Shown here: positions 1-64,000 of the stretch, one piece after another
How the letters are laid out: every line of letters begins with the position of its first letter
How positions within the stretch are numbered: position 1 is the stretch's first letter
Origin: Owenia fusiformis
Lineage: Eukaryota
Direction: 5' to 3'
Assembly (NCBI GenBank): GCA_903813345.2
Contig: CAIIXF020000001.1
Span: 25,420,001-25,484,000, forward strand
Length of the DNA: 64,000 bases
Program-made: the position numbers and the translations under genes
The notes under the pieces: generated by a model
What the model saw: the letters and a program-made list of their open reading frames with translations, nothing else
Databases searched by the model: none
What the model was told of the DNA's origin: nothing

Positions 1-272
1 AATTTTATGCAAAAACTGTTTAAACATTTTTTTATTGCTGTTTTTGTAAACATTTTTGTTTTTATTAGTGCAATTGTTTTTCGTTCCCTTCTACCAACAT
101 TTCCATCACAAGTTTAAATAGTGCATACTAGCATGCACCTGTATAAAGCACAAGTAGTAGGAGATATCAGTGACATGACCCAAAAAGTGACGACCATATC
201 ATTATCTTTCCAAGAAGTAAACATTTTATGACTCAATAGGGCTGTGGGTAAAGTAGAATTAAAGTAGAGTAC

Positions 273-383
273 CTTGATCACAGTTAGTCCCAGACCAGGT
301 ACTTGGGCAATTGCAAGTGTATTGATTTACGCCGTCAATGCAGTCTCCAGTACCACAGGGGTTTGGGGCGCAATCATCTATGT
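273..383 (-). CDS. EGF-like (cbEGF-type) exon A
   Basis: 111 bp, cag|...|gtact, phase 1-1; [36 protein letters not shown]. Confidence 0.92.
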
Positions 384-3300
384 CTGCAAAAATAATGAGC
401 ATAGTCACATCATAATGGTGTTAAATAATTTCAATTGATCAAACTGAATGGTAGGCAGGGGAGGAATTAGACTCTTTTCCTTTTCACATTTGATTGAGAT
501 CTGGAATAATTTCCTTCGTGTGCTCTTAGATGATTTCCTTTTCATGCTGTATTCTGTAACCATTTTGGTATTTTCCCGTTGGCACTTGCGCTTGCATAAA
601 GTAGTTAAGTACTTGGGCTATGGCGTTAATGGTTGAGAAATAAGCGTCCGAACCAGCCATAGTTTTTGACCATAGTGATTTATTGTGTTTTATGCATTAT
701 GGCGACGCCTTTTAGACTGGATGTTGACAATTTGAATTAAGTTTGGACTTCGAGACTGGATTTTGTCTATCCCACATCATTTGAGACTGAATGTTCTAGT
801 ATCTTTTATGAGTACTTAAATAATATCTAGTAATATATGCAACTATTTTAGATGTTATGAGTATTGGCTACCTATTTTAATTTTTCCTTCAACATGTATT
901 TTAATGACTTCAGTATGAGTGAAATGTTCTTTGGTGTTCTGGTCCTGGATTGGGGTTTTGGCTCTCGATTGAAGAGGGAAGGGGGTGTTAGAGATTATTT
1001 ACCTTCACGTTGGATCATGGTTTTGAAATATATAGGGTCTATTTTTGTATGACAGGTCTATACTTAGAGTTTGGTTTTCTTGCTAGGTTCCTTTACTGGT
1101 TTTGTTCCTCCCCTTTTGTACTTGTACTAAGACATTTATGAACTGCGAATGGAGTACGATTTTCTAGATTTCAGTGTGTGGTTTTAGTGAAGAGATTGTT
1201 GTATGTAATGTATAAACAAGACATGCGTTAAAAGATTTCAAAGAAATCAAAAGATTTCAAATGATCTCTATAATGGATTAACGTTGAAACAATTCTCTTA
1301 CTTATTTGACAATTGTCTCCGTTGAATCCTGTTGCACAAGTACACGTATACTCGTTAAGTCCATCGACGCAAGTTCCACCGTTAAGGCAAGGCTGAATCG
1401 CACAATCATTCAGATCTATAAGAAAATTGAATACATTTCTTTGGAAAAAGGAAACGGACGTTCTTATATGTTTATACTTATATTTCAACGTAGAGTATAC
1501 CTGATTAATCTTCTACAAGCAATATGCTGTACAATCTTGATTCATGACAGTAATGACAAATATGCACATAAGTAATGACATATAAGTAATGACAAGTATG
1601 TAAATATACATATTTACAACTATTAACTAGCTTTATTTGTATTAAAACGTGTTAAAAGTTGACCTTTTCGACTCAGGTTAACTAAACTGCATGAGAGACA
1701 AATGCTAGATTCAGACTGATCAGTTACTACTTAACTAAGTATACGCACGATGTAATCGAAGGTTTAGTGATTTAAAAAGTAACTTCAATCAAAAACATGT
1801 AAGATAATAAAATGTATTGGAACATCCATATTCCCAACCGGTATTTAGTACATGTTTGCTATTAGAATATATCTATATGTCAACGTATCCAAAGACATCC
1901 TTGCGATGTAAAGTACATACCTATATCACAAACTGCCCCCATGAGACCTGGTTGACAGATACACTGGAATGCGTCCACAAGATCCACACATGTTCCATCA
2001 TTTTGACAGGGGTCACTTAGACACTCGTCGATTTCTTGAATGAAATTAATATATCAATACCACAATACCGAAAACTTACCAAATTGCATCGAGATTGGAA
2101 TTCAGGGTTTTTATATTATCGATACGGTGACCTGAATTCAACATTGTCTTTCGATTAAACCAATTATTGAAAATATTCTGTAAAAAAACTGTCATTGATT
2201 GACAACAATTTTATGCAAAAACTGTTTAAACATTTTTTTATTGCTGTTTTTGTAAACATTTTTGTTTTTATTAGTGCAATTGTTTTTCGTTCCCTTCTAC
2301 CAACATTTCCATCACAAGTTTAAATAGTGCATACTAGCATGCACCTGTATAAAGCACAAGTAGTAGGAGATATCAGTGACATGACCCAAAAAGTGACGAC
2401 CATATCATTATCTTTCCAAGAAGTAAACATTTTATGACTCAATAGGGCTGTGGGTAAAGTAGAATTAAAGTAGAGTACCTTGATCACAGTTAGTCCCAGA
2501 CCAGGTACTTGGGCAATTGCAAGTGTATTGATTTACGCCGTCAATGCAGTCTCCAGTACCACAGGGGTTTGGGGCGCAATCATCTATGTCTGCAAAAATA
2601 ATGAGCATAGTCACATCATAATGGTGTTAAATAATTTCAATTGATCAAACTGAATGGTAGGCAGGGGAGGAATTAGACTCTTTTCCTTTTCACATTTGAT
2701 TGAGATCTGGAATAATTTCCTTCGTGTGCTCTTAGATGATTTCCTTTTCATGCTGTATTCTGTAACCATTTTGGTATTTTCCCGTTGGCACTTGCGCTTG
2801 CATAAAGTAGTTAAGTACTTGGGCTATGGCGTTAATGGTTGAGAAATAAGCGTCCGAACCAGCCATAGTTTTTGACCATAGTGATTTATTGTGTTTTATG
2901 CATTATGGCGACGCCTTTTAGACTGGATGTTGACAATTTGAATTAAGTTTGGACTTCGAGACTGGATTTTGTCTATCCCACATCATTTGAGACTGAATGT
3001 TCTAGTATCTTTTATGAGTACTTAAATAATATCTAGTAATATATGCAACTATTTTAGATGTTATGAGTATTGGCTACCTATTTTAATTTTTCCTTCAACA
3101 TGTATTTTAATGACTTCAGTATGAGTGAAATGTTCTTTGGTGTTCTGGTCCTGGATTGGGGTTTTGGCTCTCGATTGAAGAGGGAAGGGGGTGTTAGAGA
3201 TTATTTACCTTCACGTTGGATCATGGTTTTGAAATATATAGGGTCTATTTTTGTATGACAGGTCTATACTTAGAGTTTGGTTTTCTTGCTAGGTTCCTTT

Positions 3301-6300
3301 ACTGGTTTTGTTCCTCCCCTTTTGTACTTGTACTAAGACATTTATGAACTGCGAATGGAGTACGATTTTCTAGATTTCAGTGTGTGGTTTTAGTGAAGAG
3401 ATTGTTGTATGTAATGTATAAACAAGACATGCGTTAAAAGATTTCAAAGAAATCAAAAGATTTCAAATGATCTCTATAATGGATTAACGTTGAAACAATT
3501 CTCTTACTTATTTGACAATTGTCTCCGTTGAATCCTGTTGCACAAGTACACGTATACTCGTTAAGTCCATCGACGCAAGTTCCACCGTTAAGGCAAGGCT
3601 GAATCGCACAATCATTCAGATCTATAAGAAAATTGAATACATTTCTTTGGAAAAAGGAAACGGACGTTCTTATATGTTTATACTTATATTTCAACGTAGA
3701 GTATACCTGATTAATCTTCTACAAGCAATATGCTGTACAATCTTGATTCATGACAGTAATGACAAATATGCACATAAGTAATGACATATAAGTAATGACA
3801 AGTATGTAAATATACATATTTACAACTATTAACTAGCTTTATTTGTATTAAAACGTGTTAAAAGTTGACCTTTTCGACTCAGGTTAACTAAACTGCATGA
3901 GAGACAAATGCTAGATTCAGACTGATCAGTTACTACTTAACTAAGTATACGCACGATGTAATCGAAGGTTTAGTGATTTAAAAAGTAACTTCAATCAAAA
4001 ACATGTAAGATAATAAAATGTATTGGAACATCCATATTCCCAACCGGTATTTAGTACATGTTTGCTATTAGAATATATCTATATGTCAACGTATCCAAAG
4101 ACATCCTTGCGATGTAAAGTACATACCTATATCACAAACTGCCCCCATGAGACCTGGTTGACAGATACACTGGAATGCGTCCACAAGATCCACACATGTT
4201 CCATCATTTTGACAGGGGTCACTTAGACACTCGTCGATTTCTTGAATGAAATTAATATATCAATACCAATCCCTTTCAAAAAGCAGTCTACTACACTGAA
4301 TACATTCGGCCTGTGTAAGATAGGAACGATGTAACATTTCAAGTTATGTTTCATACGTATGCAAATTGGTAAGTATGTGGAAGCCCAACTGTTCTGGGCT
4401 ACCCAAGTGTTCCGACTCATACCAAACTATTCTGACAGCGCAAGTGTTCCGAATTCGATTATTCCATAAGATCTGGAAATTCAAAATAGAGGGTGACAAT
4501 AATATCTTTCTGGGAAATGAATGTTTCTCTAAAATGTTGGCCCTCTTTTGAAAATTTAGACCCAATTTTCGGAAATGTTGACACATACTCTAAAATGGGC
4601 CAAGTCAGAATACTTCGGCAAGCGTCGGAATACTTGGGTAGCCCAGAACACTTGAAGCTCCACATACGTGCGAACGCAAATTGCTTCCTTTGTTTTTTAA
4701 CTATGAATTAAAGAATTTTTATTGTGAATTTCATTTTAAGTGGAATGAAAATCATATGGTTATTGACTTTGTTCAACTTATAATTCTTATAATTCCAATG
4801 CCTATTGTTCTCTTACAATGCTGATTTGAAAATTCTTATATTTTACAAAGTGTTCATTGATGATCATCACCCTGAGATTAACAGACTTTTAAGAGAAGTT
4901 GTACATTGTAATGGGCGCTTTCTATCCTGCATGGTACAATAGTAAATAGTGTGTATGATACAATACCTACTTAATTTTGTAATTGTTGCTATGTCAAAGA
5001 TTATAATTACATACCTTCACATTCTAGAGGTGTTCCATCAGATGGTGACCATGAACTGCCACTGCATGTGTATTCAGTAGTTCCGCTTAAATATGTGTAT
5101 CCTGATTTACAGGAATATGTAACAACAGATCCCTCTAGAAACTCGCCAGCACGTGTTACATTCTCAGTAAGCTCAATCGTAGGAGACCCACATCCAATTC
5201 CTGTGAATATGTTAAAATATGTTAAAATTCTCAAGATTTTCCCTGGATAAATAACCCTCGTGCGGAAAAAATGAAAAAAAATTGGAAAAGTTCTCTCAAA
5301 TATAAAACTTATGGAAGATTTTAACTTACTCTTCCTGCAGTAGGCGATGTTAACATTATTGTTATCAGACGAAGGCCATATGAACTTTGTGTCTGATTTA
5401 AGTCCAGAGTCTTGTAAGGACGTCCAGTATTGGTCCCTGGTGCAGATCTCAGCCGCATTCGCCCAACCACTGAATGAATAACACGATCTCGTTGACTTAA
5501 CAGTGCACACATACCAGTAGTTATTAGAATAACAATGTGAATTGTGTAGATTTTGGGAATTTTGAGGAAACTCCCATTGCGTATTTATTAAGAAAATAAG
5601 CGTTTATTTGTGGGTTTCTGGTTACGTTTTGAGAGATCTTGAATTGATGAATTATAGAGTTACAGTGCGATCTTGTGCGCCAGGTGGGATTTTCTAGAGC
5701 AGAGTTCACTTGCAATTGGCAGAGACCTCCTAGAGTCGAGACAGTCTTCCTTGAGAGAGAAGGGCGACCTTTTAAAAGTGGCAGAGAGACATCCTTGAGA
5801 GGAAACAGTCCTCCTAAGCCCTCCTTGAGTAGAGAAGTTACCCAGAGTGAGAGTCTGGAAGCCGGAGTATTAGAGTCCGGAGAACTATCCAGATGGGGCA
5901 AGAGTCCAGAGGAGAAAGAAAAAAGATATACCCGGAGTGAGAATCCAGAGGAGAAGTGGAGGACAAGTTACCTGAAATGAGAGTGCCTGGAGAAGTGGAG
6001 AGAAGATAGTCGGAGTATATACATACCTGTATCAAATTGTCTCAGTTACACCAGGTTATAGCGTTAGAGAGGGACATTATGTTTCAAATGTCAAGAAGTC
6101 TTAAAATCGCCAGGAAATTTCATATTTCATACAGGCTCAAAACTGTATGTATGTAAGGTTATTTCATTTTATACCATATTGGCAATACAATAACGCTAAG
6201 CTGATTTACCTGTCATCAAAATCAGGAAGGTACCAGTCAGTCTCAAGATTCTGAGAGCACTTCCAACTGCTGTCTGAACCGATAAGCTGGCTAGCCTGCA

Positions 6301-9300
6301 CGGCAAGCGCTCCTGGACCACCAGTATCTATGCCTAAAATGAAGAATGTAAAAAGTGTAAGTGTCGGTAAAACACATTGTATAGGCTAATATCAAAGGAT
6401 ATTTTCTCATTATTAACAAATATTATAAGTAAGTATCTTCTTTTCAACATGGTGACCATTATATATCCGACTCGACCATCATTCATTAACTGTGAATATT
6501 AGTCTCGTACTACGTTCTATATTCAGATATTTTCAAAAACGAAATGAAACAGAATAATGCCATTTACTTTTTAGCCTACATACAATTATTGTTTTTATAA
6601 ATTTAATCATTGTTAATTCATTTTCAAAGTTGTTATTAGTACATACATTTATAAAAAACTATAAATTTCATCTCCCTTTTCCTAGGCAATAGGCACCACT
6701 CTTTTTTGACGTATTAATTGGTATATAAGTACACACTTAAAATAATGTGCAAATATTTTCACCCTAACAAACGGTCTTGTCATACAATAAAGTTTTACAT
6801 ATTTATTTTGTAATATAAAAAAGTGAATGAATAAATAACACATCGTGACGACTCATTTGTTCTGAATTCAGTTTGGTGAGTTCATCTAATTGCAACATTG
6901 GCCTTAGGTCTTCTACTTACAAACGATTGCAATAACTTTCGTATAGCCTTCGAGAAGCTTCACATAAACACGCTTCCAATCCAATCCACTTCCTAAATCT
7001 GCGCCATCTGCGTAAAACCTGTGTTCGTCATCGCATACTAGGTATACATTCAAGCCTTCCTCTGTATAACAAATAAAACCCCTTTGTAGCATTTATCTAG
7101 TATTTAACTTTATTTTCATCAATTTATGATATATTTACCTGCTAAGAATCAGTATTTAAAAAATCTTCCAGTATAGAGAATAATAAAGAATGAACTAGAT
7201 ATCGGCAACTCCACGGAGTAGCAAATCCCAAAGAACACCTGTATATTAATGGATCTGTATATGTCGCAAATTTAATATTTACTAATCTCCACACTTGATC
7301 AAATTGGAAGATACTAAAACTTAGATCTTGGCAAAGAATTCCCACATTTTTAAAACCATCTTGAAAAACAAATTTTTTGGCTGAATTCTAATTACAGCTT
7401 CACTCCTCAGAACGAGCCCAAGATACATCCATTTATTCAATGATGGTGAAATTCCCTGCAATCTGATTGGTCCATGTGACTTACATATTCTGTATTTATG
7501 CACTTTCCACTTAGCGCTAGATGCTGAGTGAAAATGACATCAGCGAGTCGGGATACGGTCCAGTATCCCAACGCCCCAGATTTCAATCCATGATATCTGA
7601 TGGCAAGGAATATTTCAACATCATGGAATAAGTCTTCTTATACGGTCGTGTAATATATAGATCAATGAGAGTGTGGGGAATATGACATTGCTATAATAAC
7701 ATTTTGTTTTTACATGCTAGAATGTTATAAGGAAAAAGAGAAGCATGACTTGTTCTGACTCGTAACTATTTAATGTATAATCAAGACGATCAAAAGAACT
7801 TTTATCTATGAGTAAAATGTGTACTTGTTTCGCAAAATATGCCACCAAACCCGGGAGGACAGCTGCACGTCAGGTAGCCTTGTAGGTTGTGACAGGTGCC
7901 TCCATTCTGGCAAGGGTTACTCAAACATTCATCTCGGTCTAGAAAAAAGAATATTTAAAAATTGGTGGTTGTGCGAGAACAAATCTCAAACACCCTAAAT
8001 TCGATGTCAAAGTCACTCTCTTCGAATCTGGATACTATACATACCTATGGGTTGTTTACACATTGTGCTATAAGACGTTCCCGTCTCACAGTCCATATCT
8101 TCCCATTTGTAATCATTGTCTTTTTTGAATATACCACATTGTTTATCCGGGCTACTAGGCTGGCCGACAGCCCAATCGGTAAATGTAACATGTTCCTGAG
8201 AGAACCAATAGCGATACTCATTCACATCAGAGAGGTATTGATCCGTACCTGTAAAGATCAAATATTATTATCAAATATCGAATGATTTATTGGATCATTC
8301 TCGGAAATCTGCCTGTCGATTTCGATTCTGAACCACATAGTTTCAGAAAACTGACATATTACTCTAAGCTCGACAGTTATGTTTTGTAACTCTGGTACGT
8401 TTAAAATCGAATCAACAATGCCCTTTCTAGTTTGCCATTAATATACAAGGTGCCCCGAAACAATTACACCAAAAAAAAAAACGAAATTACTTTGTGAGTG
8501 GTGAAGGAATATTCTTGAAAAGCCATCTGACAGACAATTTTTTAATGATGATGATTTTTTTTATTTTGAATTCGATGACGGGAAATAGTCATTCCCATCT
8601 CACTTGGGTACAATTTAATAAACGCGAATTAGCAAACGTGCGTTTCAAAAACATACACATACTACTGGGGTCTACATTGCTAATGAAATCCTGTTGTATG
8701 TTGAGCTTTGAAATGTTGAACTTTGAAACCACACTGGAATAGCCTGACAACGGTAAAGTCAGATAACGTTGTCACATATGGCGGACATAACTGTCGCCTC
8801 AATTAGATTTGCATGACCTGTACAGTATGTTTAATAGAGCACCTAGACTAAATTACCTTTGAACAACACTCCATCAAAGTTTCTTTATACTCATTATACA
8901 GTTAATAATGTTCTACAATCGAAATAAAGTCTTTAATTTAACCAATCAAAATGAGATACGGGACAACGGACACTGTATAACCATATATGCAGTTGTCAAA
9001 TTCAAATTCCGTTGTCACTGGCGATATCGAAGATGCTATATTGTTGCGATTCACGACCAAATGTGATCGAAATTGGAATTTCATATTATAATACATCATC
9101 ACAAGAGCTTAATACATGCACAGAATTAGCGACGATAAAATCCCATGAAATGAGGACCAAGCGATTAAACATTTGAAGCGACGGTTATGTCCGCCATTTA
9201 TGAAAACGGTATCTGACTTAACCGTTGTCAGGCTATTCCGGTGTGTGAGATGTCATTTCAAACATTTTTGAAAAGGGCATCAGGACTAATAAAATCCTAT

Positions 9301-12300
9301 TATATGCGAATTTCTAAAAACTGATATCGCATTATTTGATTTATGCAATTTCTCGCTATACTTTTTTATTGGGTTAACTCTGATGAGGTCAGGTTGATGT
9401 TTGTCATGATAAGGTACATTTTGTAGAGACGCTTTTAGACGAGGAAGGCACGTGTTGTGTGTATTATTGATTAAGTTTTAACATAGATAACTCTCTGACA
9501 ACTCTTTTTTCAAATCCTGATTGAAACCAATTAGATTATTTGGATTTCTCTGTATTTTTGTCACTCACCCATCCACCAGTCTCCTTGGTTCAGAGCTGTG
9601 AAGTAGTGTTTCAGCCACGTCCAGTCCGCGCTATCCATAACATCGACTATCGAAGCAGTATATGAATCGGTGCAATGCTTTTTGCCAGGTATAAGCGTTT
9701 TCTTTCCAACCGGAATGTAGCAATAGTTGTGTTTTTGCTTACCCGATTGTGGACAATTGTCATATACGTCTGAAATGCATTAATCAAAAAATCAAATTGT
9801 TCGGAGAGTACACAGGTAGTAGCCAAGTAGTCGGACAAGGCCAGGCACGAGGCAGGTGGGGCACCAAGTCACTTTTAGATGAATGTATTTAGACGCTCTT
9901 TCAACTAAAAGTGTTAAAATGAAACTCGAAAGTTATATACATCATTTGAAAAAAATTAACCCCGCCAGTTAAGATTTGCCTCCCCATTTTTTATCTTGGC
10001 TACGCCGGTGCAATTAGGTACCCCCCCCCCTATGGCTCTCTATTACATCCTCCATAAAGTTCCCTAAAAGTCGATCTACTACTGCGGTTGTTTAACCAAA
10101 AAGCGAATACCTGGACAGAACTTTATGTAGTACTTGGCACCGTTATATGTGCTGGTTGGCTCTTTTATAAAATCATACATGTAACAAGTTGTTTGATGAT
10201 TTTGTCTTCCCCACAATGCAGCCTGGCAAACATCGTCATTCTCACAAGCCTCAAAACAGGACTCGTCATTTGTGGCATCAGCAGCAGTAGCATAGTAGGA
10301 ACTGTCATAGTAAAACTTATTATTATCGGTAACACAGCCTGTAATAGGAAAAAATAGTATTGTACATAAATAGTACATTTTATGAATATACCAGGTCGTT
10401 CAATAAGGTATGTAATTCAATTTCAATTTCAATTTAAGTCATTTATTTCATGATTCTTATATAATATACACTATAAAAACATTCTGCTAGACACCCGACC
10501 CTAGTGGGTATATGTTGCGGTTTTACAGAAATTTTTAGAATGACATCTAGACTATATAATATAAAAGGAAGAACTTATATTATGTTACATGTAGGTATAT
10601 AAAAATTGTATTTACAATTAATGTACAATGTAGAAATGTTACCAAAAAATCAGCTGCCAGTATAAAACCAACAATACAGCATTTCAAACATTTTTGAAAA
10701 AAATGTTGGTGGGGTGTTTGCACTTTCCCTGTCTCAAAGTCCAAATTGTTTTATCATCTTTATGAGTGCTTGTCCTGGGGTAAATGGATTGGCCTAATAT
10801 ACAGATTGGGCCAAAATAATTGCGTACACAACTGATATTGCTCTCCCGTGCTTATATGATGAAACAGACAGATACTAATATTTCCACACAAGCAAGTTCA
10901 GGAAATTATTTATCCGAAGTAAAAAGGTTAACCCCTGTTTTTATTATTTTTGGTAATAAACTATTAAGGCGTACATAGGGGTGGAACACGTCATGAACGA
11001 AATGTTGAACAATTGATATTGGAATTTAAATAGGAATATTGCCAGACTATTGCAGTTAAGAACATTGACAATCACCTAATTGTATCTTTAATGATGTCTG
11101 ATCAAGTAAACAGAAGAAGGCCTAGCACTACTACTGGTGATAAACTGCTGATTGAAGCCATATTTCATGAAAAAAATAGTGCAAGTGGGATCTGTTCGAT
11201 GTTTCCCAAAAAGAATTGACATGAGAGCACTGGCCATCCCCGAAAACGCTTCACACAAAAAGTCATGGCATCAGTAGCCTTTTCTAAAAAGGGGAAAACT
11301 GACGTGTACAGATAAGGCGCATATCCAGAAACTTTTTTTAACAGGATTGAGCACCATCACATCGAGCGAAATCAACAATTGACTACCTTATTAAACAGAA
11401 AACCTGCTTTTATTCCACCTGATATGTGACCCCCAAACAGTCCGGATACTGCCCCAGTTGACTACTGTGCTTAGGGTTGCCTTGAAAACAATGCACCCTA
11501 CACCTAGGCACCCGAGATCAATTAGAATGGAATGCACTCAGTGAAAAGACGTTGAATAAAGCAATTGATCAATGGTGAATGCGGGCAAGGCTCGTTGTCC
11601 AGGAGAAGGGGGTCCTAATGAAAACGACCTCATATTACTATTAGATAACTGTGGCAATAATACATGAAACTGAAAGATAACTGTTGGAACTTTACTTGCG
11701 CCAAGTTACAAATAAATCCGTGGCATCATATGGAGTTGAGATCAATTTATATTGTGTACACATTTTTGGCCCACCCTGTATACACCTATGGAAATCCATA
11801 GAAGGAAGATTTACTTACTTTGGGGTCCGACGGGAACTGAAAAGAAAAGAAATCATTGTTTTAAATTTACAAGTATTTAATGAGCAATTTGATATCTTCA
11901 GCCAACTATTAATAGTAAATAAAGTTTTAATTTCGAAGAGAAAACTAAATGAAACGCTCACCTGTATTTATACCACACGATTTCCCGAGATCAGCTAGAT
12001 TTTCGGTACATGGATTCGAATAACCAGTTTCAAATGCTTTGGGAACACCAGTTCCAGATGCACATGATAACCGCAAGGCTTCGAGATCGCCATCATTGTT
12101 GATAGCACATTGGAAGAAGAAACAGTTATCCGTTCTATCGGCAAGAATTTCATTTTCCGCTGAGCATTCTACAATTGAGTATATTTCAATTTTACATTGG
12201 ATAAGTGAAGATCGATCAGAGGTGAAAGTTTTGTGAATATTTGCTTTTGTATACGTTGCCATTTTTCGTCTATTATATTGCTCAAACTGGAATGATAACA

Positions 12301-15300
12301 TTTTAAGAATCAGCCAAAGAAATTCAGATAAATGTCAGATTTACCTGCAAGTCGTGACCATTTAAAAAGAGAATGAACCGTTTAGTCCCTTTTTGAAAAC
12401 CCCAAAACGTAAAAACAGCAGTGAATTTCATGAATTTCAACCGTCAATGTTTTATTATCATATTAGATTTACAATATTTATACAAAGTATATGAATATTT
12501 CATCAAACCAGATAAAGGTAAAATCATTTTATCAATACATATTCATGTTAATGTCTAGTAAAATTGTGTTTCTTCTTATCGTATAGAATTTTCTATGTAG
12601 CTTCTAACTAGACTTACAAATAAACTATTCTCAGATAGAAATTTCTATACAAAATATTCCATTGTCTTTCCGTATAGAAATTTCTATGCAGATGACTCTG
12701 GAAATATCAATTTTTGTCATTTTAATTAGTTATCGGTATAGAAATTTCTATGTGAAGGCCGTCGGAAAATAATAATTATGTTACTGGTAAAACATTTCTC
12801 CTCGTATAGAAATTTCTATACTGATAAAGTCAAAAATAAAAATTGAAACGCTTCATAGAAATTTCTATATATATGGGTGCATATTTAAATTATGTTTGCT
12901 GGTATAGAAATTTCTATAAGGATAGAGTAGAAAAATAAAAATCGAATCGCTGTATAGAAATTTCTATGTGGCCCAGAAAAATTATTTTCCTAGATTGCCT
13001 GCTGTATAGAAATTTCTATATGGTCAAAAATATAAATTGAATGCCTATATAGAGATTTCTATGCGGGTGTAGTCGAAAACCTTTGGTGCTCAAAAATTAA
13101 GTTTGTCCGTATAGAAATTGCTATATGGATAAATTCAAAAAATTAAAATCGAATAATTATATAAAGAATGTTTGTAATTAGTCTTAAATTTTCGGCCTAT
13201 TGTAATACTATTTGAAATAGTATATTAGAAAATATTTGGAGGTATAGCCAATGCAGTCAAATTACATCACAGCCAGAAAAATTATTGATTTACATGGTTT
13301 TTTGTCGCTGAAAGTTATGAAAATTAAAAATAAAACATTGAGTGGCTCTGGCACATGGGGAAAAGGTTTAAGGATTTAAGCCCTTGACTGAGTGCAATGT
13401 GGAATGATCATTCTTTGAAGATGTTGGTTATTACAAAATGCATTGAGTCTCGGGCTTAAATTCTTTTCACACATTGCAAAATATTTTTACCATGTCACCT
13501 AAAAGATACGAAATCACTAAAATGACATATATTAAATGAAACTTTTTGCAAGGGTCAAGTTGGCAAACCACCAATTTTTATCTGTTGAGTGAACTTGTCA
13601 CCTTTGCAACCACCTAAGGAATGACCTTGGATGCGTTATTGGTTATTTCACGCACAATGCGTTAAGTGAAATACTGTGTTCGGATTGGCTGAAATCGGAC
13701 ACACCTTGTCTAGCTATGTGTGAATTCCAAACTAATGGAGGGTAGTGTAGGCATAGTGTAATTTGACAAACTTAGTCTAGCCAATCAAAACACAGTATTT
13801 CATATAACTGCATTACATTCTATAACCAACAACTCTCCAGATCATCCTGTCATTTCGTACAACAATGCAAACGTAATGATAAAATCAACTTGATTCTAAT
13901 TACATTTCAAAAGTTTGCCAGAGACTATACTCATTAATGTTGAGAGATAATATGGGTCACATTTGCTTCGATTTCCATTACTATACGATGAGTATGTTGA
14001 TCTTATGGGACAACTCGCGTATACTGAACATGTAGATATAAACTTTCCACAATCGCCATATATCAGCATATGATCTGAACAATTACAGGTACCGTAGTCT
14101 GGTATAAGTGTAATCATTTTTTAACAAACTACTCAATCGGCCGGGCGCGGGGACGAGCTTCCTCGTCAAATTCCTATCCCTTTGGGCAATATAGTGTATC
14201 AAATTCATTTACAAACATTTCAAGTTGTTATCGTACCGCAATAAAACAATCAAGATCATTTTTAATTTACATATTGTGGTTAAAAGCAAATATGGCCTTA
14301 CTTCCCGTACTCAATCTACACCTGATTCTAATTTAAATGTTGCGAGATGACTTGCATGGCCTACACGCTCTATTTTAGTTTTACTATTGCCATTAGAGAT
14401 GTCATGATCTTACTTTTAGATTTTAGTTTACTTTTTGAGCTTTTATATCATCCATTTTCTCGTCCTTCGAACGTCGTCCAAAATAGTTCTCTGTATATCA
14501 TTTTAAGATGTTAGAGCAAACATTTCAGGACTTATGGGACAACCCTCGTATTCTGTACATGTAGATATAAACGTTCCACAATCGCCCATCATGATGATAA
14601 ACCATGGCATCTCATTTCTTCTCAGCCCTGAGAAAGGTGAAACCGAAAGATGCTATGAGTATCAGAATGCAATCGCCATATGATCTGAACAATTCCAGGT
14701 ACCGTAGTCTGTTATAAGTGTTAGAAGGAAGTTTTCATTTTCCTCTGTTGTGTCATATTCCTCGCCCAATAATCAAACAATATATATTTGTCTTCTTGAT
14801 ATGTAATCGAGAGTACCATGTGTGTACCCTCTGGCGTGGTATTTAGATATTCCAAGATGAGCGTTTGTGTTTTCATCGAAGATATCTTTTGACTGAAACA
14901 TTAATGAACGGAAGCTATAAAATAATGTATAAAAAGTTCAGGATTTCCATTGCGAAGACAGAATGATGTACTGTTTCGTTTTAAAATACATTTTTATAAA
15001 ATCTGTTATAAAATACATGTATATCATAACCCAGCTTATTATTGTATAATGTGTTTTTATTAAAAACCTACCTCGTATGCTCATGGTTTGAGTTTACACC
15101 GGTCGACCAGTCAATCCCCCACACAGCAACCGACAATTAACATTATTAATCGCAGTGATATATCTCACCTTTCGTTTCACATTCGCATTTGACTCTAAAT
15201 GACAACTCGTAATGGGCACTGGTATTTTGAATTCTTACGCCATTTTATGCAAATCGCTTATTGTGCAACGATTAAAATGCTTTGATAGTACATTACGTTT

Positions 15301-18300
15301 GTTGTTCTTAAATTCCAAGTTGGTTATAATTACTGCATATTCAGGATATAAACTTGAACTAACTGCTGACCTGTGGACGTTATGCGCAGTATTACAAATT
15401 ACAATGATCGGTCAACTGGTCAAGTAGGAGTCTGTTTGGTAAACTCAGGCTTGCGGTTTGTTAACATACAATGTTACGCATCTCTTCAGATTGAAATTGA
15501 CACAATAGCCCACAAGATAGAAAAGCACAATTCAATATTGTATGATTTATGTATAAGGAGCTCCTCCCTTTATCTTTCCGGATTCACTCAACCTAGAAAT
15601 GTATTAAATGTATAAATGTACAAATATCTGCCTTAAGGCATGATTTAATGTAATTTGGGAGATTCAATGGTTTTATCAGTTGACTTCATGCACATGCATT
15701 GTAAGCCCCTGAGACCTTTACATTAAAACCTTGTGTATATGCCACGGTAAGATCATTCATATGTCAGGGTAAAAAAAAGATAATTTAGTCAAGAGTCATC
15801 CTTCTCGGATCAATACCTCAACAAGTCAATAAAGGATGATAAAAGTGCAGGCCTAAAATATTTTAAGGGTCACGATAAGTAGGCCATTTGGGCTAATAAT
15901 GGCCTGCTTTGTCATTAACCGGCCTCTTAATTTTCAAGCAACTAAACATTTGGAGTATAGGGGTCTAGACTTTTTCGTACGATTTTTATCAAAGTAGAGC
16001 AAACCCCATCACATTGCCAAAAGCTGGCTTCCCCCTCAATAAACTCATGTTTTCGTGCCTGTGTCCAATACTAATTTATACAAAAACATTATATTATAAA
16101 CAGCTGGAAACTTTATATCATTACTCACAATATTATTCGTCAGTCCAATGTTGATTGGCATTGGTACAGCATATAGAAAATAGTTAAATAACAATGGCAA
16201 GAATATTGTAACGATGATCTCAAAACTAAAAATAAACTACATATTATAGAGGACTTAAAATATTAGGTATACGCAATAGTTAAACCGTACATGGTGTTGC
16301 AATGCGTAAATGTATCTTTTGTTATGAAATCTACCTGAAATACACTTGTCATTCTTAACCCATTAAAATCAAACAGAATATCTCAATGATCAAATAAGAT
16401 ACACACGCGGTCCTAACTTCGACCGTTAATTTGAATTTTTGTCCTACCGGATGTTTGAAAATCAAGGATTACGAGTCTCATACTGCACCGTTTTCTTCAA
16501 ACTTGTTCCATTCAAAGCATAACACAAATCCCTTTCTGATGGTACATCATTCTCTTCAACAGAGTCCCTACTTCCAGCGGCATTTTGGTCCCCAGTTGTA
16601 AGAAGGCCTTCTAACAGCTGGGGACCAAAACGCTGCTAGAACGAGGGACTCTTTACAATAAAGTAATGCACCGACAGAAAGGCAATTTTGTTCTGCTTTT
16701 AATGGTAAAGGTTTGAAGAAAAACGGTGCAGTATGAGACTCGCAATCCTTGATTTTCAAATTAACGGTCGAAGATAGACCGCGTGATACAGTCACGACAA
16801 AAACTGAGCAACTTATATACGAGTACATGTTTTATCTTGTGGATTAAAGTGGTGAGGTCAATTGAAATAAATAGAGAAGCGCATTGGCACAATATACACT
16901 TCTACAGATTTAAATCAGACATCAAGGAAAGGGTTCCAAAATTTGAACCAGACTTATAATATAGTGAGCATTATATACCTGAGACCTGATTCATCGTTTC
17001 AAAGTGGTAAAATGCTACCGTATACGCAAGGGAGGAGACCATATTTACTCGATTGGGAATCACGAGAACATACAAAGAAAACGTTTAGAAGGAAACGCGA
17101 AACTTAAAGGTACGATTTAAGTAGTATTATGATGTCGAAATTGATCAAATAAGACACACCATAAACACATTAAGGATACCTTATGCTAATAGCCTATGCA
17201 TGTACGTTTGGGACTGATACATAATGTATATTTTTGTTTTCTAGCCACGTATGTAGCGATCCAGTGCAGCGATACGCTTGTCCATAAAGAGTGTATTTTG
17301 AAGCACGTTGTCAAGTTATTTGAAGAGTTATACAAGAAGCAAGTTCGTTGTTTTGCTAACAATATGATGAATTGATTCTGGTGGAAGATATACTTGTAAG
17401 TTAAACTTATTTAAATAGTTGCACATATCTTTAAGAATAATATTATTGTGATATTCCCATTCTAACTTGAGCTAAAAATAAGAAGGCGTATTCCTAATTC
17501 ACACGTGTGGCATCTGGGAATACATCATACAATAATAATTTAAAGATGAATGGGTACCTCAGTGGAATTGAATAATTATAAAACCGTTCACGCGTGTATC
17601 TCCTTCACATATGCCTAAAGTTGCTTCTTCAGAAAATATAGCTTACAAGGGTCGATCCAAAAGTTTTGCATCGTGTGCTCTAAAAATCTTAATACTTTAT
17701 GAGTATTTTTCATATCTTATCTCATCCACCCCATATGTAGTAGTTTCATTCTGCGTAAAATAAGCAATACATTTGATCAGTAACATAGTTTTCTGAAAAT
17801 GAAATAGCGCTTTAGTTGCTGAAATTACCAATACGGTTTAATTCATTCAAGCTCCACATACCCTGTTGTTGTGATGTATTACTATGGGAACTAGATGCAT
17901 ATGTTGAATTTTGAATTCATGGTTTATCTATACACAAAATGAAGCTACAATGCAGAGGGCGATTAAGGCAAAATATGTATATTATTCGTCAAAGATAAAG
18001 ATTTTAGAGCAAACGGTGGAGACCTTTTGGATCAATCCTCGTACACCAATCTTTGAATTTGAACCTGATGTGATATGTCATAAGTACAAGCGGATAACAT
18101 AAGCAATTTGCATTGATACATCTGAGACAGTCACGAGGTGGTGTTAATTTCACAGTTTGAAATGCTATATCTTGTAATCCCACTCTGTATGTTAATAGGA
18201 TTTTAAAGACCCAGATAAAGCCACTTGTTGTAGTCGTACACAATGATATCAATATTTGATATGGAAAACTTCTTTTGAAGGGACTTTTTGTTCGAAACAT

Positions 18301-20855
18301 TCTCAACTAATTTCGAATGATTTTGTTGTCAGTTGTCAAACACATTAAATAAGCAGTGATGATATAAATCCCATCGATTGCAAGCATACTGTATATATAT
18401 ACATGTATACTGATCTATTTTATGTTGGAAAATTATAACAATTGTTTGGGGAACGAAAGAGAAATGAACTCACAAACGCAGGAAAGTGGTTCAGAAAAAG
18501 AGACACATACATTTAAAAATACAACATTACAATCAGCGACGGCTTTGCGAATGATGTTGACCCTTGAATTGCCTATGAGCAGAAAAGATTTTGAATTTAA
18601 ATATATTTTTTGACACAAAAGGATGAAACTAAAGGTTGACACTATTAGAAAAAATGAAACCAGTAAGATAATAGTAAAATAGAATGGTAGATTAGTGAAA
18701 TTGTCATTTTGAAGTATATCATCTAATTTGTCATGTTTTGTTAATATTTTGTATGTACAGTTGTAGATAAATATAAAGCTTTCTCATGGAGAAAAGTTTC
18801 CATGATTAAAATGAATACTTCAATTCAGAAATTATAAATCTATCCTCAAGTGTGGTAATTTTCCAAATATTACACAGTATGTAGATTGTATGATTAACAA
18901 GTTCAATGGTGTCATCACATGCAATATAATGTGTCGCATACGCAAGCAGTGAGTTATGTTCAAACATGGGCTTTCAATTAGTTGAAAGCCCATGGTTCAA
19001 ACAAATACAAAAGTATTAACATCAATCATGTATTTAAAGAATTTTTAAGACCAAGCTTGATACTTTATGGATGGGCTAATGGAACCATCTTGGTATCAAA
19101 TTATGCTCGATTGAAAGAAACTTATTCGCTTTTCCTACCCCAATCGAATGATTTTTGATTTAGAGAATGCCATTCGCTTTATCCACCTTTTAATAATGTC
19201 TGAATGATGAAACTGACCGTATTTGTCTACCTTAAGGGGTACCCCTTAATGGCATTGGTGTTTGTTTAGCTATGTAATTCTACTAGAGAAGAATTGACTT
19301 TGCTTCCAGGCAGAAAAGAGATAAAAAGAGATGGAGTCATTGCAGCCTCATTCGCCACTTGAGTAGATCAACCGTTGCGTAATATAGACAGGTAAACAGG
19401 GCCGACAATCTGTGTGAATAATTAAGTGAACTATTGTCTTGCCCTATTCCATGACATTCCAAGAATTGGCAAGAGAATCGAGTAACCACTGGATTTATCC
19501 TACAAGTCTTGTACTTCATACCTGATACCTATTGTGTGCTGTAAACAGGCAGAGTCATTTAAAACTCAGATCTCTTTCTAACAAGAAGCTGCCATCAATT
19601 ATGTAAAGATATATGCAGAGGGTGCGTGGTTATATAATTCATTCGAACATGACTGTATTCACGCCTTCTATAAACTGTAAACAAAGTCAACATTTCACCC
19701 GGGGTATATTCGCGAACAAAATCCCTGGTAATACGTGCAATGTGTGACGTCATAACGGCGGGACGTAGTAATGGCGGTTTATAATGAATATTAAAGATTA
19801 CTGATAGACAGTTACTCTGGCATAGCCGAAAAGAGCACACATTCCAACGTCCATATTGTTCACCAGGAGCCGTCACCGTGAACAAAAAACATTGTGAGGA
19901 AAATTATGAAGTAAACATGTTGCATACGTTTTTGTGCATGTGTGGTTGATACCACATTTTATCATATATTTAAATGAATAAGTGAATTAAAATGTACTAC
20001 ACCCGCATAGAAATTTCTATACAGGATTTTTATATCTATACATGCATTTTTTGACCATGCTGTATAGAACTTTCTATACTGGCCATCAAGCAAAATTATT
20101 TTTCTGCGCCGCATAGAAATTTCTATACAGCATTTTTATTTATCGATCTTTTCCCTATAGAAATTTCTATACCGGCAACCAAAATATATATTTACACCTG
20201 CATAGAAATTTCTATACGAACACTTGTTTTAATTAGAAAGGCATAGAAATTTCTATACGGGGAGAAATGTTTTTCTGGTAACAGAATTAGTATTTTCCGA
20301 CGGCCTTCACATAGAAATTTCTATAGAGGTATTCAGTTTTAAATCTTCTGCTTAATCGGTAGAGAAATTTCTATACCGATAACCAAATGTTCATCAATAA
20401 CAAAATTAATATTTCCAGCCCCATCCGCATAGAAATTTCTATAGGAAAAGTCAACGGAGTCTTTTGTATAGAAATTTCTATCTGAGGATAGTGTATTTGA
20501 AAATATAGTTTGAAGTTACATAGAAAATTCTATACAATCAGAAGAAACACAATTTTACTAGACATTAACATGAATATGTATTGATAAAATGATTTTACCT
20601 TTATCTGGTTTGATGAAATATTCATATACTTTGTATAAATATTGTAAATCTAATATGATAATAAAACATTGACGGTTGAAATACATGAAATGCACTGCTG
20701 TTTTTACGTTTTTGGGTTTACAAAAAGGGACTAAACGGTTCATTCTCTTTTTAAATGGTCACGACTTCTGCGCTATCTACAGTAGAGGTGATACTCGCTA
20801 TCACTAATGCTATCAAACTCTTTGCCCCGATCACTCGACGTACATCTATCTTCAT
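273..20855 (-). CDS. Multi-exon mosaic secreted/cell-surface protein (SP-CBM14-like-PAN-CTLD-EGF-galactose-binding-like-CCP-EGFn); 3' end off-window; this allele is interrupted by a transposon at the end of exon 1
   Basis: 17 exons read by hand, all with GT-AG boundaries and compatible phases (1-1 except one phase-2 junction inside the lectin domain). No internal stops once 12349-20767 plus one TSD copy is removed. Confidence 0.85.
1302..1415 (-). CDS. EGF-like exon B
   Basis: 114 bp, tag|...|gtaag; [37 protein letters not shown]. Confidence 0.95.
1921..2034 (-). CDS. EGF-like exon C
   Basis: 114 bp, aag|...|gtatgt; [37 protein letters not shown]. Confidence 0.92.
2479..2589 (-). CDS. EGF-like exon A (duplicate)
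   Basis: Copy of 273-383 at +2206. Confidence 0.9.
3508..3621 (-). CDS. EGF-like exon B (duplicate)
   Basis: Copy of 1302-1415 at +2206. Confidence 0.92.
4127..4240 (-). CDS. EGF-like exon C (duplicate)
   Basis: Copy of 1921-2034 at +2206. Confidence 0.92.
4373..4667. mobile_element. MITE-like inverted-repeat element (intronic)
   Basis: gtatgtggaagcccaactgttctgggctacccaagtgttccgac pairs with gtcggaatacttgggtagcccagaacacttgaagctccacatac; no clear TSD. Confidence 0.65.
5015..5200 (-). CDS. Sushi/CCP domain exon
   Basis: 186 bp, phase 1-1; IGCGSPTI...[39 protein letters not shown] (4 Cys plus conserved Trp). Confidence 0.93.
5330..5469 (-). CDS. Galactose-binding-like lectin domain, exon 3 of 3
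   Basis: 140 bp, phase 2-1; GWANAAEIC...[19 protein letters not shown]. Confidence 0.85.
6210..6333 (-). CDS. Galactose-binding-like lectin domain, exon 2 of 3
   Basis: 124 bp, phase 1-2; [40 protein letters not shown](S), with the WKC...W..P.FDDS motif. Confidence 0.85.
6921..7061 (-). CDS. Galactose-binding-like lectin domain, exon 1 of 3
   Basis: 141 bp, cag|...|gtaagt; [46 protein letters not shown]. Confidence 0.85.
7825..7938 (-). CDS. EGF-like exon
   Basis: 114 bp, phase 1-1; [37 protein letters not shown]. Confidence 0.92.
8045..8248 (-). CDS. C-type lectin domain, C-terminal exon
   Basis: 204 bp; ...[19 protein letters not shown]...YKWEDMDC...TMCKQP. Confidence 0.92.
8730..9245. 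mobile_element. MITE-like element with ~70-bp imperfect TIRs
   Basis: cacactggaatagcctgacaacggtaaagtcagata... pairs with ...tatctgacttaaccgttgtcaggctattccggtgtg; no TSD seen. Confidence 0.65.
9569..9769 (-). CDS. C-type lectin domain, N-terminal exon
   Basis: 201 bp, cag|...|gtgagt; [14 protein letters not shown]...KKHC...QGDWWM(G) (WIGL-equivalent). Confidence 0.9.
9811..10010. mobile_element. Possible short degenerate hAT-type MITE
   Basis: cacaggtagtagccaag ... cttggctacgccggtg form imperfect inverted termini. Confidence 0.35.
10111..10338 (-). CDS. PAN/apple-like domain exon
   Basis: 228 bp, phase 1-1; C...[18 protein letters not shown]...TCYMY...YYIKFCP (CxxxCxxxxxC pattern). Confidence 0.88.
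10802..11778 (+). mobile_element. Degenerate Tc1/mariner element
   Basis: TA TSDs; TIRs CAGATTGGGCCAAAA.../...TTTTTGGCCCACCCTG; transposase remnant [25 protein letters not shown] at 11408-11488 (WPxxSPDLxPxD motif). Confidence 0.85.
11819..11836 (-). CDS. 18-nt linker micro-exon
   Basis: ttttcttttcag|TTCCCGTCGGACCCCAAA|gtaagt, phase 1-1, (V)PVGPQ(S). Confidence 0.7.
11962..12168 (-). CDS. Chitin-binding peritrophin-A/CBM14-like exon
   Basis: 207 bp, tag|...|gtgag; [20 protein letters not shown]...LSCASGT...NPC...SC (six Cys). Confidence 0.75.
12582..13126. repeat. Left subterminal array: 11 copies of palindrome ATAGAAATTTCTAT
   Basis: Copies near 12582, 12625, 12672, 12737, 12805, 12855, 12903, 12952, 13004, 13047, 13110. 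Confidence 0.92.
13635..13833. mobile_element. Short hairpin MITE nested in the large element
   Basis: ttggttat...gaaatactgtgttcggattggct pairs with agccaatcaaaacacagtatttc...ataaccaa. Confidence 0.6.
16404..16785. mobile_element. Fully palindromic MITE, CAC termini, 5-bp TSD ATACA (Transib-like signature)
   Basis: CACGCGGTC...GACCGCGTG; fold centre agaaggccttct (~16606); ataca at 16399-16403 and 16786-16790. Confidence 0.85.
18965..18994. mobile_element. 30-bp TIR-only remnant (P-like excision footprint)
   Basis: CATGGGCTTTCAATTAGTTGAAAGCCCATG flanked by direct repeat GTTCAAA (18958-18964, 18995-19001). Confidence 0.7.
20007..20535. repeat. Right subterminal array: 11 copies of palindrome ATAGAAATTTCTAT
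   Basis: Copies near 20007, 20062, 20112, 20156, 20201, 20242, 20310, 20361, 20428, 20467, 20519. Confidence 0.92.
20768..20855 (-). CDS. First coding exon (signal peptide) of the mosaic gene
   Basis: [29 protein letters not shown] plus G (88 bp, phase 1, matching the 12168 exon); its donor gtaaat now lies at 12344-12339, beyond the transposon. Confidence 0.85.
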
Positions 20856-21706
20856 GATTACGATCTTGCTAAAATAAAGACATTTTGTTTCGAGAACACC
20901 ACAAAATAGAGGTCGCAACCAAAGTACACGTAAAAACGTGAACACCCGTATTTCACAATGGGATTCAAAACAAAAAGTATGTATAATCTAACCGATGTAA
21001 TATCAATGTAAAAAAGATGTAGGTATTAAACCCACTGTTCAGAAACAAATGGCAGATATACTTAATTTAAAAACATCAAAAAAATAATAAGTGAGATGGT
21101 TGAAAAAACATACGTACTAATGCATTTTTCTATTTAGTGAGTTTATATTTTTATGCAAAATCGAGTCGTTTCTAAATCGACATGGGTTTACACAAAACAG
21201 TCGTTTGTTTCGTGGATTACAATCTGAAAACTTACGTGTGCCTTTTCGCTGATGGTCCAATTAGGCAACATTGCAAAATCGCTGCCACAGGAGCATACCT
21301 ATGTAATGCAATACTATCCAATTAAAGTTAACACTCTATACACAAAGCCGTGTGTCTTCAATTAAATAGTTCTAAACTGTTCAACAGATGGATTTGATAG
21401 ATATATAGACAATGAAAAAGCCATGTACCATCAATTTAAAAAAAATAAAGTCTCCTTTACACCGTACCTTTCAGTCATCCAACTTTTCCCCAAAAGGTTG
21501 TTCTTATCTTTGATCAGGCCTTGGATCTGTTACCGAACTATGGACTAAAGTTCGATATATAACTCTGAGTTCTTTAAATAGAATAATATATCAAAACGGA
21601 TTAATGCCCAAATCACCTTACAGCCAGCTACCCATTGTAATTTGTAAATATATTTGGGATTTAAGTCCATGGTAATCCGTTACCCCTTTCTGAATTGCTA
21701 TTCAAT

Positions 21707-23351
21707 CACGGGGGATAAGCAAAACGAGGGCGAAGCCACGGACTGCAACTCGCGTAACTTTACACCGCAGCCCAGCGCCAAAATGGAGGGACATCCGGCA
21801 GTGCCTTCTGCTTCTTCCGACGAAATAGAGAAATCCATGTATTTTAAATGCTATCGTAGTGTCTAATCGGTGACCAAGATATTACTCTGTATCTACTGTT
21901 GGTCTGTAGATAAGAAAATAAGCAGTTGTCCAGATCAAGCTAAAACAGTAGCAAAGTTCTGATTTTACCTGTAAAATATGTGCATATTATTTAATTTACT
22001 ATACATTTGAAAGGAGTTTTAACACGTTTCTGATATCTAAGGGTTAGTTGAGGCTCCGAGTATAATTCGTGAAAATGATTTGATGTTCATGAGGATCGAA
22101 AATTAGATTCAAACTGCGCATTCATAGTGGACGCAGTCCAGTAAACAAAGCTATTTCAACAACGCAACACAGCCTCCATTGATATTCTAAGTAACGCAGT
22201 CCAGCCGCGAACACGAAATAAATAAGATAGTGTAAACTATATTCCTACGCTATTATTGTTTCAGGAAAAGAAAGTCAGCATCCAGATTATCATTCAAAGT
22301 TACGTTGATTAACATATATATATTACCTGAATCAATGTCCCAAATTGCTATATTGTATCGTTTAAGACCTAGAAATATGGCAATTCAATAGCGTATTTGG
22401 CAGAACAGTCGAGCGCAAGATGACAACGTAATATGTTTATTACAAACCAATTTGTGGATAGGGTTAAATATATAGATAATTGGATAGTGGTGAGGCTTTT
22501 TATAAGAAGTAGAAATGCGAAACAATGAACTTTTTGATGATGCCATAAAAGCTGTTGGGGAAGGGTACATTAACTAGTATTTAAGATATCAGGAAAATAT
22601 CAAATAATTGGAGAGTTGTAATTTTGGATGATCTTTCCAACAGTCCATCAATATTGCTAGCTACCATAAATTCATGATTTCAGCTGTGTTTGACAGCTTG
22701 TATATATTTGCAGAATGGATTGAGACACGATGTAGGTCTATTAAAATAGCCCTTTATATTCAATTTTGTCCAAAGTTGCTCCATTTCGGCCACACCTGTA
22801 CACACATTGTGCTATCTACCTTTGGCTGTGATTGCGTTCAGCTTCAGATATAAATCAAAACTGAGTCGCGGACTGCGTTGGGCAGATGGATGGACTGCGA
22901 CTATTATAAATTCCAATTTTCTATGTAATTGTACGCTTTCCGCTTACCAAATATCACACGAAGATGTAATTGTAACAACAGAACATGAATAATTATATTA
23001 ATTCGATGTCATTTCTGATTCCTTTGTTTAAATCGGTATATTAGGGACAAATATTGACAAAATTACATTTTTTGTGGCAGATTTCGAATTCATTTGTGTT
23101 CATGCTAAACTATTGGCCAGCCGAGCACCAAGAATGCCATTGCAGATGGAGTATGAATATGTTGATCACCGACTGGAACATACTAGCTATTCTGTAGAAT
23201 ATCCAAACCAATAATCTACCCCAAATCCTAACATGCCTTCCAAATTAAGTTTGGACTTACCGCCATTGTTCAGCTATAATGCGTTGTAACCTCGTTTTGA
23301 ATTACGCGAGTCGCAGTCCGTGGCTTCGCCCTCGTTTTGCTTATCCCCGTG
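21707..23351. mobile_element. 1.6-kb non-autonomous DNA transposon, CAC termini, 5-bp TSD TCAAT (Transib-like signature)
   Basis: ~50-bp TIR CACGGGG(G)ATAAGCAAAACGAGGGCGAAGCCACGGACTGC(A/G)ACTCGCGTAA; tcaat at 21702-21706 and 23352-23356. Confidence 0.9.
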
Positions 23352-24165
23352 TCAATGTCATATAAAAGATTAATCGTTAATCTCGTCATTTTATGAAACT
23401 ATATGATTTCTAATATAAGGTCATGTTACCATAATATTGCATTTACAATACAAAACACGTATAAATATTGCATCTCGGGTCTTTAGCTAGGTACGTTTTT
23501 CGGAGAACCTTTATATACTAAAATGCGACAGTCACGAGTCTGGCTAAAGCGAGGGGTTTCTCACTCGATTATTTGAGCTCTTGGATGCACATATATCAGG
23601 CCCCATAGACTTCTAACAACGCAAACATCAGTTCTGAGATCGCCAACTACGTTCCTTGCGCTTGAACCACGATTCTCATGTCGCGACGAGAAATCTTTAG
23701 TCGCACACCACCATTTCCTCGATCCCGAACATATTTCTCCACTCGCGAACAGAGATCCGTGCTCGTAATAGTGTATCCGGGTATCTGGGATTCCAATTGC
23801 AAGCAACAACAGGAGTCTGCTTGCAGTTTACATTGACTCTCATACCACACTACCCTTCCACGTGACCACGTTTAAAAGGGAAACAGGGTACAGTTAAGTT
23901 CCAAATGGAGGACGTGGGTTTAGTTCCATATTTCTGAACGTAAGATACATTTTACATTTATTTTTAGTGTTCTACCAGACATAAAATAGATTCATCAAGC
24001 AGTTTGTAGAGTACGTGTATTGTTGGAAAAAAACAGATAGGCAAAGATAGAGAATAGTGGGCGCATTGAAGCAAAACTCGAAAGCAGTACAAGGTACATT
24101 TCAGTAAATCTATTGACGTACAGGGAGCGTATAAGTTTCACTTCGAAAATGTTACTTATTTTGAC

Positions 24166-24202
24166 CATGGGCTTTCAACTAGACTCTAATTGAAAGTCCA
24201 TG
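24166..24202. mobile_element. 37-bp TIR-only remnant, same family as 18965-18994
   Basis: CATGGGCTTTCAACTAG-act-CTAATTGAAAGTCCATG; flanks TTTTGAC / TTTTGAG. Confidence 0.65.
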
Positions 24203-24855
24203 TTTTGAGATTGATATGTAACAAAAAAAAGTTAACTGTTATTTAAACTGCGTGTCATTGTGTTATATGTAAATACATTTTCTAGTATGTTATTCAACTG
24301 TATTTTTGTGAACTAATTGTTTTTCTAAAATCTAAAGATGAATGAAAGTCGTCCCAGAAATGTATCTTAACTTTGCCGTTAGGCAGGACATAATTGTGAA
24401 ACATTTTTCCTCTTGTCACAAAGAGAATAATGTTTGTTTTGAGGTGTCTGGTGGTGAGCGTTTCATGATTAAATGCATATGTCATATAAGACTACATTGA
24501 TCTGGTAATAGTTTTCAGAGTTAAAAGTATGGGTTGAGCATAGTTGTAGTATTATGAATCCACTTCCTACAAATACATTAATTGTACAGCATTTTACATT
24601 GTACGCCCTTTGTCTGCATTCGTGCATCAATGTACTCAAATGAAACGTATCATTCCTTCTATTATTCATTATATTCTGGTTTTTGAATGTCAAATACAGC
24701 TCTACGTAACACTGGATTAGGATACCAAGCGCATAAGAAATAATGATTGGCACATGAACGTTGTTATTTTACTGGTCTGAAAATAAAGATTAGATCAATT
24801 ACATTTAGTTGTTCAAAAATATACTATCACACTGTTTTGTTCAATATTGTATTCA

Positions 24856-24921
24856 ATTTTGAACAAAATACTCAATCGGCCGGGCGCCGTAGTGAAACTC
24901 AGAGCTAATGTGACCAAGGCA
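24856..24921 (+). mobile_element. Solo right end of the Harbinger family found at 31043-33003
   Basis: Matches 32939-33003 (...cggccgggcgccgtagtgaaa...atgtgaccaaggca) and is followed by TAA. Confidence 0.8.
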
Positions 24922-25345
24922 TAATAGTCCATGGTATGACTTCCGTATTTGAAGGATCCGTAGCATACTTTAGCGCAGCAACATTTGAAGCAATATTTAT
25001 GGAGGTGCATATGTCTTGATTCTTTTAAAATACCATTTAGTGAAAAACCTCCGGCTTTCGGGTCGAAAAATGTCTTTCATCAGAAGGGGTCAAAAAACTA
25101 AAATATTTTGATTCGAACTTAATCAGAGCAAATGTGACCAAGGCATAATAGTCCATGGTATGACTTCCGTATTTGAAGGATCCGTAGCATACTATAGCGC
25201 AGCAACATTTGAAGCAATATTTATGGAGGTGCATATGTCTTGATTCTTTTAAAATACCATTTGGTGAAAAAACCTCCGGCTTTCGGGTCGAAAAATGTCT
25301 TTCATCAGGAGGGGTCAAAAAACGAAAATATTTTGATTCGAACTT
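24900..25345. repeat. ~224-bp tandem duplication including the Harbinger TIR tip and flank
   Basis: 24900-25120 is near-identical to 25124-25345. Confidence 0.9.
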
Positions 25346-25825
25346 TTATACAATTTATAAATCACAGACCGTTATTCTAAGCACAAGAACTATACTATAA
25401 TTTTACTGTAGATGACGGTGTTTAATTAGTGTAATTACGCAAATGTGTTTTTCAGATTTTGTTTGATTTTTCAAATATGATCCAAGCAGATTCAACAAAA
25501 TTGTGTGGAATATTTAGGTAATTTATGATTGGGATTGTTAGTTTTCTTACCATTTAAAACACTTAATTGCCAGATGTTTTCCATTAGTCGGGTTTGAACA
25601 AGAGATAGTTCACAGAATATTTCAAAAATTTATAGAAGCAATCTTTAGGTGGTTTTCAAAACTTCATACCATCCTTTTGAGAACCTGAAGTGGCACCAAG
25701 CAATCCATTGACTGTTTCACCAAAAATCCAAGATGGCCGCCACAATGTATCGACAAATCACTAAAATTGACTAATTAACTTGTCAAAATCGTTAAATACT
25801 GGTCAAACATGACATGCATTTAAAG

Positions 25826-25891
25826 TCACTAGATTATTTTTGTTTGAAAACTGGAGTCCCACAAGGCTCAACTTTATGTCCCCTACTTTTT
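25826..25891 (+). mobile_element. Small fragment of an older LINE reverse transcriptase (CR1/L2-like)
   Basis: SLDYFCLKTGVPQGSTLCPLLF, matching the GVPQGSxLxPLLF motif. Confidence 0.6.
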
Positions 25892-25966
25892 TAGTCAAAT
25901 GACTTTCATTGACCATGGCATTTGTACATTGCAATGTATAGAAATCCATTTTTGTAACATGTGCGT

Positions 25967-28900
25967 GTTATTTGGATGATACGATACTGTTGTAAACTAA
26001 TCATATGCCTAAAAGTATATATTGGATATAAATTATTTAATACTACATATTTTTATAGTTTAAACCACAAAATGAACAGGCGCTAGATCGATGATGAATT
26101 TTAATATGCTATCTTTTAATGTTAGGGGCTTGGTGAATCAAAATAAACGGGATACGGTTATGAATTGGGTAAAAAGTAAAAACAAAGACATTACCTTTTT
26201 ACAAGAAACCCACAGTACACACGAAATTGAAAATACATATAATAATAACTGGAAAGGTGATATATATTTTTCACATGGGTCCTCTAAAAGTAGAGGAGTA
26301 ATGATATTAATAAAAGACTCTCTTGATATTAAGGTCAAACGACACATTTCTGATAAAAATGGGCGGTTTCTTATTTTAGACACTGAGATTCAAAATGAAC
26401 GCTTTCTTTTGATAAATGTTTATGGGCCAACCATCGAACAAGAAAAACTTCCATTTTGGACTGAATTCGCGCGTAAGATAAACGATGACACTCATTTGAT
26501 AATAGGCGGCGATTTCAATATCATATTCAGTGCAGATCTTGATAGATGTGGTGGAAATCATAAAGTTAATAAACAGATTATCAATTTTTTTGACACACTC
26601 ATGCTTAATTTAGACTTGGTCGATTTATGGCGTCTTAGAAACCCCAACAGAAAAAGATACACTTGGCGCCAGAAAAATCCTACAATAATGAGTAGGTTAG
26701 ATTTGTGGCTGTGTTCAGATAACCTCCAACATAATGTTGAGAAGATTGATATAGATACAGGTATTAAGTCGGATCATTCTCCTATAGTCATTTATTTTAA
26801 TAATATAAATAAAAAACCAGGCCCAAACCACTGGCGGTATAATAATAGCCTTTCAAATGACATTGATTTTAAACATGAACTTGGGCAAAATATTCCCAAA
26901 TGGTTAAATGAAGTTACAGAAATTGAAGATCAAAGAGTTGTCTGGGATTTTATTAAATACAAAATACGACACTTTACCATTGCTTATTCAAAGAAGAGGG
27001 CAAAGGCTAGAAAGAAAAACAAATGTGACCTAGAAAACAAACTTAATACGCTACAGAGCAATTTAGATAAAAATCCAAATGACATAGAAATTAAAAATGC
27101 ATACTACAAATGCCAATTAGAGCTTGAGACTCATTTTGACTATGTAACACAAGGTGAGAGAATTCGATCAAGATCTCAAGATTTTGTTGAAGGGGAGAAA
27201 GGCTCAAAATATTTTCTTCAACTAGAGAAACAAAATGCTGCAAAAAGTAACATAACACAATTAAAAAATGCAAATGGAGTAATATCTAAAGATTTTAAAA
27301 TAATTCAAAATAAAATCAAGGAATTTTATAAACAGCTTTATTCAAAATCAAAAGCAAATGTATATAATAAAAATGCAGATGTATTCTTAGAAAATAATAA
27401 TATTCCTAAGCTAACCGAGGAGGAAAAATTGTCTATGGAATGTCAAATCACAGAGCAAGAATGTTATAAAATTCTTCAAACTTTTAAAAATAATAAGTCC
27501 CCCGGAAGTGATGGTCTTACTATTGAATTTTATTCTACATTTTGGGAAAAGATAAAAACAACTTTTATGAATTCTATAGGTTTCACATTTAATAAAAAGG
27601 AAATGTCAGTTTCTCAGAGAGAAATCATTATGAAACTCATTCCGAAAAAAGGAAGAGATGTCATGTTTTTAAAAAACCAACGTCCGATTTCATTAATAAA
27701 TGTGGATGCAAAAATAATTTCCAAAGTTATGTGCAAGCGCATTGAATCTGTATTAGGCAAATTAATTAAATCAGATCAAGCAGCATTCATAAAAGAAAGA
27801 CAAATGGCTGGCTGAAATTATAAGATTAATAGATGACATGATGTTTTATACAGAAGATGAGAATATAGGGGGCGCTTTTGTAGCTGTTGACTTTCTCAAG
27901 GCATTTGATTCTCTAAGCCACGATTTTTTAATAAAAGCTTTAGAAAAACTAAATTTCGGAGAATATGTTATTTCGTGGGTTAAAATATTGTATTGTAATA
28001 TAACTGCCCAAGTTATGAATTTGGGGTTCTGTGGGGAAAAATTTAAAATAGAAAAGGGAATTAAACAAGGTGATCCTTTATCACCAGTACTCTTCATCAT
28101 TGCAGTAGAGTTTCTAGCCCAAAATATAAGAGATGATGCATTAATAAAAGGAATTCAAATTGGTAATAAAGAAATAAAACTGAGCATATATGCAGATGAT
28201 ATGACGTTGTTCGTTCGGGATAAAAACTCTATACTGCAGTCAATGAAAGTACTTGATAGCTTTGAAAAATGTAGTGGCCTTAAAACAAACTTAGACAAAA
28301 CTGAGCTCTTTACAATAGGAAGATTTAAAGATCAAATTTGGGACATTGAACACTTGAAACAAGTTCAAGAAATTAAAATTCTTGGAGTGTATTTTAATTA
28401 TGATAGAAAGCTCAAAGCAGAGAAAAATTTTAGGTCGACAATTAATCACCTTAAGCAGGTATTGAGCCTATGGCAAAGTAGAAATTTGACAATTTTAGGT
28501 AAAATACAGATCGTAAAAACTTTTGGGCTGTCAAAATTTAGCTTTATTAGTTCAGTTATTGAAACAGATGATTGTTATGTAAAGGAAATAAACGGAATTG
28601 TTTTTAAATTTATTTGGAACGGAAATGACAAGATTAAAAGAAAAGCTCTTATTTCAACAATTAAAAAAGGAGGACTCAATATGAGCGACCTCAAAACCAA
28701 AATTCAAACCTCTCAATTAAGATGGGCCCAAAAGCTTTTAAAGGATACTAAAAAGGAATCACAATGGACAATTATTCCAAATCATTATCTCCATAAATAT
28801 GGCGGGCTTTTACTTTTGCTAAACTGCAATTTTGACATAAATAAGCTAAATGCAATTAGCCCAAGATTTTATCATAATATTTTAAAGGCATATACGCTTA

Positions 28901-29879
28901 TAAGGAGACCAAAGAAAAATGCATTGGATGAAATAATTTGGAATAATGAGAACATTGTCATCAGAAATAAATCAATATTTTGGAAGGAATTTTATGATAA
29001 AGGTTTTCTAAGAATCAAAGATGTTATGCTTAATGGTATGGTTAAATCATGGAATCAGGTCAAAATGCAAACTGGACTTTCACACAATTATATGCTAAAA
29101 TGGTTTGGCCTCATTCAGGCAATACCATCAGATTGGTTAAGAGTACCGAATGGAAATATGAATGACCAGGTATCTCTAGATAATATAACAGTAATAAAAA
29201 GCGATACAGAAGTCAACTTTTTAAAATGTACATCTAGAGAATTTTATAAAATATTGCTGGAAGCTATTGCAGAATATCCAACAGCAAAACACACTTTATC
29301 AGATAAATATCATATTGAAGAAGAAGATTGGTCATTTTACTATGAACACTTTCATAAAACCCTGACATATTCAAAACATAAGGCATTTCAATATAAGCTC
29401 TTAAACAATATTTTGTATACAAATAGTGAACTTTTTCAATACAAAATAACTCCTTCACCAATGTGTGAGTTTTCCCATGTGAACATAGAAACTTGTGACC
29501 ACATCTTCTTTAATTGTGATTATACCAAACAGTTTTGGAAGTCATTAATAGATAATACATTAAAAGATCTCGAAAACTTTTCTCTGCTTACAGTATTATT
29601 TGGTAGCCCAAAATGGAGTGATTTTGAAAATATGGTAATTATTATAGGAAAGTACTACTTATATAATAAGAAAATGCAACAAGAGCCTCCAAATTATTAC
29701 AACTTTAAGGCATATTTAGATTATTGTTTAAAAATGAAAATAGATTTTAACAGTATGATGGTATGAGTGGAGAATGTGAATGAATGGGTAATGGAGTGAC
29801 TTTTATAATTTTTCACTTATATGTATACATTTTAAATTTGATGAATAAAAAAAAACAAAAAAGAAAAAAAACAAAAAAA
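25967..29879 (+). mobile_element. L1/Tx1-clade LINE, 5'-truncated (ORF2 only)
   Basis: TSD AACATGTGCGT (25956-25966, 29880-29890); AATAAA then A-rich tail at ~29844-29880; APE plus RT ORF2. Confidence 0.95.
26091..29766 (+). pseudogene. LINE ORF2 (APE endonuclease, reverse transcriptase, C-terminal zinc knuckle) with one frameshift
   Basis: SFNVRGL, FLQETH, GGDFN, SDH; KSPGSDG, RPISLIN, DFLKAFD, GIKQGDPLSP, YADD. A 4-bp duplication at 27807-27814 splits it into ORFs 26091-27815 and 27838-29766. Confidence 0.93.
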
Positions 29880-29897
29880 AACATGTGCGTCTAGGAC

Positions 29898-30870
29898 CTC
29901 ATTTCACCTTGCACTCACACTTGACCAATGCTTGGCATGCCTTAGCTGCTTGAGGAAAGCCTGTACATAGTGGCATCAGAAGGGACATGTCATACTGCCA
30001 GCCACATGTTGTGAACTCGATAACCATTTTGGTTATGGCACCAAACTAAACTGCCTTGGTTCGCAAGTTAAGATTTTCTGTGCAAGGGCTCCTTTTGTTG
30101 GTAGTACTTTAATTTGTCAATGACTGTATGACCGTTACAGAACATTAGCCTTCGTGCTGCATTGATATATAGCTGCTGGTTGCTGGTTCGATCAAATACT
30201 AAACCAGTAAAATGTTCCAGGGACTGAATGACTTGAACTGACAAAGGCAGGTTTGTTGTAACCATTTGTGCCACTTGTAGAAAAGCTGGAGTAACTTCCT
30301 TGAACACATTCCATAGATTGAAGGGCAGATTCTTAGCTATGGCCAAAGAATCGTGCAGTTCATATAATATAATTTAATACCTGTAATTTTTGAGAGGTCC
30401 GAAGGCAATCCAGATTGACACCTATTGCACCCTAATGCTGCAGCCATGGCAAGAAAAAGGACATCAGTATCTCCACTTCTGATTATGAAGTATTTTCTAC
30501 CCTCTGAGGTCATCTGTTTTATATGAACAAAGAGCCTAGTGTCAGCTTTTTCATGAGTACAAGGATCAATCATTGCTGTATCTGGCAATTGAGGAAAGCA
30601 CTGAAGATATTCCCAAATAGTAGTTATCATTTGCTTTTCATTAACAACAACCTCAGACATAAAGTTGGCCAGGAATGCAAACAGCCTAGTCTGGTTCCAT
30701 TGGTTGTTAGAAAGGCTGGCCAATTCTTTGGCATTTGTGCATCTCTGCATAAATCATCCTTCTTGCACCAGTGCCACAATAAATCCTTGTTAGGGACTTC
30801 TCACTGTTTTGTAGGTAAATGTAAACATTCCAGACAACATCTAATCTTAGGAATCACTGCAGATGATTCT
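29898..30870 (-). mobile_element. Degenerate Academ-like transposon protein fragment (XPG/PIN-like region plus Cys-rich end)
   Basis: DPCTHEKADTRLFVH...IIRSGDTDVLFLA; INAARRLMF; PQAAKACQALVKCECK; multiple frameshifts. Confidence 0.7.
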
Positions 30871-31042
30871 TTGTTTTTTTCTCCCAAGACCACACCAACT
30901 ATGCATGCAAGTGAATCCTGAAGTCAAGGATCTGAGAAATGATTATGACCTTTTTGCCATTACTCTAGATTGCATGCCAATCAAGACACAATGACATGTT
31001 TTTCAAATATGAAAACCATGAGTTCCCGCCATCCCTACCTAA

Positions 31043-33003
31043 TGCCTAGGTCACATAGCCGCCGGGCGCCGGCCGATGAGTAGTCATCGGCCGATTTCTA
31101 AATCGACCGGGCGCCGGTGACTTTTCACCGATGTCTTGATCTAATCGTGAGTATGGTCACATTAGTACAGGCATCGTACGGCGCCCGCAATCAATTGAAT
31201 CTGAAAGACATCGCACGGGTATCGCAAGGCTATCTGCCGATGGCCGTACGGCACCCGCAAGGACATCGGTCGATCTACAGGCCTCTAGATTTATACTAAA
31301 TTCTTGTATGACCCAGTATGACTGTTCCACATGGCGTGAATGCAAGATTCGAAAACGAAATACTTCGATAGACAGGACTTCCAGGATAATAATCTTTTCA
31401 TGCAATAAAAATCAGAAAAAGAAGATCCTCTGTTCGAGTAAATAGGTTCAATATTTAGAAAAAAATGCTGACATGGGGTCCCTATTCATAATTTTTCAAA
31501 TTGTTTGATTGATATTTTTACTATCATGGGTACTCCAATTGAAAGAAAACACATTGTTTTAATAAAAACACTGTATTTATGCCCAGAAAGTACTCATGGT
31601 GAAAGTTATGACCGTCTAAAATCACTTGCCATACTGCACGTGGTCTTTTCATCAAAGTGCACCCTGACCTTAATTCATTTTTAGATCTTTCATATAAACA
31701 AATACTATGTCTACCTGTCCATCCGATACTATTAGCAAAATTCCATATTTCTGCATCTTTCTTTTGTCTGTTCTCGTAAAGAGAATTTGTTTGGTCATAA
31801 AAATATGGCCTATCTTCAAAGAAATTGGCAATTTTTTCTTCTATTTCAAATTGAGTACCCTCTTCCCTAGACACATCTAGAGTCCATTTCACTGCTTCAT
31901 TTCGTCATTTGTATATCTTGGATTGCTTCTAGTTTGGCTTATAAAGTGTGTGGCCTCTTATATTTGGATGTTTCTCTGCCATGTTATTTTCAATAAGATT
32001 AACATGGCTGAAATTCTTCAAATTACAAGACGGCACAGGCTTATTGCACAAAAAACTAAAAGATCTGAAATATACAAATGTCATTCATGTACATTATGAA
32101 TATACTTTTCCATATATTATTGCACAATGGTCTCCCAATTTCTTATTTTTGCCGTTCTACTGACGAAATGAAGCAGTGAAATGGACTCTAAATCTCCATC
32201 ATCCGCCAGCTCGATCACTAGCATTGTAATTGTCTTTTCCACCTGTCTTTCCAAGGCCTTCCTCATATATGGCCCATTGGCCTTATCCCCTCTTTCCTTA
32301 GCCTTTGGCATATTAACTAATTATTGAGACAGTGAACTTCGTATTAAAATTGTGACCCTTCAAAATACTGTACTCACAAAATCAGTCAGAAGGTTTTTAA
32401 AATAAATGATTTGTAATGGTATATGCATGAGTGAATATACGTATAAAAATGTATCACTCTATTCAATGTGTATGACAGACATGTACACGATTAATGTCAA
32501 TATAAGAACGAATTGATCAACCCACCCACCCAGCCATTCAAATGTGTGCCATTGTTTTACAGTAAGCCTAATCGTTCCATTTATGTTTTATAAAAAATCT
32601 CTGACAGTGTGTAGTAATTATAATTCCTTACTTCATTATTTCTAGAACCTTTATATCACTTTATAAGTAATCATTATTAAGATTTATCAAACAAATCAGC
32701 ACGCAAAATCCCAAGATGACCGTGCGATGCCACCGGGCGCCGTAAGATAATCGTACGATGACCGGACGGGACACGGCCGGTTAGGTACCGATGAGTTTGG
32801 TTGAGAAAAAATCGCCAAGACATCGGCAACTTTTATCTCCGCGATAAAACTCTGCCGGCGCCCGTACGATGTCTAAAAATCGGCCGATGAGTGGCGATCA
32901 TCGCCCGGCGCCCGTACGATGCCCGGGCTCGCCGGCCGATTTTGAACAAAATACTCATCGGCCGGGCGCCGTAGTGAAAATCGGAGCTTATGTGACCAAG
33001 GCA
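31043..33003 (-). mobile_element. Non-autonomous PIF/Harbinger element with MADF/Myb-SANT ORF remnant
   Basis: TSD TAA (31040-31042, 33004-33006); TIR TGCCT(A/T)GGTCACATA; GC-rich subterminal repeats; EEKIANFFEDRPYFYDQTNSLYENRQKKDAEIWNFANSIG. Confidence 0.9.
31878..32190. mobile_element. Academ-like MITE nested in the Harbinger MADF ORF
   Basis: Perfect 30-bp TIR TAGAGTCCATTTCACTGCTTCATTTCGTCA; flanks CATC/AATC; removing it restores the reading frame. Confidence 0.8.
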
Positions 33004-33016
33004 TAAGCACGGAGTC

Positions 33017-33430
33017 ATGAGACTTACAACAAAAGCAGACTTACTTAAATGTCAAGAAGCTAAGCCAGCTGGATCTGAAGTATTGGAAAAGCCACCTACA
33101 GATGCAATTTTAATAGATGGCATCCTTATGGTCCATGTGATGCATCCTGGTGTGGCTACCAACTTCCAAGAATATGGTACCAATGTCTCATCCCAAGTAA
33201 GGCAGCCTATTGAAGGTGTTTCAAGATAAAATGTTATCTGGGGTGTTTACCTATAAAACAGTAGGAAGTCCCTGACAAGGATTCATGGAATTGGTTAGGG
33301 TTTCTAAGAAACAACCAGAACAAGACTGAGCTGTTAGCATTCCTGGCCAACTCTATTTTTGAGGTTGATGTTTATATGACTATTGTGGAATCTGTTAAGT
33401 GCTTTCCTCAGTTGCCAGTAACAGTTATCA
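33017..33430 (+). mobile_element. Second degenerate Academ-like fragment, opposite orientation
   Basis: KADLLKC...DAILIDGILMVH...TNFQEY...FLRNNQNKTELLAFLAN; DNA similarity to the reverse complement of ~30590-30720. Confidence 0.6.
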
Positions 33431-35819
33431 CGCCCGGTGATAGTACAAATGGATGGAGGGGGGGGGGATTAGGCAATTTCTGCAAGAAAACACAACACAT
33501 TTGGAAGATTTATTTTTTCAAGAGAAAATTTACTACTGAATTGCCAAATAAATAGGCCCAGTGCATGGCAAAATATGTTAGGCCATCTAGTATTTTTTGA
33601 ACTGATACCCTTCTAAGAGATGAGATCTATGAAAAAAGGCGCATAATATGACTAGGGGTTAAGAAAGGGGAAAAAACAAGGAACAAACAACATTATATAT
33701 AGAACATTTTATATATTCTCAAATAACTTTTATAAATCAAATTCAGGAAATTAAGTTCCTTTTCTATGTATTCTATGTATATATGTCAACCATTTAACTT
33801 TTAGATACCCAGAGCGATTACAGAAGGATGTGTCCAATGCATACTTATTAAAATCATAAATTGCATATTTAAGCTAGAATCAGATATGTAAGATTAGATA
33901 ATATTTATGGGTTCAAAACAACGTACGCGTGTACCTTTCAATTTAAGTATAAGACTTCAAAAGATACACGCTTGCTCTCTATATCTGCTTTTACCCTAAA
34001 GTTAATAATTCACGGGTATGCAAGAATAAAAGGACTGCAGTCATAACAGTATATGCGCAAATATGAAGCATGCTGTCGACATAGTTATGTTTGTCCTATT
34101 AACAATTCACAAAACACTATCAATAAATACAAAAACAAAAAAATAAATAATAACAAAAACATATCATAACATGGTGTTTCTATAAACTAGAATAAAATCA
34201 ATTCCTTGTCGATTGGAATCGTTAAGCTATTGGATACCCAGAACAATCGAAGAATGTGTCTATCGTTATTCGTTATTAATCATTTTTAATCACGTGTTTC
34301 ATATAAAAGCTAGAATCAGACGTAAACCTTAGAATAAGTGAAGACAACTTCACCGTTTGCAATTATCTCAAAAAGTATTTATTATGTGAATTACTAAGAG
34401 TTTTAACAATAAAGATATATATACATGTACATGTATTGTCATGATTGGTGACACTATATAGTTTAACAGCAGTCCGGCATACATAGATTTTATATCCAAA
34501 TTAGGGAGGTTTTGGATACAATGTTCCCTAAGGGAAACATAAACATAGAGCAAAATTGTATTGTCTAGAAATGGTATCAGATGATATATAAAAATAAATA
34601 ATCAAATAACTTATTCGGAAATGTTATGCTCTGGCATTCCAGGAATTATAAGGACAAAGTCCCAATTATTATAAAGAAGACGAATCGTACTCTTTTCAAC
34701 AAAAACAGGCTACCAATAATACGAAAACGAAAAATGATAAGTTTTTTTTACCTAGCATGATGTTTCTAGTTGAACTAGAACAGAATCAAGCTAGGACACC
34801 TAACAGTGAAACGCGTATATCTAGTGTCATACTATTTTTTCACCCCTGCTCTCCTCCAGAAATAATATATGTGCATGATTTAACCTTTTAGAAGCCTAAA
34901 TAGTGCTCAGCCTCATATACAAATACATGGCTTTTTTACAAGGAAACATCAAGAGATAAATAATATACTTTATATCTTGTGGATTTTCCAATATCAAGTG
35001 TAAGTCGTGTAAAGCAAAAATATAGTATTCTGAATCAAATTATATAACATGATTTTTTGAAAAAATAACCCTACGTTGTGATTGAAATCGAAAAAGCAAT
35101 TTGGCGTGTTGAAAAGGTCAAATGTAGAATCTGTGGGAGAGGAGGTGAAAAAGTGCAGAATAATCTCAGTCTCTATCATAATGATAAGAACGAAGTTTTC
35201 TCAAGCAGTGAATTTTGTGCAATCCATCAGCTATCATAGAATTTCAAAGTAATATTTTTCACATCGTTGAGTCTCATATGGACCATAAAAATACACCATT
35301 ACTCAAATATATGGAGTTTAATTTACGATTAATTTCCTCGATATCAATATGCTCTCAAATAATTTATGGAGATTTTTTAATTTTTTCACAGCTTGTTCAG
35401 GAATAATTGACCATTCTTTTTAATTTCCCTGGAATCATTCGTTCGAAACGTACCAGTAAAAGAGAGTGTTCCTAAAATTAATTAAAATGTCCTGCAAAAC
35501 TTTCTTAACTGGACATTCTATTTTTGGTAAACTTTCATTAAAGAAAAGTACTAGTCTACATGAATTTGCCAATATACCAGACAATTGAGCAATATTGCAT
35601 AACACAAAGTGTTTTCTGCAATATTGACTTCGGCAAAAATCTTCTGCAAACACTGGATCATTAGACTCACTTTCTATTTTTAGATACATTCAGTAACTGA
35701 CTATAAAAATCGAAGTAATATTTCTCGACTAGCATATAATCAAGAAAAGTATTATCTCAATCATTCACCATGTCATATGTATTAGACAATATCACTTAGT
35801 CCATAGTAACAACAATGTG

Positions 35820-36365
35820 TTACACATCATCGTCTATTGTATAATCTTCAATAGTATAATAATCCAAAGTAGTGTTTTCCGCAGTATTATCCAATTATAA
35901 AGGCTGAAATATGGCCAAAACAGTACCATTTAGTAACAATAATTGATTCATACATCATGATCAACTATCATATAATCTTCCACTATATAATCCAACGCAG
36001 TGTTTTCACTTTCCAAGGGCAAAGCAGTATTATCCGAATGAAGAGCATGAATATAGTACAATACGGCCAAAACAATGTCATTTAATCAAGTAACAGTTAT
36101 TGTTTTACACATCATGGTCAACTATTGCATAATCTTCCACTATTTAATCCGACGCAGTGTTTTCACTTTCCAAGGGCAAAGCAGTATTATCCGAATGAAG
36201 AGGCCTGAATATAGTACAATACGGCCAAAACAATGTCATTTAATCAAGTAACAGTTATTGTTTTACACATCATGGTCAACTATTGCATAATCTTCCACTA
36301 TATAATCCAACGTAGTGTTTTCACTTTCCCAAAGCGAAGCAGTATTATCCGATTGTAAAGGCTGA
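35820..36365 (-). repeat. Four tandem ~158-bp copies of the mucin C-terminal coding segment plus stop
   Basis: Stops at 36263, 36105, 35948 and 35820, each preceded by ...EDYxI(V)D(H/D)DV. Confidence 0.88.
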
Positions 36366-39300
36366 GAGAATGGTAAATCCACCGAAGATGGGAACTGAAC
36401 AGCGAATGGACCAGTTGGAATAGGATATGATTCTGGATTCCATTCAATGGATGAGTCTGATGATTCTGTGGTACTCTCGTATTCAGAATATCCACCACTT
36501 TCTTCCCAACTGTGATAAAAATTTTCGTATATTATAACTTCTTCATTTTCGTGCTTTCGTCTCTTTCTGATAAAGAATATACATACACCACAGCATAATG
36601 ATGCAAATATGAAAATGCCACCACCGGCTGCAACTGTACTTGTTATAACGACACCAGCAAATTCATCCGTTATACCAGCATCAGGTGAATCAGGAAACTC
36701 TACTGCTGTAGTAGTATTAGCAGCTGTTGTCGGCACACTAGAAGTTATATCAAGAACTGTTGTCGTATTCACTGTACTTCCATTATCAACTGTATTTGAA
36801 GCGTCGGCCGTTGTAGTATTTACCACTGTAGTAGTGTCAGTAACTGTTGATTTAGTATCAGCGGTAGTTGCATCAGCAGCTGTTGTTGTAGCATCAGCTG
36901 CAGTTGTGTCAGCCACTGTAGTTGTAGCATCAGCTGCTGTAGTATCTGCCGTAGTTGGGTCAGCCACTGAAGTTGTGTCAGCTACTGTTGTTTTAACATC
37001 AGCCGTTGTTGCATCAGCAACTGTTTTTGTAGCATCAGCTGTAGTTGTGTCAGCCACTGTACTTGTAGCATCAGCTGCAGTAGTATCTGCCGTAGTTGCG
37101 TCAGCCATTGTAGTTGTGTCAACAACTGTTGTTGTAACATCAGCTGTAGTGGTGTCAGCCACTGTACTTGTAGCATCAGCTGCTGTAGTATCTGCCGTAG
37201 TTGCGTCAGCCACTGAAGTTGTGTCAGCTACTGTTGTTTTAACATCAGCCGTTGTTGCATCAGCAACTGTTGTTGTAGCATCAGCTGTAGTTGTGTCAGC
37301 CACTGTACTTGTAGCATCAGCTGCTGTATTATCTGCCGTAGTTGCGTCAGCCACTGTAATTGTGGCAGCTACTGTTGTTGTAACATCAGCCGTTGTTGCA
37401 TCAGCAACGGTTGTTGTAGCATCAGCTGTAGTTGTGTCAGCCACTGTAGTTGTAGCATCAGCTGCTGTATTATCTGCCGTAGTTGCATCAGCCACTGTAG
37501 TTGTGGCAGCTACTGTTGTTGTAACATCAGCCATTGTTGCATCAGCAACTGTTGTTGTAGCATCAGCTGTAGTTGTGTCAGCCTCTGTAGTTGTAGCATC
37601 AGCTGCTGTATTATCTGCCGTAGTTGCGTCAGCCACTGTAGTTGTGTCAGCAACTGTTGTTGTAACATCAGCCGTTGTTGCATCAGCAACGGTTGTTGTA
37701 GCATCAGCTGTAGTTGTGTCAGCCACTGTACTTGTAGCATCAGCTGCTGTAGTATCTGCCGTAGTTGCGTCAGCCACTGTAGTTGTGTCAGCAACTGCTG
37801 TTGTAACATCAGCCGTTGTTGCATCAGCAACTGTAGTTGTAGCATCAGCTGCAGTTGTGTCAGCCACTGTAGTTGTAGCATCAGCTGCTGTAGTATCTGC
37901 CGTAGTTGCGTCAGCCACTGTAGTTGTGTCAGCTACTGTTGTTGTAACATCAGCCGTTGTTGCATCAGCAACTGTTGTTGTAGCATCAGCTGTAGTTGTG
38001 TCAGCCACTGTACTTGTAGCATCAGCTGCTGTAGTATCTGCCGTAGTTGCGTCAGCCACTGTAGTTGTGTCAGCAACTGCTGTTGTAACATCAGCCGTTG
38101 TTGCATCAGCAACTGTTGCTGTAGCATCAGCTGCAGTTGTGTCAGCCACTGTAGTTGTAGCATCAGCTGCTGTAGTATCTGCCGTAGTTGCGTCAGCCAC
38201 TGTAGTTGTGTCAGCTACTGTTGTTGTAACATCAGCCGTTGTTGCATCAGCAACTGTTGTTGTAGCATCAGCTGTAGTTGTGTCAGCCACTGTAGTTCTA
38301 GCATCAGCTGCTGTAGTATCTGCCGTAGTTGCGTCAGCCACTGTAGTTGTGTCAACAACTGCTGTTGTAACATCAGCCGTTGTTGCATCAGCAACTGTTG
38401 TTGTAGCATCAGCTGCTGTAGTATCTGCTGTAGTTGTGTCAGCTACTGTTGTTGTAACATCAGCCGTTGTTGCATCAGCAACTGTTGTTGTAGCATCAGT
38501 TGTAGTTGTGTCAGCCACTGTACTTGTAGCATCAGCTGCTGCTGTAGTATCTGCCGTGGTTGCGTCAGCCACTGTAGTTGTGTCAGCAACTGCTGTTGTA
38601 ACATCAGCCGTTGTTGCATCAGCTACTGTACTTGTAACATCAGCCGTTGTTGCGTCAGCCACTGTAGTTGTGTCAGCAACTGCTGTTGTAACATCAGCCG
38701 TTGTTGCATCAGCAACTGTTGTTGTAGCATCAGCTGTAGTTGTGTCAGCCACTGTACTTGTAGCATCAGCTGCTGTAGTATCTGCCGTAGTTGCATCAGC
38801 CACTGTAGTGGTGTCAGCAACTGCTGTTGTAACATCAGCCGTTGTTGCATCAGCAACTGTTGTTTTAGCATCAGCTGCAGTTGTGTCAGCCACTGTAGTT
38901 GAAGCATCAGCTGCTGTAGTATCTGCCGTAGTTGCGTCAGCCACTGTAGTCGTGTCAGCTACTGTTGTTGTAACATCAGCCGTTGTTGCATCAGCAACTG
39001 TTGCTGTAGCATCAGCTGTAGTTGTGTCAGCCACTGTACTTGTAACATCAGCTGCTGTAGTATCTGCCGTTGTTGTGTCAGCCACTGTAGTTGTGTCAGC
39101 AACTGCTGTTGTAACATCAGCCGTTGTTGCATCAGCAACTGTTGTTGTAGCATCAGCTGCAGTTGTGTCAGCCACTGTAGTTGTGTCAGCTACTTTTGTT
39201 GTAACATCAGCCGTTGTTGCATCAGCAACTGTTGTTGTAGCATCAGCTGCAGTTGTGTCAGCCACTGTAGTTGTAGCATCAGCTGCTGTAGTATCTGCCG

Positions 39301-42300
39301 TAGTTGCGTCAGCCACTGTAGTGGTGTCAGCAACTGATGTTGTAACATCAGCCGTTGTTGCATCAGCAACTGTTGTTGTAGCATCAGCTGCAGTTGTGTC
39401 AGCCACTGTAGTTGTAGCATCAGCTGCTGTAGTATCTGCCGTAGATGCGTCAGCCACTGTAGTTGTGTCAGCAACTGCTGTTGTAACATCAGCCGTAGTT
39501 GTGTCTGCAGTTGTAGCATCAGCTGCAGTTGTGTCAGCCACTGTAGTTGTAGCATCAGCTGCTGTAGTATCTTCGGTTGTTGCGTCAGCCACTGTAGTTG
39601 TGTCAGCTACTGTTGTTGTAACATCAGCCGTTGTTGCATCAGCAACTGTTGTTGTAGCATCAGCTACAGTTGTGTCAGCCACTGAAGTTGTAGCATCAGC
39701 TGCTGTAGTATCTGCCGTAGTTGCGTCAGCCACTGTAGTTGTGTCAGCTACTGTTGTTGTAACATCAGCCGTTGTTGCATCAGCAACTGTTGTTGTAGCA
39801 TCAGCTGTAGTTGTGTCAGCCACTGTACTTGTAGCATCAGCTGCTGTAGTATCTGCCGTAGTTGCGTCAGCCACTGTTGTTGTAGCATCAGCTGTAGTTG
39901 TGTCAGCCACTGTAGTTGTGTCAGCTACTGTTGTTGTAACATCAGCCGTTGTTGCATCAGCAACTGTTGTTGTAGCATCAGCTACAGTTGTGTCAGCCAC
40001 TGAAGTTGTAGCATCAGCTGCTGTAGTATCTGCCGTAGTTGCGTCAGCCACTGTAGTTGTGTCAGCTACTGTTGTTGTAACATCAGCCGTTGTTGCATCA
40101 GCAACTGTTGTTGTAGCATCAGCTGTAGTTGTGTCAGCCACTGTACTTGTAGCATCAGCTGCTGTAGTATCTGCCGTTGTTGCATCAGCAACTGTTGTTG
40201 TAGCATCAGCTGTAGTTGTGTCAGCCACTGTAGTTGTAGCATCAGCTGCTGTAGTATCTGCCGTAGTTGCGTCAGCCACTGTAGTTGTGTCAGGTACTGT
40301 TGTTGTAACATCAGCCTTTGTTGGATCAGCAACTGTTGTTGTAGCATCAGCTGTAGTTGTGTCAGCCACTGTACTTGTAGCATCAGCTGCTGTAGTATCT
40401 GCCGTAGTTGCGTCAGCCACTGTAGCTGTGTCAGCAACTGCTGTTGTAACATCAGCCGTTGTTGCATCAGCAACTGTTGTTGTAGCATCAGCTGCAGTTG
40501 TGTCAGCCACTGTAGTTGTAGCATCAGCTGCTGTAGTATCTGCCGTAGTTGCGTCAGCCACTGTAGTTGTGTCAGGTACTGTTGTTGTTACATCAGCCGT
40601 TGTTGCATCAGCAACTGTTGTTGCAGCATCAGCTGTAGTTGTGTCAGCCACTGTACTTGTAGCATCAGCTGCTGTAGTATCTGCCGTAGTTGCGTCAGCC
40701 ACTGTAGTTGTGTCAGCAACTGCTGTTGTAACATCAGCCGTTGTTGCATCAGCAACTGTTGTTGTAGCATCAGCTGCAGTTGTGTCAGCCACTGTGGTTG
40801 TAGCATCAGCTGCTGTAGTATCTGCCGTAGTTGCGTCAGCCACTGTAGTTGTGTCAGCTACTGTTGTTGTAACATCAGCCGTTGTTGCATCAGCAACTGT
40901 TGTTGTAGCATCAGCTGTAGTTGTGTCAGCCACTGTACTTGTAGCATCAGCTGCTGTAGTATCTGCCGTAGTTGCGTCAGCCACTGAAGTTGTGTCAGCA
41001 ACTGCTGTTGTAACATCAGCCGTTGTTGCATCAGCAACTGTTGTTGTAGCATCAGCTGCAGTTGCGTCAGCCACTGTAGTTGTAGCATCAGCTGCTGTAG
41101 TATCTGCCGTAGTTGCGTCAGCCACTGTAGTTGTAGCATCAGCTGTAGTTGTGTCAGCCACTGTACTTGTAGCATCAGCTGCTGTAGTATCTGCCGTAGT
41201 TGCGTCAGCCACTGTAGTTGTGTCAGCAACTGCTGTTGTAACATCAGCCGTTGTTGCATCAGCAACTGTAGTTGTAGCATCAGCTGCTGTAGTATCAGCC
41301 GTTGTTGCATCAGCAACTGTTGTTGTAGCATCAGCTGTAGTTGTGTCAGCCACTGTACTTGTAGCATCAGCTGCTGTAGTATCTGCCGTAGTTGCGTCAG
41401 CCACTGTAGTTGTGTCAGCAACTGCTGTTGTAACATCAGCCGTTGTTGCATCAGCAACTGTTGTTGTAGCATCAGCTGCAGTTGTGTCAGCCACTGTGGT
41501 TGTAGCATCAGCTGCTGTAGTATCTGCCGTAGTTGCGTCAGCCACTGTAGTTGTGTCAGCTACTGTTGTTGTAACATCAGCCGTTGTTGCATCAGCAACT
41601 GTTGTTGTAGCATCAGCTGTAGTTGTGTCAGCCACTGTACTTGTAGCATCAGCTGCTGTAGTATCTGCCGTAGTTGCGTCAGCCACTGAAGTTGTGTCAG
41701 CAACTGCTGTTGTAACATCAGCCGTTGTTGCATCAGCAACTGTTGTTGTAGCATCAGCTGCAGTTGCGTCAGCCACTGTAGTTGTAGCATCAGCTGCTGT
41801 AGTATCTGCCGTAGTTGCGTCAGCCACTGTAGTTGTATCAGCTACTGTTGTTGTAACATGAGCCGTTGTTGCATCAGAAACTGCTGTTGTAGCATCAGCT
41901 GTAGTTGTGTCAGCCACTGTAGTTGTAGCATCAGCTGCTGTAGTATCTGCCGTAGTTGCGTCAGCCACTGTAGTTGTGTCAGCTACTGTTGTTGTAACAT
42001 CAGCCGTTGTTGCATCAGCAACTGTTGTTGTAGCATCAGCTGTAGTTGTGTCAGCCACTGTACTTGTAGCATCAGCTGCTGTAGTATCTGCCGTAGTTGC
42101 GTCAGCCACTGTAGTTGTGTCAGCAACTGCTGTTGTAACATCAGCCGTTGTTGCTGTAGTATCTGCCGTAGTTGCGTCAGCCACTGTAGTTGTGTCAGCT
42201 ACTGTTGTTGTAACATCAGCCGTTGTTGCATCAGCAACTGTTGTTGTAGCATCAGCTGTAGTTGTGTCAGCCACTGTAGTTGTAGCATCAGCTGCTGTAG

Positions 42301-45300
42301 TATCTGCCGTAGTTGCGTCAGCCACTGTAGTTGTGTCAGCTACTGTTGTTGTAACATCAGCCTTTGTTGCATCAGCAACTGTTATTGTAGCATCAGCTGT
42401 AGTTGTGTCAGCCACTGTACTTGTAGCATCAGCTGTTGTAGTATCTGCCGTAGTTGCGTCAGCCACTGTAGTTGTGTCAGCAACTGCTGTTGTAACATCA
42501 GCCGTTGTTGCATCAGCAACTGTTGTTGTAGCATCAGCTGCAGTTGTGTCAGCCACTGTAGTTGTAGCATCAGCTGCTGTAGTATCTTCGGTTGTTGCGT
42601 CAGCCACTGTAGTTGTGTCAGCAACTGCTGTTGTAACATCAGCCGTTGTTGCATCAGCAACTGTTGTTGTAGCATCAGCTGCAGTTGTGTCAGCCACTGT
42701 AGTTGTAGCATCAGCTGCTGTAGTATCTGCCGTAGTTGCGTCAGCCACTGTAGTTGTGTCAGCAACTGCTGTTGTAACATCAGCCGTTGTTGCATCAGCA
42801 ACTGTTGTTGTAGCATCAGCTGCAGTTGTGTCAGCCACTGTAGTTGTAGCATCAGCTGCTGTAGTATCTGCCGTAGTTGCGTCAGCCACTGTAGTTGTGT
42901 CAGCAACTGCTGTTGTAACATCAACCGTTGTTGCATCAGCAACTGTTGTTGTAGCATCAGCTGCACTTGTGTCAGCCACTGTAGTTGTAGCATCAGCTGC
43001 TGTAGTATCTGCCGTAGTTGCGTCAGCCACTGTAGTTGTGTCAGCTACTGCTGTTGTAACATCAGTTGCGTCAGCCACTGTAGTTGTGTCAGCAACTGCT
43101 GTTGTAACATCAGCCGTTGTTGCATCAGCAACTGTTGTTGTAGCATCAGCTGCAGTTGTGTCAGCCACTGTAGTTGTAGCATCAGCTGCTGTAGTATCTG
43201 CCGTAGTTGCGTCAGCCACTGTACTTGTGTCAGCTACTGTTGTTGTTACATCAGCCGTTGTTGCATCAGCAACTGTTGTTGTAGCATCAGCTGTAGTTGT
43301 GTCAGCCACTGTACTTGTAGCATCAGCTGCTGTAGTATCTGCCGTAGTTGCGTCAGCCACTGTAGTTGTGTCAGCAACTGCTGTTGTAACATCAGCCGTT
43401 GTTGCATCAGCAACTGTTGTTGTACCATCAGCTGCAGTTGTGTCAGCCACTGTAGTTGTAGCATCAGCTGCTGTAGTATCTGCCGTAGTTGCGTCAGCCA
43501 CTGTAGTTGTGTCAGCTACCGTTGTTGTAACATCAGCCGTTGTTGCATCAGAAACTGTTGTTGTAGCATCAGCTGTAGTTGTGTCAGCCACTGTACTTGT
43601 AGCATCAGCTGCTGTAGCATCTGCCGTAGTTGCGTCAGCCACTGTAGTTGTGTCAACAACTGCTGTTTTAACATCAGCCGTTGATGCATCAGCAACTGTT
43701 GTTGTAGCATCAGCTGCAGTTGTGTCAGCCACTGTAGTTGTAGCATCAGCTGCTGTAGTATCTGCCGTAGTTGCGTCAGCCACTGTAGTTGTGTCAGCTA
43801 CTGTTGTTGTAACATCAGCCGTTGTTGCATCAGCAACTGTTGTTGTAGCATCAGCTACAGTTGTGTCAGCCACTGAAGTTGTAGCATCAGCTGCTGTAGT
43901 ATCTGCCGTAGTTGCGTCAGCCACTGTAGTTGTGTCAGCAACTGCTGTTGTAACATCAGCCGTTGTTGCATCAGCAACTGTTGTTGTAGCATCAGCTGCA
44001 GTTGTGTCAGCCACTGTGGTTGTAGCATCAGCTGCTGTAGTATCTGCCGTAGTTGCGTCAGCCACTGTAGTTGTGTCAGCTACCGTTAGTGTAACATCAG
44101 CCGTTGTTGCATCAGCAACTGTTGTTGTAGCATCAGCTGCAGTTGTGTCAGCCACTGTAGTTGTAGCATCAGCTGCTGTAGTATCTGCCGTAGTTGCGTC
44201 AGCCACTGTAGTTGTGTCAGCTACTGTTGTTGTAACATCAGCCGTTGTTGCATCAGCAACTGTTGTTGTAGTATCAGCTGTAGTTGTGTCAGCCACTGTA
44301 CTTGTAGCATCAGCTGCTGTAGTATCTGCCGTAGTTGCGTCAGCCACTGTAGTTGTGTCAGCAACTGCTGTTGTAACATCAGCCGTTGTTGCATCAGCAA
44401 CTGTTGTTGTAGCATCAGCTGCATTTGTGTCAGCCACTGTAGTTGTAGCATCAGCTGCTGTAGTATCTGCCGTAGTTGCGTCAGCCACTGTAGTTGTGTC
44501 AGCTACTGTTGTTGTAACATCAGCCGCTGTTGCATCAGCAACTGTTGTTGTAGCATCAGCTGTAGTTGTGTCAGCCACTGTAGTTGTAGCATCAGCTGCT
44601 GTAGTATCTGCCGTAGTTGCGTCAGCCACTGTAGTTGTGTCAGCTACCGTTAGTGTAACATCAGCCGTTGTTGCATCAGCAACTGTTGTTGTAGCATCAG
44701 CTGCAGCTGTGTCAGCCACTGTAGTTGTAGCATCAGCTGCTGAAGTATCTGCCGTAGTTGCGTCAGCCACTGTAGTTGTGTCAGAAACTGCTGTTGTAAC
44801 ATCAGCCGTTGTTGCATCAGCAACTGTTGTTGTAGCATCAGCTGCACTTGTGTCAGCCACTGTAGTTGTAGCATCAGCTGCTGTAGTATCTGCCGTAGTT
44901 GCGTCAGCCACTGTAGTTGTGTCAGCTACTGTTGTTGTAACATCAGCCGTTGTTGCATCAGCAACTGTTGTTATAGCATCAGCTGCAGTTGTGTCAGCCA
45001 CTGTAGTTGTAGCATCAGCTGCTGTAGTATCTGCCGTAGTTGCGTCAGCCACTGTAGTTGTGTCAGCAACTGCTGTTGTAACATCAGCCGTTGTTGCATC
45101 AGCAACTGTTGTTGTAGCATCAGCTGCAGTTGTGTCAGCCACTGTAGTTGTTGCATCAGCTGCTGTAGTATCTGCCGTAGTTGCGTCAGCCACTGTAGTT
45201 GTGTCAGCAACTGCTGTTGTAACATCAGCCGTTGTTGCATCAGCAACTGTTGTTGTAGCATCAGCTGCAGTTGTGTCAGCCACTGTAGTTGTAGCATCAG

Positions 45301-48300
45301 CTGCTGTAGTATCTGCCGTAGTTGCGTCAGCCACTGTAGTTGTGTCAGCTACTGCTGTTGTAACATCAGCTGCTGTTGCATCAACAACTGTTGTTGTAGC
45401 ATCAGCTGCAGTTGTGTCAGCCACTGTAGTTGTAGCACCAGCTGCTGTAGTATCTGCCGTTGTTGCATCAGCAACTGTTGTTGTAGCATCAGCTGCAGTT
45501 GTGTCAGCCACTGTAGTTGTAGCATCAGCTGCTGTAGTATCTGCCGTAGCTGCGTCAGCCACTGTAGTTGTGTCAGCTACTGTTGTTGTAACATCAGCCG
45601 TTGTTGCATCAGCAACTGTTGTTGTAGCATCAGCTGTAGTTGTGTCAGCCACTGTACTTGTAGCATCAGCTGCTGTAATATCTGCCGTAGTTGCGTCAGC
45701 CACTGTAGTTGTGTCAGCTACTGTTGTTGTAACATCAGCCGTTGTAACATCAGAAACTGTTGTTGTAGCATCAGCTGTAGTTGTGTCAGCCACTGTATTT
45801 GTAGCATCAGCTGCTGTAGTATCTGCCGTAGTTGCGTCAGCCACTGTAGTTGTGTCAGCAACTGCTGTTTTAACATCAGCCGTTGTTGCATCAGCAACTG
45901 TTGTTGTAGCATCAGCTGCAGTTGTGTCAGCCACTGTAGTTGTAGCATCAGCTGCTGTAGTATCTTCGGTAGTTGCGTCAGCCACTGTAGTTGTGTCAGC
46001 TACTGTTGTTGTAACATCAGCCGTTGTTGCATCAGCAACTGTTGTTGTAGCATCAGCTGCAGTTGGGTCAGCCACTGTAGTTGTAGCATCAGCTGCTGTA
46101 GTATCTGCCGTAGTTGCGTCAGCCACTGTAGTTGTGTCAGCTACTGTTGTTCTAACATCAGCCGCTGTTGCATCAGCAACTGTTGTTGTAGCATCAGCTG
46201 CAGTTGTGTCAGCCACTGTAGTTGTAGCATCAGCTGTTGTAGTATCTGCCGTAGTTGCGTCAGCCACTGTAGTTGTGTCAGCTACCGTTAGTGTAACATC
46301 AGCCGTTGTTGCATCAGCAACTGTTGTTGTAGCATCAGCTGCAGCTGTGTCAGCCACTGTAGTTGTAGCATCAGCTGCTGAAGTATCTGCCGTAGTTGCG
46401 TCAGCCACTGTAGTTGTGTCAGAAACTGCTGTTGTAACATCAGCCGTTGTTGCATCAGCAACTGTTGTTGTAGCATCAGCTGCACTTGTGTCAGCCACTG
46501 TAGTTGTAGCATCAGCTGCTGTAGTATCTGCCGTAGTTGCGTCAGCCACTGTAGTTGTGTCAGCTACTGTTGTTGTAACATCAGCCGTTGTTGCATCAGC
46601 AACTGTTGTTGTAGCATCAGCTGCAGTTGTGTCAGCCACTGTAGTTGTAGCATCAGCTGCTGTAGTATCTGCCGTAGTTGCGTCAGCCACTGTAGTTGTG
46701 TCAGCAACTGCTGTTGTAACATCAGCCGTTGTTGCATCAGCAACTGTTGTTGTAGCATCAGCTGCAGTTGTGTCAGCCACTGTAGTTGTAGCATCAGCTG
46801 CTGTAGTATCTGCCGTAGTTGCGTCAGCCACTGTAGTTGTGTCAGCAACTGCTGTTGTAACATCAGCCGTTGTTGCATCAGCAACTGTTGTTGTAGCATC
46901 AGCTGCAGTTGTGTCAGCCACTGTAGTTGTTGCATCAGCTACTGTAGTATCTGCCGTAGTTGCGTCAGCCACTGTAGTTGTGTCAGCAACTGCTGTAGTA
47001 ACATCAGCCGTTGTTGCATCAGCAACTGTTGTTGTAGCATCAGCTGCAGTTGTGTCAGCCACTGTAGTTGTAGCATCAGCTGCTGCAGTATCTGCCGTAG
47101 TTGCGTCAGCCACTGTAGTTGTGTCAGCTACTGCTTTTGTAACATCAGTTGCGTCAGCCACTGTAGTTGTGTCAGCAACTGCTGTTGTAACATCAGCCGT
47201 TGTTGCATCAGCAACTGTTGTTGTAGCATCAGCTGCAGTTGTGTCAGCCACTGTAGTTGTAGCATCAGCTGCTGTAGTATCTGCCGTAGCTGCGTCAGCC
47301 ACTGTAGTTGTGTCAGCTACTGTTGTTGTAACATCAGCCGTTGTTGCATCAGCAACTGTTGTTGTAGCATCAGCTGTAGTTGTGTCAGCCACTGTACTTG
47401 TAGCATCAGCTGCTGTAGTATCTTCGGTAGTTGCGTCAGCCACTGTAGTTGTGTCAGCTACTGTTGTTGTAACATCAGCCGTTGTTGCATCAGCAACTGT
47501 TGTTGTAGCATCAGCTGCAGTTGGGTCAGCCACTGTAGTTGTAGCATCAGCTGCTGTAGTATCTGCCGTAGTTGCGTCAGCCACTGTAGTTGTGTCAGCT
47601 ACTGTTGTTCTAACATCAGCCGCTGTTGCATCAGCAACTGTTGTTGTAGCATCAGCTGCTGAAGTATCTGCCGTAGTTGCGTCAGCCACTGTAGTTGTGT
47701 CAGAAACTGCTGTTGTAACATCAGCCGTTGTTGCATCAGCAACTGTTGTTGTAGCATCAGCTGCACTTGTGTCAGCCACTGTAGTTGTAGCATCAGCTGC
47801 TGTAGTATCTGCCGTAGTTGCGTCAGCCACTGTAGTTGTGTCAGCTACTGTTGTTGTAACATCAGCCGTTGTTGCATCAGCAACTGTTGTTGTAGCATCA
47901 GCTGCAGTTGTGTCAGCCACTGTAGTTGTAGCATCAGCTGCTGTAGTATCTGCCGTAGTTGCGTCAGCCACTGTAGTTGTGTCAGCAACTGCTGTTGTAA
48001 CATCAGCCGTTGTTGCATCAGCAACTGTTGTTGTAGCATCAGCTGCAGTTGTGTCAGCCACTGTAGTTGTAGCATCAGCTGCTGTAGTATCTGCCGTAGT
48101 TGCGTCAGCCACTGTAGTTGTGTCAGCAACTGCTGTTGTAACATCAGCCGTTGTTGCATCAGCAACTGTTGTTGTAGCATCAGCTGCAGTTGTGTCAGCC
48201 ACTGTAGTTGTTGCATCAGCTACTGTAGTATCTGCCGTAGTTGCGTCAGCCACTGTAGTTGTGTCAGCAACTGCTGTAGTAACATCAGCCGTTGTTGCAT

Positions 48301-51300
48301 CAGCAACTGTTGTTGTAGCATCAGCTGCAGTTGTGTCAGCCACTGTAGTTGTAGCATCAGCTGCTGTAGTATCTGCCGTAGTTGCGTCAGCCACTGTAGT
48401 TGTGTCAGCTACTGCTTTTGTAACATCAGTTGCGTCAGCCACTGTAGTTGTGTCAGCAACTGCTGTTGTAACATCAGCCGTTGTTGCATCAGCAACTGTT
48501 GTTGTAGCATCAGCTGCAGTTGTGTCAGCCACTGTAGTTGTAGCATCAGCTGCTGTAGTATCTGCCGTAGCTGCGTCAGCCACTGTAGTTGTGTCAGCTA
48601 CTGTTGTTGTAACATCAGCCGTTGTTGCATCAGCAACTGTTGTTGTAGCATCAGCTGTAGTTGTGTCAGCCACTGTACTTGTAGCATCAGCTGCTGTAGT
48701 ATCTGCCGTAGTTGCGTCAGCCACTGTAGTTGTGTCAGCAACTGCTGTTGTAACATCAGCCGTTGTTGCATCAGCAACTGTTGTTGTAGCATCAGCTGCA
48801 GTTGTGTCAGCCACTGTAGTTGTAGCATCAGCTGCTGTAGTATCTGCCGTAGTTGCGTCAGCCACTGTAGTTGTGTCAGCTACTGTTGTTGTAACATCAG
48901 CCGTTGTAACATCAGCAACTGTTGTTGTAGCATCAGCTGTAGTTGTGTCAGCCACTGTATTTGTAGCATCAGCTGCTGTAGTATCTGCCGTAGTTGCGTC
49001 AGCCACTGTAGTTGTGTCAGCAACTGCTGTTGTAACATCAGCCGTTGTTGCATCAGCAACTGTTGTTGTAGCATCAGCTGCAGTTGTGTCAGCCACTGTA
49101 GTTGTAGCATCAGCTGCTGTAGTATCTTCGGTAGTTGCGTCAGCCACTGTAGTTGTGTCAGCTACTGTTGTTGTAACATCAGCCGTTGTTGCATCAGCAA
49201 CTGTTGTTGTAGCATCAGCTGCAGTTGGTTCAGCCACTGTAGTTGTAGCATCAGCTGCTGTAGTATCTGCCGTAGTTGCGTCAGCCACTGTAGTTGTGTC
49301 AGCTACTGTTGTTCTAACATCAGCCGTTGTAACATCAGCAACTGTTGTTGTAGCATCAGCTGTAGTTGTGTCAGCCACTGTATTTGTAGCATCAGATGCT
49401 GTAGTATCTGCCGTAGTTGCGTCAGCCACTGTAGTTGTGTCAGCAACTGCTGTTGTAACATCAGCCGTTGTTGCATCAGCAACTGTTGTTGTAGCATCAG
49501 CTGCAGTTGTGTCAGCCACTGTAGTTGTAGCATCAGCTGCTGTAGTATCTTCGGTAGTTGCGTCAGCCACTGTAGTTGTGTCAGCAACTGTTGTTGTAAC
49601 ATCAGCCGTTGTTGCATCAGCAACTGTTGTTGTAGCATCAGCTGCAGTTGTGTCAGCCACTGAAGTTGTAGCATCAGCTGCTGTAGTATCTGCCGTAGTT
49701 GCGTCAGCCACTGTAGTTGTGTCAGCAACTGCTGTTGTAACATCAGCCGTTGTTGCATCAGCAACTGTTGTTGTAGCATCAGCTGCAGTTGTGTCAGCCA
49801 CTGTAGTTGTAGCATCAGCTGCTGTAGTATCTGCCGTAGTTGCGTCAGCCACTGTAGTTGTGTCAGCAACTGCTGTTGTAACATCAGCCGTTGTTGCATC
49901 AGCAACTGTTGTAGCATCAGCTGCAGTTGTGTCAGCCAATGTAGTTGTAGCATCAGCTGCTGTAGTATCTGCCGTAGTTGCGTCAGCCACTGTAGTTGTG
50001 TCAGCAACTGCTGTTGTGTCAGCAACTGCTGTTGTAACATCAGCCGTTGTTGCATCAGCAACTGTTGTTGTAGCATCAGCTGCAGTTGTGTCAGCCACTG
50101 TACTTGTAGCATCAGCTGCTGTAGTATCTGCCGTAGTTGCGTCAGCCACTGTAGTTGTGTCAGTAACTGCTGTTGTAACATCAGCCGTTGTTGCATCAGC
50201 AACTGTTGTTGTAGCATCAGCTGCAGTTGTGTCAGCCACTGTAGTTGTAGCATCAGCTGCTGTAGTATCTGCCGTAGTTGCGTCAGCCACTGTAGTTGTG
50301 TCAGCTACTGCTGTTGTAACATCAGTTGCGTCAGCCACTGTAGTTGTGTCAGCAACTGCTGTTGTAACATCAGCCGTTGTTGCATCAGCAACTGTTGTTT
50401 TAGCATCAGCTGTAGTTGTGTCAGCCACTGTACTTGTAGCATCAGCTGCTGTAGTATCTGCCGGAGTTGCGTCAGCCACTGTAGTTGTGTCAGTAACTGC
50501 TGTTGTAACATCAGCCGTTGTTGCATCAGCAACTGTTGTTGTAGCATCAGCTGCAGTTGTGTCAGCCACTGTAGTTGTAGCATCAGCTGCTGTAGTATCT
50601 GCCGTAGTTGCGTCAGCCACTGTAGTTGTGTCAGCAACTGCTGTTGTAACATCAGCCGTTGTTGCATCAGCAACTGTTGTTTTAGCATCAGCTGTAGTTG
50701 TGTCAGCCACTGTACTTGTAGCATCAGCTGCTGTAGTATCTTCGGTAGTTGCGTCAGCCACTGTAGTTGTGTCAGCTACTGTTGTTGTAACATCAGCCGT
50801 TGTTGCATCAGCAACTGTTGTTGTAGCATCAGCTGCAGTTGGGTCAGCCACTGTAGTTGTAGCATCAGCTGCTGTAGTATCTGCCGTAGTTGCGTCAGCC
50901 ACTGTAGTTGTGTCAGCTACTGTTGTTCTAACATCAGCCGCTGTTGCATCAGCAACTGTTGTTGTAGCATCAGCTGCAGTTGTGTCAGCCACTGTAGTTG
51001 TAGCATCAGCTGCTGTAGTATCTGCCGTAGTTGCGTCAGCCACTGTAGTTGTGTCAGCTACCGTTAGTGTAACATCAGCCGTTGTTGCATCAGCAACTGT
51101 TGTTGTAGCATCAGCTGCAGTTGTGTCAGCCACTGTAGTTGTAGCATCAGCTGCTGAAGTATCTGCCGTAGTTGCGTCAGCCACTGTAGTTGTGTCAGGA
51201 ACTGCTGTTGTAACATCAGCCGTTATTGCATCAGCAACTGTTGTTGTAGCATCAGCTGCACTTGTGTCAGCCACTGTAGTTGTAGCATCAGCTGCTGTAG

Positions 51301-54300
51301 TATCTGCCGTAGTTGCGTCAGCCACTGTAGTTGTGTCAGCTACTGTTGTTGTAACATCAGCCGTTGTTGCATCAGCAACTGTTGTTGTAGCATCAGCTGC
51401 AGTTGTGTCAGCCACTGTAGTTGTAGCATCAGCTGCTGTAGTATCTGCCGTAGTTGCGTCAGCCACTGTAGTTGTGTCAGCAACTGCTGTTGTAACATCA
51501 GCCGTTGTTGCATCAGCAACTGTTGTTGTAGCATCAGCTGCAGTTGTGTCAGCCACTGTAGTTGTAGCATCAGCTGCTGTAGTATCTGCCGTAGTTGCGT
51601 CAGCCACTGTAGTTGTGTCAGCAACTGCTGTTGTAACATCAGCCGTTGTTGCATCAGCAACTGTTGTTGTAGCATCAGCTGCAGTTGTGTCAGCCACTGT
51701 AGTTGTTGCATCAGCTACTGTAGTATCTGCCGTAGTTGCGTCAGCCACTGTAGTTGTGTCAGCAACTACTGTAGTAACATCAGCCGTTGTTGCATCAGCA
51801 ACTGTTGTTGTAGCATCAGCTGCAGTTGTGTCAGCCACTGTAGTTGTAGCATCAGCTGCTGTAGTATCTGCCGTAGTTGCGTCAGCCACTGTAGTTGTGT
51901 CAGCTACTGCTTTTGTAACATCAGTTGCGTCAGCCACTGTAGTTGTGTCAGCAACTGCTGTTGTAACATCAGCCGTTGTTGCATCAGCAACTGTTGTTGT
52001 AGCATCAGCTGCAGTTGTGTCAGCCACTGTAGTTGTAGCATCAGCTGCTGTAGTATCTGCCGTAGCTGCGTCAGCCACTGTAGTTGTGTCAGCTACTGTT
52101 GTTGTAACATCAGCCGTTGTTGCATCAGCAACTGTTGTTGTAGCATCAGCTGTAGTTGTGTCAGCCACTGTACTTGTAGCATCAGCTGCTGTAGTATCTG
52201 CCGTAGTTGCGTCAGCCACTGTAGTTGTGTCAGCAACTGCTGTTGTAACATCAGCCGTTGTTGCATCAGCAACTGTTGTTGTAGCATCAGCTGCAGTTGT
52301 GTCAGCCACTGTAGTTGTAGCATCAGCTGCTGTAGTATCTGCCGTAGTTGCGTCAGCCACTGTAGTTGTGTCAGCTACTGTTGTTGTAACATCAGCCGTT
52401 GTAACATCAGCAACTGTTGTTGTAGCATCAGCTGTAGTTGTGTCAGCCACTGTATTTGTAGCATCAGCTGCTGTAGTATCTGCCGTAGTTGCGTCAGCCA
52501 CTGTAGTTGTGTCAGCAACTGCTGTTGTAACATCAGCCGTTGTTGCATCAGCAACTGTTGTTGTAGCATCAGCTGCAGTTGTGTCAGCCACTTTAGTTGT
52601 AGCATCAGCTGCTGTAGTATCTTCGGTAGTTGCATCAGCCACTGTAGTTGTGTCAGCTACTGTTGTTGTAACATCAGCCGTTGTTGCATCAGCAACTGTT
52701 GTTGTAGCATCAGCTGCAGTTGGGTCAGCCACTGTAGTTGTAGCATCAGCCGTTGTAACATCAGCAACTGTTGTTGTAGCATCAGCCGTCGTTGCATCAG
52801 CAACTGTTGTTGTAACATCAGCTGCAGTTGTGTCAGCCACTGTAGTTGTAGCATCAGCTGCTGTAGTATCTGCCGTAGTTGTGTCAGCCACTGTAGTTGT
52901 GTCAGCTACTGTTGTTGTAACATCAGCCGTTGTTGCATCAGCAACTGTTGTTGTAGCATCAGCTGTAGTTGTGTCAGCCACTGTACTTGTAGCATCAGCT
53001 GCTGTAGTATCTGCCGTAGTTGCGTCAGCCACTGTAGTTGTGTCAGCAACTGCTGTTGTAACATCAGCCATTGTTGCATCAGCAACTGTTGTTGTAGCAT
53101 CAGCTGCAGTTGTGTCAGCCACTGTAATTGTAGCATCAGCTGCTGTAGTATCTGCCGTAGTTGCGTCAGCCACTGTAGTTGTGTCAGCTACTGTTGTTGT
53201 AACATCAGCCGCTGTTGCATCAGCAACTGTTGTTGTAGCATCAGCTGCAGTTGTGTAAGCCACTGTAGTTGTAGCATCAGCTGCTGTAGTATCTGCCGTA
53301 GTTGCGTCAGCCACTGTAGTTGTGTCAGCTACTGTTGTTGTAACATCAGCCGTTGTAACATCAGCAACTGTTGTTGTAGCATCAGCTGTAGTTGTGTCAG
53401 CCACTGTATTTGTAGCATCAGCTGCTGTAGTATCTGCCGTAGTTGCGTCAGCCACTGTAGTTGTGTCAGCAACTGCTGTTGTAACATCAGCCGTTGTTGC
53501 ATCAGCAACTGTTGTTGTAGCATCAGCTGCAGTTGTGTCAGCCACTGTAGTTGTAGCATCAGCTGCTGTAGTATCTTCGGTAGTTGCGTCAGCCACTGTA
53601 GTTGTGTCAGCTACTGTTGTTGTAACATCAGCCGTTGTTGCATCAGCAACTGTTGTTGTAGCATCAGCTGCAGTTGTGTCAGCCACTGTAGTTGTAGCAT
53701 CAGCTGCTGTAGTATCTGCCGTAGTTGCGTCAGCCACTGTAGTTGTGTCAGCAACTGCTGTTGTAACATCAGCCGTTGTTGCATCAGCAACTGTTGTTGT
53801 AGCATCAGCTGCAGTTGTGTCAGCCACTGTACTTGTAGCATCAGCTGCTGTAGTATCTGCCGTAGTTGCGTCAGCCACTGTAGTTGTGTCAGCTACTGTT
53901 GTTGTAACATCAGCCGTTGTTGCATCAGCAACTGTTGTTTTAGCATCAGCTGTAGTTGTGGCAGCCACTGTACTTGTAGCATCAGCTACTGTAGTATCTG
54001 CCGTAGTTGCGTCAGCCACTGTAGTTGTGTCAGCTACTGTTGTTGTAACATCAGCCGTTGTTGCATCAGCAACTGTTGTTGTAGCATCAGCTGTAGTTGT
54101 GTCAGCCACTGTACTTGTAGCATCAGCTGCTGTAGTATCTGCCGTAGTTGCGTCAGCCACTGTAGTTGTGTCAGCAACTGCTGTTGTAACATCAGCCGTT
54201 GTTGCATCAGCAACTGTTGTTGTAGCATCAGCTGCAGTTGTGTCAGCCACTGTAGTTGTAGCATCAGTTGCTGTAGTATCTGCCGTAGTTGCGTCAGCCA

Positions 54301-57300
54301 CTGTAGTTGTGTCAGCTACTGTTGTTGTAACATCAGCCGTTGTAACATCAGCAACTGTTGTTGTAGCATCAGCTGTAGTTGTGTCAGCCACTGTATTTGT
54401 AGCATCAGATGCTGTAGTATCTGCCGTAGTTGCGTCAGCCACTGTAGTTGTGTCAGCAACTGCTGTTGTAACATCAGCCGTTGTTGCATCAGCAACTGTT
54501 GTTGTAGCATCAGCTGCAGTTGTGTCAGCCACTGTAGTTGTAGCATCAGCTGCTGTAGTATCTTCGGTAGTTGCGTCAGCCACTGTAGTTGTGTCAGCTA
54601 CTGTTGTTGTAACATCAGCCGTTGTTGCATCAGCAACTGTTGTTGTAGCATCAGCTGCAGTTGTGTCAGCCAATGTAGTTGTAGCATCAGCTGCTGTAGT
54701 ATCTGCCGTAGTTGCGTCAGCCACTGTAGTTGTGTCAGCAACTGCTGTTGTGTCAGTAACTGCTGTTGTAACATCAGCCGTTGTTGCATCAGCAACTGTT
54801 GTTGTAGCATCAGCTGCAGTTGTGTCAGCCACTGTACTTGTAGCATCAGCTGCTGTAGTATCTGCCGTAGTTGCGTCAGCCACTGTAGTTGTGTCAGCTA
54901 CTGCTGTTGTAACATCAGTTGCGTCAGCCACTGTAGTTGTGTCAGCAACTGCTGTTGTAACATCAGCCGTTGTTGCATCAGCAACTGTTGTTTTAGCATC
55001 AGCTGTAGTTGTGTCAGCCACTGTACTTGTAGCATCAGCTGCTGTAGTATCTGCCGTAGTTGCGTCAGCCACTGTAGTTGTGTCAGTAACTGCTGTTGTA
55101 ACATCAGCCGTTGTTGCATCAGCAACTGTTGTTGTAGCATCAGCTGCAGTTGTGTCAGCCACTGTAGTTGTAGCATCAGCTGCTGTAGTATCTGCCGTAG
55201 TTGCGTCAGCCACTGTAGTTGTGTCAGCAACTGCTGTTGTAACATCAGCCGTTGTTGCATCAGCAACTGTTGTTGTAGCATCAGCTGCAGTTGTATCAGC
55301 CACTGTAGTTGTAGCATCAGCTGCTGTAGTATCTGCCGTAGTTGCGTCAGCCACTGTAGTTGTGTCAGCTACTGTTGTTGTAACATCAGCCGTTGTTGCA
55401 TCAGCAACTGTTGTTGTAGCATCAGCTGCAGTTGTGTCAGCCACTGAAGTTGTAGAATCAGCTGCTGTAGTATCTGCCGTAGTTGCGTCAGCCACTGTAG
55501 TTGTGTCAGCAACTGCTGTTGTAACATCAGCCGTTGTTGCATCAGCAACTGTTGTTGTAGCATCAGCTGCAGTAGTGTCAGCCACTGTAGTTGTAGCATC
55601 AGCTGCTGTAGTATCTACCGTAGTTGCGTCAGCCACTGTAGTTGTGTCAGCAACTGCTGTTGTAACATCAGCCGTTGTTGCATCAGCAACTGTTGTAGCA
55701 TCAGCTGCAGTTGTGTCAGCCACTGTAGTTGTAGCATCAGCTGCTGTAGTATCTGCCGTAGTTGCGTCAGCCACTGTAGTTGTGTCAGCAACTGCTGTTG
55801 TAACATCAGCCGTTGTTGCATCAGCAACTGTTGTTGTAGCATCAGCTGCAGTTGTGTCAGCCACTGTAGTTGTAGCATCAGCTGCTGTAGTATCTGCCGT
55901 AGTTGCGTCAGCCACTGTAGTTGTGTCAGCTACTGTAGTTGTAACGTCAGCCGTTGTTGCACCTGCAACTGTTGTTGTAGCATCAGCTGTAGTTGTGTCA
56001 GCCACTGTACTTGTAGCACCAGCTGCTGTAGTATCTGCCGTAGTTGCGTCAGCCACTGTAGTTGTGTCAGCAACTGCTGTTGTAACATCAGCCGTTGTTG
56101 CATCAGCAACTGTTGTTGTAGCATCAGCTGCAGTTGTGTCAACCACTGTAGTTGTAGCATCAGCTGCTGTAGTATCTGCCATAGTTGGGTCAGCCACTGT
56201 AGTTGTGTCAGCTACTGTTGTTGTATCATCAGTCGTTGTTGCATCAGCAACTGTTGTTGTAGCATCAGCTGCAGTTGTGTCAGCCACTGTAGTTGTAGCA
56301 TCAGCTGCTGTAGTATCTGCCGTAGTTGCGTCAGCCACTGTAGTTGTGTCAGCAACTGCTGTTGTAACATCAGCCGTTGTTGCATCAGCAACTGTTGTTG
56401 TAGCATCAGCTGCAGTTGTGTCAGCCACTGTAGTTGTAGCATCAGCTGCTGTAGTATCTGCCGTAGTTGCGTCAGACACTGTAGTTGTGTCAGCAACTGC
56501 TGTTGTAACATCAGCCGTTGTTGCATCAGCAACTGTTGTTGTAGCATCAGCTGCAGTTGTGTCAGCCACTGTAGTTGTAGCATCAGCTGCTGTAGTATCT
56601 GCCGTAGTTGCGTCAGCCACTGTAGTTGTGTCAGCTACTGTTGTTGTAACATCAGCCGCTGTTGCATCAGCAACTGTTGTTGTAGCATCAGCTGCAGTTG
56701 TGTTAGCCACTGTAGTTGTAGCATCAGCTGCTGTAGTATCTGCCGTAGTTGCGTCAGCCACTGTAGTTGTGTCAGCTACTGTTAGTGTAACATCAGCCGT
56801 TGTTGCATCAGCAACTGTTGTTGTAGCATCAGCTGCAGCTGCAGTGGCGTCAGCCACTGTAGTTGTGTCAGCTACTGTTGTTGTAACATCAGCCGCTGTT
56901 GCATCAGCAACTGTTGTTGTAGCATCAGCTGCAGTTGTGTCAGCCACTGTAGTTGTAGCATCAGCTGCTGTAGTATCTGCCGTAGTTGCGTCAGCCACTG
57001 TAGTTGTGTCAGCTACCGTTAGTGTAACATCAGCCGTTGTTGCATCACCAACTGTTGTTGTAGCATCAGCTGCAGTTGTGTCAGCCACTGTAGTTGTAAC
57101 ATCAGCCGTTGTTGCATCAGCAACTGTTGTTTTAGCATCAGCTGTAGTTGTGGCAGCCACTGTACTTGTAGCATCAGCTACTGTAGTATCTGCCGTAGTT
57201 GCGTCAGCTACTGTAGTTGTGTCAGTAACTGCTGTTGTAACATCAGCCGTTGTTGCATCAGCAACTGTTGTTGTAACATCAGCCGTTGTTGCATCAGCAA

Positions 57301-60300
57301 CTGTTGTTGTAGCATCAGCTGTAGTTGTGTCAGCCACTGTACTTGTAGCATCAGCTGCTGTAGTATCTGCCGTAGTTGCGTCAGCCACTGTAGTTGTGTC
57401 AGCTACTGTTAGTGTAACATCAGCCGTTGTTGCATCAGCAACTGTTGTTGTAGCATCAGCTGCAGTTGTGTAAGCCACTGTAGTTGTAGCATCAGCTGCT
57501 GTAGTATCTGCCGTAGTTGCGTCAGCCACTGTAGTTGTGTCAGCTACTGTTAGTGTAACATCAGCCGTTGTTGCATCAGCAACTGTTGTTGTAGCATCAG
57601 CTGCAGTTGTGTCAGCCACTGTAGTTGTAGCATCAGCTGCTGTAGTATCTGCCGTATTTGCGTCAGCCACTGTAGTTGTGTCAGCAACTGCTGTTGTAAC
57701 ATCAGCCGTTGTTGCATCAGCAACTGTTGTTGTAGCATCAGCTGCAGTTGTGTCAGCCACTGTAGTTGTAGCATCAGCTGCTGTAGTATCTGCCGTAGTT
57801 GCGTCAGCCACTGTAGTTGTGTCAGCTACTGTTGTTGTAACATCAGCCGCTGTTGCATCAGCAACTGTTGTTGTAGCATCAGCTGCAGTTGTGTCAGCCA
57901 CTGTAGTTGTAGCATCAGCTGCTGTAGTATCTGCCGTAGTTGCGTCAGCCACTGTAGTTGTGTCAGCTACCGTTAGTGTAACATCAGCCGTTGTTGCATC
58001 AGCAACTGTTGTTGTAGCATCAGCTGCAGTTGTGTCAGCCACTGTAGTTGTAACATCAACCGTTGTTGCATCAGCAACTGTTGCTTTAGCATCAGCTGTA
58101 GTTGTGGCAGCCACTGTACTTGTAGCATCAGCTACTGTAGTATCTGCCGTAGTTGCGTCAGCCACTGTAGTTGTGTCAGTAACTGCTGTTGTAACATCAG
58201 CCGTTGTTGCATCAGCAACTGTTGTTGTAACATCAGCCGTTAGTGCATCAGCAACTGTTGTTGTAGCATCAGCTGTAGTTGTGTCAGCCACTGTACTTGT
58301 AGCATCAGCTGCTGTAGTATCTGCCGTAGTTGCGTCAGCCACTGTAGTTGTGTCAGCAACTGCTGTTGTAACATCAGCCGTTGTTGCATCAGCAACTGTT
58401 GTTGTAGCATCAGCTGCAGTTGTGTCAGCCACTGTAGTTGTAGCATCAGCTGCTGTAGTATCTGCCGTAGTTGCGTCAGCCACTGTAGTTGTGTCAGCAA
58501 CTGCTGTTGTAACATCAGCCGTTGTTGCATCAGCAACTGTTGTTGTAGCATCAGCTGCAGTTGTGTCAGCCACTGTAGTTGTAGCATCAGCTGCTGTAGT
58601 ATCTGCCGTAGTTGCGTCAGCCACTGTAGTTGTGTCAGCAACTGCTGTTGTAACATCAGCCGTTGTTGCATCAGCAACTGTTGTTGTAGCATCAGCTGCA
58701 GTTGTGTCAGCCACTGTAGTTGTAGCATCAGCTGCTGTAGTATCTGCCGTAGTTGCGTCAGCCACTGTAGTTGTGTCAGCTACTGTTGTTGTAACATCAG
58801 CCGTTGTTGCATCAGCAACTGTTGTTGTAGCATCAGCTGTAGTTGTGTCAGCCACTGTACTTGTAGCATCAGCTGCTGTAGTATCTGCCGTAATTGCGTC
58901 AGCCACTGTAGTTGTGTCAGCAACTGCTGTTGTAACATCAGCCGTTGTTGCATCAGCAACTGTTGTTGTAGCATCAGCTGCAGTTGTGTCAGCCACTGTA
59001 GTTGTAGCATCAGCTGCTGTAGTATCTGCCGTAGTTGCGTCAGCCACTGTAGTTGTGTCAGCTACTGTTGTTGTAACATCAGCCGTTGTAACATCAGCAA
59101 CTGTTGTTGTAGCATCAGCTGTAGTTGTGTCAGCCACTGTATTTGTAGCATCAGCTGCTGTAGTATCTGCCGTAGTTGCATCAGCCACTGTAGTTGTGTC
59201 AGCAACTGCTGTTGTAACATCAGCCGTTGTTGCATCAGCAAGTGTTGTTGTAGCATCAGCTGCAGTTGTGTCAGCCACTGTAGTTGTAGCATCAGCTGCT
59301 GTAGTATCTTCGGTAGTTGCGTCAGCCACTGTAGTTGTGTCAGCTACTGTTGTTGTAACATCAGCCGTTGTTGCATCAGCAACTGTTGTTGTAGCATCAG
59401 CTGCAGTTGTGTCAGCCACTGAAGTTGTAGAATCAGCTGCTGTAGTATCTGCCGTAGTTGCGTCAGCCACTGTAGTTGTGTCAGCAACTGCTGTTGTAAC
59501 TTCAGCCGTTGTTGCATCAGCAACTGTTGTTGTAGCATCAGCTGCAGTTGTGTCAGCCACTGTAGTTGTAGCATCAGCTGCTGTAGTATCTGCCGTAGTT
59601 GCGTCAGCCACTGTAGTTGTGTCAGCAACTGCTGTTGTAACATCAGCCGTTGTTGCATCAGCAACTGTTGTAGCATCAGCTGCAGTTGTGTCAGCCACTG
59701 TAGTTGTAGCATCAGCTGCTGTAGTATCTGCCGTAGTTGCGTCAGCCACTGTAGTTGTGTCAGCAACTGCTGTTGTAACATCAGCCGTTGTTGCATCAGC
59801 AACTGTTGTTGTAGCATCAGCTGCAGTTGTGTCAGCCACTGTAGTTGTAGCATCAGCTGCTGTAGTATCTGCCGTAGTTGCGTCAGCCACTGTAGTTGTG
59901 TCAGCTACTGTTGTTGTAACATCAGCCGTTGTTGCATCAGCAACTGTTGTTGTAACATCAGCTGTAGTTGTGTCAGCCACTGTACTTGTAGCATCAGCTG
60001 CTGTAGTATCTGCCGTAGTTGCGTCAGCCACTGTAGTTGTGTCAGCAACTGCTGTTGTAACATCAGTCGTTGTTGCATCAGCATCTGTTGTTGTAGCATC
60101 AGCTGCAGTTGTGTCAGCCACTGTAGTTGTAGCATCAGCTGCTGTAGTATCTGCCGTAGTTGCGTCAGCCACTGTAGTTGTGTCAGCTACTGTTGTTGTA
60201 ACATCAGCCGTTGTTGCATCAGCAACTGTTGTTGTAGCATCAGCTGCAGTTGTGTCAGCCACTGTAGTTGTAGCATCAGCTGCTGTAGTATCTGCCGTAG

Positions 60301-63300
60301 TTGCGTCAGCCACTGTAGTTGTGTCAGCAACTGCTGTTGTAACATCAGCCGTTGTTGCATCAGCAACTGTTGTTGTAGCATCAGCTGCAGTTGTGTCAGC
60401 CACTGTAGTTGTAGCATCAGCTGCTGTAGTATCTGCCGTAGTTGCGTCAGCCACTGTAGTTGTGTCAGCTACTGCTGTTGTAACATCAGTTGCGTCAGCC
60501 ACTGTAGTTGTGTCAGCAACTGCTGTTGTAACATCAGCCGTTGTTGCATCAGCAACTGTTGTTTTAGCATCAGCTGTAGTTGTGTCAGCCACTGTACTTG
60601 TAGCATCAGCTGCTGTAGTATCTGCCGTAGTTGCGTCAGCCACTGTAGTTGTGTCAGCAACTGCTGTTGTAACATCAGCCGTTGTTGCATCAGCAACTGT
60701 TGTTGTAGCATCAGCTGCAGTTGTGTCAGCCACTGTAGTTGTAGCATCAGCTGCTGTAGTATCTGCCGTAGTTGCGTCAGCCACTGTAGTTGTGTCAGCA
60801 ACTGCTGTTGTAACATCAGCCGTTGTTGCATCAGCAACTGTTGTTGTAGCATCAGCTGCAGTTGTGTCAGCCACTGTAGTTGTAGCATCAGCTGCTGTAG
60901 TATCTGCCGTAGTTGCGTCAGCCACTGTAGTTGTGTCAGCTACTGTTGTTGTAACATCAGCCGTTGTTGCATCAGCAACTGTTGTTTTAGCATCAGCTGT
61001 AGTTGTGTCAGCCACTGTACTTGTAGCATCAGCTGCTGTAGTATCTGCCTTAGTTGCGTCAGCCACTGTAGTTGTGTCAGTAACTGCTGTTGTAACATCA
61101 GCCGTTGTTGCATCAGCAACTGTTGTTGTAACATCAGCCGTTGTTGCATCAGCAACTGTTGTTGTAGCATCAGCTGTAGTTGTGTCAGCCACTGTACTTG
61201 TAGCATCAGCTGCTGTAGTATCTGCCGTAGTTGCGTCAGCCACTGTAGTTGTGTCAGCAACTGCTGTTGTAACATCAGCCGTTGTTGCATCAGCAACTGT
61301 TGTTGTAGCATCAGCTGCAGTTGTGTCAGCCACTGTAGTTGTAGCATCAGCTGCTGTAGTATCTGCCGTAGTTGCGTCAGCCACTGTAGTTGTGTCAGCT
61401 ACTGTTGTTGTAACATCAGCCGTTGTTGCATCAGCAACTGTTGTTGTAGCATCAGCTGTAGTTGTGTCAGCCACTGTACTTGTAGCATCAGCTGCTGTAG
61501 TATCTGCCATAGTTGCGTCAGCCACTGTAGTTGTGTCAGCAACTGCTGTTGTAACATCAGCCGTTGTTGCATCAGCAACTGTTGTTGTAGCATCAGCTGC
61601 AGTTGTGTCAGCCACTGTAGTTGTAGCATCAGCTGCTGTAGTATCTGCCGTAGTTGCGTCAGCCACTGTAGTTGTGTCAGCTACTGTTGTTGTAACATCA
61701 GTCGTTGTTGCATCAGCAACTGTTGTTGTAGCATCAGCTGCAGTTGTGTCAGCCACTGTAGTTGTAGCATCAGCTGCTGTAGTATCTGCCGTAGTTGCGT
61801 CAGCCACTGTAGTTGTGTCAGCAACTGCTGTTGTAACATCAGCCGTTGTTGCATCAGCAACTGTTGTTGTAGCATCAGCTGCAGTTGTGTCAGCCACTGT
61901 AGTTGTAGCATCAGCTGCTGTAGTATCTGCCGTAGTTGCGTCAGACACTGTAGTTGTGTCAGCAACTGCTGTTGTAACATCAGCCGTTGTTGCATCAGCA
62001 ACTGTTGTTGTAGCATCAGCTGCAGTTGTGTCAGCCACTGTAGTTGTAGCATCAGCTGCTGTAGTATCTGCCGTAGTTGCGTCAGCCACTGTAGTTGTGT
62101 CAGCTACTGTTGTTGTAACATCAGCCGCTGTTGCATCAGCAACTGTTGTTGTAGCATCAGCTGCAGTTGTGTAAGCCACTGTAGTTGTAGCATCAGCTGC
62201 TGTAGTATCTGCCGTAGTTGCGTCAGCCACTGTAGTTGTGTCAGCTACTGTTAGTGTAACATCAGCCGTTGTTGCATCAGCAACTGTTGTTGTAGCATCA
62301 GCTGCAGTTGTGTCTGCCACTGTAGTTGTAGCATCAGCTGCTGTAGTATCTGCCGTAGTTGCGTCAGCCACTGTAGTTGTGTCAGCAACTGCTGTTGTAA
62401 CATCAGCCGTTGTTGCATCAGCAACTGTTGTTGTAGCATCAGCTGCAGTTGTGTCAGCCACTATAGTTGTAGCATCAGCTGCTGTAGTATCTGCCGTAGT
62501 TGCGTCAGCCACTGTAGTTGTGTCAGCTACTGTTGTTGTAACATCAGCCGCTGTTGCATCAGCAACTGTTGTTGTAGCATCAGCTGCAGTTGTGTCAGCC
62601 ACTGTAGTTGTAGCATCAGCTGCTGTAGTATCTGCCGTAGTTGCGTCAGCCACTGTAGTTGTGTCAGCTACCGTTAGTGTAACATCAGCCGTTGTTGCAT
62701 CAGCAACTGTTGTTGTAGCATCAGCTGCAGTTGTGTCAGCCACTGTAGTTGTAACATCAGCCGTTGTTGCATCAGCAACTGTTGTTTTAGCATCAGCTGT
62801 AGTTGTGGCAACCACTGTACTTGTAGCATCAGCTACTGTAGTATATGCCGTAGTTGCGTCAGCCACTGTAGTTGTGTCAGTAACTGCTGTTGTAACATCA
62901 GCCGTTGTTGCATCAGCAACTGTTGTTGTAACATCAGCCGTTGTTGCATCAGCAACTGTTGTTGTAGCATCAGCTGTAGTTGTGTCAGCCACTGTACTTG
63001 TAGCATCAGCTGCTGTAGTATCCGCCGTAGTTGCGTCAGCCACTGTAGTTGTGTCAGCAACTGCTGTTGTAACATCAGCCGTTGTTGCATCAGCAACTGT
63101 TGTTGTAGCATCAGCTGCAGTTGTGTCAGCCACTGTAGTTGTAGCATCAGCTGCTGTAGTATCTGCCGTAGTTGCGTCAGCCACTGTAGTTGTGTCAGCA
63201 ACTGCTGTTGTAACATCAGCCGTTGTTGCATCAGCAACTGTTGTTGTAGCATCAGCTGCAGTTGTGTCAGCCACTGTAGTTGTAGCATCAGCTGCTGTAG

Positions 63301-64000
63301 TATCTGCCGTAGTTGCGTCAGCCACTGTAGTTGTGTCAGCTACTGTTGTTGTAACATCAGCCGTTGTTGCATCAGCAACTGTTGTTGTAGCATCAGCTGC
63401 AGTTGTGTCAGCCACTGAAGTTGTAGCATCAGCTGCTGTAGTATCTGCCGTAGTTGCGTCAGCCACTGTAGTTGTGTCAGCAACTGCTGTTGTAACATCA
63501 GCCGTTGTTGCATCAGCAACTGTTGTTGTAGCATCAGCTGCAGTTGTGTCAGCCACTGTAGTTGTAGCATCAGCTGCTGTAGTATCTGCCGTAGTTGCGT
63601 CAGCCACTGTAGTTGTGTCAGCAACTGCTGTTGTAACATCAGCCGTTGTTGCATCAGCAACTGTTGTAGCATCAGCTGCAGTTGTGTCAGCCACTGTAGT
63701 TGTAGCATCAGCTGCTGTAGTATCTGCCGTAGTTGCGTCAGCCACTGTAGTTGTGTCAGCAACTGCTGTTGTAACATCAGCCGTTGTTGCATCAGCAACT
63801 GTTGTTGTAGCATCAGCTGCAGTTGTGTCAGCCACTGTAGTTGTAGCATCAGCTGCTGTAGTATCTGCCGTAGTTGCGTCAGCCACTGTAGTTGTGTCAG
63901 CAACTGCTGTTGTAACATCAGCCGTTGTTGCATCAGCAACTGTTGTTGTAGCATCAGCTGCAGTTGTGTCAGCCACTGTAGTTGTAGCATCAGCTGCTGT
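36263..64000 (-). CDS. Giant type-I transmembrane mucin-like protein (Thr/Ala/Asp/Val repeats), partial, 5' end beyond the window
   Basis: Frame open from 64000 to the TAA at 36263 (the track's start at 63976 is an internal GTG); TM FAGVVITSTVAAGGGIFIFASLCCGVCIFFI (~36569-36661), stop-transfer RKRRK, ~100-aa tail. Confidence 0.9.
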   Translation of the reverse strand, partial: TAADATTTVADTTAADATTTVADATTADVTTAVADTTTVADATTADTTAADATTTVADTTAADATTTVADATTADVTTAVADTTTVADATTADTTAADATTTVADTTAADATTVADATTADVTTAVADTTTVADATTADTTAADATTTVADTTAADATTTVADATTADVTTAVADTTTVADATTADTTAADATTSVADTTAADATTTVADATTADVTTTVADTTTVADATTADTTAADATTTVADTTAADATTTVADATTADVTTAVADTTTVADATTADTTAADATTTVADTTAADATTTVADATTADVTTAVADTTTVADATTADTTAADATSTVADTTTADATTTVADATTADVTTTVADATTADVTTAVTDTTTVADATTAYTTVADATSTVVATTTADAKTTVADATTADVTTTVADTTAADATTTVADATTADVTLTVADTTTVADATTADTTAADATTTVADTTAADATTTVADATAADVTTTVADTTTVADATTADTTAADATTIVADTTAADATTTVADATTADVTTAVADTTTVADATTADTTAADATTTVADTTAADATTTVADATTADVTLTVADTTTVADATTADTTAADATTTVAYTTAADATTTVADATAADVTTTVADTTTVADATTADTTAADATTTVADTTAADATTTVADATTADVTTAVADTTTVSDATTADTTAADATTTVADTTAADATTTVADATTADVTTAVADTTTVADATTADTTAADATTTVADTTAADATTTVADATTTDVTTTVADTTTVADATTADTTAADATTTVADTTAADATTTVADATTADVTTAVADTTTVADATMADTTAADATSTVADTTTADATTTVADATTADVTTTVADTTTVADATTADTTAADATTTVADTTAADATTTVADATTADVTTAVADTTTVADATTADTTAADATSTVADTTTADATTTVADATTADVTTTVADATTADVTTAVTDTTTVADATKADTTAADATSTVADTTTADAKTTVADATTADVTTTVADTTTVADATTADTTAADATTTVADTTAADATTTVADATTADVTTAVADTTTVADATTADTTAADATTTVADTTAADATTTVADATTADVTTAVADTTTVADATTADTTAADATSTVADTTTADAKTTVADATTADVTTAVADTTTVADATDVTTAVADTTTVADATTADTTAADATTTVADTTAADATTTVADATTADVTTAVADTTTVADATTADTTAADATTTVADTTAADATTTVADATTADVTTTVADTTTVADATTADTTAADATTTVADTTAADATTTDADATTTDVTTAVADTTTVADATTADTTAADATSTVADTTTADVTTTVADATTADVTTTVADTTTVADATTADTTAADATTTVADTTAADATTTVADATTADVTTAVADTTTVADATTADTTAADATTTVADTTAADATTVADATTADVTTAVADTTTVADATTADTTAADATTTVADTTAADATTTVADATTAEVTTAVADTTTVADATTADTTAADSTTSVADTTAADATTTVADATTADVTTTVADTTTVADATTEDTTAADATTTVADTTAADATTTLADATTADVTTAVADTTTVADATTADTTAADATNTVADTTTADATTTVADVTTADVTTTVADTTTVADATTADTTAADATTTVADTTAADATTTVADATTADVTTAVADTTTVADAITADTTAADATSTVADTTTADATTTVADATTADVTTTVADTTTVADATTADTTAADATTTVADTTAADATTTVADATTADVTTAVADTTTVADATTADTTAADATTTVADTTAADATTTVADATTADVTTAVADTTTVADATTADTTAADATTTVADTTAADATTTVADATTADVTTAVADTTTVADATTADTTAADATSTVADTTTADATTTVADALTADVTTTVADATTADVTTAVTDTTTVADATTADTTVADATSTVAATTTADAKATVADATTVDVTTTVADTTAADATTTVADATTADVTLTVADTTTVADATTADTTAADATTTVADTTAADATTTVADATAADVTTTVADTTTVADATTADTTAADATTTVADTTAADATTTVADATTADVTTAVADTTTVADANTADTTAADATTTVADTTAADATTTVADATTADVTLTVADTTTVADATTADTTAADATTTVAYTTAADATTTVADATTADVTLTVADTTTVADATTADTTAADATSTVADTTTADATTTVADATTADVTTTVADATTADVTTAVTDTTTVADATTADTTVADATSTVAATTTADAKTTVADATTADVTTTVADTTAADATTTVGDATTADVTLTVADTTTVADATTADTTAADATTTVADTTAADATTTVADATAADVTTTVADTTTVADATAAAADATTTVADATTADVTLTVADTTTVADATTADTTAADATTTVANTTAADATTTVADATAADVTTTVADTTTVADATTADTTAADATTTVADTTAADATTTVADATTADVTTAVADTTTVSDATTADTTAADATTTVADTTAADATTTVADATTADVTTAVADTTTVADATTADTTAADATTTVADTTAADATTTVADATTTDDTTTVADTTTVADPTMADTTAADATTTVVDTTAADATTTVADATTADVTTAVADTTTVADATTADTTAAGATSTVADTTTADATTTVAGATTADVTTTVADTTTVADATTADTTAADATTTVADTTAADATTTVADATTADVTTAVADTTTVADATTADTTAADATTTVADTTAADATTVADATTADVTTAVADTTTVADATTVDTTAADATTTVADTTAADATTTVADATTADVTTAVADTTTVADATTADTTAADSTTSVADTTAADATTTVADATTADVTTTVADTTTVADATTADTTAADATTTVADTTAADATTTVADATTADVTTAVADTTTVADATTADTTAADATTTVADTTAADATTTVADATTADVTTAVTDTTTVADATTADTTAADATSTVADTTTADAKTTVADATTADVTTAVADTTTVADATDVTTAVADTTTVADATTADTTAADATSTVADTTAADATTTVADATTADVTTAVTDTTAVADTTTVADATTADTTAADATTTLADTTAADATTTVADATTADVTTTVADTTTVADATTEDTTAADATTTVADTTAADATTTVADATTADVTTAVADTTTVADATTADTTASDATNTVADTTTADATTTVADVTTADVTTTVADTTTVADATTADTTATDATTTVADTTAADATTTVADATTADVTTAVADTTTVADATTADTTAADATSTVADTTTADATTTVADATTADVTTTVADTTTVADATTADTTVADATSTVAATTTADAKTTVADATTADVTTTVADTTTVADATTADTTAADATSTVADTTAADATTTVADATTADVTTAVADTTTVADATTADTTAADATTTVADTTAADATTTVADATTADVTTTVADTTTVADATTEDTTAADATTTVADTTAADATTTVADATTADVTTAVADTTTVADATTADTTAADATNTVADTTTADATTTVADVTTADVTTTVADTTTVADATTADTTAADATTTVAYTTAADATTTVADATAADVTTTVADTTTVADATTADTTAADATITVADTTAADATTTVADATMADVTTAVADTTTVADATTADTTAADATSTVADTTTADATTTVADATTADVTTTVADTTTVADTTTADTTAADATTTVADTTAADVTTTVADATTADATTTVADVTTADATTTVADPTAADATTTVADATTADVTTTVADTTTVADATTEDTTAADATTKVADTTAADATTTVADATTADVTTAVADTTTVADATTADTTAADATNTVADTTTADATTTVADVTTADVTTTVADTTTVADATTADTTAADATTTVADTTAADATTTVADATTADVTTAVADTTTVADATTADTTAADATSTVADTTTADATTTVADATTADVTTTVADTTTVADAATADTTAADATTTVADTTAADATTTVADATTADVTTAVADTTTVADATDVTKAVADTTTVADATTADTTAADATTTVADTTAADATTTVADATTADVTTVVADTTTVADATTADTTVADATTTVADTTAADATTTVADATTADVTTAVADTTTVADATTADTTAADATTTVADTTAADATTTVADATTADVTTAVADTTTVADATTADTTAADATTTVADTTAADATTTVADATTADVTTTVADTTTVADATTADTTAADATTTVADTSAADATTTVADAITADVTTAVPDTTTVADATTADTSAADATTTVADTTAADATTTVADATTADVTLTVADTTTVADATTADTTAADATTTVADTTAADATTTVADATAADVRTTVADTTTVADATTADTTAADATTTVADPTAADATTTVADATTADVTTTVADTTTVADATTEDTTAADATSTVADTTTADAKTTVADATTADVTTAVADTTTVADATTADTTAADATTTVADTTAADATTTVADATTADVTTAVTDTTTVADATPADTTAADATSTVADTTTADAKTTVADATTADVTTAVADTTTVADATDVTTAVADTTTVADATTADTTAADATTTVADTTAADATTTVADATTADVTTAVTDTTTVADATTADTTAADATSTVADTTAADATTTVADATTADVTTAVADTTAVADTTTVADATTADTTAADATTTLADTTAADATTVADATTADVTTAVADTTTVADATTADTTAADATTTVADTTAADATTTVADATTADVTTAVADTTTVADATTADTTAADATTSVADTTAADATTTVADATTADVTTTVADTTTVADATTEDTTAADATTTVADTTAADATTTVADATTADVTTAVADTTTVADATTADTTASDATNTVADTTTADATTTVADVTTADVRTTVADTTTVADATTADTTAADATTTVAEPTAADATTTVADATTADVTTTVADTTTVADATTEDTTAADATTTVADTTAADATTTVADATTADVTTAVADTTTVADATTADTTAADATNTVADTTTADATTTVADVTTADVTTTVADTTTVADATTADTTAADATTTVADTTAADATTTVADATTADVTTAVADTTTVADATTADTTAADATSTVADTTTADATTTVADATTADVTTTVADTTTVADAATADTTAADATTTVADTTAADATTTVADATTADVTTAVADTTTVADATDVTKAVADTTTVADATTADTTAADATTTVADTTAADATTTVADATTADVTTAVADTTTVADATTADTTVADATTTVADTTAADATTTVADATTADVTTAVADTTTVADATTADTTAADATTTVADTTAADATTTVADATTADVTTAVADTTTVADATTADTTAADATTTVADTTAADATTTVADATTADVTTTVADTTTVADATTADTTAADATTTVADTSAADATTTVADATTADVTTAVSDTTTVADATTADTSAADATTTVADATAADVRTTVADTTTVADATTADTTAADATTTVADPTAADATTTVADATTADVTTTVADTTTVADATTEDTTAADATSTVADTTTADATTTVADATTADVTTTVADTTTVADAATADTTAADATTTVADTTAADATTTVADATTADVTTAVADTTTVADATDVTKAVADTTTVADATTADTAAADATTTVADTTAADATTTVADATTADVTTAVADTTTVADATTADTTVADATTTVADTTAADATTTVADATTADVTTAVADTTTVADATTADTTAADATTTVADTTAADATTTVADATTADVTTAVADTTTVADATTADTTAADATTTVADTTAADATTTVADATTADVTTTVADTTTVADATTADTTAADATTTVADTSAADATTTVADATTADVTTAVSDTTTVADATTADTSAADATTTVADTAAADATTTVADATTADVTLTVADTTTVADATTADTTTADATTTVADTTAADATTTVADATAADVRTTVADTTTVADATTADTTAADATTTVADPTAADATTTVADATTADVTTTVADTTTVADATTEDTTAADATTTVADTTAADATTTVADATTADVKTAVADTTTVADATTADTTAADATNTVADTTTADATTTVSDVTTADVTTTVADTTTVADATTADITAADATSTVADTTTADATTTVADATTADVTTTVADTTTVADAATADTTAADATTTVADTTAADATTTVADATTADTTAAGATTTVADTTAADATTTVVDATAADVTTAVADTTTVADATTADTTAADATTTVADTTAADATTTVADATTADVTTAVADTTTVADATTADTTAADATTTVADTTAADATTTVADATTADVTTAVADTTTVADATTADTTAADATTTVADTTAADAITTVADATTADVTTTVADTTTVADATTADTTAADATTTVADTSAADATTTVADATTADVTTAVSDTTTVADATTADTSAADATTTVADTAAADATTTVADATTADVTLTVADTTTVADATTADTTAADATTTVADTTTADATTTVADATAADVTTTVADTTTVADATTADTTAADATTTVADTNAADATTTVADATTADVTTAVADTTTVADATTADTTAADATSTVADTTTADTTTTVADATTADVTTTVADTTTVADATTADTTAADATTTVADTTAADATTTVADATTADVTLTVADTTTVADATTADTTAADATTTVADTTAADATTTVADATTADVTTAVADTTTVADATTADTTAADATTSVADTTVADATTTVADATTADVTTTVADTTTVADATTADTTAADATTTVADTTAADATTTVADASTADVKTAVVDTTTVADATTADATAADATSTVADTTTADATTTVSDATTADVTTTVADTTTVADATTADTTAADATTTVADTTAADGTTTVADATTADVTTAVADTTTVADATTADTTAADATSTVADTTTADATTTVADATTADVTTTVADTSTVADATTADTTAADATTTVADTTAADATTTVADATTADVTTAVADTTTVADATDVTTAVADTTTVADATTADTTAADATTTVADTSAADATTTVADATTVDVTTAVADTTTVADATTADTTAADATTTVADTTAADATTTVADATTADVTTAVADTTTVADATTADTTAADATTTVADTTAADATTTVADATTADVTTAVADTTTVADATTEDTTAADATTTVADTTAADATTTVADATTADVTTAVADTTTVADATTADTTTADATSTVADTTTADATITVADATKADVTTTVADTTTVADATTADTTAADATTTVADTTTADATTTVADATTADVTTTVADTTTVADATTADTTATTADVTTAVADTTTVADATTADTTAADATSTVADTTTADATTTVADATTADVTTTVADTTTVADATTADTTAADATTTVADTTTADATTAVSDATTAHVTTTVADTTTVADATTADTTAADATTTVADATAADATTTVADATTADVTTAVADTTSVADATTADTTAADATSTVADTTTADATTTVADATTADVTTTVADTTTVADATTADTTAADATTTVADTTAADATTTVADATTADVTTAVADTTTVADATTADTTAADATSTVADTTTADATTTVADATTADTTAADATTTVADATTADVTTAVADTTTVADATTADTTAADATSTVADTTTADATTTVADATTADTTAADATTTVADATAADATTTVADATTADVTTAVADTTSVADATTADTTAADATSTVADTTTADATTTVADATTADVTTTVADTTTVADATTADTTAADATTTVADTTAADATTTVADATTADVTTAVADTTTVADATTADTTAADATSTVADTTTADAATTVADATTADVTTTVPDTTTVADATTADTTAADATTTVADTTAADATTTVADATTADVTTAVADTATVADATTADTTAADATSTVADTTTADATTTVADPTKADVTTTVPDTTTVADATTADTTAADATTTVADTTTADATTTVADATTADTTAADATSTVADTTTADATTTVADATTADVTTTVADTTTVADATTADTTAADATTSVADTTVADATTTVADATTADVTTTVADTTTVADTTTADATTTVADATTADTTAADATSTVADTTTADATTTVADATTADVTTTVADTTTVADATTADTTAADATTSVADTTVADATTTVADATTADVTTTVADTTTVADATTEDTTAADATTTVADTTAADATTADTTTADVTTAVADTTTVADASTADTTAADATTTVADTTAADATTTVADATTADVTTSVADTTTVADATTADTTAADATTTVADTTAADATTTVADATTADVTTKVADTTTVADTTAADATTTVADATTADVTTAVADTTTVADTTTADTTAADVTSTVADTTTADATATVADATTADVTTTVADTTTVADATTADTTAADASTTVADTTAADAKTTVADATTADVTTAVADTTTVADATTADTTAADATSTVADTTTADATTTVADATTADVTTAVADTTTVADATTADVTSTVADATTADVTTAVADTTTVADATTADTTAAADATSTVADTTTTDATTTVADATTADVTTTVADTTTADTTAADATTTVADATTADVTTAVVDTTTVADATTADTTAADARTTVADTTTADATTTVADATTADVTTTVADTTTVADATTADTTAADATTTVADTTAADATATVADATTADVTTAVADTTTVADATTADTTAADATSTVADTTTADATTTVADATTADVTTTVADTTTVADATTADTTAADATTTVADTTAADATTTVADATTADVTTAVADTTTVADATTADTTAADATSTVADTTTADATTTVADATTADVTTTVADTTTVADATTADNTAADATTTEADTTTADATTTVADATMADVTTTVAATTTVADATTADNTAADATTTVADTTTADATTTVADATTADVTTTVAATITVADATTADNTAADATSTVADTTTADATTTVADATTADVKTTVADTTSVADATTADTTAADATSTVADTTTADVTTTVVDTTTMADATTADTTAADATSTVADTTTADATKTVADATTADVKTTVADTTSVADPTTADTTAADATTTVADTTAADATTTAADATTADTKSTVTDTTTVVNTTTADASNTVDNGSTVNTTTVLDITSSVPTTAANTTTAVEFPDSPDAGITDEFAGVVITSTVAAGGGIFIFASLCCGVCIFFIRKRRKHENEEVIIYENFYHSWEESGGYSEYESTTESSDSSIEWNPESYPIPTGPFAVQFPSSVDLPFSQPLQSDNTASLWESENTTLDYIVEDYAIVDHDV
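36850..64000 (-). repeat. Coding minisatellite, 141-bp/47-aa unit ADTTA-ADATTTV-ADATT-ADVTTAV-ADTTTV-ADATT-ADTTA-ADATTTV
   Basis: Visible periodicity; alternative-frame ORFs recur at multiples of 141 (e.g. 48598/48880). Confidence 0.97.

Follow-up and report, generated by a model that had tools for sequence, protein, structure and literature searches.

The window analysed here is a stretch of 64,000 nucleotides of the Owenia fusiformis genome and carries, on the minus strand, a host gene that runs past the window edge. The coding part of putative exon 1 (20768..20855, minus strand) begins at an ATG (20855-20853), comprises 29 codons plus one base (88 nt), encodes a signal-peptide-like stretch, and ends in phase 1 with ...GATAGCGCAG at 20768. 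Exon 2 (11962..12168, minus strand; 207 nt, phase 1-1), whose acceptor reads ttgtag|AATGC at 12168, encodes a cysteine-rich domain with relatives among annelid secreted proteins. The further exons that we found downstream span 1302..10338, all on the minus strand. They include a PAN-like exon (10338-10111; Pfam E 0.0099, below the cut-off), two exons that gave no Pfam hit and were named lectin-like by eye only (9769-9569 and 8248-8045), a Sushi exon (5200-5015; Pfam E 1.7e-6), and two EGF exons (3621-3508 and 1415-1302; Pfam E 3.3e-10 for each). The seven exons from exon 2 to 1415-1302 are open, have phase 1-1, and are bounded by AG and GT, in agreement with an earlier note on this DNA which held that everything downstream of exon 1 is intact and in frame. 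The product of the gene would be a secreted mosaic protein, with a leader followed by the cysteine-rich domain and by PAN-like, lectin-like, Sushi, and EGF repeats. For the exon-2 domain, a fold prediction built on a 5-row alignment had a mean pLDDT of 66.4, and no PDB entry matched this model at E ≤ 0.001 in a Foldseek comparison. Highest in that comparison ranked the chitin-binding protein Avr4 (E 0.67-2.3) and chitotriosidase (E 2.7), and a chitin-binding-like fold may be taken as a weak lead from the model. A reverse-transcriptase frame that was compared with known proteins had best hits at only 39% identity, those with names coming from a stony coral.

Directly behind exon 1 lies a non-autonomous terminal-inverted-repeat (TIR) DNA element of 8,419 bp that occupies positions 12349..20767 of the window. 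Read on the minus strand, the element begins at 20767 with AAGTCGTGACC (in a longer reading of the same start, AAGTCGTGACCATTTAAAAAG) and ends at 12349 with ...GGTCACGACTT; its termini are AAGTCGTG, with an AAGTC start. Beyond the far end come a second GCAG (12348-12345) and, directly after it, GTAAAT, the donor of the original intron 1 (12169..12344, minus strand; 176 nt), whose GT stands at 12344-12343 and whose acceptor, ttgtag, ends at 12169. GCAG on the minus strand, or CTGC on the plus strand, flanks the element on both sides as a 4-bp target-site duplication: copy 1 (20768..20771) is the last four bases of exon 1 and copy 2 (12345..12348) immediately precedes the donor. The letters, the inverted ends, and the GCAG duplication confirm that an 8.4-kb transposon sits exactly at the boundary between exon 1 and its donor, as the earlier note had claimed. 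The span given there, 12339-20855, does contain the transposon but also takes in exon 1 and flanking DNA, the true element being 12349-20767.

The two ends of the element are long and closely similar. A repeat finder gave core inverted-repeat arms of 366 nt with 93% complementarity, one on the intron side (12349..12714) and the other on the exon-1 side (20402..20767), with weaker similarity continuing to ~13140 and to ~19980, respectively. When the arms were aligned with each other, the first 228 nt contained 4 mismatches, and the alignable length was ~790 nt. Additionally, a perfect 16-bp palindrome, TATAGAAATTTCTATA, has 22 matches in the 64-kb window at ≤2 mismatches, compared with 0.02 expected. 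All 22 fall within two subterminal arrays that mirror each other, with 11 copies in 12582..13125, spaced ~40-130 bp apart, and 11 in 20006..20534. These arrays are presumed to be transposase-binding sites. The palindrome count measured against its expectation, together with a duplication that is fixed independently by the empty-site contigs described below, places the structure of the element far beyond chance.

The longest stop-to-stop frame of the element is 116 aa, and a Pfam search of its 70 frames of at least 40 aa gave 0 of 70 at the cut-off, with chance-level rows only (best E 0.022). Since no transposase was detected in the 70 frames, this copy is non-autonomous, and its transposase would have to come from elsewhere. 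The element has inverted ends, a 4-bp duplication verified against an empty site, and several copies, all features of class II TIR DNA transposons, whereas the DDE/D transposase that an autonomous member would encode is missing from this copy. A search of window positions 1-36500 with Rfam gave 0 matches. Nested within the element is a foldback miniature element of 382 bp (16404..16785) with ATACA on both sides. It is present at very high copy number, with a summed depth of ~175,000 against ~55-75 for single-copy DNA in DNA run X1. Altogether, four bins inside the element have depths of 40,000-180,000 and represent nested high-copy repeats.

To follow the locus in other samples, DNA contigs of two runs from different studies (X1 and X4) and raw reads of the RNA runs X21 and X23 were mapped to window positions 4800-21600. 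A search for sequencing runs that contain the locus had listed none of RNA. The empty site is found in both DNA runs, in one contig each, as a joint from 12344 to 20768. The contig from X1 is 650 nt long at a depth of 55.2 and covers 11989-12344 followed by 20768-21063; that from X4 is 834 nt long at a depth of 15.5 and covers 11738-12344 followed by 20768-20979. The shorter side of the joint is 255 letters in X1 and 224 letters in X4. In each case the contig skips 8,423 bases, the sum of 8,419 and 4, with 4 ambiguous bases at the joint, and the target-site duplication is therefore fixed at 4 bp. Accordingly, both contigs lack the transposon together with one copy of the duplication. The earlier note had proposed looking for empty-site reads in the other haplotype or in population data, and both runs, from two individuals, contain the empty arrangement, in which the ...GCAG of exon 1 passes directly into GTAAAT.

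We consider it likely that these observations reflect a recent, polymorphic insertion at the exon-1 boundary which would be a null allele for a secreted mosaic protein. A non-autonomous cut-and-paste transposon of 8,419 bp would have inserted into the GCAG that ends exon 1 of this minus-strand gene, generating the 4-bp duplication and displacing the original donor GTAAAT by 8.4 kb to a place behind the second GCAG. Transcripts of the insertion allele would then continue into the element, where translation would end after 5 extra codons, or would use GTs that are out of frame. The family to which the element belongs would have moved in recent times by means of a transposase encoded outside this copy.

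The effect on the gene depends on whether exon 1 is the real first exon. We listed all ATG-to-GT candidates of phase 1 within 6 kb upstream of exon 2 on the reconstructed empty allele, and the exon beginning MKIDV ranks first of 56, both by donor match and by hydrophobic core. In the empty allele its donor context, CAG|GTAAAT, agrees with the consensus MAG|GTRAGT at 8 of 9 positions and lies only 176 nt from exon 2, and its phase 1 is the one that the seven phase 1-1 exons downstream need. With exon 2 as query, a full HMMER search of 1.84 billion representatives yielded four relatives (E 5e-13 to 2.6e-5). In each of them the domain starts at residue 16-34, directly after an N-terminal leader-like stretch; two of the four are annelid proteins, and one of these two is named 'Secreted protein' by UniRef. 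Taken together, this indirect evidence makes exon 1 likely to be the true first exon of the host gene.

Alternatively, the insertion could be real and polymorphic while the signal-peptide exon is a chance frame, in which case the true first exon would lie elsewhere and the insertion would do little harm. Several observations fit such a reading. In the portions of RNA runs X21 and X23 that were read (6% and 12% of each run, respectively), exon depth is near zero, with stray reads and no joints, and there is no junction at exon 1; single reads of X21 cover 10220 in the PAN-like exon and 12072 in exon 2. A word-based search with exon 2 against proteins of 120-2000 aa returned none at E ≤ 0.001, and with it no annotated protein that contains exon 2 and no annotated orthologue confirming the exon structure. 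A second candidate first exon (MSLHFGAG...) lies 1,118 nt upstream, with a donor match of 6/9. Leader cleavage sites are commonly judged by the -3/-1 rule, and the presumed site here, D-S-A, has an atypical D at position -3. Against a chance frame stand the first rank of exon 1 on both measures, a near-consensus donor at a short distance from exon 2 and in the required phase, and the leader-like stretch directly before the domain in every relative. We regard a first exon elsewhere as unlikely, and return to the reading in which exon 1 has been cut off from its donor.

In the filled allele exon 1 is directly followed by AAGTCGTGACCATTTAA (AAGTCG...), and the two bases behind the exon are AA rather than GT. 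Read-through from exon 1 into the element adds EVVTI and ends at a TAA stop (20751..20753, minus strand) after 5 added codons. This bears out the earlier reading of ...DSAEVVTI*, in which the position given for the stop, 20751, is the last base of the TAA at 20753-20751. Exon 2 needs phase 1, but splicing from the GTs nearest to exon 1, which lie at +2 and +5 of the element, would be in phase 0; this arithmetic too had been worked out correctly before. The GTs at +36 and +60 would give phase 1 but lie behind the TAA, and no in-frame GT was found ahead of the read-through stop. Since there is no usable in-frame donor and the stop comes early, we predict a null allele for the secreted protein; the gene is probably disabled on this allele, which would make no secreted product.

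A normal protein might still be made if the element were spliced out or bypassed, either by a cryptic donor or by recursive splicing at the far end. There, the end of the element and the duplicated GCAG read CTTGCAG|GTAAAT, an AG|GTAAAT after a short pyrimidine run. The earlier note had seen in these letters the likeness of a recursive splice site, and the likeness holds; the site itself cannot work as one, given that exon 1 has no usable donor. The first step of recursive splicing would take a donor right behind exon 1, but the letters there are AAGTCG; rescue by this route was rejected on grounds of frame. For cryptic donors, the GTs before the stop are in phase 0 and those in phase 1 come after it. 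Additionally, no such joint was seen in the RNA runs, though their depth there is near zero. We find bypass of the element highly improbable, and the loss of the secreted product remains the predicted outcome of the insertion.

The presence of the empty allele in both X1 and X4 means that the insertion is polymorphic and not fixed in the species. The two empty-site contigs are as deep as the single-copy contigs next to them (52-75 in X1 and ~12-19 in X4), and the empty allele is thus at about full single-copy depth in both samples. The site carries no footprint: there is one GCAG and the exon/donor junction is intact, as expected of a site that was never occupied. One could instead suppose that an older insertion was once common and was precisely excised to leave the empty sites of X1 and X4, the unoccupied state not being ancestral. 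Cut-and-paste elements do excise, and some, such as piggyBac, do so precisely. We give this supposition little credence, as it must account for exactly one GCAG beside an undisturbed junction and for an empty state at full depth in both runs, and as a single insertion is a simpler history than two separate precise excisions.

Insertion into a previously empty site therefore stands as the preferred reading, and so far the insertion itself is attested by the assembly alone, since filled junctions between element and flank were absent among the matches listed for any run. That absence, and the multi-copy nature of the element, would suit an assembly artefact in which a repeat copy was misplaced in the contig, but such an error is very unlikely, and receives next to no weight from us, because a perfect 4-bp duplication surrounds complete inverted ends and matches the empty-site skip of 8,419 + 4 exactly.

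Other copies of the family are present in both DNA samples. Contigs internal to the element have depths of ~800-1,000 in X1, where single-copy DNA is at ~55-75, and of ~100-140 in X4, where it is at ~12-19. In four such contigs, 6 of 455, 2 of 506, 4 of 546, and 8 of 721 letters differ from the copy studied here. We estimate roughly ten or more near-identical copies, with summed contig depth serving as a rough guide only. We also observed, in both DNA runs, a shorter form in which 12821 is connected to 20155 by 18 unrelated letters. A multi-copy family with near-identical members indicates that it was mobile recently, and the recent date that had been proposed for this insertion fits both its non-fixed state and the ~99% likeness of the other copies to this one. 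Scans of public metagenome and genome contigs for exact patterns taken from TIR stretches turned up no match in either.

Non-autonomous TIR insertions that produce null alleles are classically known from Ds and dSpm in maize genes and from P elements in Drosophila. The allele described here resembles these in that a cut-and-paste element that makes a target duplication sits in a gene and separates essential signals while an intact empty allele segregates. It differs in that the element broke the gene exactly where exon meets intron, the duplication copying the last four bases of the exon, and in that it is known from DNA alone. A second comparison is with introner-like transposons, which create introns, with the duplication serving as a splice site. 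The likeness lies in the duplicated ..CAG beside GT, which forms a splice-site-like junction at one end. Here, however, the other end offers no donor of usable phase, the element is 8.4 kb long, and it hit an existing intron boundary, with no removable intron created.

Several described superfamilies make short duplications, and the element is assigned to none of them. Elements of the CACTA/EnSpm-Chapaev (CMC) group carry subterminal motif arrays in both orientations that are thought to bind transposase, make duplications of 2-4 bp, with 4 bp in Chapaev, and have termini starting with CAC(TA); subterminal motif arrays are known in CACTA-type and other elements. The many short motifs near each end and the short duplication are shared with CMC elements, but a CMC assignment fails on the CAC terminus, which is AAGTC here; no transposase was detected, and the motif here is a perfect 16-bp palindrome. 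Kolobok elements duplicate TTAA. The same duplication is reported for piggyBac in passages of PMC5199201, and PMC9587614 describes the KolobokP forms that abound in bivalves as having long terminal repeats that are direct and not inverted. Both piggyBac and Kolobok share with this element a 4-bp duplication, and both were rejected on termini and target, the duplication here being GCAG and not TTAA.

Ginger1 and Ginger2 occur in marine invertebrates and, in the sections of PMC2836005 that concern them, are given 4-bp duplications, TIRs that range from tens of bp up to a few hundred, TGTNR termini, and the targets CCGG/CCGT (Ginger1) and RTATAY (Ginger2). Neither was retained, as the element starts with AAGTC and sits in GCAG; no integrase-like frame was found among its 70 frames. 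Sola elements combine 4-bp target duplications with terminal inverted repeats in passages of PMC3627910 and PMC3845634; the latter gives AWWT as the target hallmark of Sola1, and the former gives AT-rich duplications and TIRs of 12-21 bp for Sola2. This element likewise has a 4-bp duplication and TIRs, but it lies in GCAG (a single copy, which defines no target preference), its arms extend over ~790 bp, and it shows no transposase. In total, the element is an unclassified non-autonomous TIR transposon that is set apart from Ginger, piggyBac, and Kolobok by its termini and target.

It could conceivably represent a still-active lineage outside the described superfamilies with 4-bp duplications, with an autonomous partner whose undescribed or very divergent transposase would bind the palindromes as a dimer, an idea that we hold to be doubtful. 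The features on which it draws are the AAGTC termini, a target that is neither AT-rich nor TTAA, ends of ~790 bp, and 11 palindromes at each end.

The locus offers a clean and checkable case of a segregating transposon insertion that is predicted to knock out one of the alleles of a secreted protein with several domains. Its set of PAN-like, lectin-like, Sushi, and EGF domains is one that invertebrate molecules for recognition or adhesion typically have. The family has moved very recently in this species, and the insertion site is a ready presence/absence marker. The kind of event is well known and leaves knowledge of transposons and of splicing unchanged; as a case it is tidy, owing to the precise hit on an exon/intron boundary and to a well-formed long-TIR element, and it is no surprise. 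Its value lies in an annotated allele and in the access that it gives to a long-TIR family as yet unclassified.

Differences between haplotypes are unevenly distributed around the site. On the side of intron 1 and exon 2, 12 of 356 positions in the empty-site contig of X1 and 9 of 607 in that of X4 depart from the window, compared with 1 of 296 and 0 of 212, respectively, on the exon-1 side. Eight changes in the intron, between 12189 and 12274, are common to X1 and X4, and the insertion is on a locally distinct haplotype. Among the variants, the one at 12072 in exon 2 changes R to Q in X1, and that at 5042 changes S to A; those at 10220 and 5505 are silent.

In intron 1 of the host gene, the insertion haplotype represented by the assembled sequence carries a cluster of differences from the empty-site contigs over about 100 bp (12189-12289). 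We counted 11 such differences in X1, a DNA run with the empty site, and 8 of these 11 are common to X4, a second such run from a different study. On the exon-1 side, the empty-site contigs are nearly identical to the insertion haplotype.

Nested in the transposon is a 382-bp foldback miniature element (16404-16785) with the duplication ATACA. This element reaches extremely high abundance in the DNA runs; it also occurs in RNA reads, several of which start or end at 16441. We observe further very high-copy repeats in the host-gene introns (7044-7604, 8727-9287, and 10410-10970), with a summed depth of 26,000-154,000 in X1 compared to ~55-75 for single-copy DNA; these repeats are transcribed at a low level in both RNA runs. 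Additionally, the window contains a tandem duplication (117-1572 and 2323-3778) with an offset of 2,206 bp, and the translations of the two units are identical for the listed frames, including the EGF exon.

A non-LTR retrotransposon lies on the plus strand at 26076-29763, with two long frames of 579 and 657 aa that encode endonuclease, reverse-transcriptase, and zf-RVT domains; a single frame shift near 27800 appears to lie between them. Its closest database relatives have only 39% identity. Several frames of 77-138 aa at 30071-30753, 31527-31904, and 32996-33552 gave no Pfam match. Since similar peptide stretches are common to 30340-30753 and 33265-33552, these two regions may represent what is left of a further repeated element.

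From 36263 to 64000, the minus strand contains a single open frame that is uninterrupted for 9,245 codons or more and continues past the window end. The frame is made of a tandem repeat with periods of 141, 282, and 423 bp, yielding ~190 units of 141 bp with 83-85% matches, and base composition is flat across its 27 kb (GC 0.48, AT skew -0.26). The predicted product is a mucin-like chain rich in Thr, Ala, and Asp, and the frame ends with a hydrophobic segment and a short tail (36266-37000).

Follow-up and report, generated by a model that had tools for sequence, protein, structure and literature searches.

The window analysed here, a stretch of 64,000 nucleotides (64 kb) of Owenia fusiformis DNA, contains at positions 12349-20767 a unit of 8,419 bp with inverted arms of ~770 bp on either side. 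The unit has a foldback-like build comprising a terminal domain, a subterminal repeat array, and a non-coding middle. Its tips read AAG...CTT (tip pentamer AAGTC). At the left boundary, ...ACCTGC is followed by AAGTCGTGACC, with which both arm tips begin, and at the right boundary GGTCACGACTT is followed by CTGCGCTA. A 4-bp direct repeat, CTGC on the + strand, lies immediately outside both tips (12345-12348 and 20768-20771, as read in the flanks of this single copy). Terminal inverted repeats and an adjoining target-site duplication, both expected of TIR-class elements, are therefore present at this copy. When the flanks were tested for longer duplications of 5, 7, 8, and 9 bp, no match was found at any of these sizes; the duplication length is read from one insertion, and roughly one in 256 random comparisons would give a 4-bp match.

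The repeat finder paired 12349-12714 with 20402-20767 in inverted orientation (366 nt, 93% complementary), and the inverted-arm pieces stay colinear inward as far as ~13073 on the left and ~19996 on the right. Measured up to the innermost motif, the arms are 776 bp (left) and 761 bp (right) long. When the left arm was globally aligned with the reverse-complemented right arm, the two were colinear over ~790 columns, apart from a surplus repeat unit carried by the right arm and another with which the left arm ends on its inner side. Each arm consists of an outer and an inner domain. The outer domains are motif-free and 230 bp long, located at 12349-12578 (+ strand, starting with AAGTCGTGACC) and at 20538-20767 (- strand, ending with ...GGTCACGACTT, as delimited by tip reading and the arm alignment). 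They are identical in 225 of 230 columns, differ in 5, and contain no gaps (97.8% identity). The inner domains, at 12583-13124 (+ strand) and 20007-20533 (- strand, delimited by the motif scan), each carry 11 copies of the 14-bp palindrome ATAGAAATTTCTAT, 8 of them exact and 3 with one mismatch.

A scan of the whole 64 kb with up to one mismatch allowed located the 14-mer at 22 sites (16 exact, 6 with one mismatch), 11 in each inner domain and none elsewhere, and not a single match was found in any of 100 shuffles scanned in the same way. The motifs follow one another at start-to-start distances of 39-68 bp without helical phasing, and the first three lie at tip distances of 234, 286, and 325, which the two arms share. 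Consensus letters are kept at 302 of the 308 motif positions across the 22 copies. Information content reaches 1.6-2.0 bits at the 14 motif positions and is mostly below 1 bit beyond them, with a weak bias toward GT before and R after the motif. Between the arms, the inner motif columns are identical in 138 cases and different in 2, with no gaps (98.6% identity), whereas the inner spacer columns comprise 255 identical, 81 different, and 75 gapped ones (75.9% identity of the ungapped columns; Fisher test of motif versus spacer columns, p = 1.2e-11). Within one arm, the spacers show a mean likeness of 48-50% (maximum 75%) compared with 45 +/- 6% for shuffled spacers, and are thus mutually unrelated, at background similarity. 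The sequence-only reading had described AAG...CTT ends, a 4-bp duplication, arms of ~780 bp with near-perfect outer parts, and 11+11 palindromic 14-mers kept every ~40-70 bp among drifting spacers; the repeat finder, the motif scan, the flank reading, and the arm alignment bear out all of these points.

Concerted evolution was considered as the source of the motif identity and rejected, since it would have homogenized the spacers as well. Because the spacers are not homogenized, we argue that selection has acted on both the 14-mer and the outer 230 bp. A retained motif between drifted spacers is the pattern predicted by selection on a binding site, and the comparison of the two arms supports this explanation. 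The factor that reads the site could in principle belong to the host, in which case the array would represent 22 candidate stress-responsive sites resembling heat-shock elements. Every intact motif contains AGAAATTTCT, and the GAAnnTTC inside the palindrome corresponds to the two-unit core of a heat-shock element; conservation of the motif but not of the spacers would also fit. However, the adjoining pentamers break the nGAAn pattern, hence no three-unit site is formed, and the ATA/TAT letters at the outside of the motif are also conserved (2.0 bits), although they are dispensable for a heat-shock element. We therefore regard maintenance of the palindromes by a host factor as very unlikely. 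A literature search for the 14-mer found no paper in the library searched.

The middle domain between the innermost motifs (13125-20006, 6,882 bp) is non-coding, and its longest stop-to-stop frame spans 116 amino acids. A Pfam search of the 57 interior frames of at least 40 amino acids yielded no family at the curated cut-off (best E-value 0.022), in agreement with the earlier statement that no transposase is recognizable there. Transposases of Sola1-3, Academ, Kolobok, Zator, and CMC are described as missing from Pfam (PMC5751038), and the Pfam silence is therefore weak evidence when taken alone; the lack of a long frame still holds.

The depth profile and the contigs of public runs divide this middle domain into stretches specific to the family, including 13001-13372, 14970-16237, 16872-18773, and 19091-19407, and interleaved nested repeats of very high copy number in bins 13385-14969, 16238-16871, 18774-19090, and 19408-20041. 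The clearest of the nested repeats is a 382-bp MITE at 16404-16785. Its inverted ends read CACGCGGTC..., and it has a 5-bp duplication of its own, ATACA, on the left (16399-16403) and on the right (16786-16790); its summed depth in run X1 is 3.3-4.3e5, and loose ends occur at 16404. Since the summed depth of the nested repeats in this run ranges from 1e4 to 4e5, they represent families far more abundant than that of the arm-bearing unit itself. An inverted repeat resembling a MITE is also present in bin 17506-17822.

The copy state was judged from contig depth in public runs of the same organism originating from three different studies (X1, X4, and X9). In X1, seven family-specific interior contigs have depths of 811-981, compared with 55.2 for the left-flank contig; in X4, the family-specific interior contigs reach 59.7-115.9 and the left-flank contig 15.5; in X9, they reach 73.7-163.5, with single contigs at 3.99 and 262.9, and the flank bins 2.8-12.6. 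The interior contigs are thus about 4-18 times deeper than the flank contig, a ratio of contig depths that does not equal copy number and that for X4 may come from an RNA run. Compared with the window, these contigs differ by 2-6 letters per 316-618 nt (~1%). The unit is a member of a young multi-copy family, with its depth raised several-fold, perhaps up to 15-fold, over the flank. The family copies are not all colinear, as the first 135 letters of X1 record 6 and the first 241 letters of X4 record 12 do not match the window sequence to the left of position 16937. The runs also contain contigs in which the 14-mer recurs between different spacers, an indication of additional arrays at other places in the genome.

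These depths bear on two explanations in which the unit is not a transposon copy of its own. The first holds that the unit is a one-off inverted duplication or an assembly artefact and is not mobile, which would account for its occurrence as a single copy within the 64-kb window. The sequence-only reading had named the absence of other copies as the observation that would speak for such an event; instead, arms and interior are found at many times the flank depth in the runs of all three studies, so that the family is multi-copy. The one-off duplication was rejected on this contig depth, and the inverted repeat also stops cleanly at a 4-bp direct repeat; we consider an immobile duplication or artefact extremely improbable. 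The second explanation is a composite, in which two independent elements of ~770 bp in inverted orientation trapped 6.9 kb of host DNA and were moved or duplicated with it as a block. It draws on the summed depth per bin in X1, which amounts to 1,750-5,750 over the arms versus about 800-2,450 over the interior, and elements sharing the arms but with another interior may therefore exist; double placement and diverged contigs, however, make this arm depth appear higher than it is. The even depth of the seven interior contigs in the same run indicates that the interior was amplified along with the arms. Moreover, a scan for the terminal 15-mer that tolerated up to 3 mismatches located it at the two outer tips and nowhere else, and the arms, having no inner terminus, are therefore not independent elements. 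A composite origin is thus quite unlikely.

Raw RNA reads (X21, ~6% of the run) reach a mean depth of 0-2.4 on purely family-specific interior bins and of 0.1-3.2 on the arms, and no transcription of the unit was seen in this part of the run. The mean depth of 8.95 in bin 17506-17822 is the exception; almost all of the RNA reads fall on the nested repeats of high copy number, with 92% of these reads continuing into unlike sequence.

A further lead concerns an allele without the insertion. The left-flank contigs listed in X1 and X4 differ from the window in 12 of 356 and 9 of 545 letters, respectively, and in X1 record 1 and X4 record 9 the match ends at 12344, right before the left CTGC copy, followed by 296 and 227 non-element letters. 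Provided that the aligner assigned CTGC to the right-hand piece, the sequences of these two contigs possibly fit an insertion-free allele, which would read ...TTTACCTGCGCTATC... with CTGC present once. The joint of 12344 to 20768, the signature of an empty site, is absent from the joint listing, which covers 15 of the 184.

Taken together, the unit at 12349-20767 is probably a copy of a young, multi-copy, non-autonomous cut-and-paste (TIR-class) transposon of foldback-like build, moved in trans by a palindrome-binding transposase. The palindromes most likely represent docking sites for an enzyme whose gene lies elsewhere; neither a transposase nor a copy carrying one was seen. We infer that a transposase encoded by an autonomous partner elsewhere in the genome would bind the 14-bp palindromes, probably as a dimer in which each subunit would contact one ATAGAAA half-site. 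The 11+11 sites might load many copies of the protein cooperatively on both arms and thereby help to pair the ends. The cleavage site would be expected in the AAG/CTT tips together with the conserved outer domain of 230 bp, and a 4-nt staggered cut of the target at integration would produce the CTGC duplication. Additional transposase-binding sites in tandem repeats of long TIRs have a precedent in Galileo, as described in PMC4079207.

Galileo, a member of the P superfamily in Drosophila, may also serve as the closest model, by analogy, for how the arms work. Its TIRs are described as long, some of them having tandem repeats that bear additional THAP-domain binding sites, and many of its defective copies are made up of TIRs on either side of non-coding sequence (PMC4168063; PMC4079207). 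In contrast to the unit analysed here, Galileo is reported to generate duplications of 7-8 bp (PMC4168063), whereas the 7- and 8-bp flanks of the unit differ and only 4 bp match. In addition, the motif found here is a perfect 14-bp palindrome, and no THAP or P transposase is at hand. FB and Tetris, foldback elements with a suggested relationship to Mutator, resemble the unit in that their terminal domain is followed by one bearing repeats and their middle is variable and non-coding, and are described as non-autonomous elements for which, according to the same source, an autonomous partner has not been found (PMC4079207). Long arms with internal repeats around a non-coding middle are likewise present here. 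Tetris is described as having 8-10-bp duplications and repeats of ~220 bp (PMC4079207), whereas the unit has a 4-bp duplication, 8- and 9-bp flanks that differ, and repeat units of 39-68 bp that share the 14-mer only.

The unit could accordingly be viewed as a classical foldback element, either of the FB/Tetris (Mutator-related) or of the Galileo (P-superfamily) type, moved by a transposase of the corresponding kind. The shared three-part build (PMC4079207; PMC4168063), in which arms with a terminal domain and tandem subrepeats enclose a non-coding middle, favors this assignment; however, a foldback build may arise independently across lineages according to PMC4079207, and a match of only 4 bp is short of the duplications of both Tetris and Galileo. 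Membership in one of these groups therefore appears rather improbable compared with movement of a non-autonomous family by a palindrome-binding transposase.

Arrays of one short motif near each end are also known outside the foldback elements. En/Spm (CACTA) elements carry, over several hundred bp per end, many copies of a short TnpA-bound motif in both orientations, an arrangement proposed to bring the ends together, and in this they resemble the unit; their CACTA tips and 3-bp duplications differ from the AAGTC tips and the 4-bp duplication observed here. Duplications of 3-4 bp are made by Academ and CMC-Chapaev, and long TIRs are present in Sola2. The 4-bp length read at this copy is likewise that reported for Sola2 (PMC3627910), but the TIRs of Sola2-Fanzor are given as 12-21 bp and its duplications as AT-rich (AWWT, ATAT), in contrast to the long arms and CTGC found here (PMC3627910). 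For Sola1, the hallmark target is described as AWWT/AWDT (PMC3845634), which CTGC, read at one copy, does not match. Kolobok shares with the unit a 4-bp duplication and 5'-RR...YY-3' termini (AA...TT here), but its duplication is described as TTAA-specific (PMC9587614), and CTGC, again from one copy, shares only one of these four letters. Ginger1 and Ginger2 also produce 4-bp duplications; however, their TGTNR termini and their targets, CCGG/CCGT for Ginger1 and RTATAY for Ginger2 (PMC2836005), differ from AAGTC and CTGC. What had been remarked from the sequence alone, TGT ends for Ginger and TTAA for Kolobok, is in line with these two sources (PMC2836005; PMC9587614). Repbase is described as assigning non-autonomous elements by duplication length and tip positions 1-11 (PMC4455052). 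Judged by their descriptions, Ginger1/2, Kolobok, Sola1, FB/Tetris, and Galileo each fail a defining feature on this one copy, the failures that concern the target being dependent on a single duplication.

Animal genomes commonly harbor non-autonomous DNA transposons whose long inverted arms bear repeats, and many such elements remain unclassified. The unit is of this ordinary kind, a gene-less non-autonomous DNA transposon, with an unusually clean palindromic array of candidate binding sites. The sharp contrast between motif and spacers marks an exact candidate site for protein binding, which is directly testable. Considering the ~1% divergence and the possible absence of this copy in other individuals, the enzyme that moves the family may have kept its activity, and a search of the genome could reveal it. 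Given that the 4-bp non-AT duplication and the AAG tips in combination fail the superfamilies checked, the partner, once found, would either enlarge a superfamily about which little is known (such as Sola2, Academ, or Chapaev) or add a new lineage. We consider it unlikely, but worth stating, that the mover belongs to an undescribed transposase lineage or to a known superfamily with 4-bp duplications that has an unreported non-AT target and a dimeric reader of the 14-bp palindrome. If this reading were true, the 22 near-perfect sites would provide an unusually clear map of binding sites for a new cut-and-paste system still active in an animal.

Searches in other collections returned no relatives among metagenome, viral, or prokaryote sequences. 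In metagenome contigs, a search with the motif pair gave 14 loci, none related to the element by blastn, which gave one 53-nt chance match; in viral contigs, the motif pair gave one locus; and in prokaryote genomes, the terminal 23-mer had no match. A curated bivalve transposable element library (PMC10294476 supplements) contained no match to the motif in the searchable part of 12 of its 33 files plus files 24 and 25; an 11-mer match in a LINE consensus of this library was taken as chance, and the unsearched sequence of the supplements may hold a match. An Rfam search of window positions 1-37000 gave no matches. In addition to the arm-bearing unit, the window contains an exon encoding a Sushi domain and a LINE with endonuclease and reverse transcriptase; the best matches of this reverse transcriptase are only 39% identical, and the named ones among them come from a coral.

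Each intact 14-bp palindrome in the inner arms of the gene-less foldback-like element (22 motif copies, 12583-13124 and 20007-20533) contains AGAAATTTCT. This matches GAAnnTTC, the core of two units in the heat-shock-element consensus; no third heat-shock-element unit follows this core at the motif copies of either arm. The same palindrome was found in metagenome contigs, where it occurs three times per contig in L001, L003, L006, L007, and L008, with spacings of 67 and 102 bp, and in four copies about 57-68 bp apart in L011 and L012. L001 resembles prokaryotic DNA, and its copies sit where about 1.1 kb is non-coding. None of these palindrome-bearing contigs showed relatedness to the element by blastn, and their arrays probably serve an unrelated system as operators or iterons.

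Contigs of the element's family that match 16937-17450, assembled from two public sequencing runs of the same organism, start with 135 (X1) and 241 (X4, which may be an RNA run) letters unlike the window left of 16937. The present copy therefore departs in structure from the majority form at 16802-16936. The element also carries a nested MITE of 382 bp (16404-16785), with inverted ends of about 32 nt beginning CACGCGGTC and a 5-bp direct repeat, ATACA, on both flanks (span 16399-16790). This MITE is a member of an extremely abundant family: its summed contig depth in run X1 is 3.3-4.3e5 vs 55 for the unique flank. At the insertion site, the empty target reconstructed from 12340-12348 and 20768-20776 would read, on the minus strand, GCGCAG followed across the junction by GTAAATCTG, a sequence similar to a splice-donor junction. 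On the same strand, an open frame at 20751-20987 extends up to it.

Elsewhere in the window, a LINE retrotransposon (26076-29766) encodes endonuclease, reverse transcriptase, and zf-RVT domains spread over two overlapping frames, with a frame break near 27800 and only 39% identity to its best database relatives. Two open frames of 126-138 aa at 30337-31904 (minus strand) matched no Pfam family; by eye, one resembles proteins that aquatic invertebrates have derived from transposons, and its companion looks MADF-like. Neither frame carries the 14-mer or the tips of the element. At 5007-5603 (minus strand), a Sushi (complement control protein) domain was detected in a frame that looks like an exon (E = 1.7e-6). 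A 27-kb tandem array of constant skew and 48% GC, with nested periods of 51, 141, 282, and 423 bp, occupies 36823-64000. Since more than 1,780 codons, rich in Val, Ala, Ser, and Thr, are open on its plus strand, the array may be a single giant exon of repetitive, mucin-like type that is read from one or other strand.

Follow-up and report, generated by a model that had tools for sequence, protein, structure and literature searches.

In SEA-type tethered mucins (MUC1, MUC3, MUC12, MUC13, MUC16 and MUC17), an SEA domain lies between the repeats and the membrane, and in MUC4-type tethered mucins the repeats are followed by NIDO-AMOP-vWD and EGF modules. Tethered mucin-like proteins devoid of SEA and EGF domains are not unusual. 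In MUC21, MUC22, CD43 and PSGL-1, the mucin-like repeat runs nearly straight into a stalk, a single transmembrane (TM) helix and a tail, and no SEA or EGF domain is found. O-glycosylated mucin chains extend by about 0.25 nm per residue. For mucin-like genes, expression confined to certain tissues is normal.

Mucins are defined by function rather than by descent and arise repeatedly via the gain of exonic repeats; some are 'orphan' mucins having no orthology to other mucins, and lineage-specific ones exist (PMC9417175). High Ser+Thr thresholds (>20-25%) are used for mucin repeats (PMC2515642, PMC9417175), and one modern definition relies on O-glycosite density and not on proline (PMC9209528). 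The longest human MUC4 VNTR allele measures 27,843 bp, human MUC12, which has the largest human coding exon, encodes proteins of 4,677 to 23,080 aa, and in about half of the human mucin VNTRs the repeats at the boundaries show greater degeneracy (PMC13345508, a medRxiv preprint). Around mapped O-glycosites, the main sequence preference is for Pro at +3 (29.7%) and -1 (23.4%), and GalNAc-T1 has a pocket for the proline at +3 (PMC11402288, PMC10901373); Ser, Thr, Ala and Glu are also common there (PMC11402288). In a Drosophila survey, which screened for S+T >25% and a minimum of four 10-aa repeats, proteins with S/T-rich tandem repeats lacking proline were set apart from mucins as a 'mucin-related' (Mur) class; in the same analysis, Drosophila appeared to be devoid of transmembrane mucins (PMC2515642). 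Finally, the coral skeletal acidic proteins SAARP1/2 contain 20-21% Asp, and one of them has a TM segment (PMC4043741).

We analysed a stretch of 64,000 nucleotides of Owenia fusiformis DNA, called the window below. Its minus strand carries, at 36263..64000, a single open frame of 9,245 codons followed by a TAA stop codon. Since the 5' end of the frame lies beyond the window edge at base 64000, 9,245 codons is a lower bound, and the N-terminus, with any signal peptide, falls outside the window. The initial annotation had reported a single open frame of more than 27.7 kb and at least 9,245 codons; we found the same frame and could add the strand, minus, which had been missing. The visible polypeptide comprises at least 9,245 aa, with a mass of about 875 kDa and a net charge of about -1,520. 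The visible ectodomain accounts for 9,115 of these residues, 3,758 of them Ser or Thr, and has a net charge of -1,521. The G+C content is 0.48 across the giant ORF as compared to 0.30-0.39 over the first 36 kb of the window. The features of the window are listed in Table 1.

Table 1. Features located in the window, in order of position.
Feature	Position	Strand	Basis or remark
EGF exon-like ORF	1228-1512	-	Pfam
EGF exon-like ORF, Pfam score identical to that of the 1228-1512 copy	3434-3718	-	Pfam
Sushi exon	5007-5603	-	Pfam
Weak PAN match	10079-10399	-	Pfam
LINE (non-LTR retrotransposon), ORFs of 574 and 642 aa	26091-29766	+	Exo_endo_phos, RVT_1, zf-RVT (Pfam)
158-bp tandem repeat, 2.7 copies, 92% matches	35932..36352	-	Tandem Repeats Finder and copy alignment
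ATTAAA, candidate variant polyadenylation signal (motif match)	36239..36244	-	19 nt past the stop
TAA stop codon of the giant ORF	36263..36265	-	
Cytoplasmic tail, 101 aa, net charge -16	36266..36568	-	Translation
Predicted single TM helix, ~29 residues	36569..36655	-	Kyte-Doolittle 19-residue maximum 2.32
Juxtamembrane stalk, 56 aa, Thr/Asn-rich, four N-x-S/T sequons, no Cys	36656..36822	-	Translation
Tandem array, T/A/D/V ectodomain	36823..64000	-	Tandem Repeats Finder; continues to the window edge

Tandem Repeats Finder described the array as 192.8 copies of a period of 141 nt (47 aa) with 85% matches and 3% indels, alongside higher-order periods of 282 and 423. Its composition is extremely simple: T 40.3%, A 29.7%, D 16.9%, V 11.1%, S 0.93% and P 0.12%. 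In the 47-aa unit, T, A, D and V together make up 97.9% of the residues, which bears out the earlier description of a repeat built almost only from these four residues and poor in Pro and Ser. Proline occurs 11 times among 9,006 array residues, and the array is therefore not proline-rich in the sense of a PTS mucin domain. Thr and Ser make up 41.2% of the array over about 193 repeats, well above the Ser+Thr threshold (>20-25%) for a mucin domain. Among the same 9,006 residues there are no Cys, four Tyr, one His and five Gly, showing that the array contains no hidden frameshift patches. Pfam, run on 1,000 array residues, recognized no family.

The array is regular at several scales. Successive A-D-V anchors are spaced by exactly 47 codons in 139 of 196 cases, the remainder being of other whole-codon lengths. 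When the array was cut after each Asp, 1,525 sub-units were obtained, of which 1,498 have lengths of 5 (742), 6 (198) or 7 residues (558), and a cycle of sub-unit lengths 5-7-5-7-5-7-6-5 recurs about 146-152 times. The Asp residues are always single and preceded by Ala, with no poly-Asp runs, and clusters of 2-3 Thr are set apart by an Ala-Asp each 5-7 residues, as had been noticed from the sequence at the outset. The window contains 92 occurrences of one 30-mer taken from the unit, every one on the minus strand. Comparison of the 139 exact-length units with their consensus showed differences at 432 of 19,599 positions (2.2%), 18 of the 139 units being identical to the consensus. The units adjoining the TM segment are more degenerate, with 4.4 differences per 141 nt as compared to about 2.5-3 elsewhere.

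The last 186 codons of the frame (36266-36823, minus strand) are unique sequence of 558 nt, with a G+C content of 0.39. They encode the stalk, the predicted TM helix and the tail. A C-C-x-x-C cluster is located near the cytoplasmic end of the predicted helix. The tail begins with a basic stop-transfer cluster, RKRRKH, then becomes acidic and rich in Ser, Glu and Tyr, and ends with ...DHDV. The hydrophobic maximum of 2.32 followed by RKRRKH corresponds to what is expected of a type I single-pass protein. The position of the four sequons on the outer, N-terminal side together with the positive-inside rule would give the same orientation. AlphaFold2, run on the last 329 residues as a single sequence, yielded a mean pLDDT of 36.4. 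The sole helix of the model spans residues 213-233 and corresponds to the C-terminal half of the predicted TM segment plus the basic cluster; the stalk was modelled without secondary structure (pLDDT <50). The model would fit a disordered chain with one membrane helix, a single-sequence model being weak evidence. We also considered whether the 12-residue sub-periodicity might reflect a folded beta-solenoid or an antifreeze-like structure, and rejected this, pLDDT values being 31-44 over the array part of the same single-sequence, hence weak, model.

Pfam recognized no family, SEA and EGF included, in the last 212 aa. There is indeed no SEA domain separating the repeats from the membrane, only 56 Cys-free residues, modelled as disordered, being available there, and the NIDO-AMOP-vWD and EGF modules that could follow the repeats are absent from the same 212 aa. 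Translation and the Pfam search thus agree with the earlier statement that the TM helix and the tail lie in the frame of the array, with no membrane-proximal SEA or EGF domain. More generally, the giant, Thr-rich, acidic, Pro- and Ser-poor transmembrane architecture proposed by the initial annotation fits a predicted type I protein, with its TM helix, its RKRRKH cluster and its sequons outside.

The codons of the array, ACN, GCN, GAY and GTN for T, A, D and V, are such that no stop is reachable by one substitution, and the unmutated consensus unit is stop-free in four of the six frames. Neutral simulations were performed by placing random substitutions on 193 consensus copies (100 runs per divergence level). 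The simulated sense frame was stop-free in 88 of 100 runs at 2.2% divergence, in 43 at 5% and in 9 at 10%. Because the T/A/D/V codons are one step away from no stop and the frame stayed open in 88 of 100 simulations, stop-free length is weak coding evidence. In the real array, one antisense frame shows only 4 stops in 27 kb. The plus strand, at 36609-63998, displays antisense ORFs of 1,750, 3,783, 1,383, 1,545 and >587 aa that read V/A/S/T and have no unique ends; these antisense ORFs are by-products of the unit composition. In the array, indels comprise either entire sub-units or single codons, and homopolymer runs of at least 3 nt number just 44 in its 27 kb. As a consequence, one-base slippage is mechanically rare and frame-keeping can be mechanical.

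The differences among the 139 exact-length units look neutral. They are distributed over codon positions 1, 2 and 3 as 187, 127 and 118, that is with no third-position excess. The ratio of synonymous to nonsynonymous differences is 108:303, or 26% synonymous as compared to 29.6% expected under neutrality, and is 12:44 for singleton differences. Across all columns of these 139 units, no sign of purifying selection was detected. Nonsynonymous differences amount to 1.2% in Asp columns and 0.4% in Val columns as compared to 4.9% in Thr and 7.6% in Ala columns, and A-to-T plus T-to-A exchanges represent 138 of the 303. These figures give a hint that the periodic Asp and Val residues are constrained, the distinct events being few. 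The observed/expected CpG ratio, 0.37 in the array and 0.80 in the flanks, reflects the unit composition and was left unused. It had been put forward that every indel in the array keeps the frame. This is true as a description, as the whole-codon spacings show; as a mark of selection it fails, frame-keeping being explicable mechanically. Nor does the length of the ORF argue for selection, since neutral simulations leave the frame open so often and the copy differences look neutral.

The unique end behaves otherwise. None of 20,000 shuffles of its 558 nt left the 186 codons open, and only 1.2% of the 186-codon windows are open in the non-array 36 kb, which include the LINE ORFs of 574 and 642 aa. 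The unique end continues the sole fully open frame of the array and carries canonical signals of type I topology. This is a real argument, and strong evidence, that the exon is coding now or was until very recently. Any loss of function would have to be very recent, because the 186-codon end has remained in AT-rich DNA free of stops and frameshifts. For genome scans this calls for caution: a stop-free ACN/GCN/GAY/GTN frame of 27 kb is no proof of coding, and it is the 560 nt of the unique end that are informative.

We then turn to the array as DNA. Within it, 25 exact 800-mers are repeated and no exact repeat reaches 1,200 nt. Internal duplications occur at offsets of 3,495, 1,281, 702 and 5,469 nt, all multiples of 3. 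The variants form an ordered higher-order pattern and the copies are distinguishable. Part of 35400-38400 is present in 20 public runs of one organism, from six studies, and seven of these 20 contain at least half of the sampled words of the region; no RNA run was listed among the matching runs. One public run, X4, carries the guess label 'RNA?'. It covers the intergenic flanks evenly, at about 35-89, and for this reason it behaves as DNA and is uninformative on expression. An X4 contig of 403 nt spans 36494-36896, from the TM segment into the array, with 0 differences; the TM/array junction is therefore not peculiar to the assembly.

Word depth in X4 is about 35-134 in unique bins. In the tail it is 38.7-44.9 as compared to 35-47 in the flanks, showing that the tail is single-copy. 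In five array bins (36775-37400), the summed word depths are 3,734, 50,852, 9,273, 180,789 and 39,367, whereas about 193 copies at a depth of about 40 predict at most about 7,700; summed word depths are not copy numbers. Three of the five bins thus reach 5-23 times the depth predicted from about 193 copies. This is a hint that the genome carries several-fold more of the repeat than the window does, as a longer array or at other loci. Because these three bins are so deep while the tail is single-copy, the window could be the tail end of a far larger coding array, encoding a membrane protein of several tens of thousands of residues made of proline-free poly-Thr punctuated by Asp, an idea we hold to be improbable. 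Were it true, the frame would be among the longest animal ORFs and would represent a new class of tethered polyanionic surface polymers, charged through the peptide itself and not through sialic acid or sulfate.

The array could also have been over-expanded or mis-joined by the assembler. Long near-identical tandem repeats are error-prone and the window ends inside the array; we nevertheless consider such an artefact very improbable. Set against it are the scarcity of long exact repeats and the order of the variants, an X4 word depth far above the need of 27 kb, the junction found in the X4 contig and the seven runs that contain at least half of the sampled words. The initial annotation had kept open the case of a much shorter array in the reads. 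The X4 depth lies above, and not below, what 27 kb would require, and the copies can be told apart, so that over-expansion of the array by the assembler is unlikely.

Downstream of the stop codon, the 158-bp repeat duplicates the last ~29 codons of the giant ORF together with the beginning of the 3' flank. Its copies further downstream retain pseudo-ends of the form ...EDY.IVDHDV-stop, and the ATTAAA motif recurs in them. At 35800-36352 (minus strand) a fourth 158-bp copy, partial and more diverged, can be distinguished, each copy having ...EDY.I.D.DV-stop and ATTAAA. These duplicated ORF ends may be candidate alternative 3' ends. Rfam returned 0 matches. A bacterial promoter/terminator scan of the 3' flank was disregarded as meaningless for a eukaryote.

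Three RNA-seq runs were mapped to 33500-37400, using 11.0-12.7 million reads each, which corresponds to about 6, 6 and 12% of the run. In all three, depth is zero over 33762-37167, that is over the 3' flank, the tail, the TM segment, the stalk and the first array units. A depth of 0.7-2.2, or about 1-3 reads per run, appears at 37168-37400, a site where words of the whole array pile up. The first mates are all on the plus strand; with the usual stranded chemistry, these few reads would fit minus-strand RNA. The libraries look stranded, as judged from depths of 8.7 and 0.8 on the two strands at the repeat element at 33500-33630. No other place shows steady RNA-seq depth in the three runs; at this element it is 7-12, with a strong strand bias. 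Most of the reads found there are 95-99% alike and continue into unlike sequence, which makes the signal look like that of a transcribed dispersed repeat, not of the locus.

Overall, the giant gene is close to silent in the three samples (6-12% of each run sampled). As to transcription across the array, the absence of which the initial annotation had named as a refutation, the three runs gave zero reads on the unique 3' end and only about 1-3 reads each on array sequence. This outcome weakens the reading as a mucin gene without refuting it.

In the remainder of the window, the LINE is interrupted by one frameshift or stop, because its RT domain is divided between its two ORFs. The two EGF ORFs lie 2,206 nt apart and have identical scores, pointing to a recent tandem duplication of about 2.2 kb. 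The EGF, Sushi and weak PAN matches suggest an extracellular multi-domain gene that is separate from the giant ORF and lies downstream of it; the EGF and Sushi exons, at least 30 kb downstream of the stop and beyond the LINE, are taken as another gene.

Relatives were searched for with both parts of the protein. A word-index search of longer proteins with the TM segment plus tail (165 residues) gave no score among 995 candidates. An exhaustive phmmer search with the tail against 1.84 billion representative proteins found no true homolog. Its one match, the bacterial repeat protein P0003, was rejected as spurious, the same 25-38-residue stretch being matched seven times. Against the PDB, the best match of the tail had E = 0.84, which reveals no relative, and in JGI metagenome contigs 188 pattern matches to the tail gave 0 confirmed. 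In the ESM Atlas, the tail neighbours are tails of small single-pass glycoproteins (MUC1 fragment, TMEM154, opalin, syndecan), at no more than 0.85; such model-based neighbours of the tail and the repeat (up to 0.86, low recognition) are only leads.

With 300 residues of the repeat as query, proteins of 165-2,000 aa gave compositional matches only. These were P0004, with A-T-A-A-D pentapeptides, P0006, and the bird model P0005, labelled 'LOW QUALITY PROTEIN', which contains a translated minisatellite. The latter consists of about 380 residues of translated T/V/G/D/A minisatellite fused to an AIR-synthase-type enzyme, a case of repeat DNA annotated as coding. In the metagenome contigs, the 30-mer of the unit found no exact match (0). 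The suggestion of a possibly undescribed family is in line with these protein, PDB and metagenome searches, none of which yielded a homolog of the tail or of the repeat, and the giant gene is probably an orphan, specific to its lineage.

The reading that we favor is that of a giant 3'-terminal exon belonging to an orphan gene for a type I membrane protein, with a mucin-like, Pro-free, acidic repeat ectodomain; we regard the chances that it is right as evenly balanced. The ectodomain would be intrinsically disordered, with about 193 visible copies of the 47-aa unit, and a short N-glycosylatable stalk, one TM helix and an acidic Ser/Tyr-rich tail would complete the protein. The array would have arisen, and would stay homogeneous, by unequal exchange of sub-units and of multi-kb blocks, like mucin VNTR exons. 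If made and O-glycosylated on its ~3,700 Thr/Ser, the product would build a polyanionic brush on the micrometre scale at the cell surface and would be a functional analogue of tethered mucins or sialomucins that is free of proline and rich in Asp. The analysis shows the ORF, the make-up of the repeat, the topology signals of the TM segment and tail and, within the searches run, the lack of homologs; transcription, translation, glycosylation, extension and function are inferred, and a tethered polyanionic glycan brush is plausible. The brush length of about 2 micrometres is only arithmetic, obtained by multiplying 9,115 visible residues by 0.25 nm. Dense glycosylation of a Pro-free, Asp-punctuated repeat should not be assumed, because GalNAc-transferases favor Pro at +3 and -1.

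The same DNA could be a runaway minisatellite, in which a repeat exon of modest size, once part of a membrane-protein gene, would have expanded into a young satellite-like array, the gene being silent, dying or never translated and its frame only passively open, since no single step turns the unit into a stop and exchanges involve entire sub-units. We find this possible but rather doubtful. It would explain why the simulations leave the frame open at the observed divergence, why the copies differ in a neutral-looking way and why one antisense frame is almost free of stops. The low divergence, with many units identical to the consensus, the missing RNA reads on the unique 3' end in three runs sampled at 6-12% and the X4 word depth of 3,700-181,000 on the array as compared to about 40 on unique sequence, which is not a copy number, point in the same direction, and the bird model P0005 illustrates how translated minisatellites enter gene models. 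What it explains poorly is the unique end, intact over 186 codons in AT-rich DNA and single-copy by depth, as well as the Asp and Val columns, which look more constrained than the Thr and Ala columns. The tissue-restricted expression normal for mucin-like genes also speaks against it.

A real protein could alternatively act through its peptide chemistry, the spaced Asp binding Ca2+, other cations, mineral or matrix, or the Thr being phosphorylated. Within the unit only Val is better kept than Asp, the ~1,520 visible Asp represent a fraction, 16.9%, that comes near the 20-21% given for SAARP1/2 (PMC4043741), and the repeat has no Pro to guide GalNAc-transferases (PMC10901373). But Asp is always single and follows Ala, with no poly-Asp runs, 40% of clustered Thr is the classic O-glycan acceptor pattern, and Ser, Thr, Ala and Glu are reported as common around mapped O-glycosites (PMC11402288). 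We consider this peptide-based function unlikely.

If expressed, the giant type I membrane protein would represent a tethered mucin-like polymer of independent evolutionary origin. Lacking Pro and nearly lacking Ser, it would break the 'PTS' rule, and it carries a fixed negative charge each 5-7 residues. It would offer a natural test of whether dense O-glycosylation and chain stiffness need proline, and of the origin of mucin-like genes from exonic repeats outside mammals.

In its architecture, with the repeat followed by a stalk, a single predicted TM helix and a tail in the absence of SEA or EGF domains, the giant ORF resembles MUC21, MUC22, CD43 and PSGL-1. It differs from them in being tens of times larger and Pro-free, and in having its acidity in the peptide rather than in sialic acid; the phmmer search with the tail in 1.84 billion representatives found no homology to proteins of this type. 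Like human MUC4, MUC12 and MUC16, it has a huge in-frame Thr-rich repeat exon, after which come a TM helix and a short tail. Unlike these three, it has no membrane-proximal SEA, NIDO/AMOP/vWD or EGF domain and no sequence similarity to them. Unlike human tethered mucins, it has no PTS sequence, the repeat containing 0.12% Pro and 0.93% Ser together with 16.9% Asp.

With acidic skeletal and shell matrix proteins such as coral SAARP1/2, the giant ORF shares a high Asp content and a low pI. The coral proteins differ from it in having Asp-rich blocks and a length of a few hundred residues (PMC4043741), and they bear no similarity to the unit. The coral 'threonine-rich protein' was rejected as a relative, its repeats, TEAP-T-T, being different and Pro-containing in the descriptions given (PMC4043741, PMC4890752). 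The departure from the PTS pattern, which the initial annotation had pointed out, has a counterpart in the Drosophila proteins whose Pro-less S/T repeats are already termed 'mucin-related' (PMC2515642). The giant ORF lies above the screening thresholds used for this Mur class (PMC2515642), a descriptive class and no homology family. It is distinguished from the Mur proteins by its predicted TM anchor.

Likewise, the lack of SEA and EGF domains and an exon of >27 kb, also pointed out there, are known in tethered mucin-like proteins, and MUC4 and MUC12 match the size. The giant ORF falls in the size range of these two mucins (VNTR exon >27 kb), and its terminal repeats are more degenerate than the internal ones, as in about half of the human mucin VNTRs (PMC13345508). 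Overall, the composition, with 0.12% Pro and 17% Asp, is unusual, and the size and the architecture have precedents.
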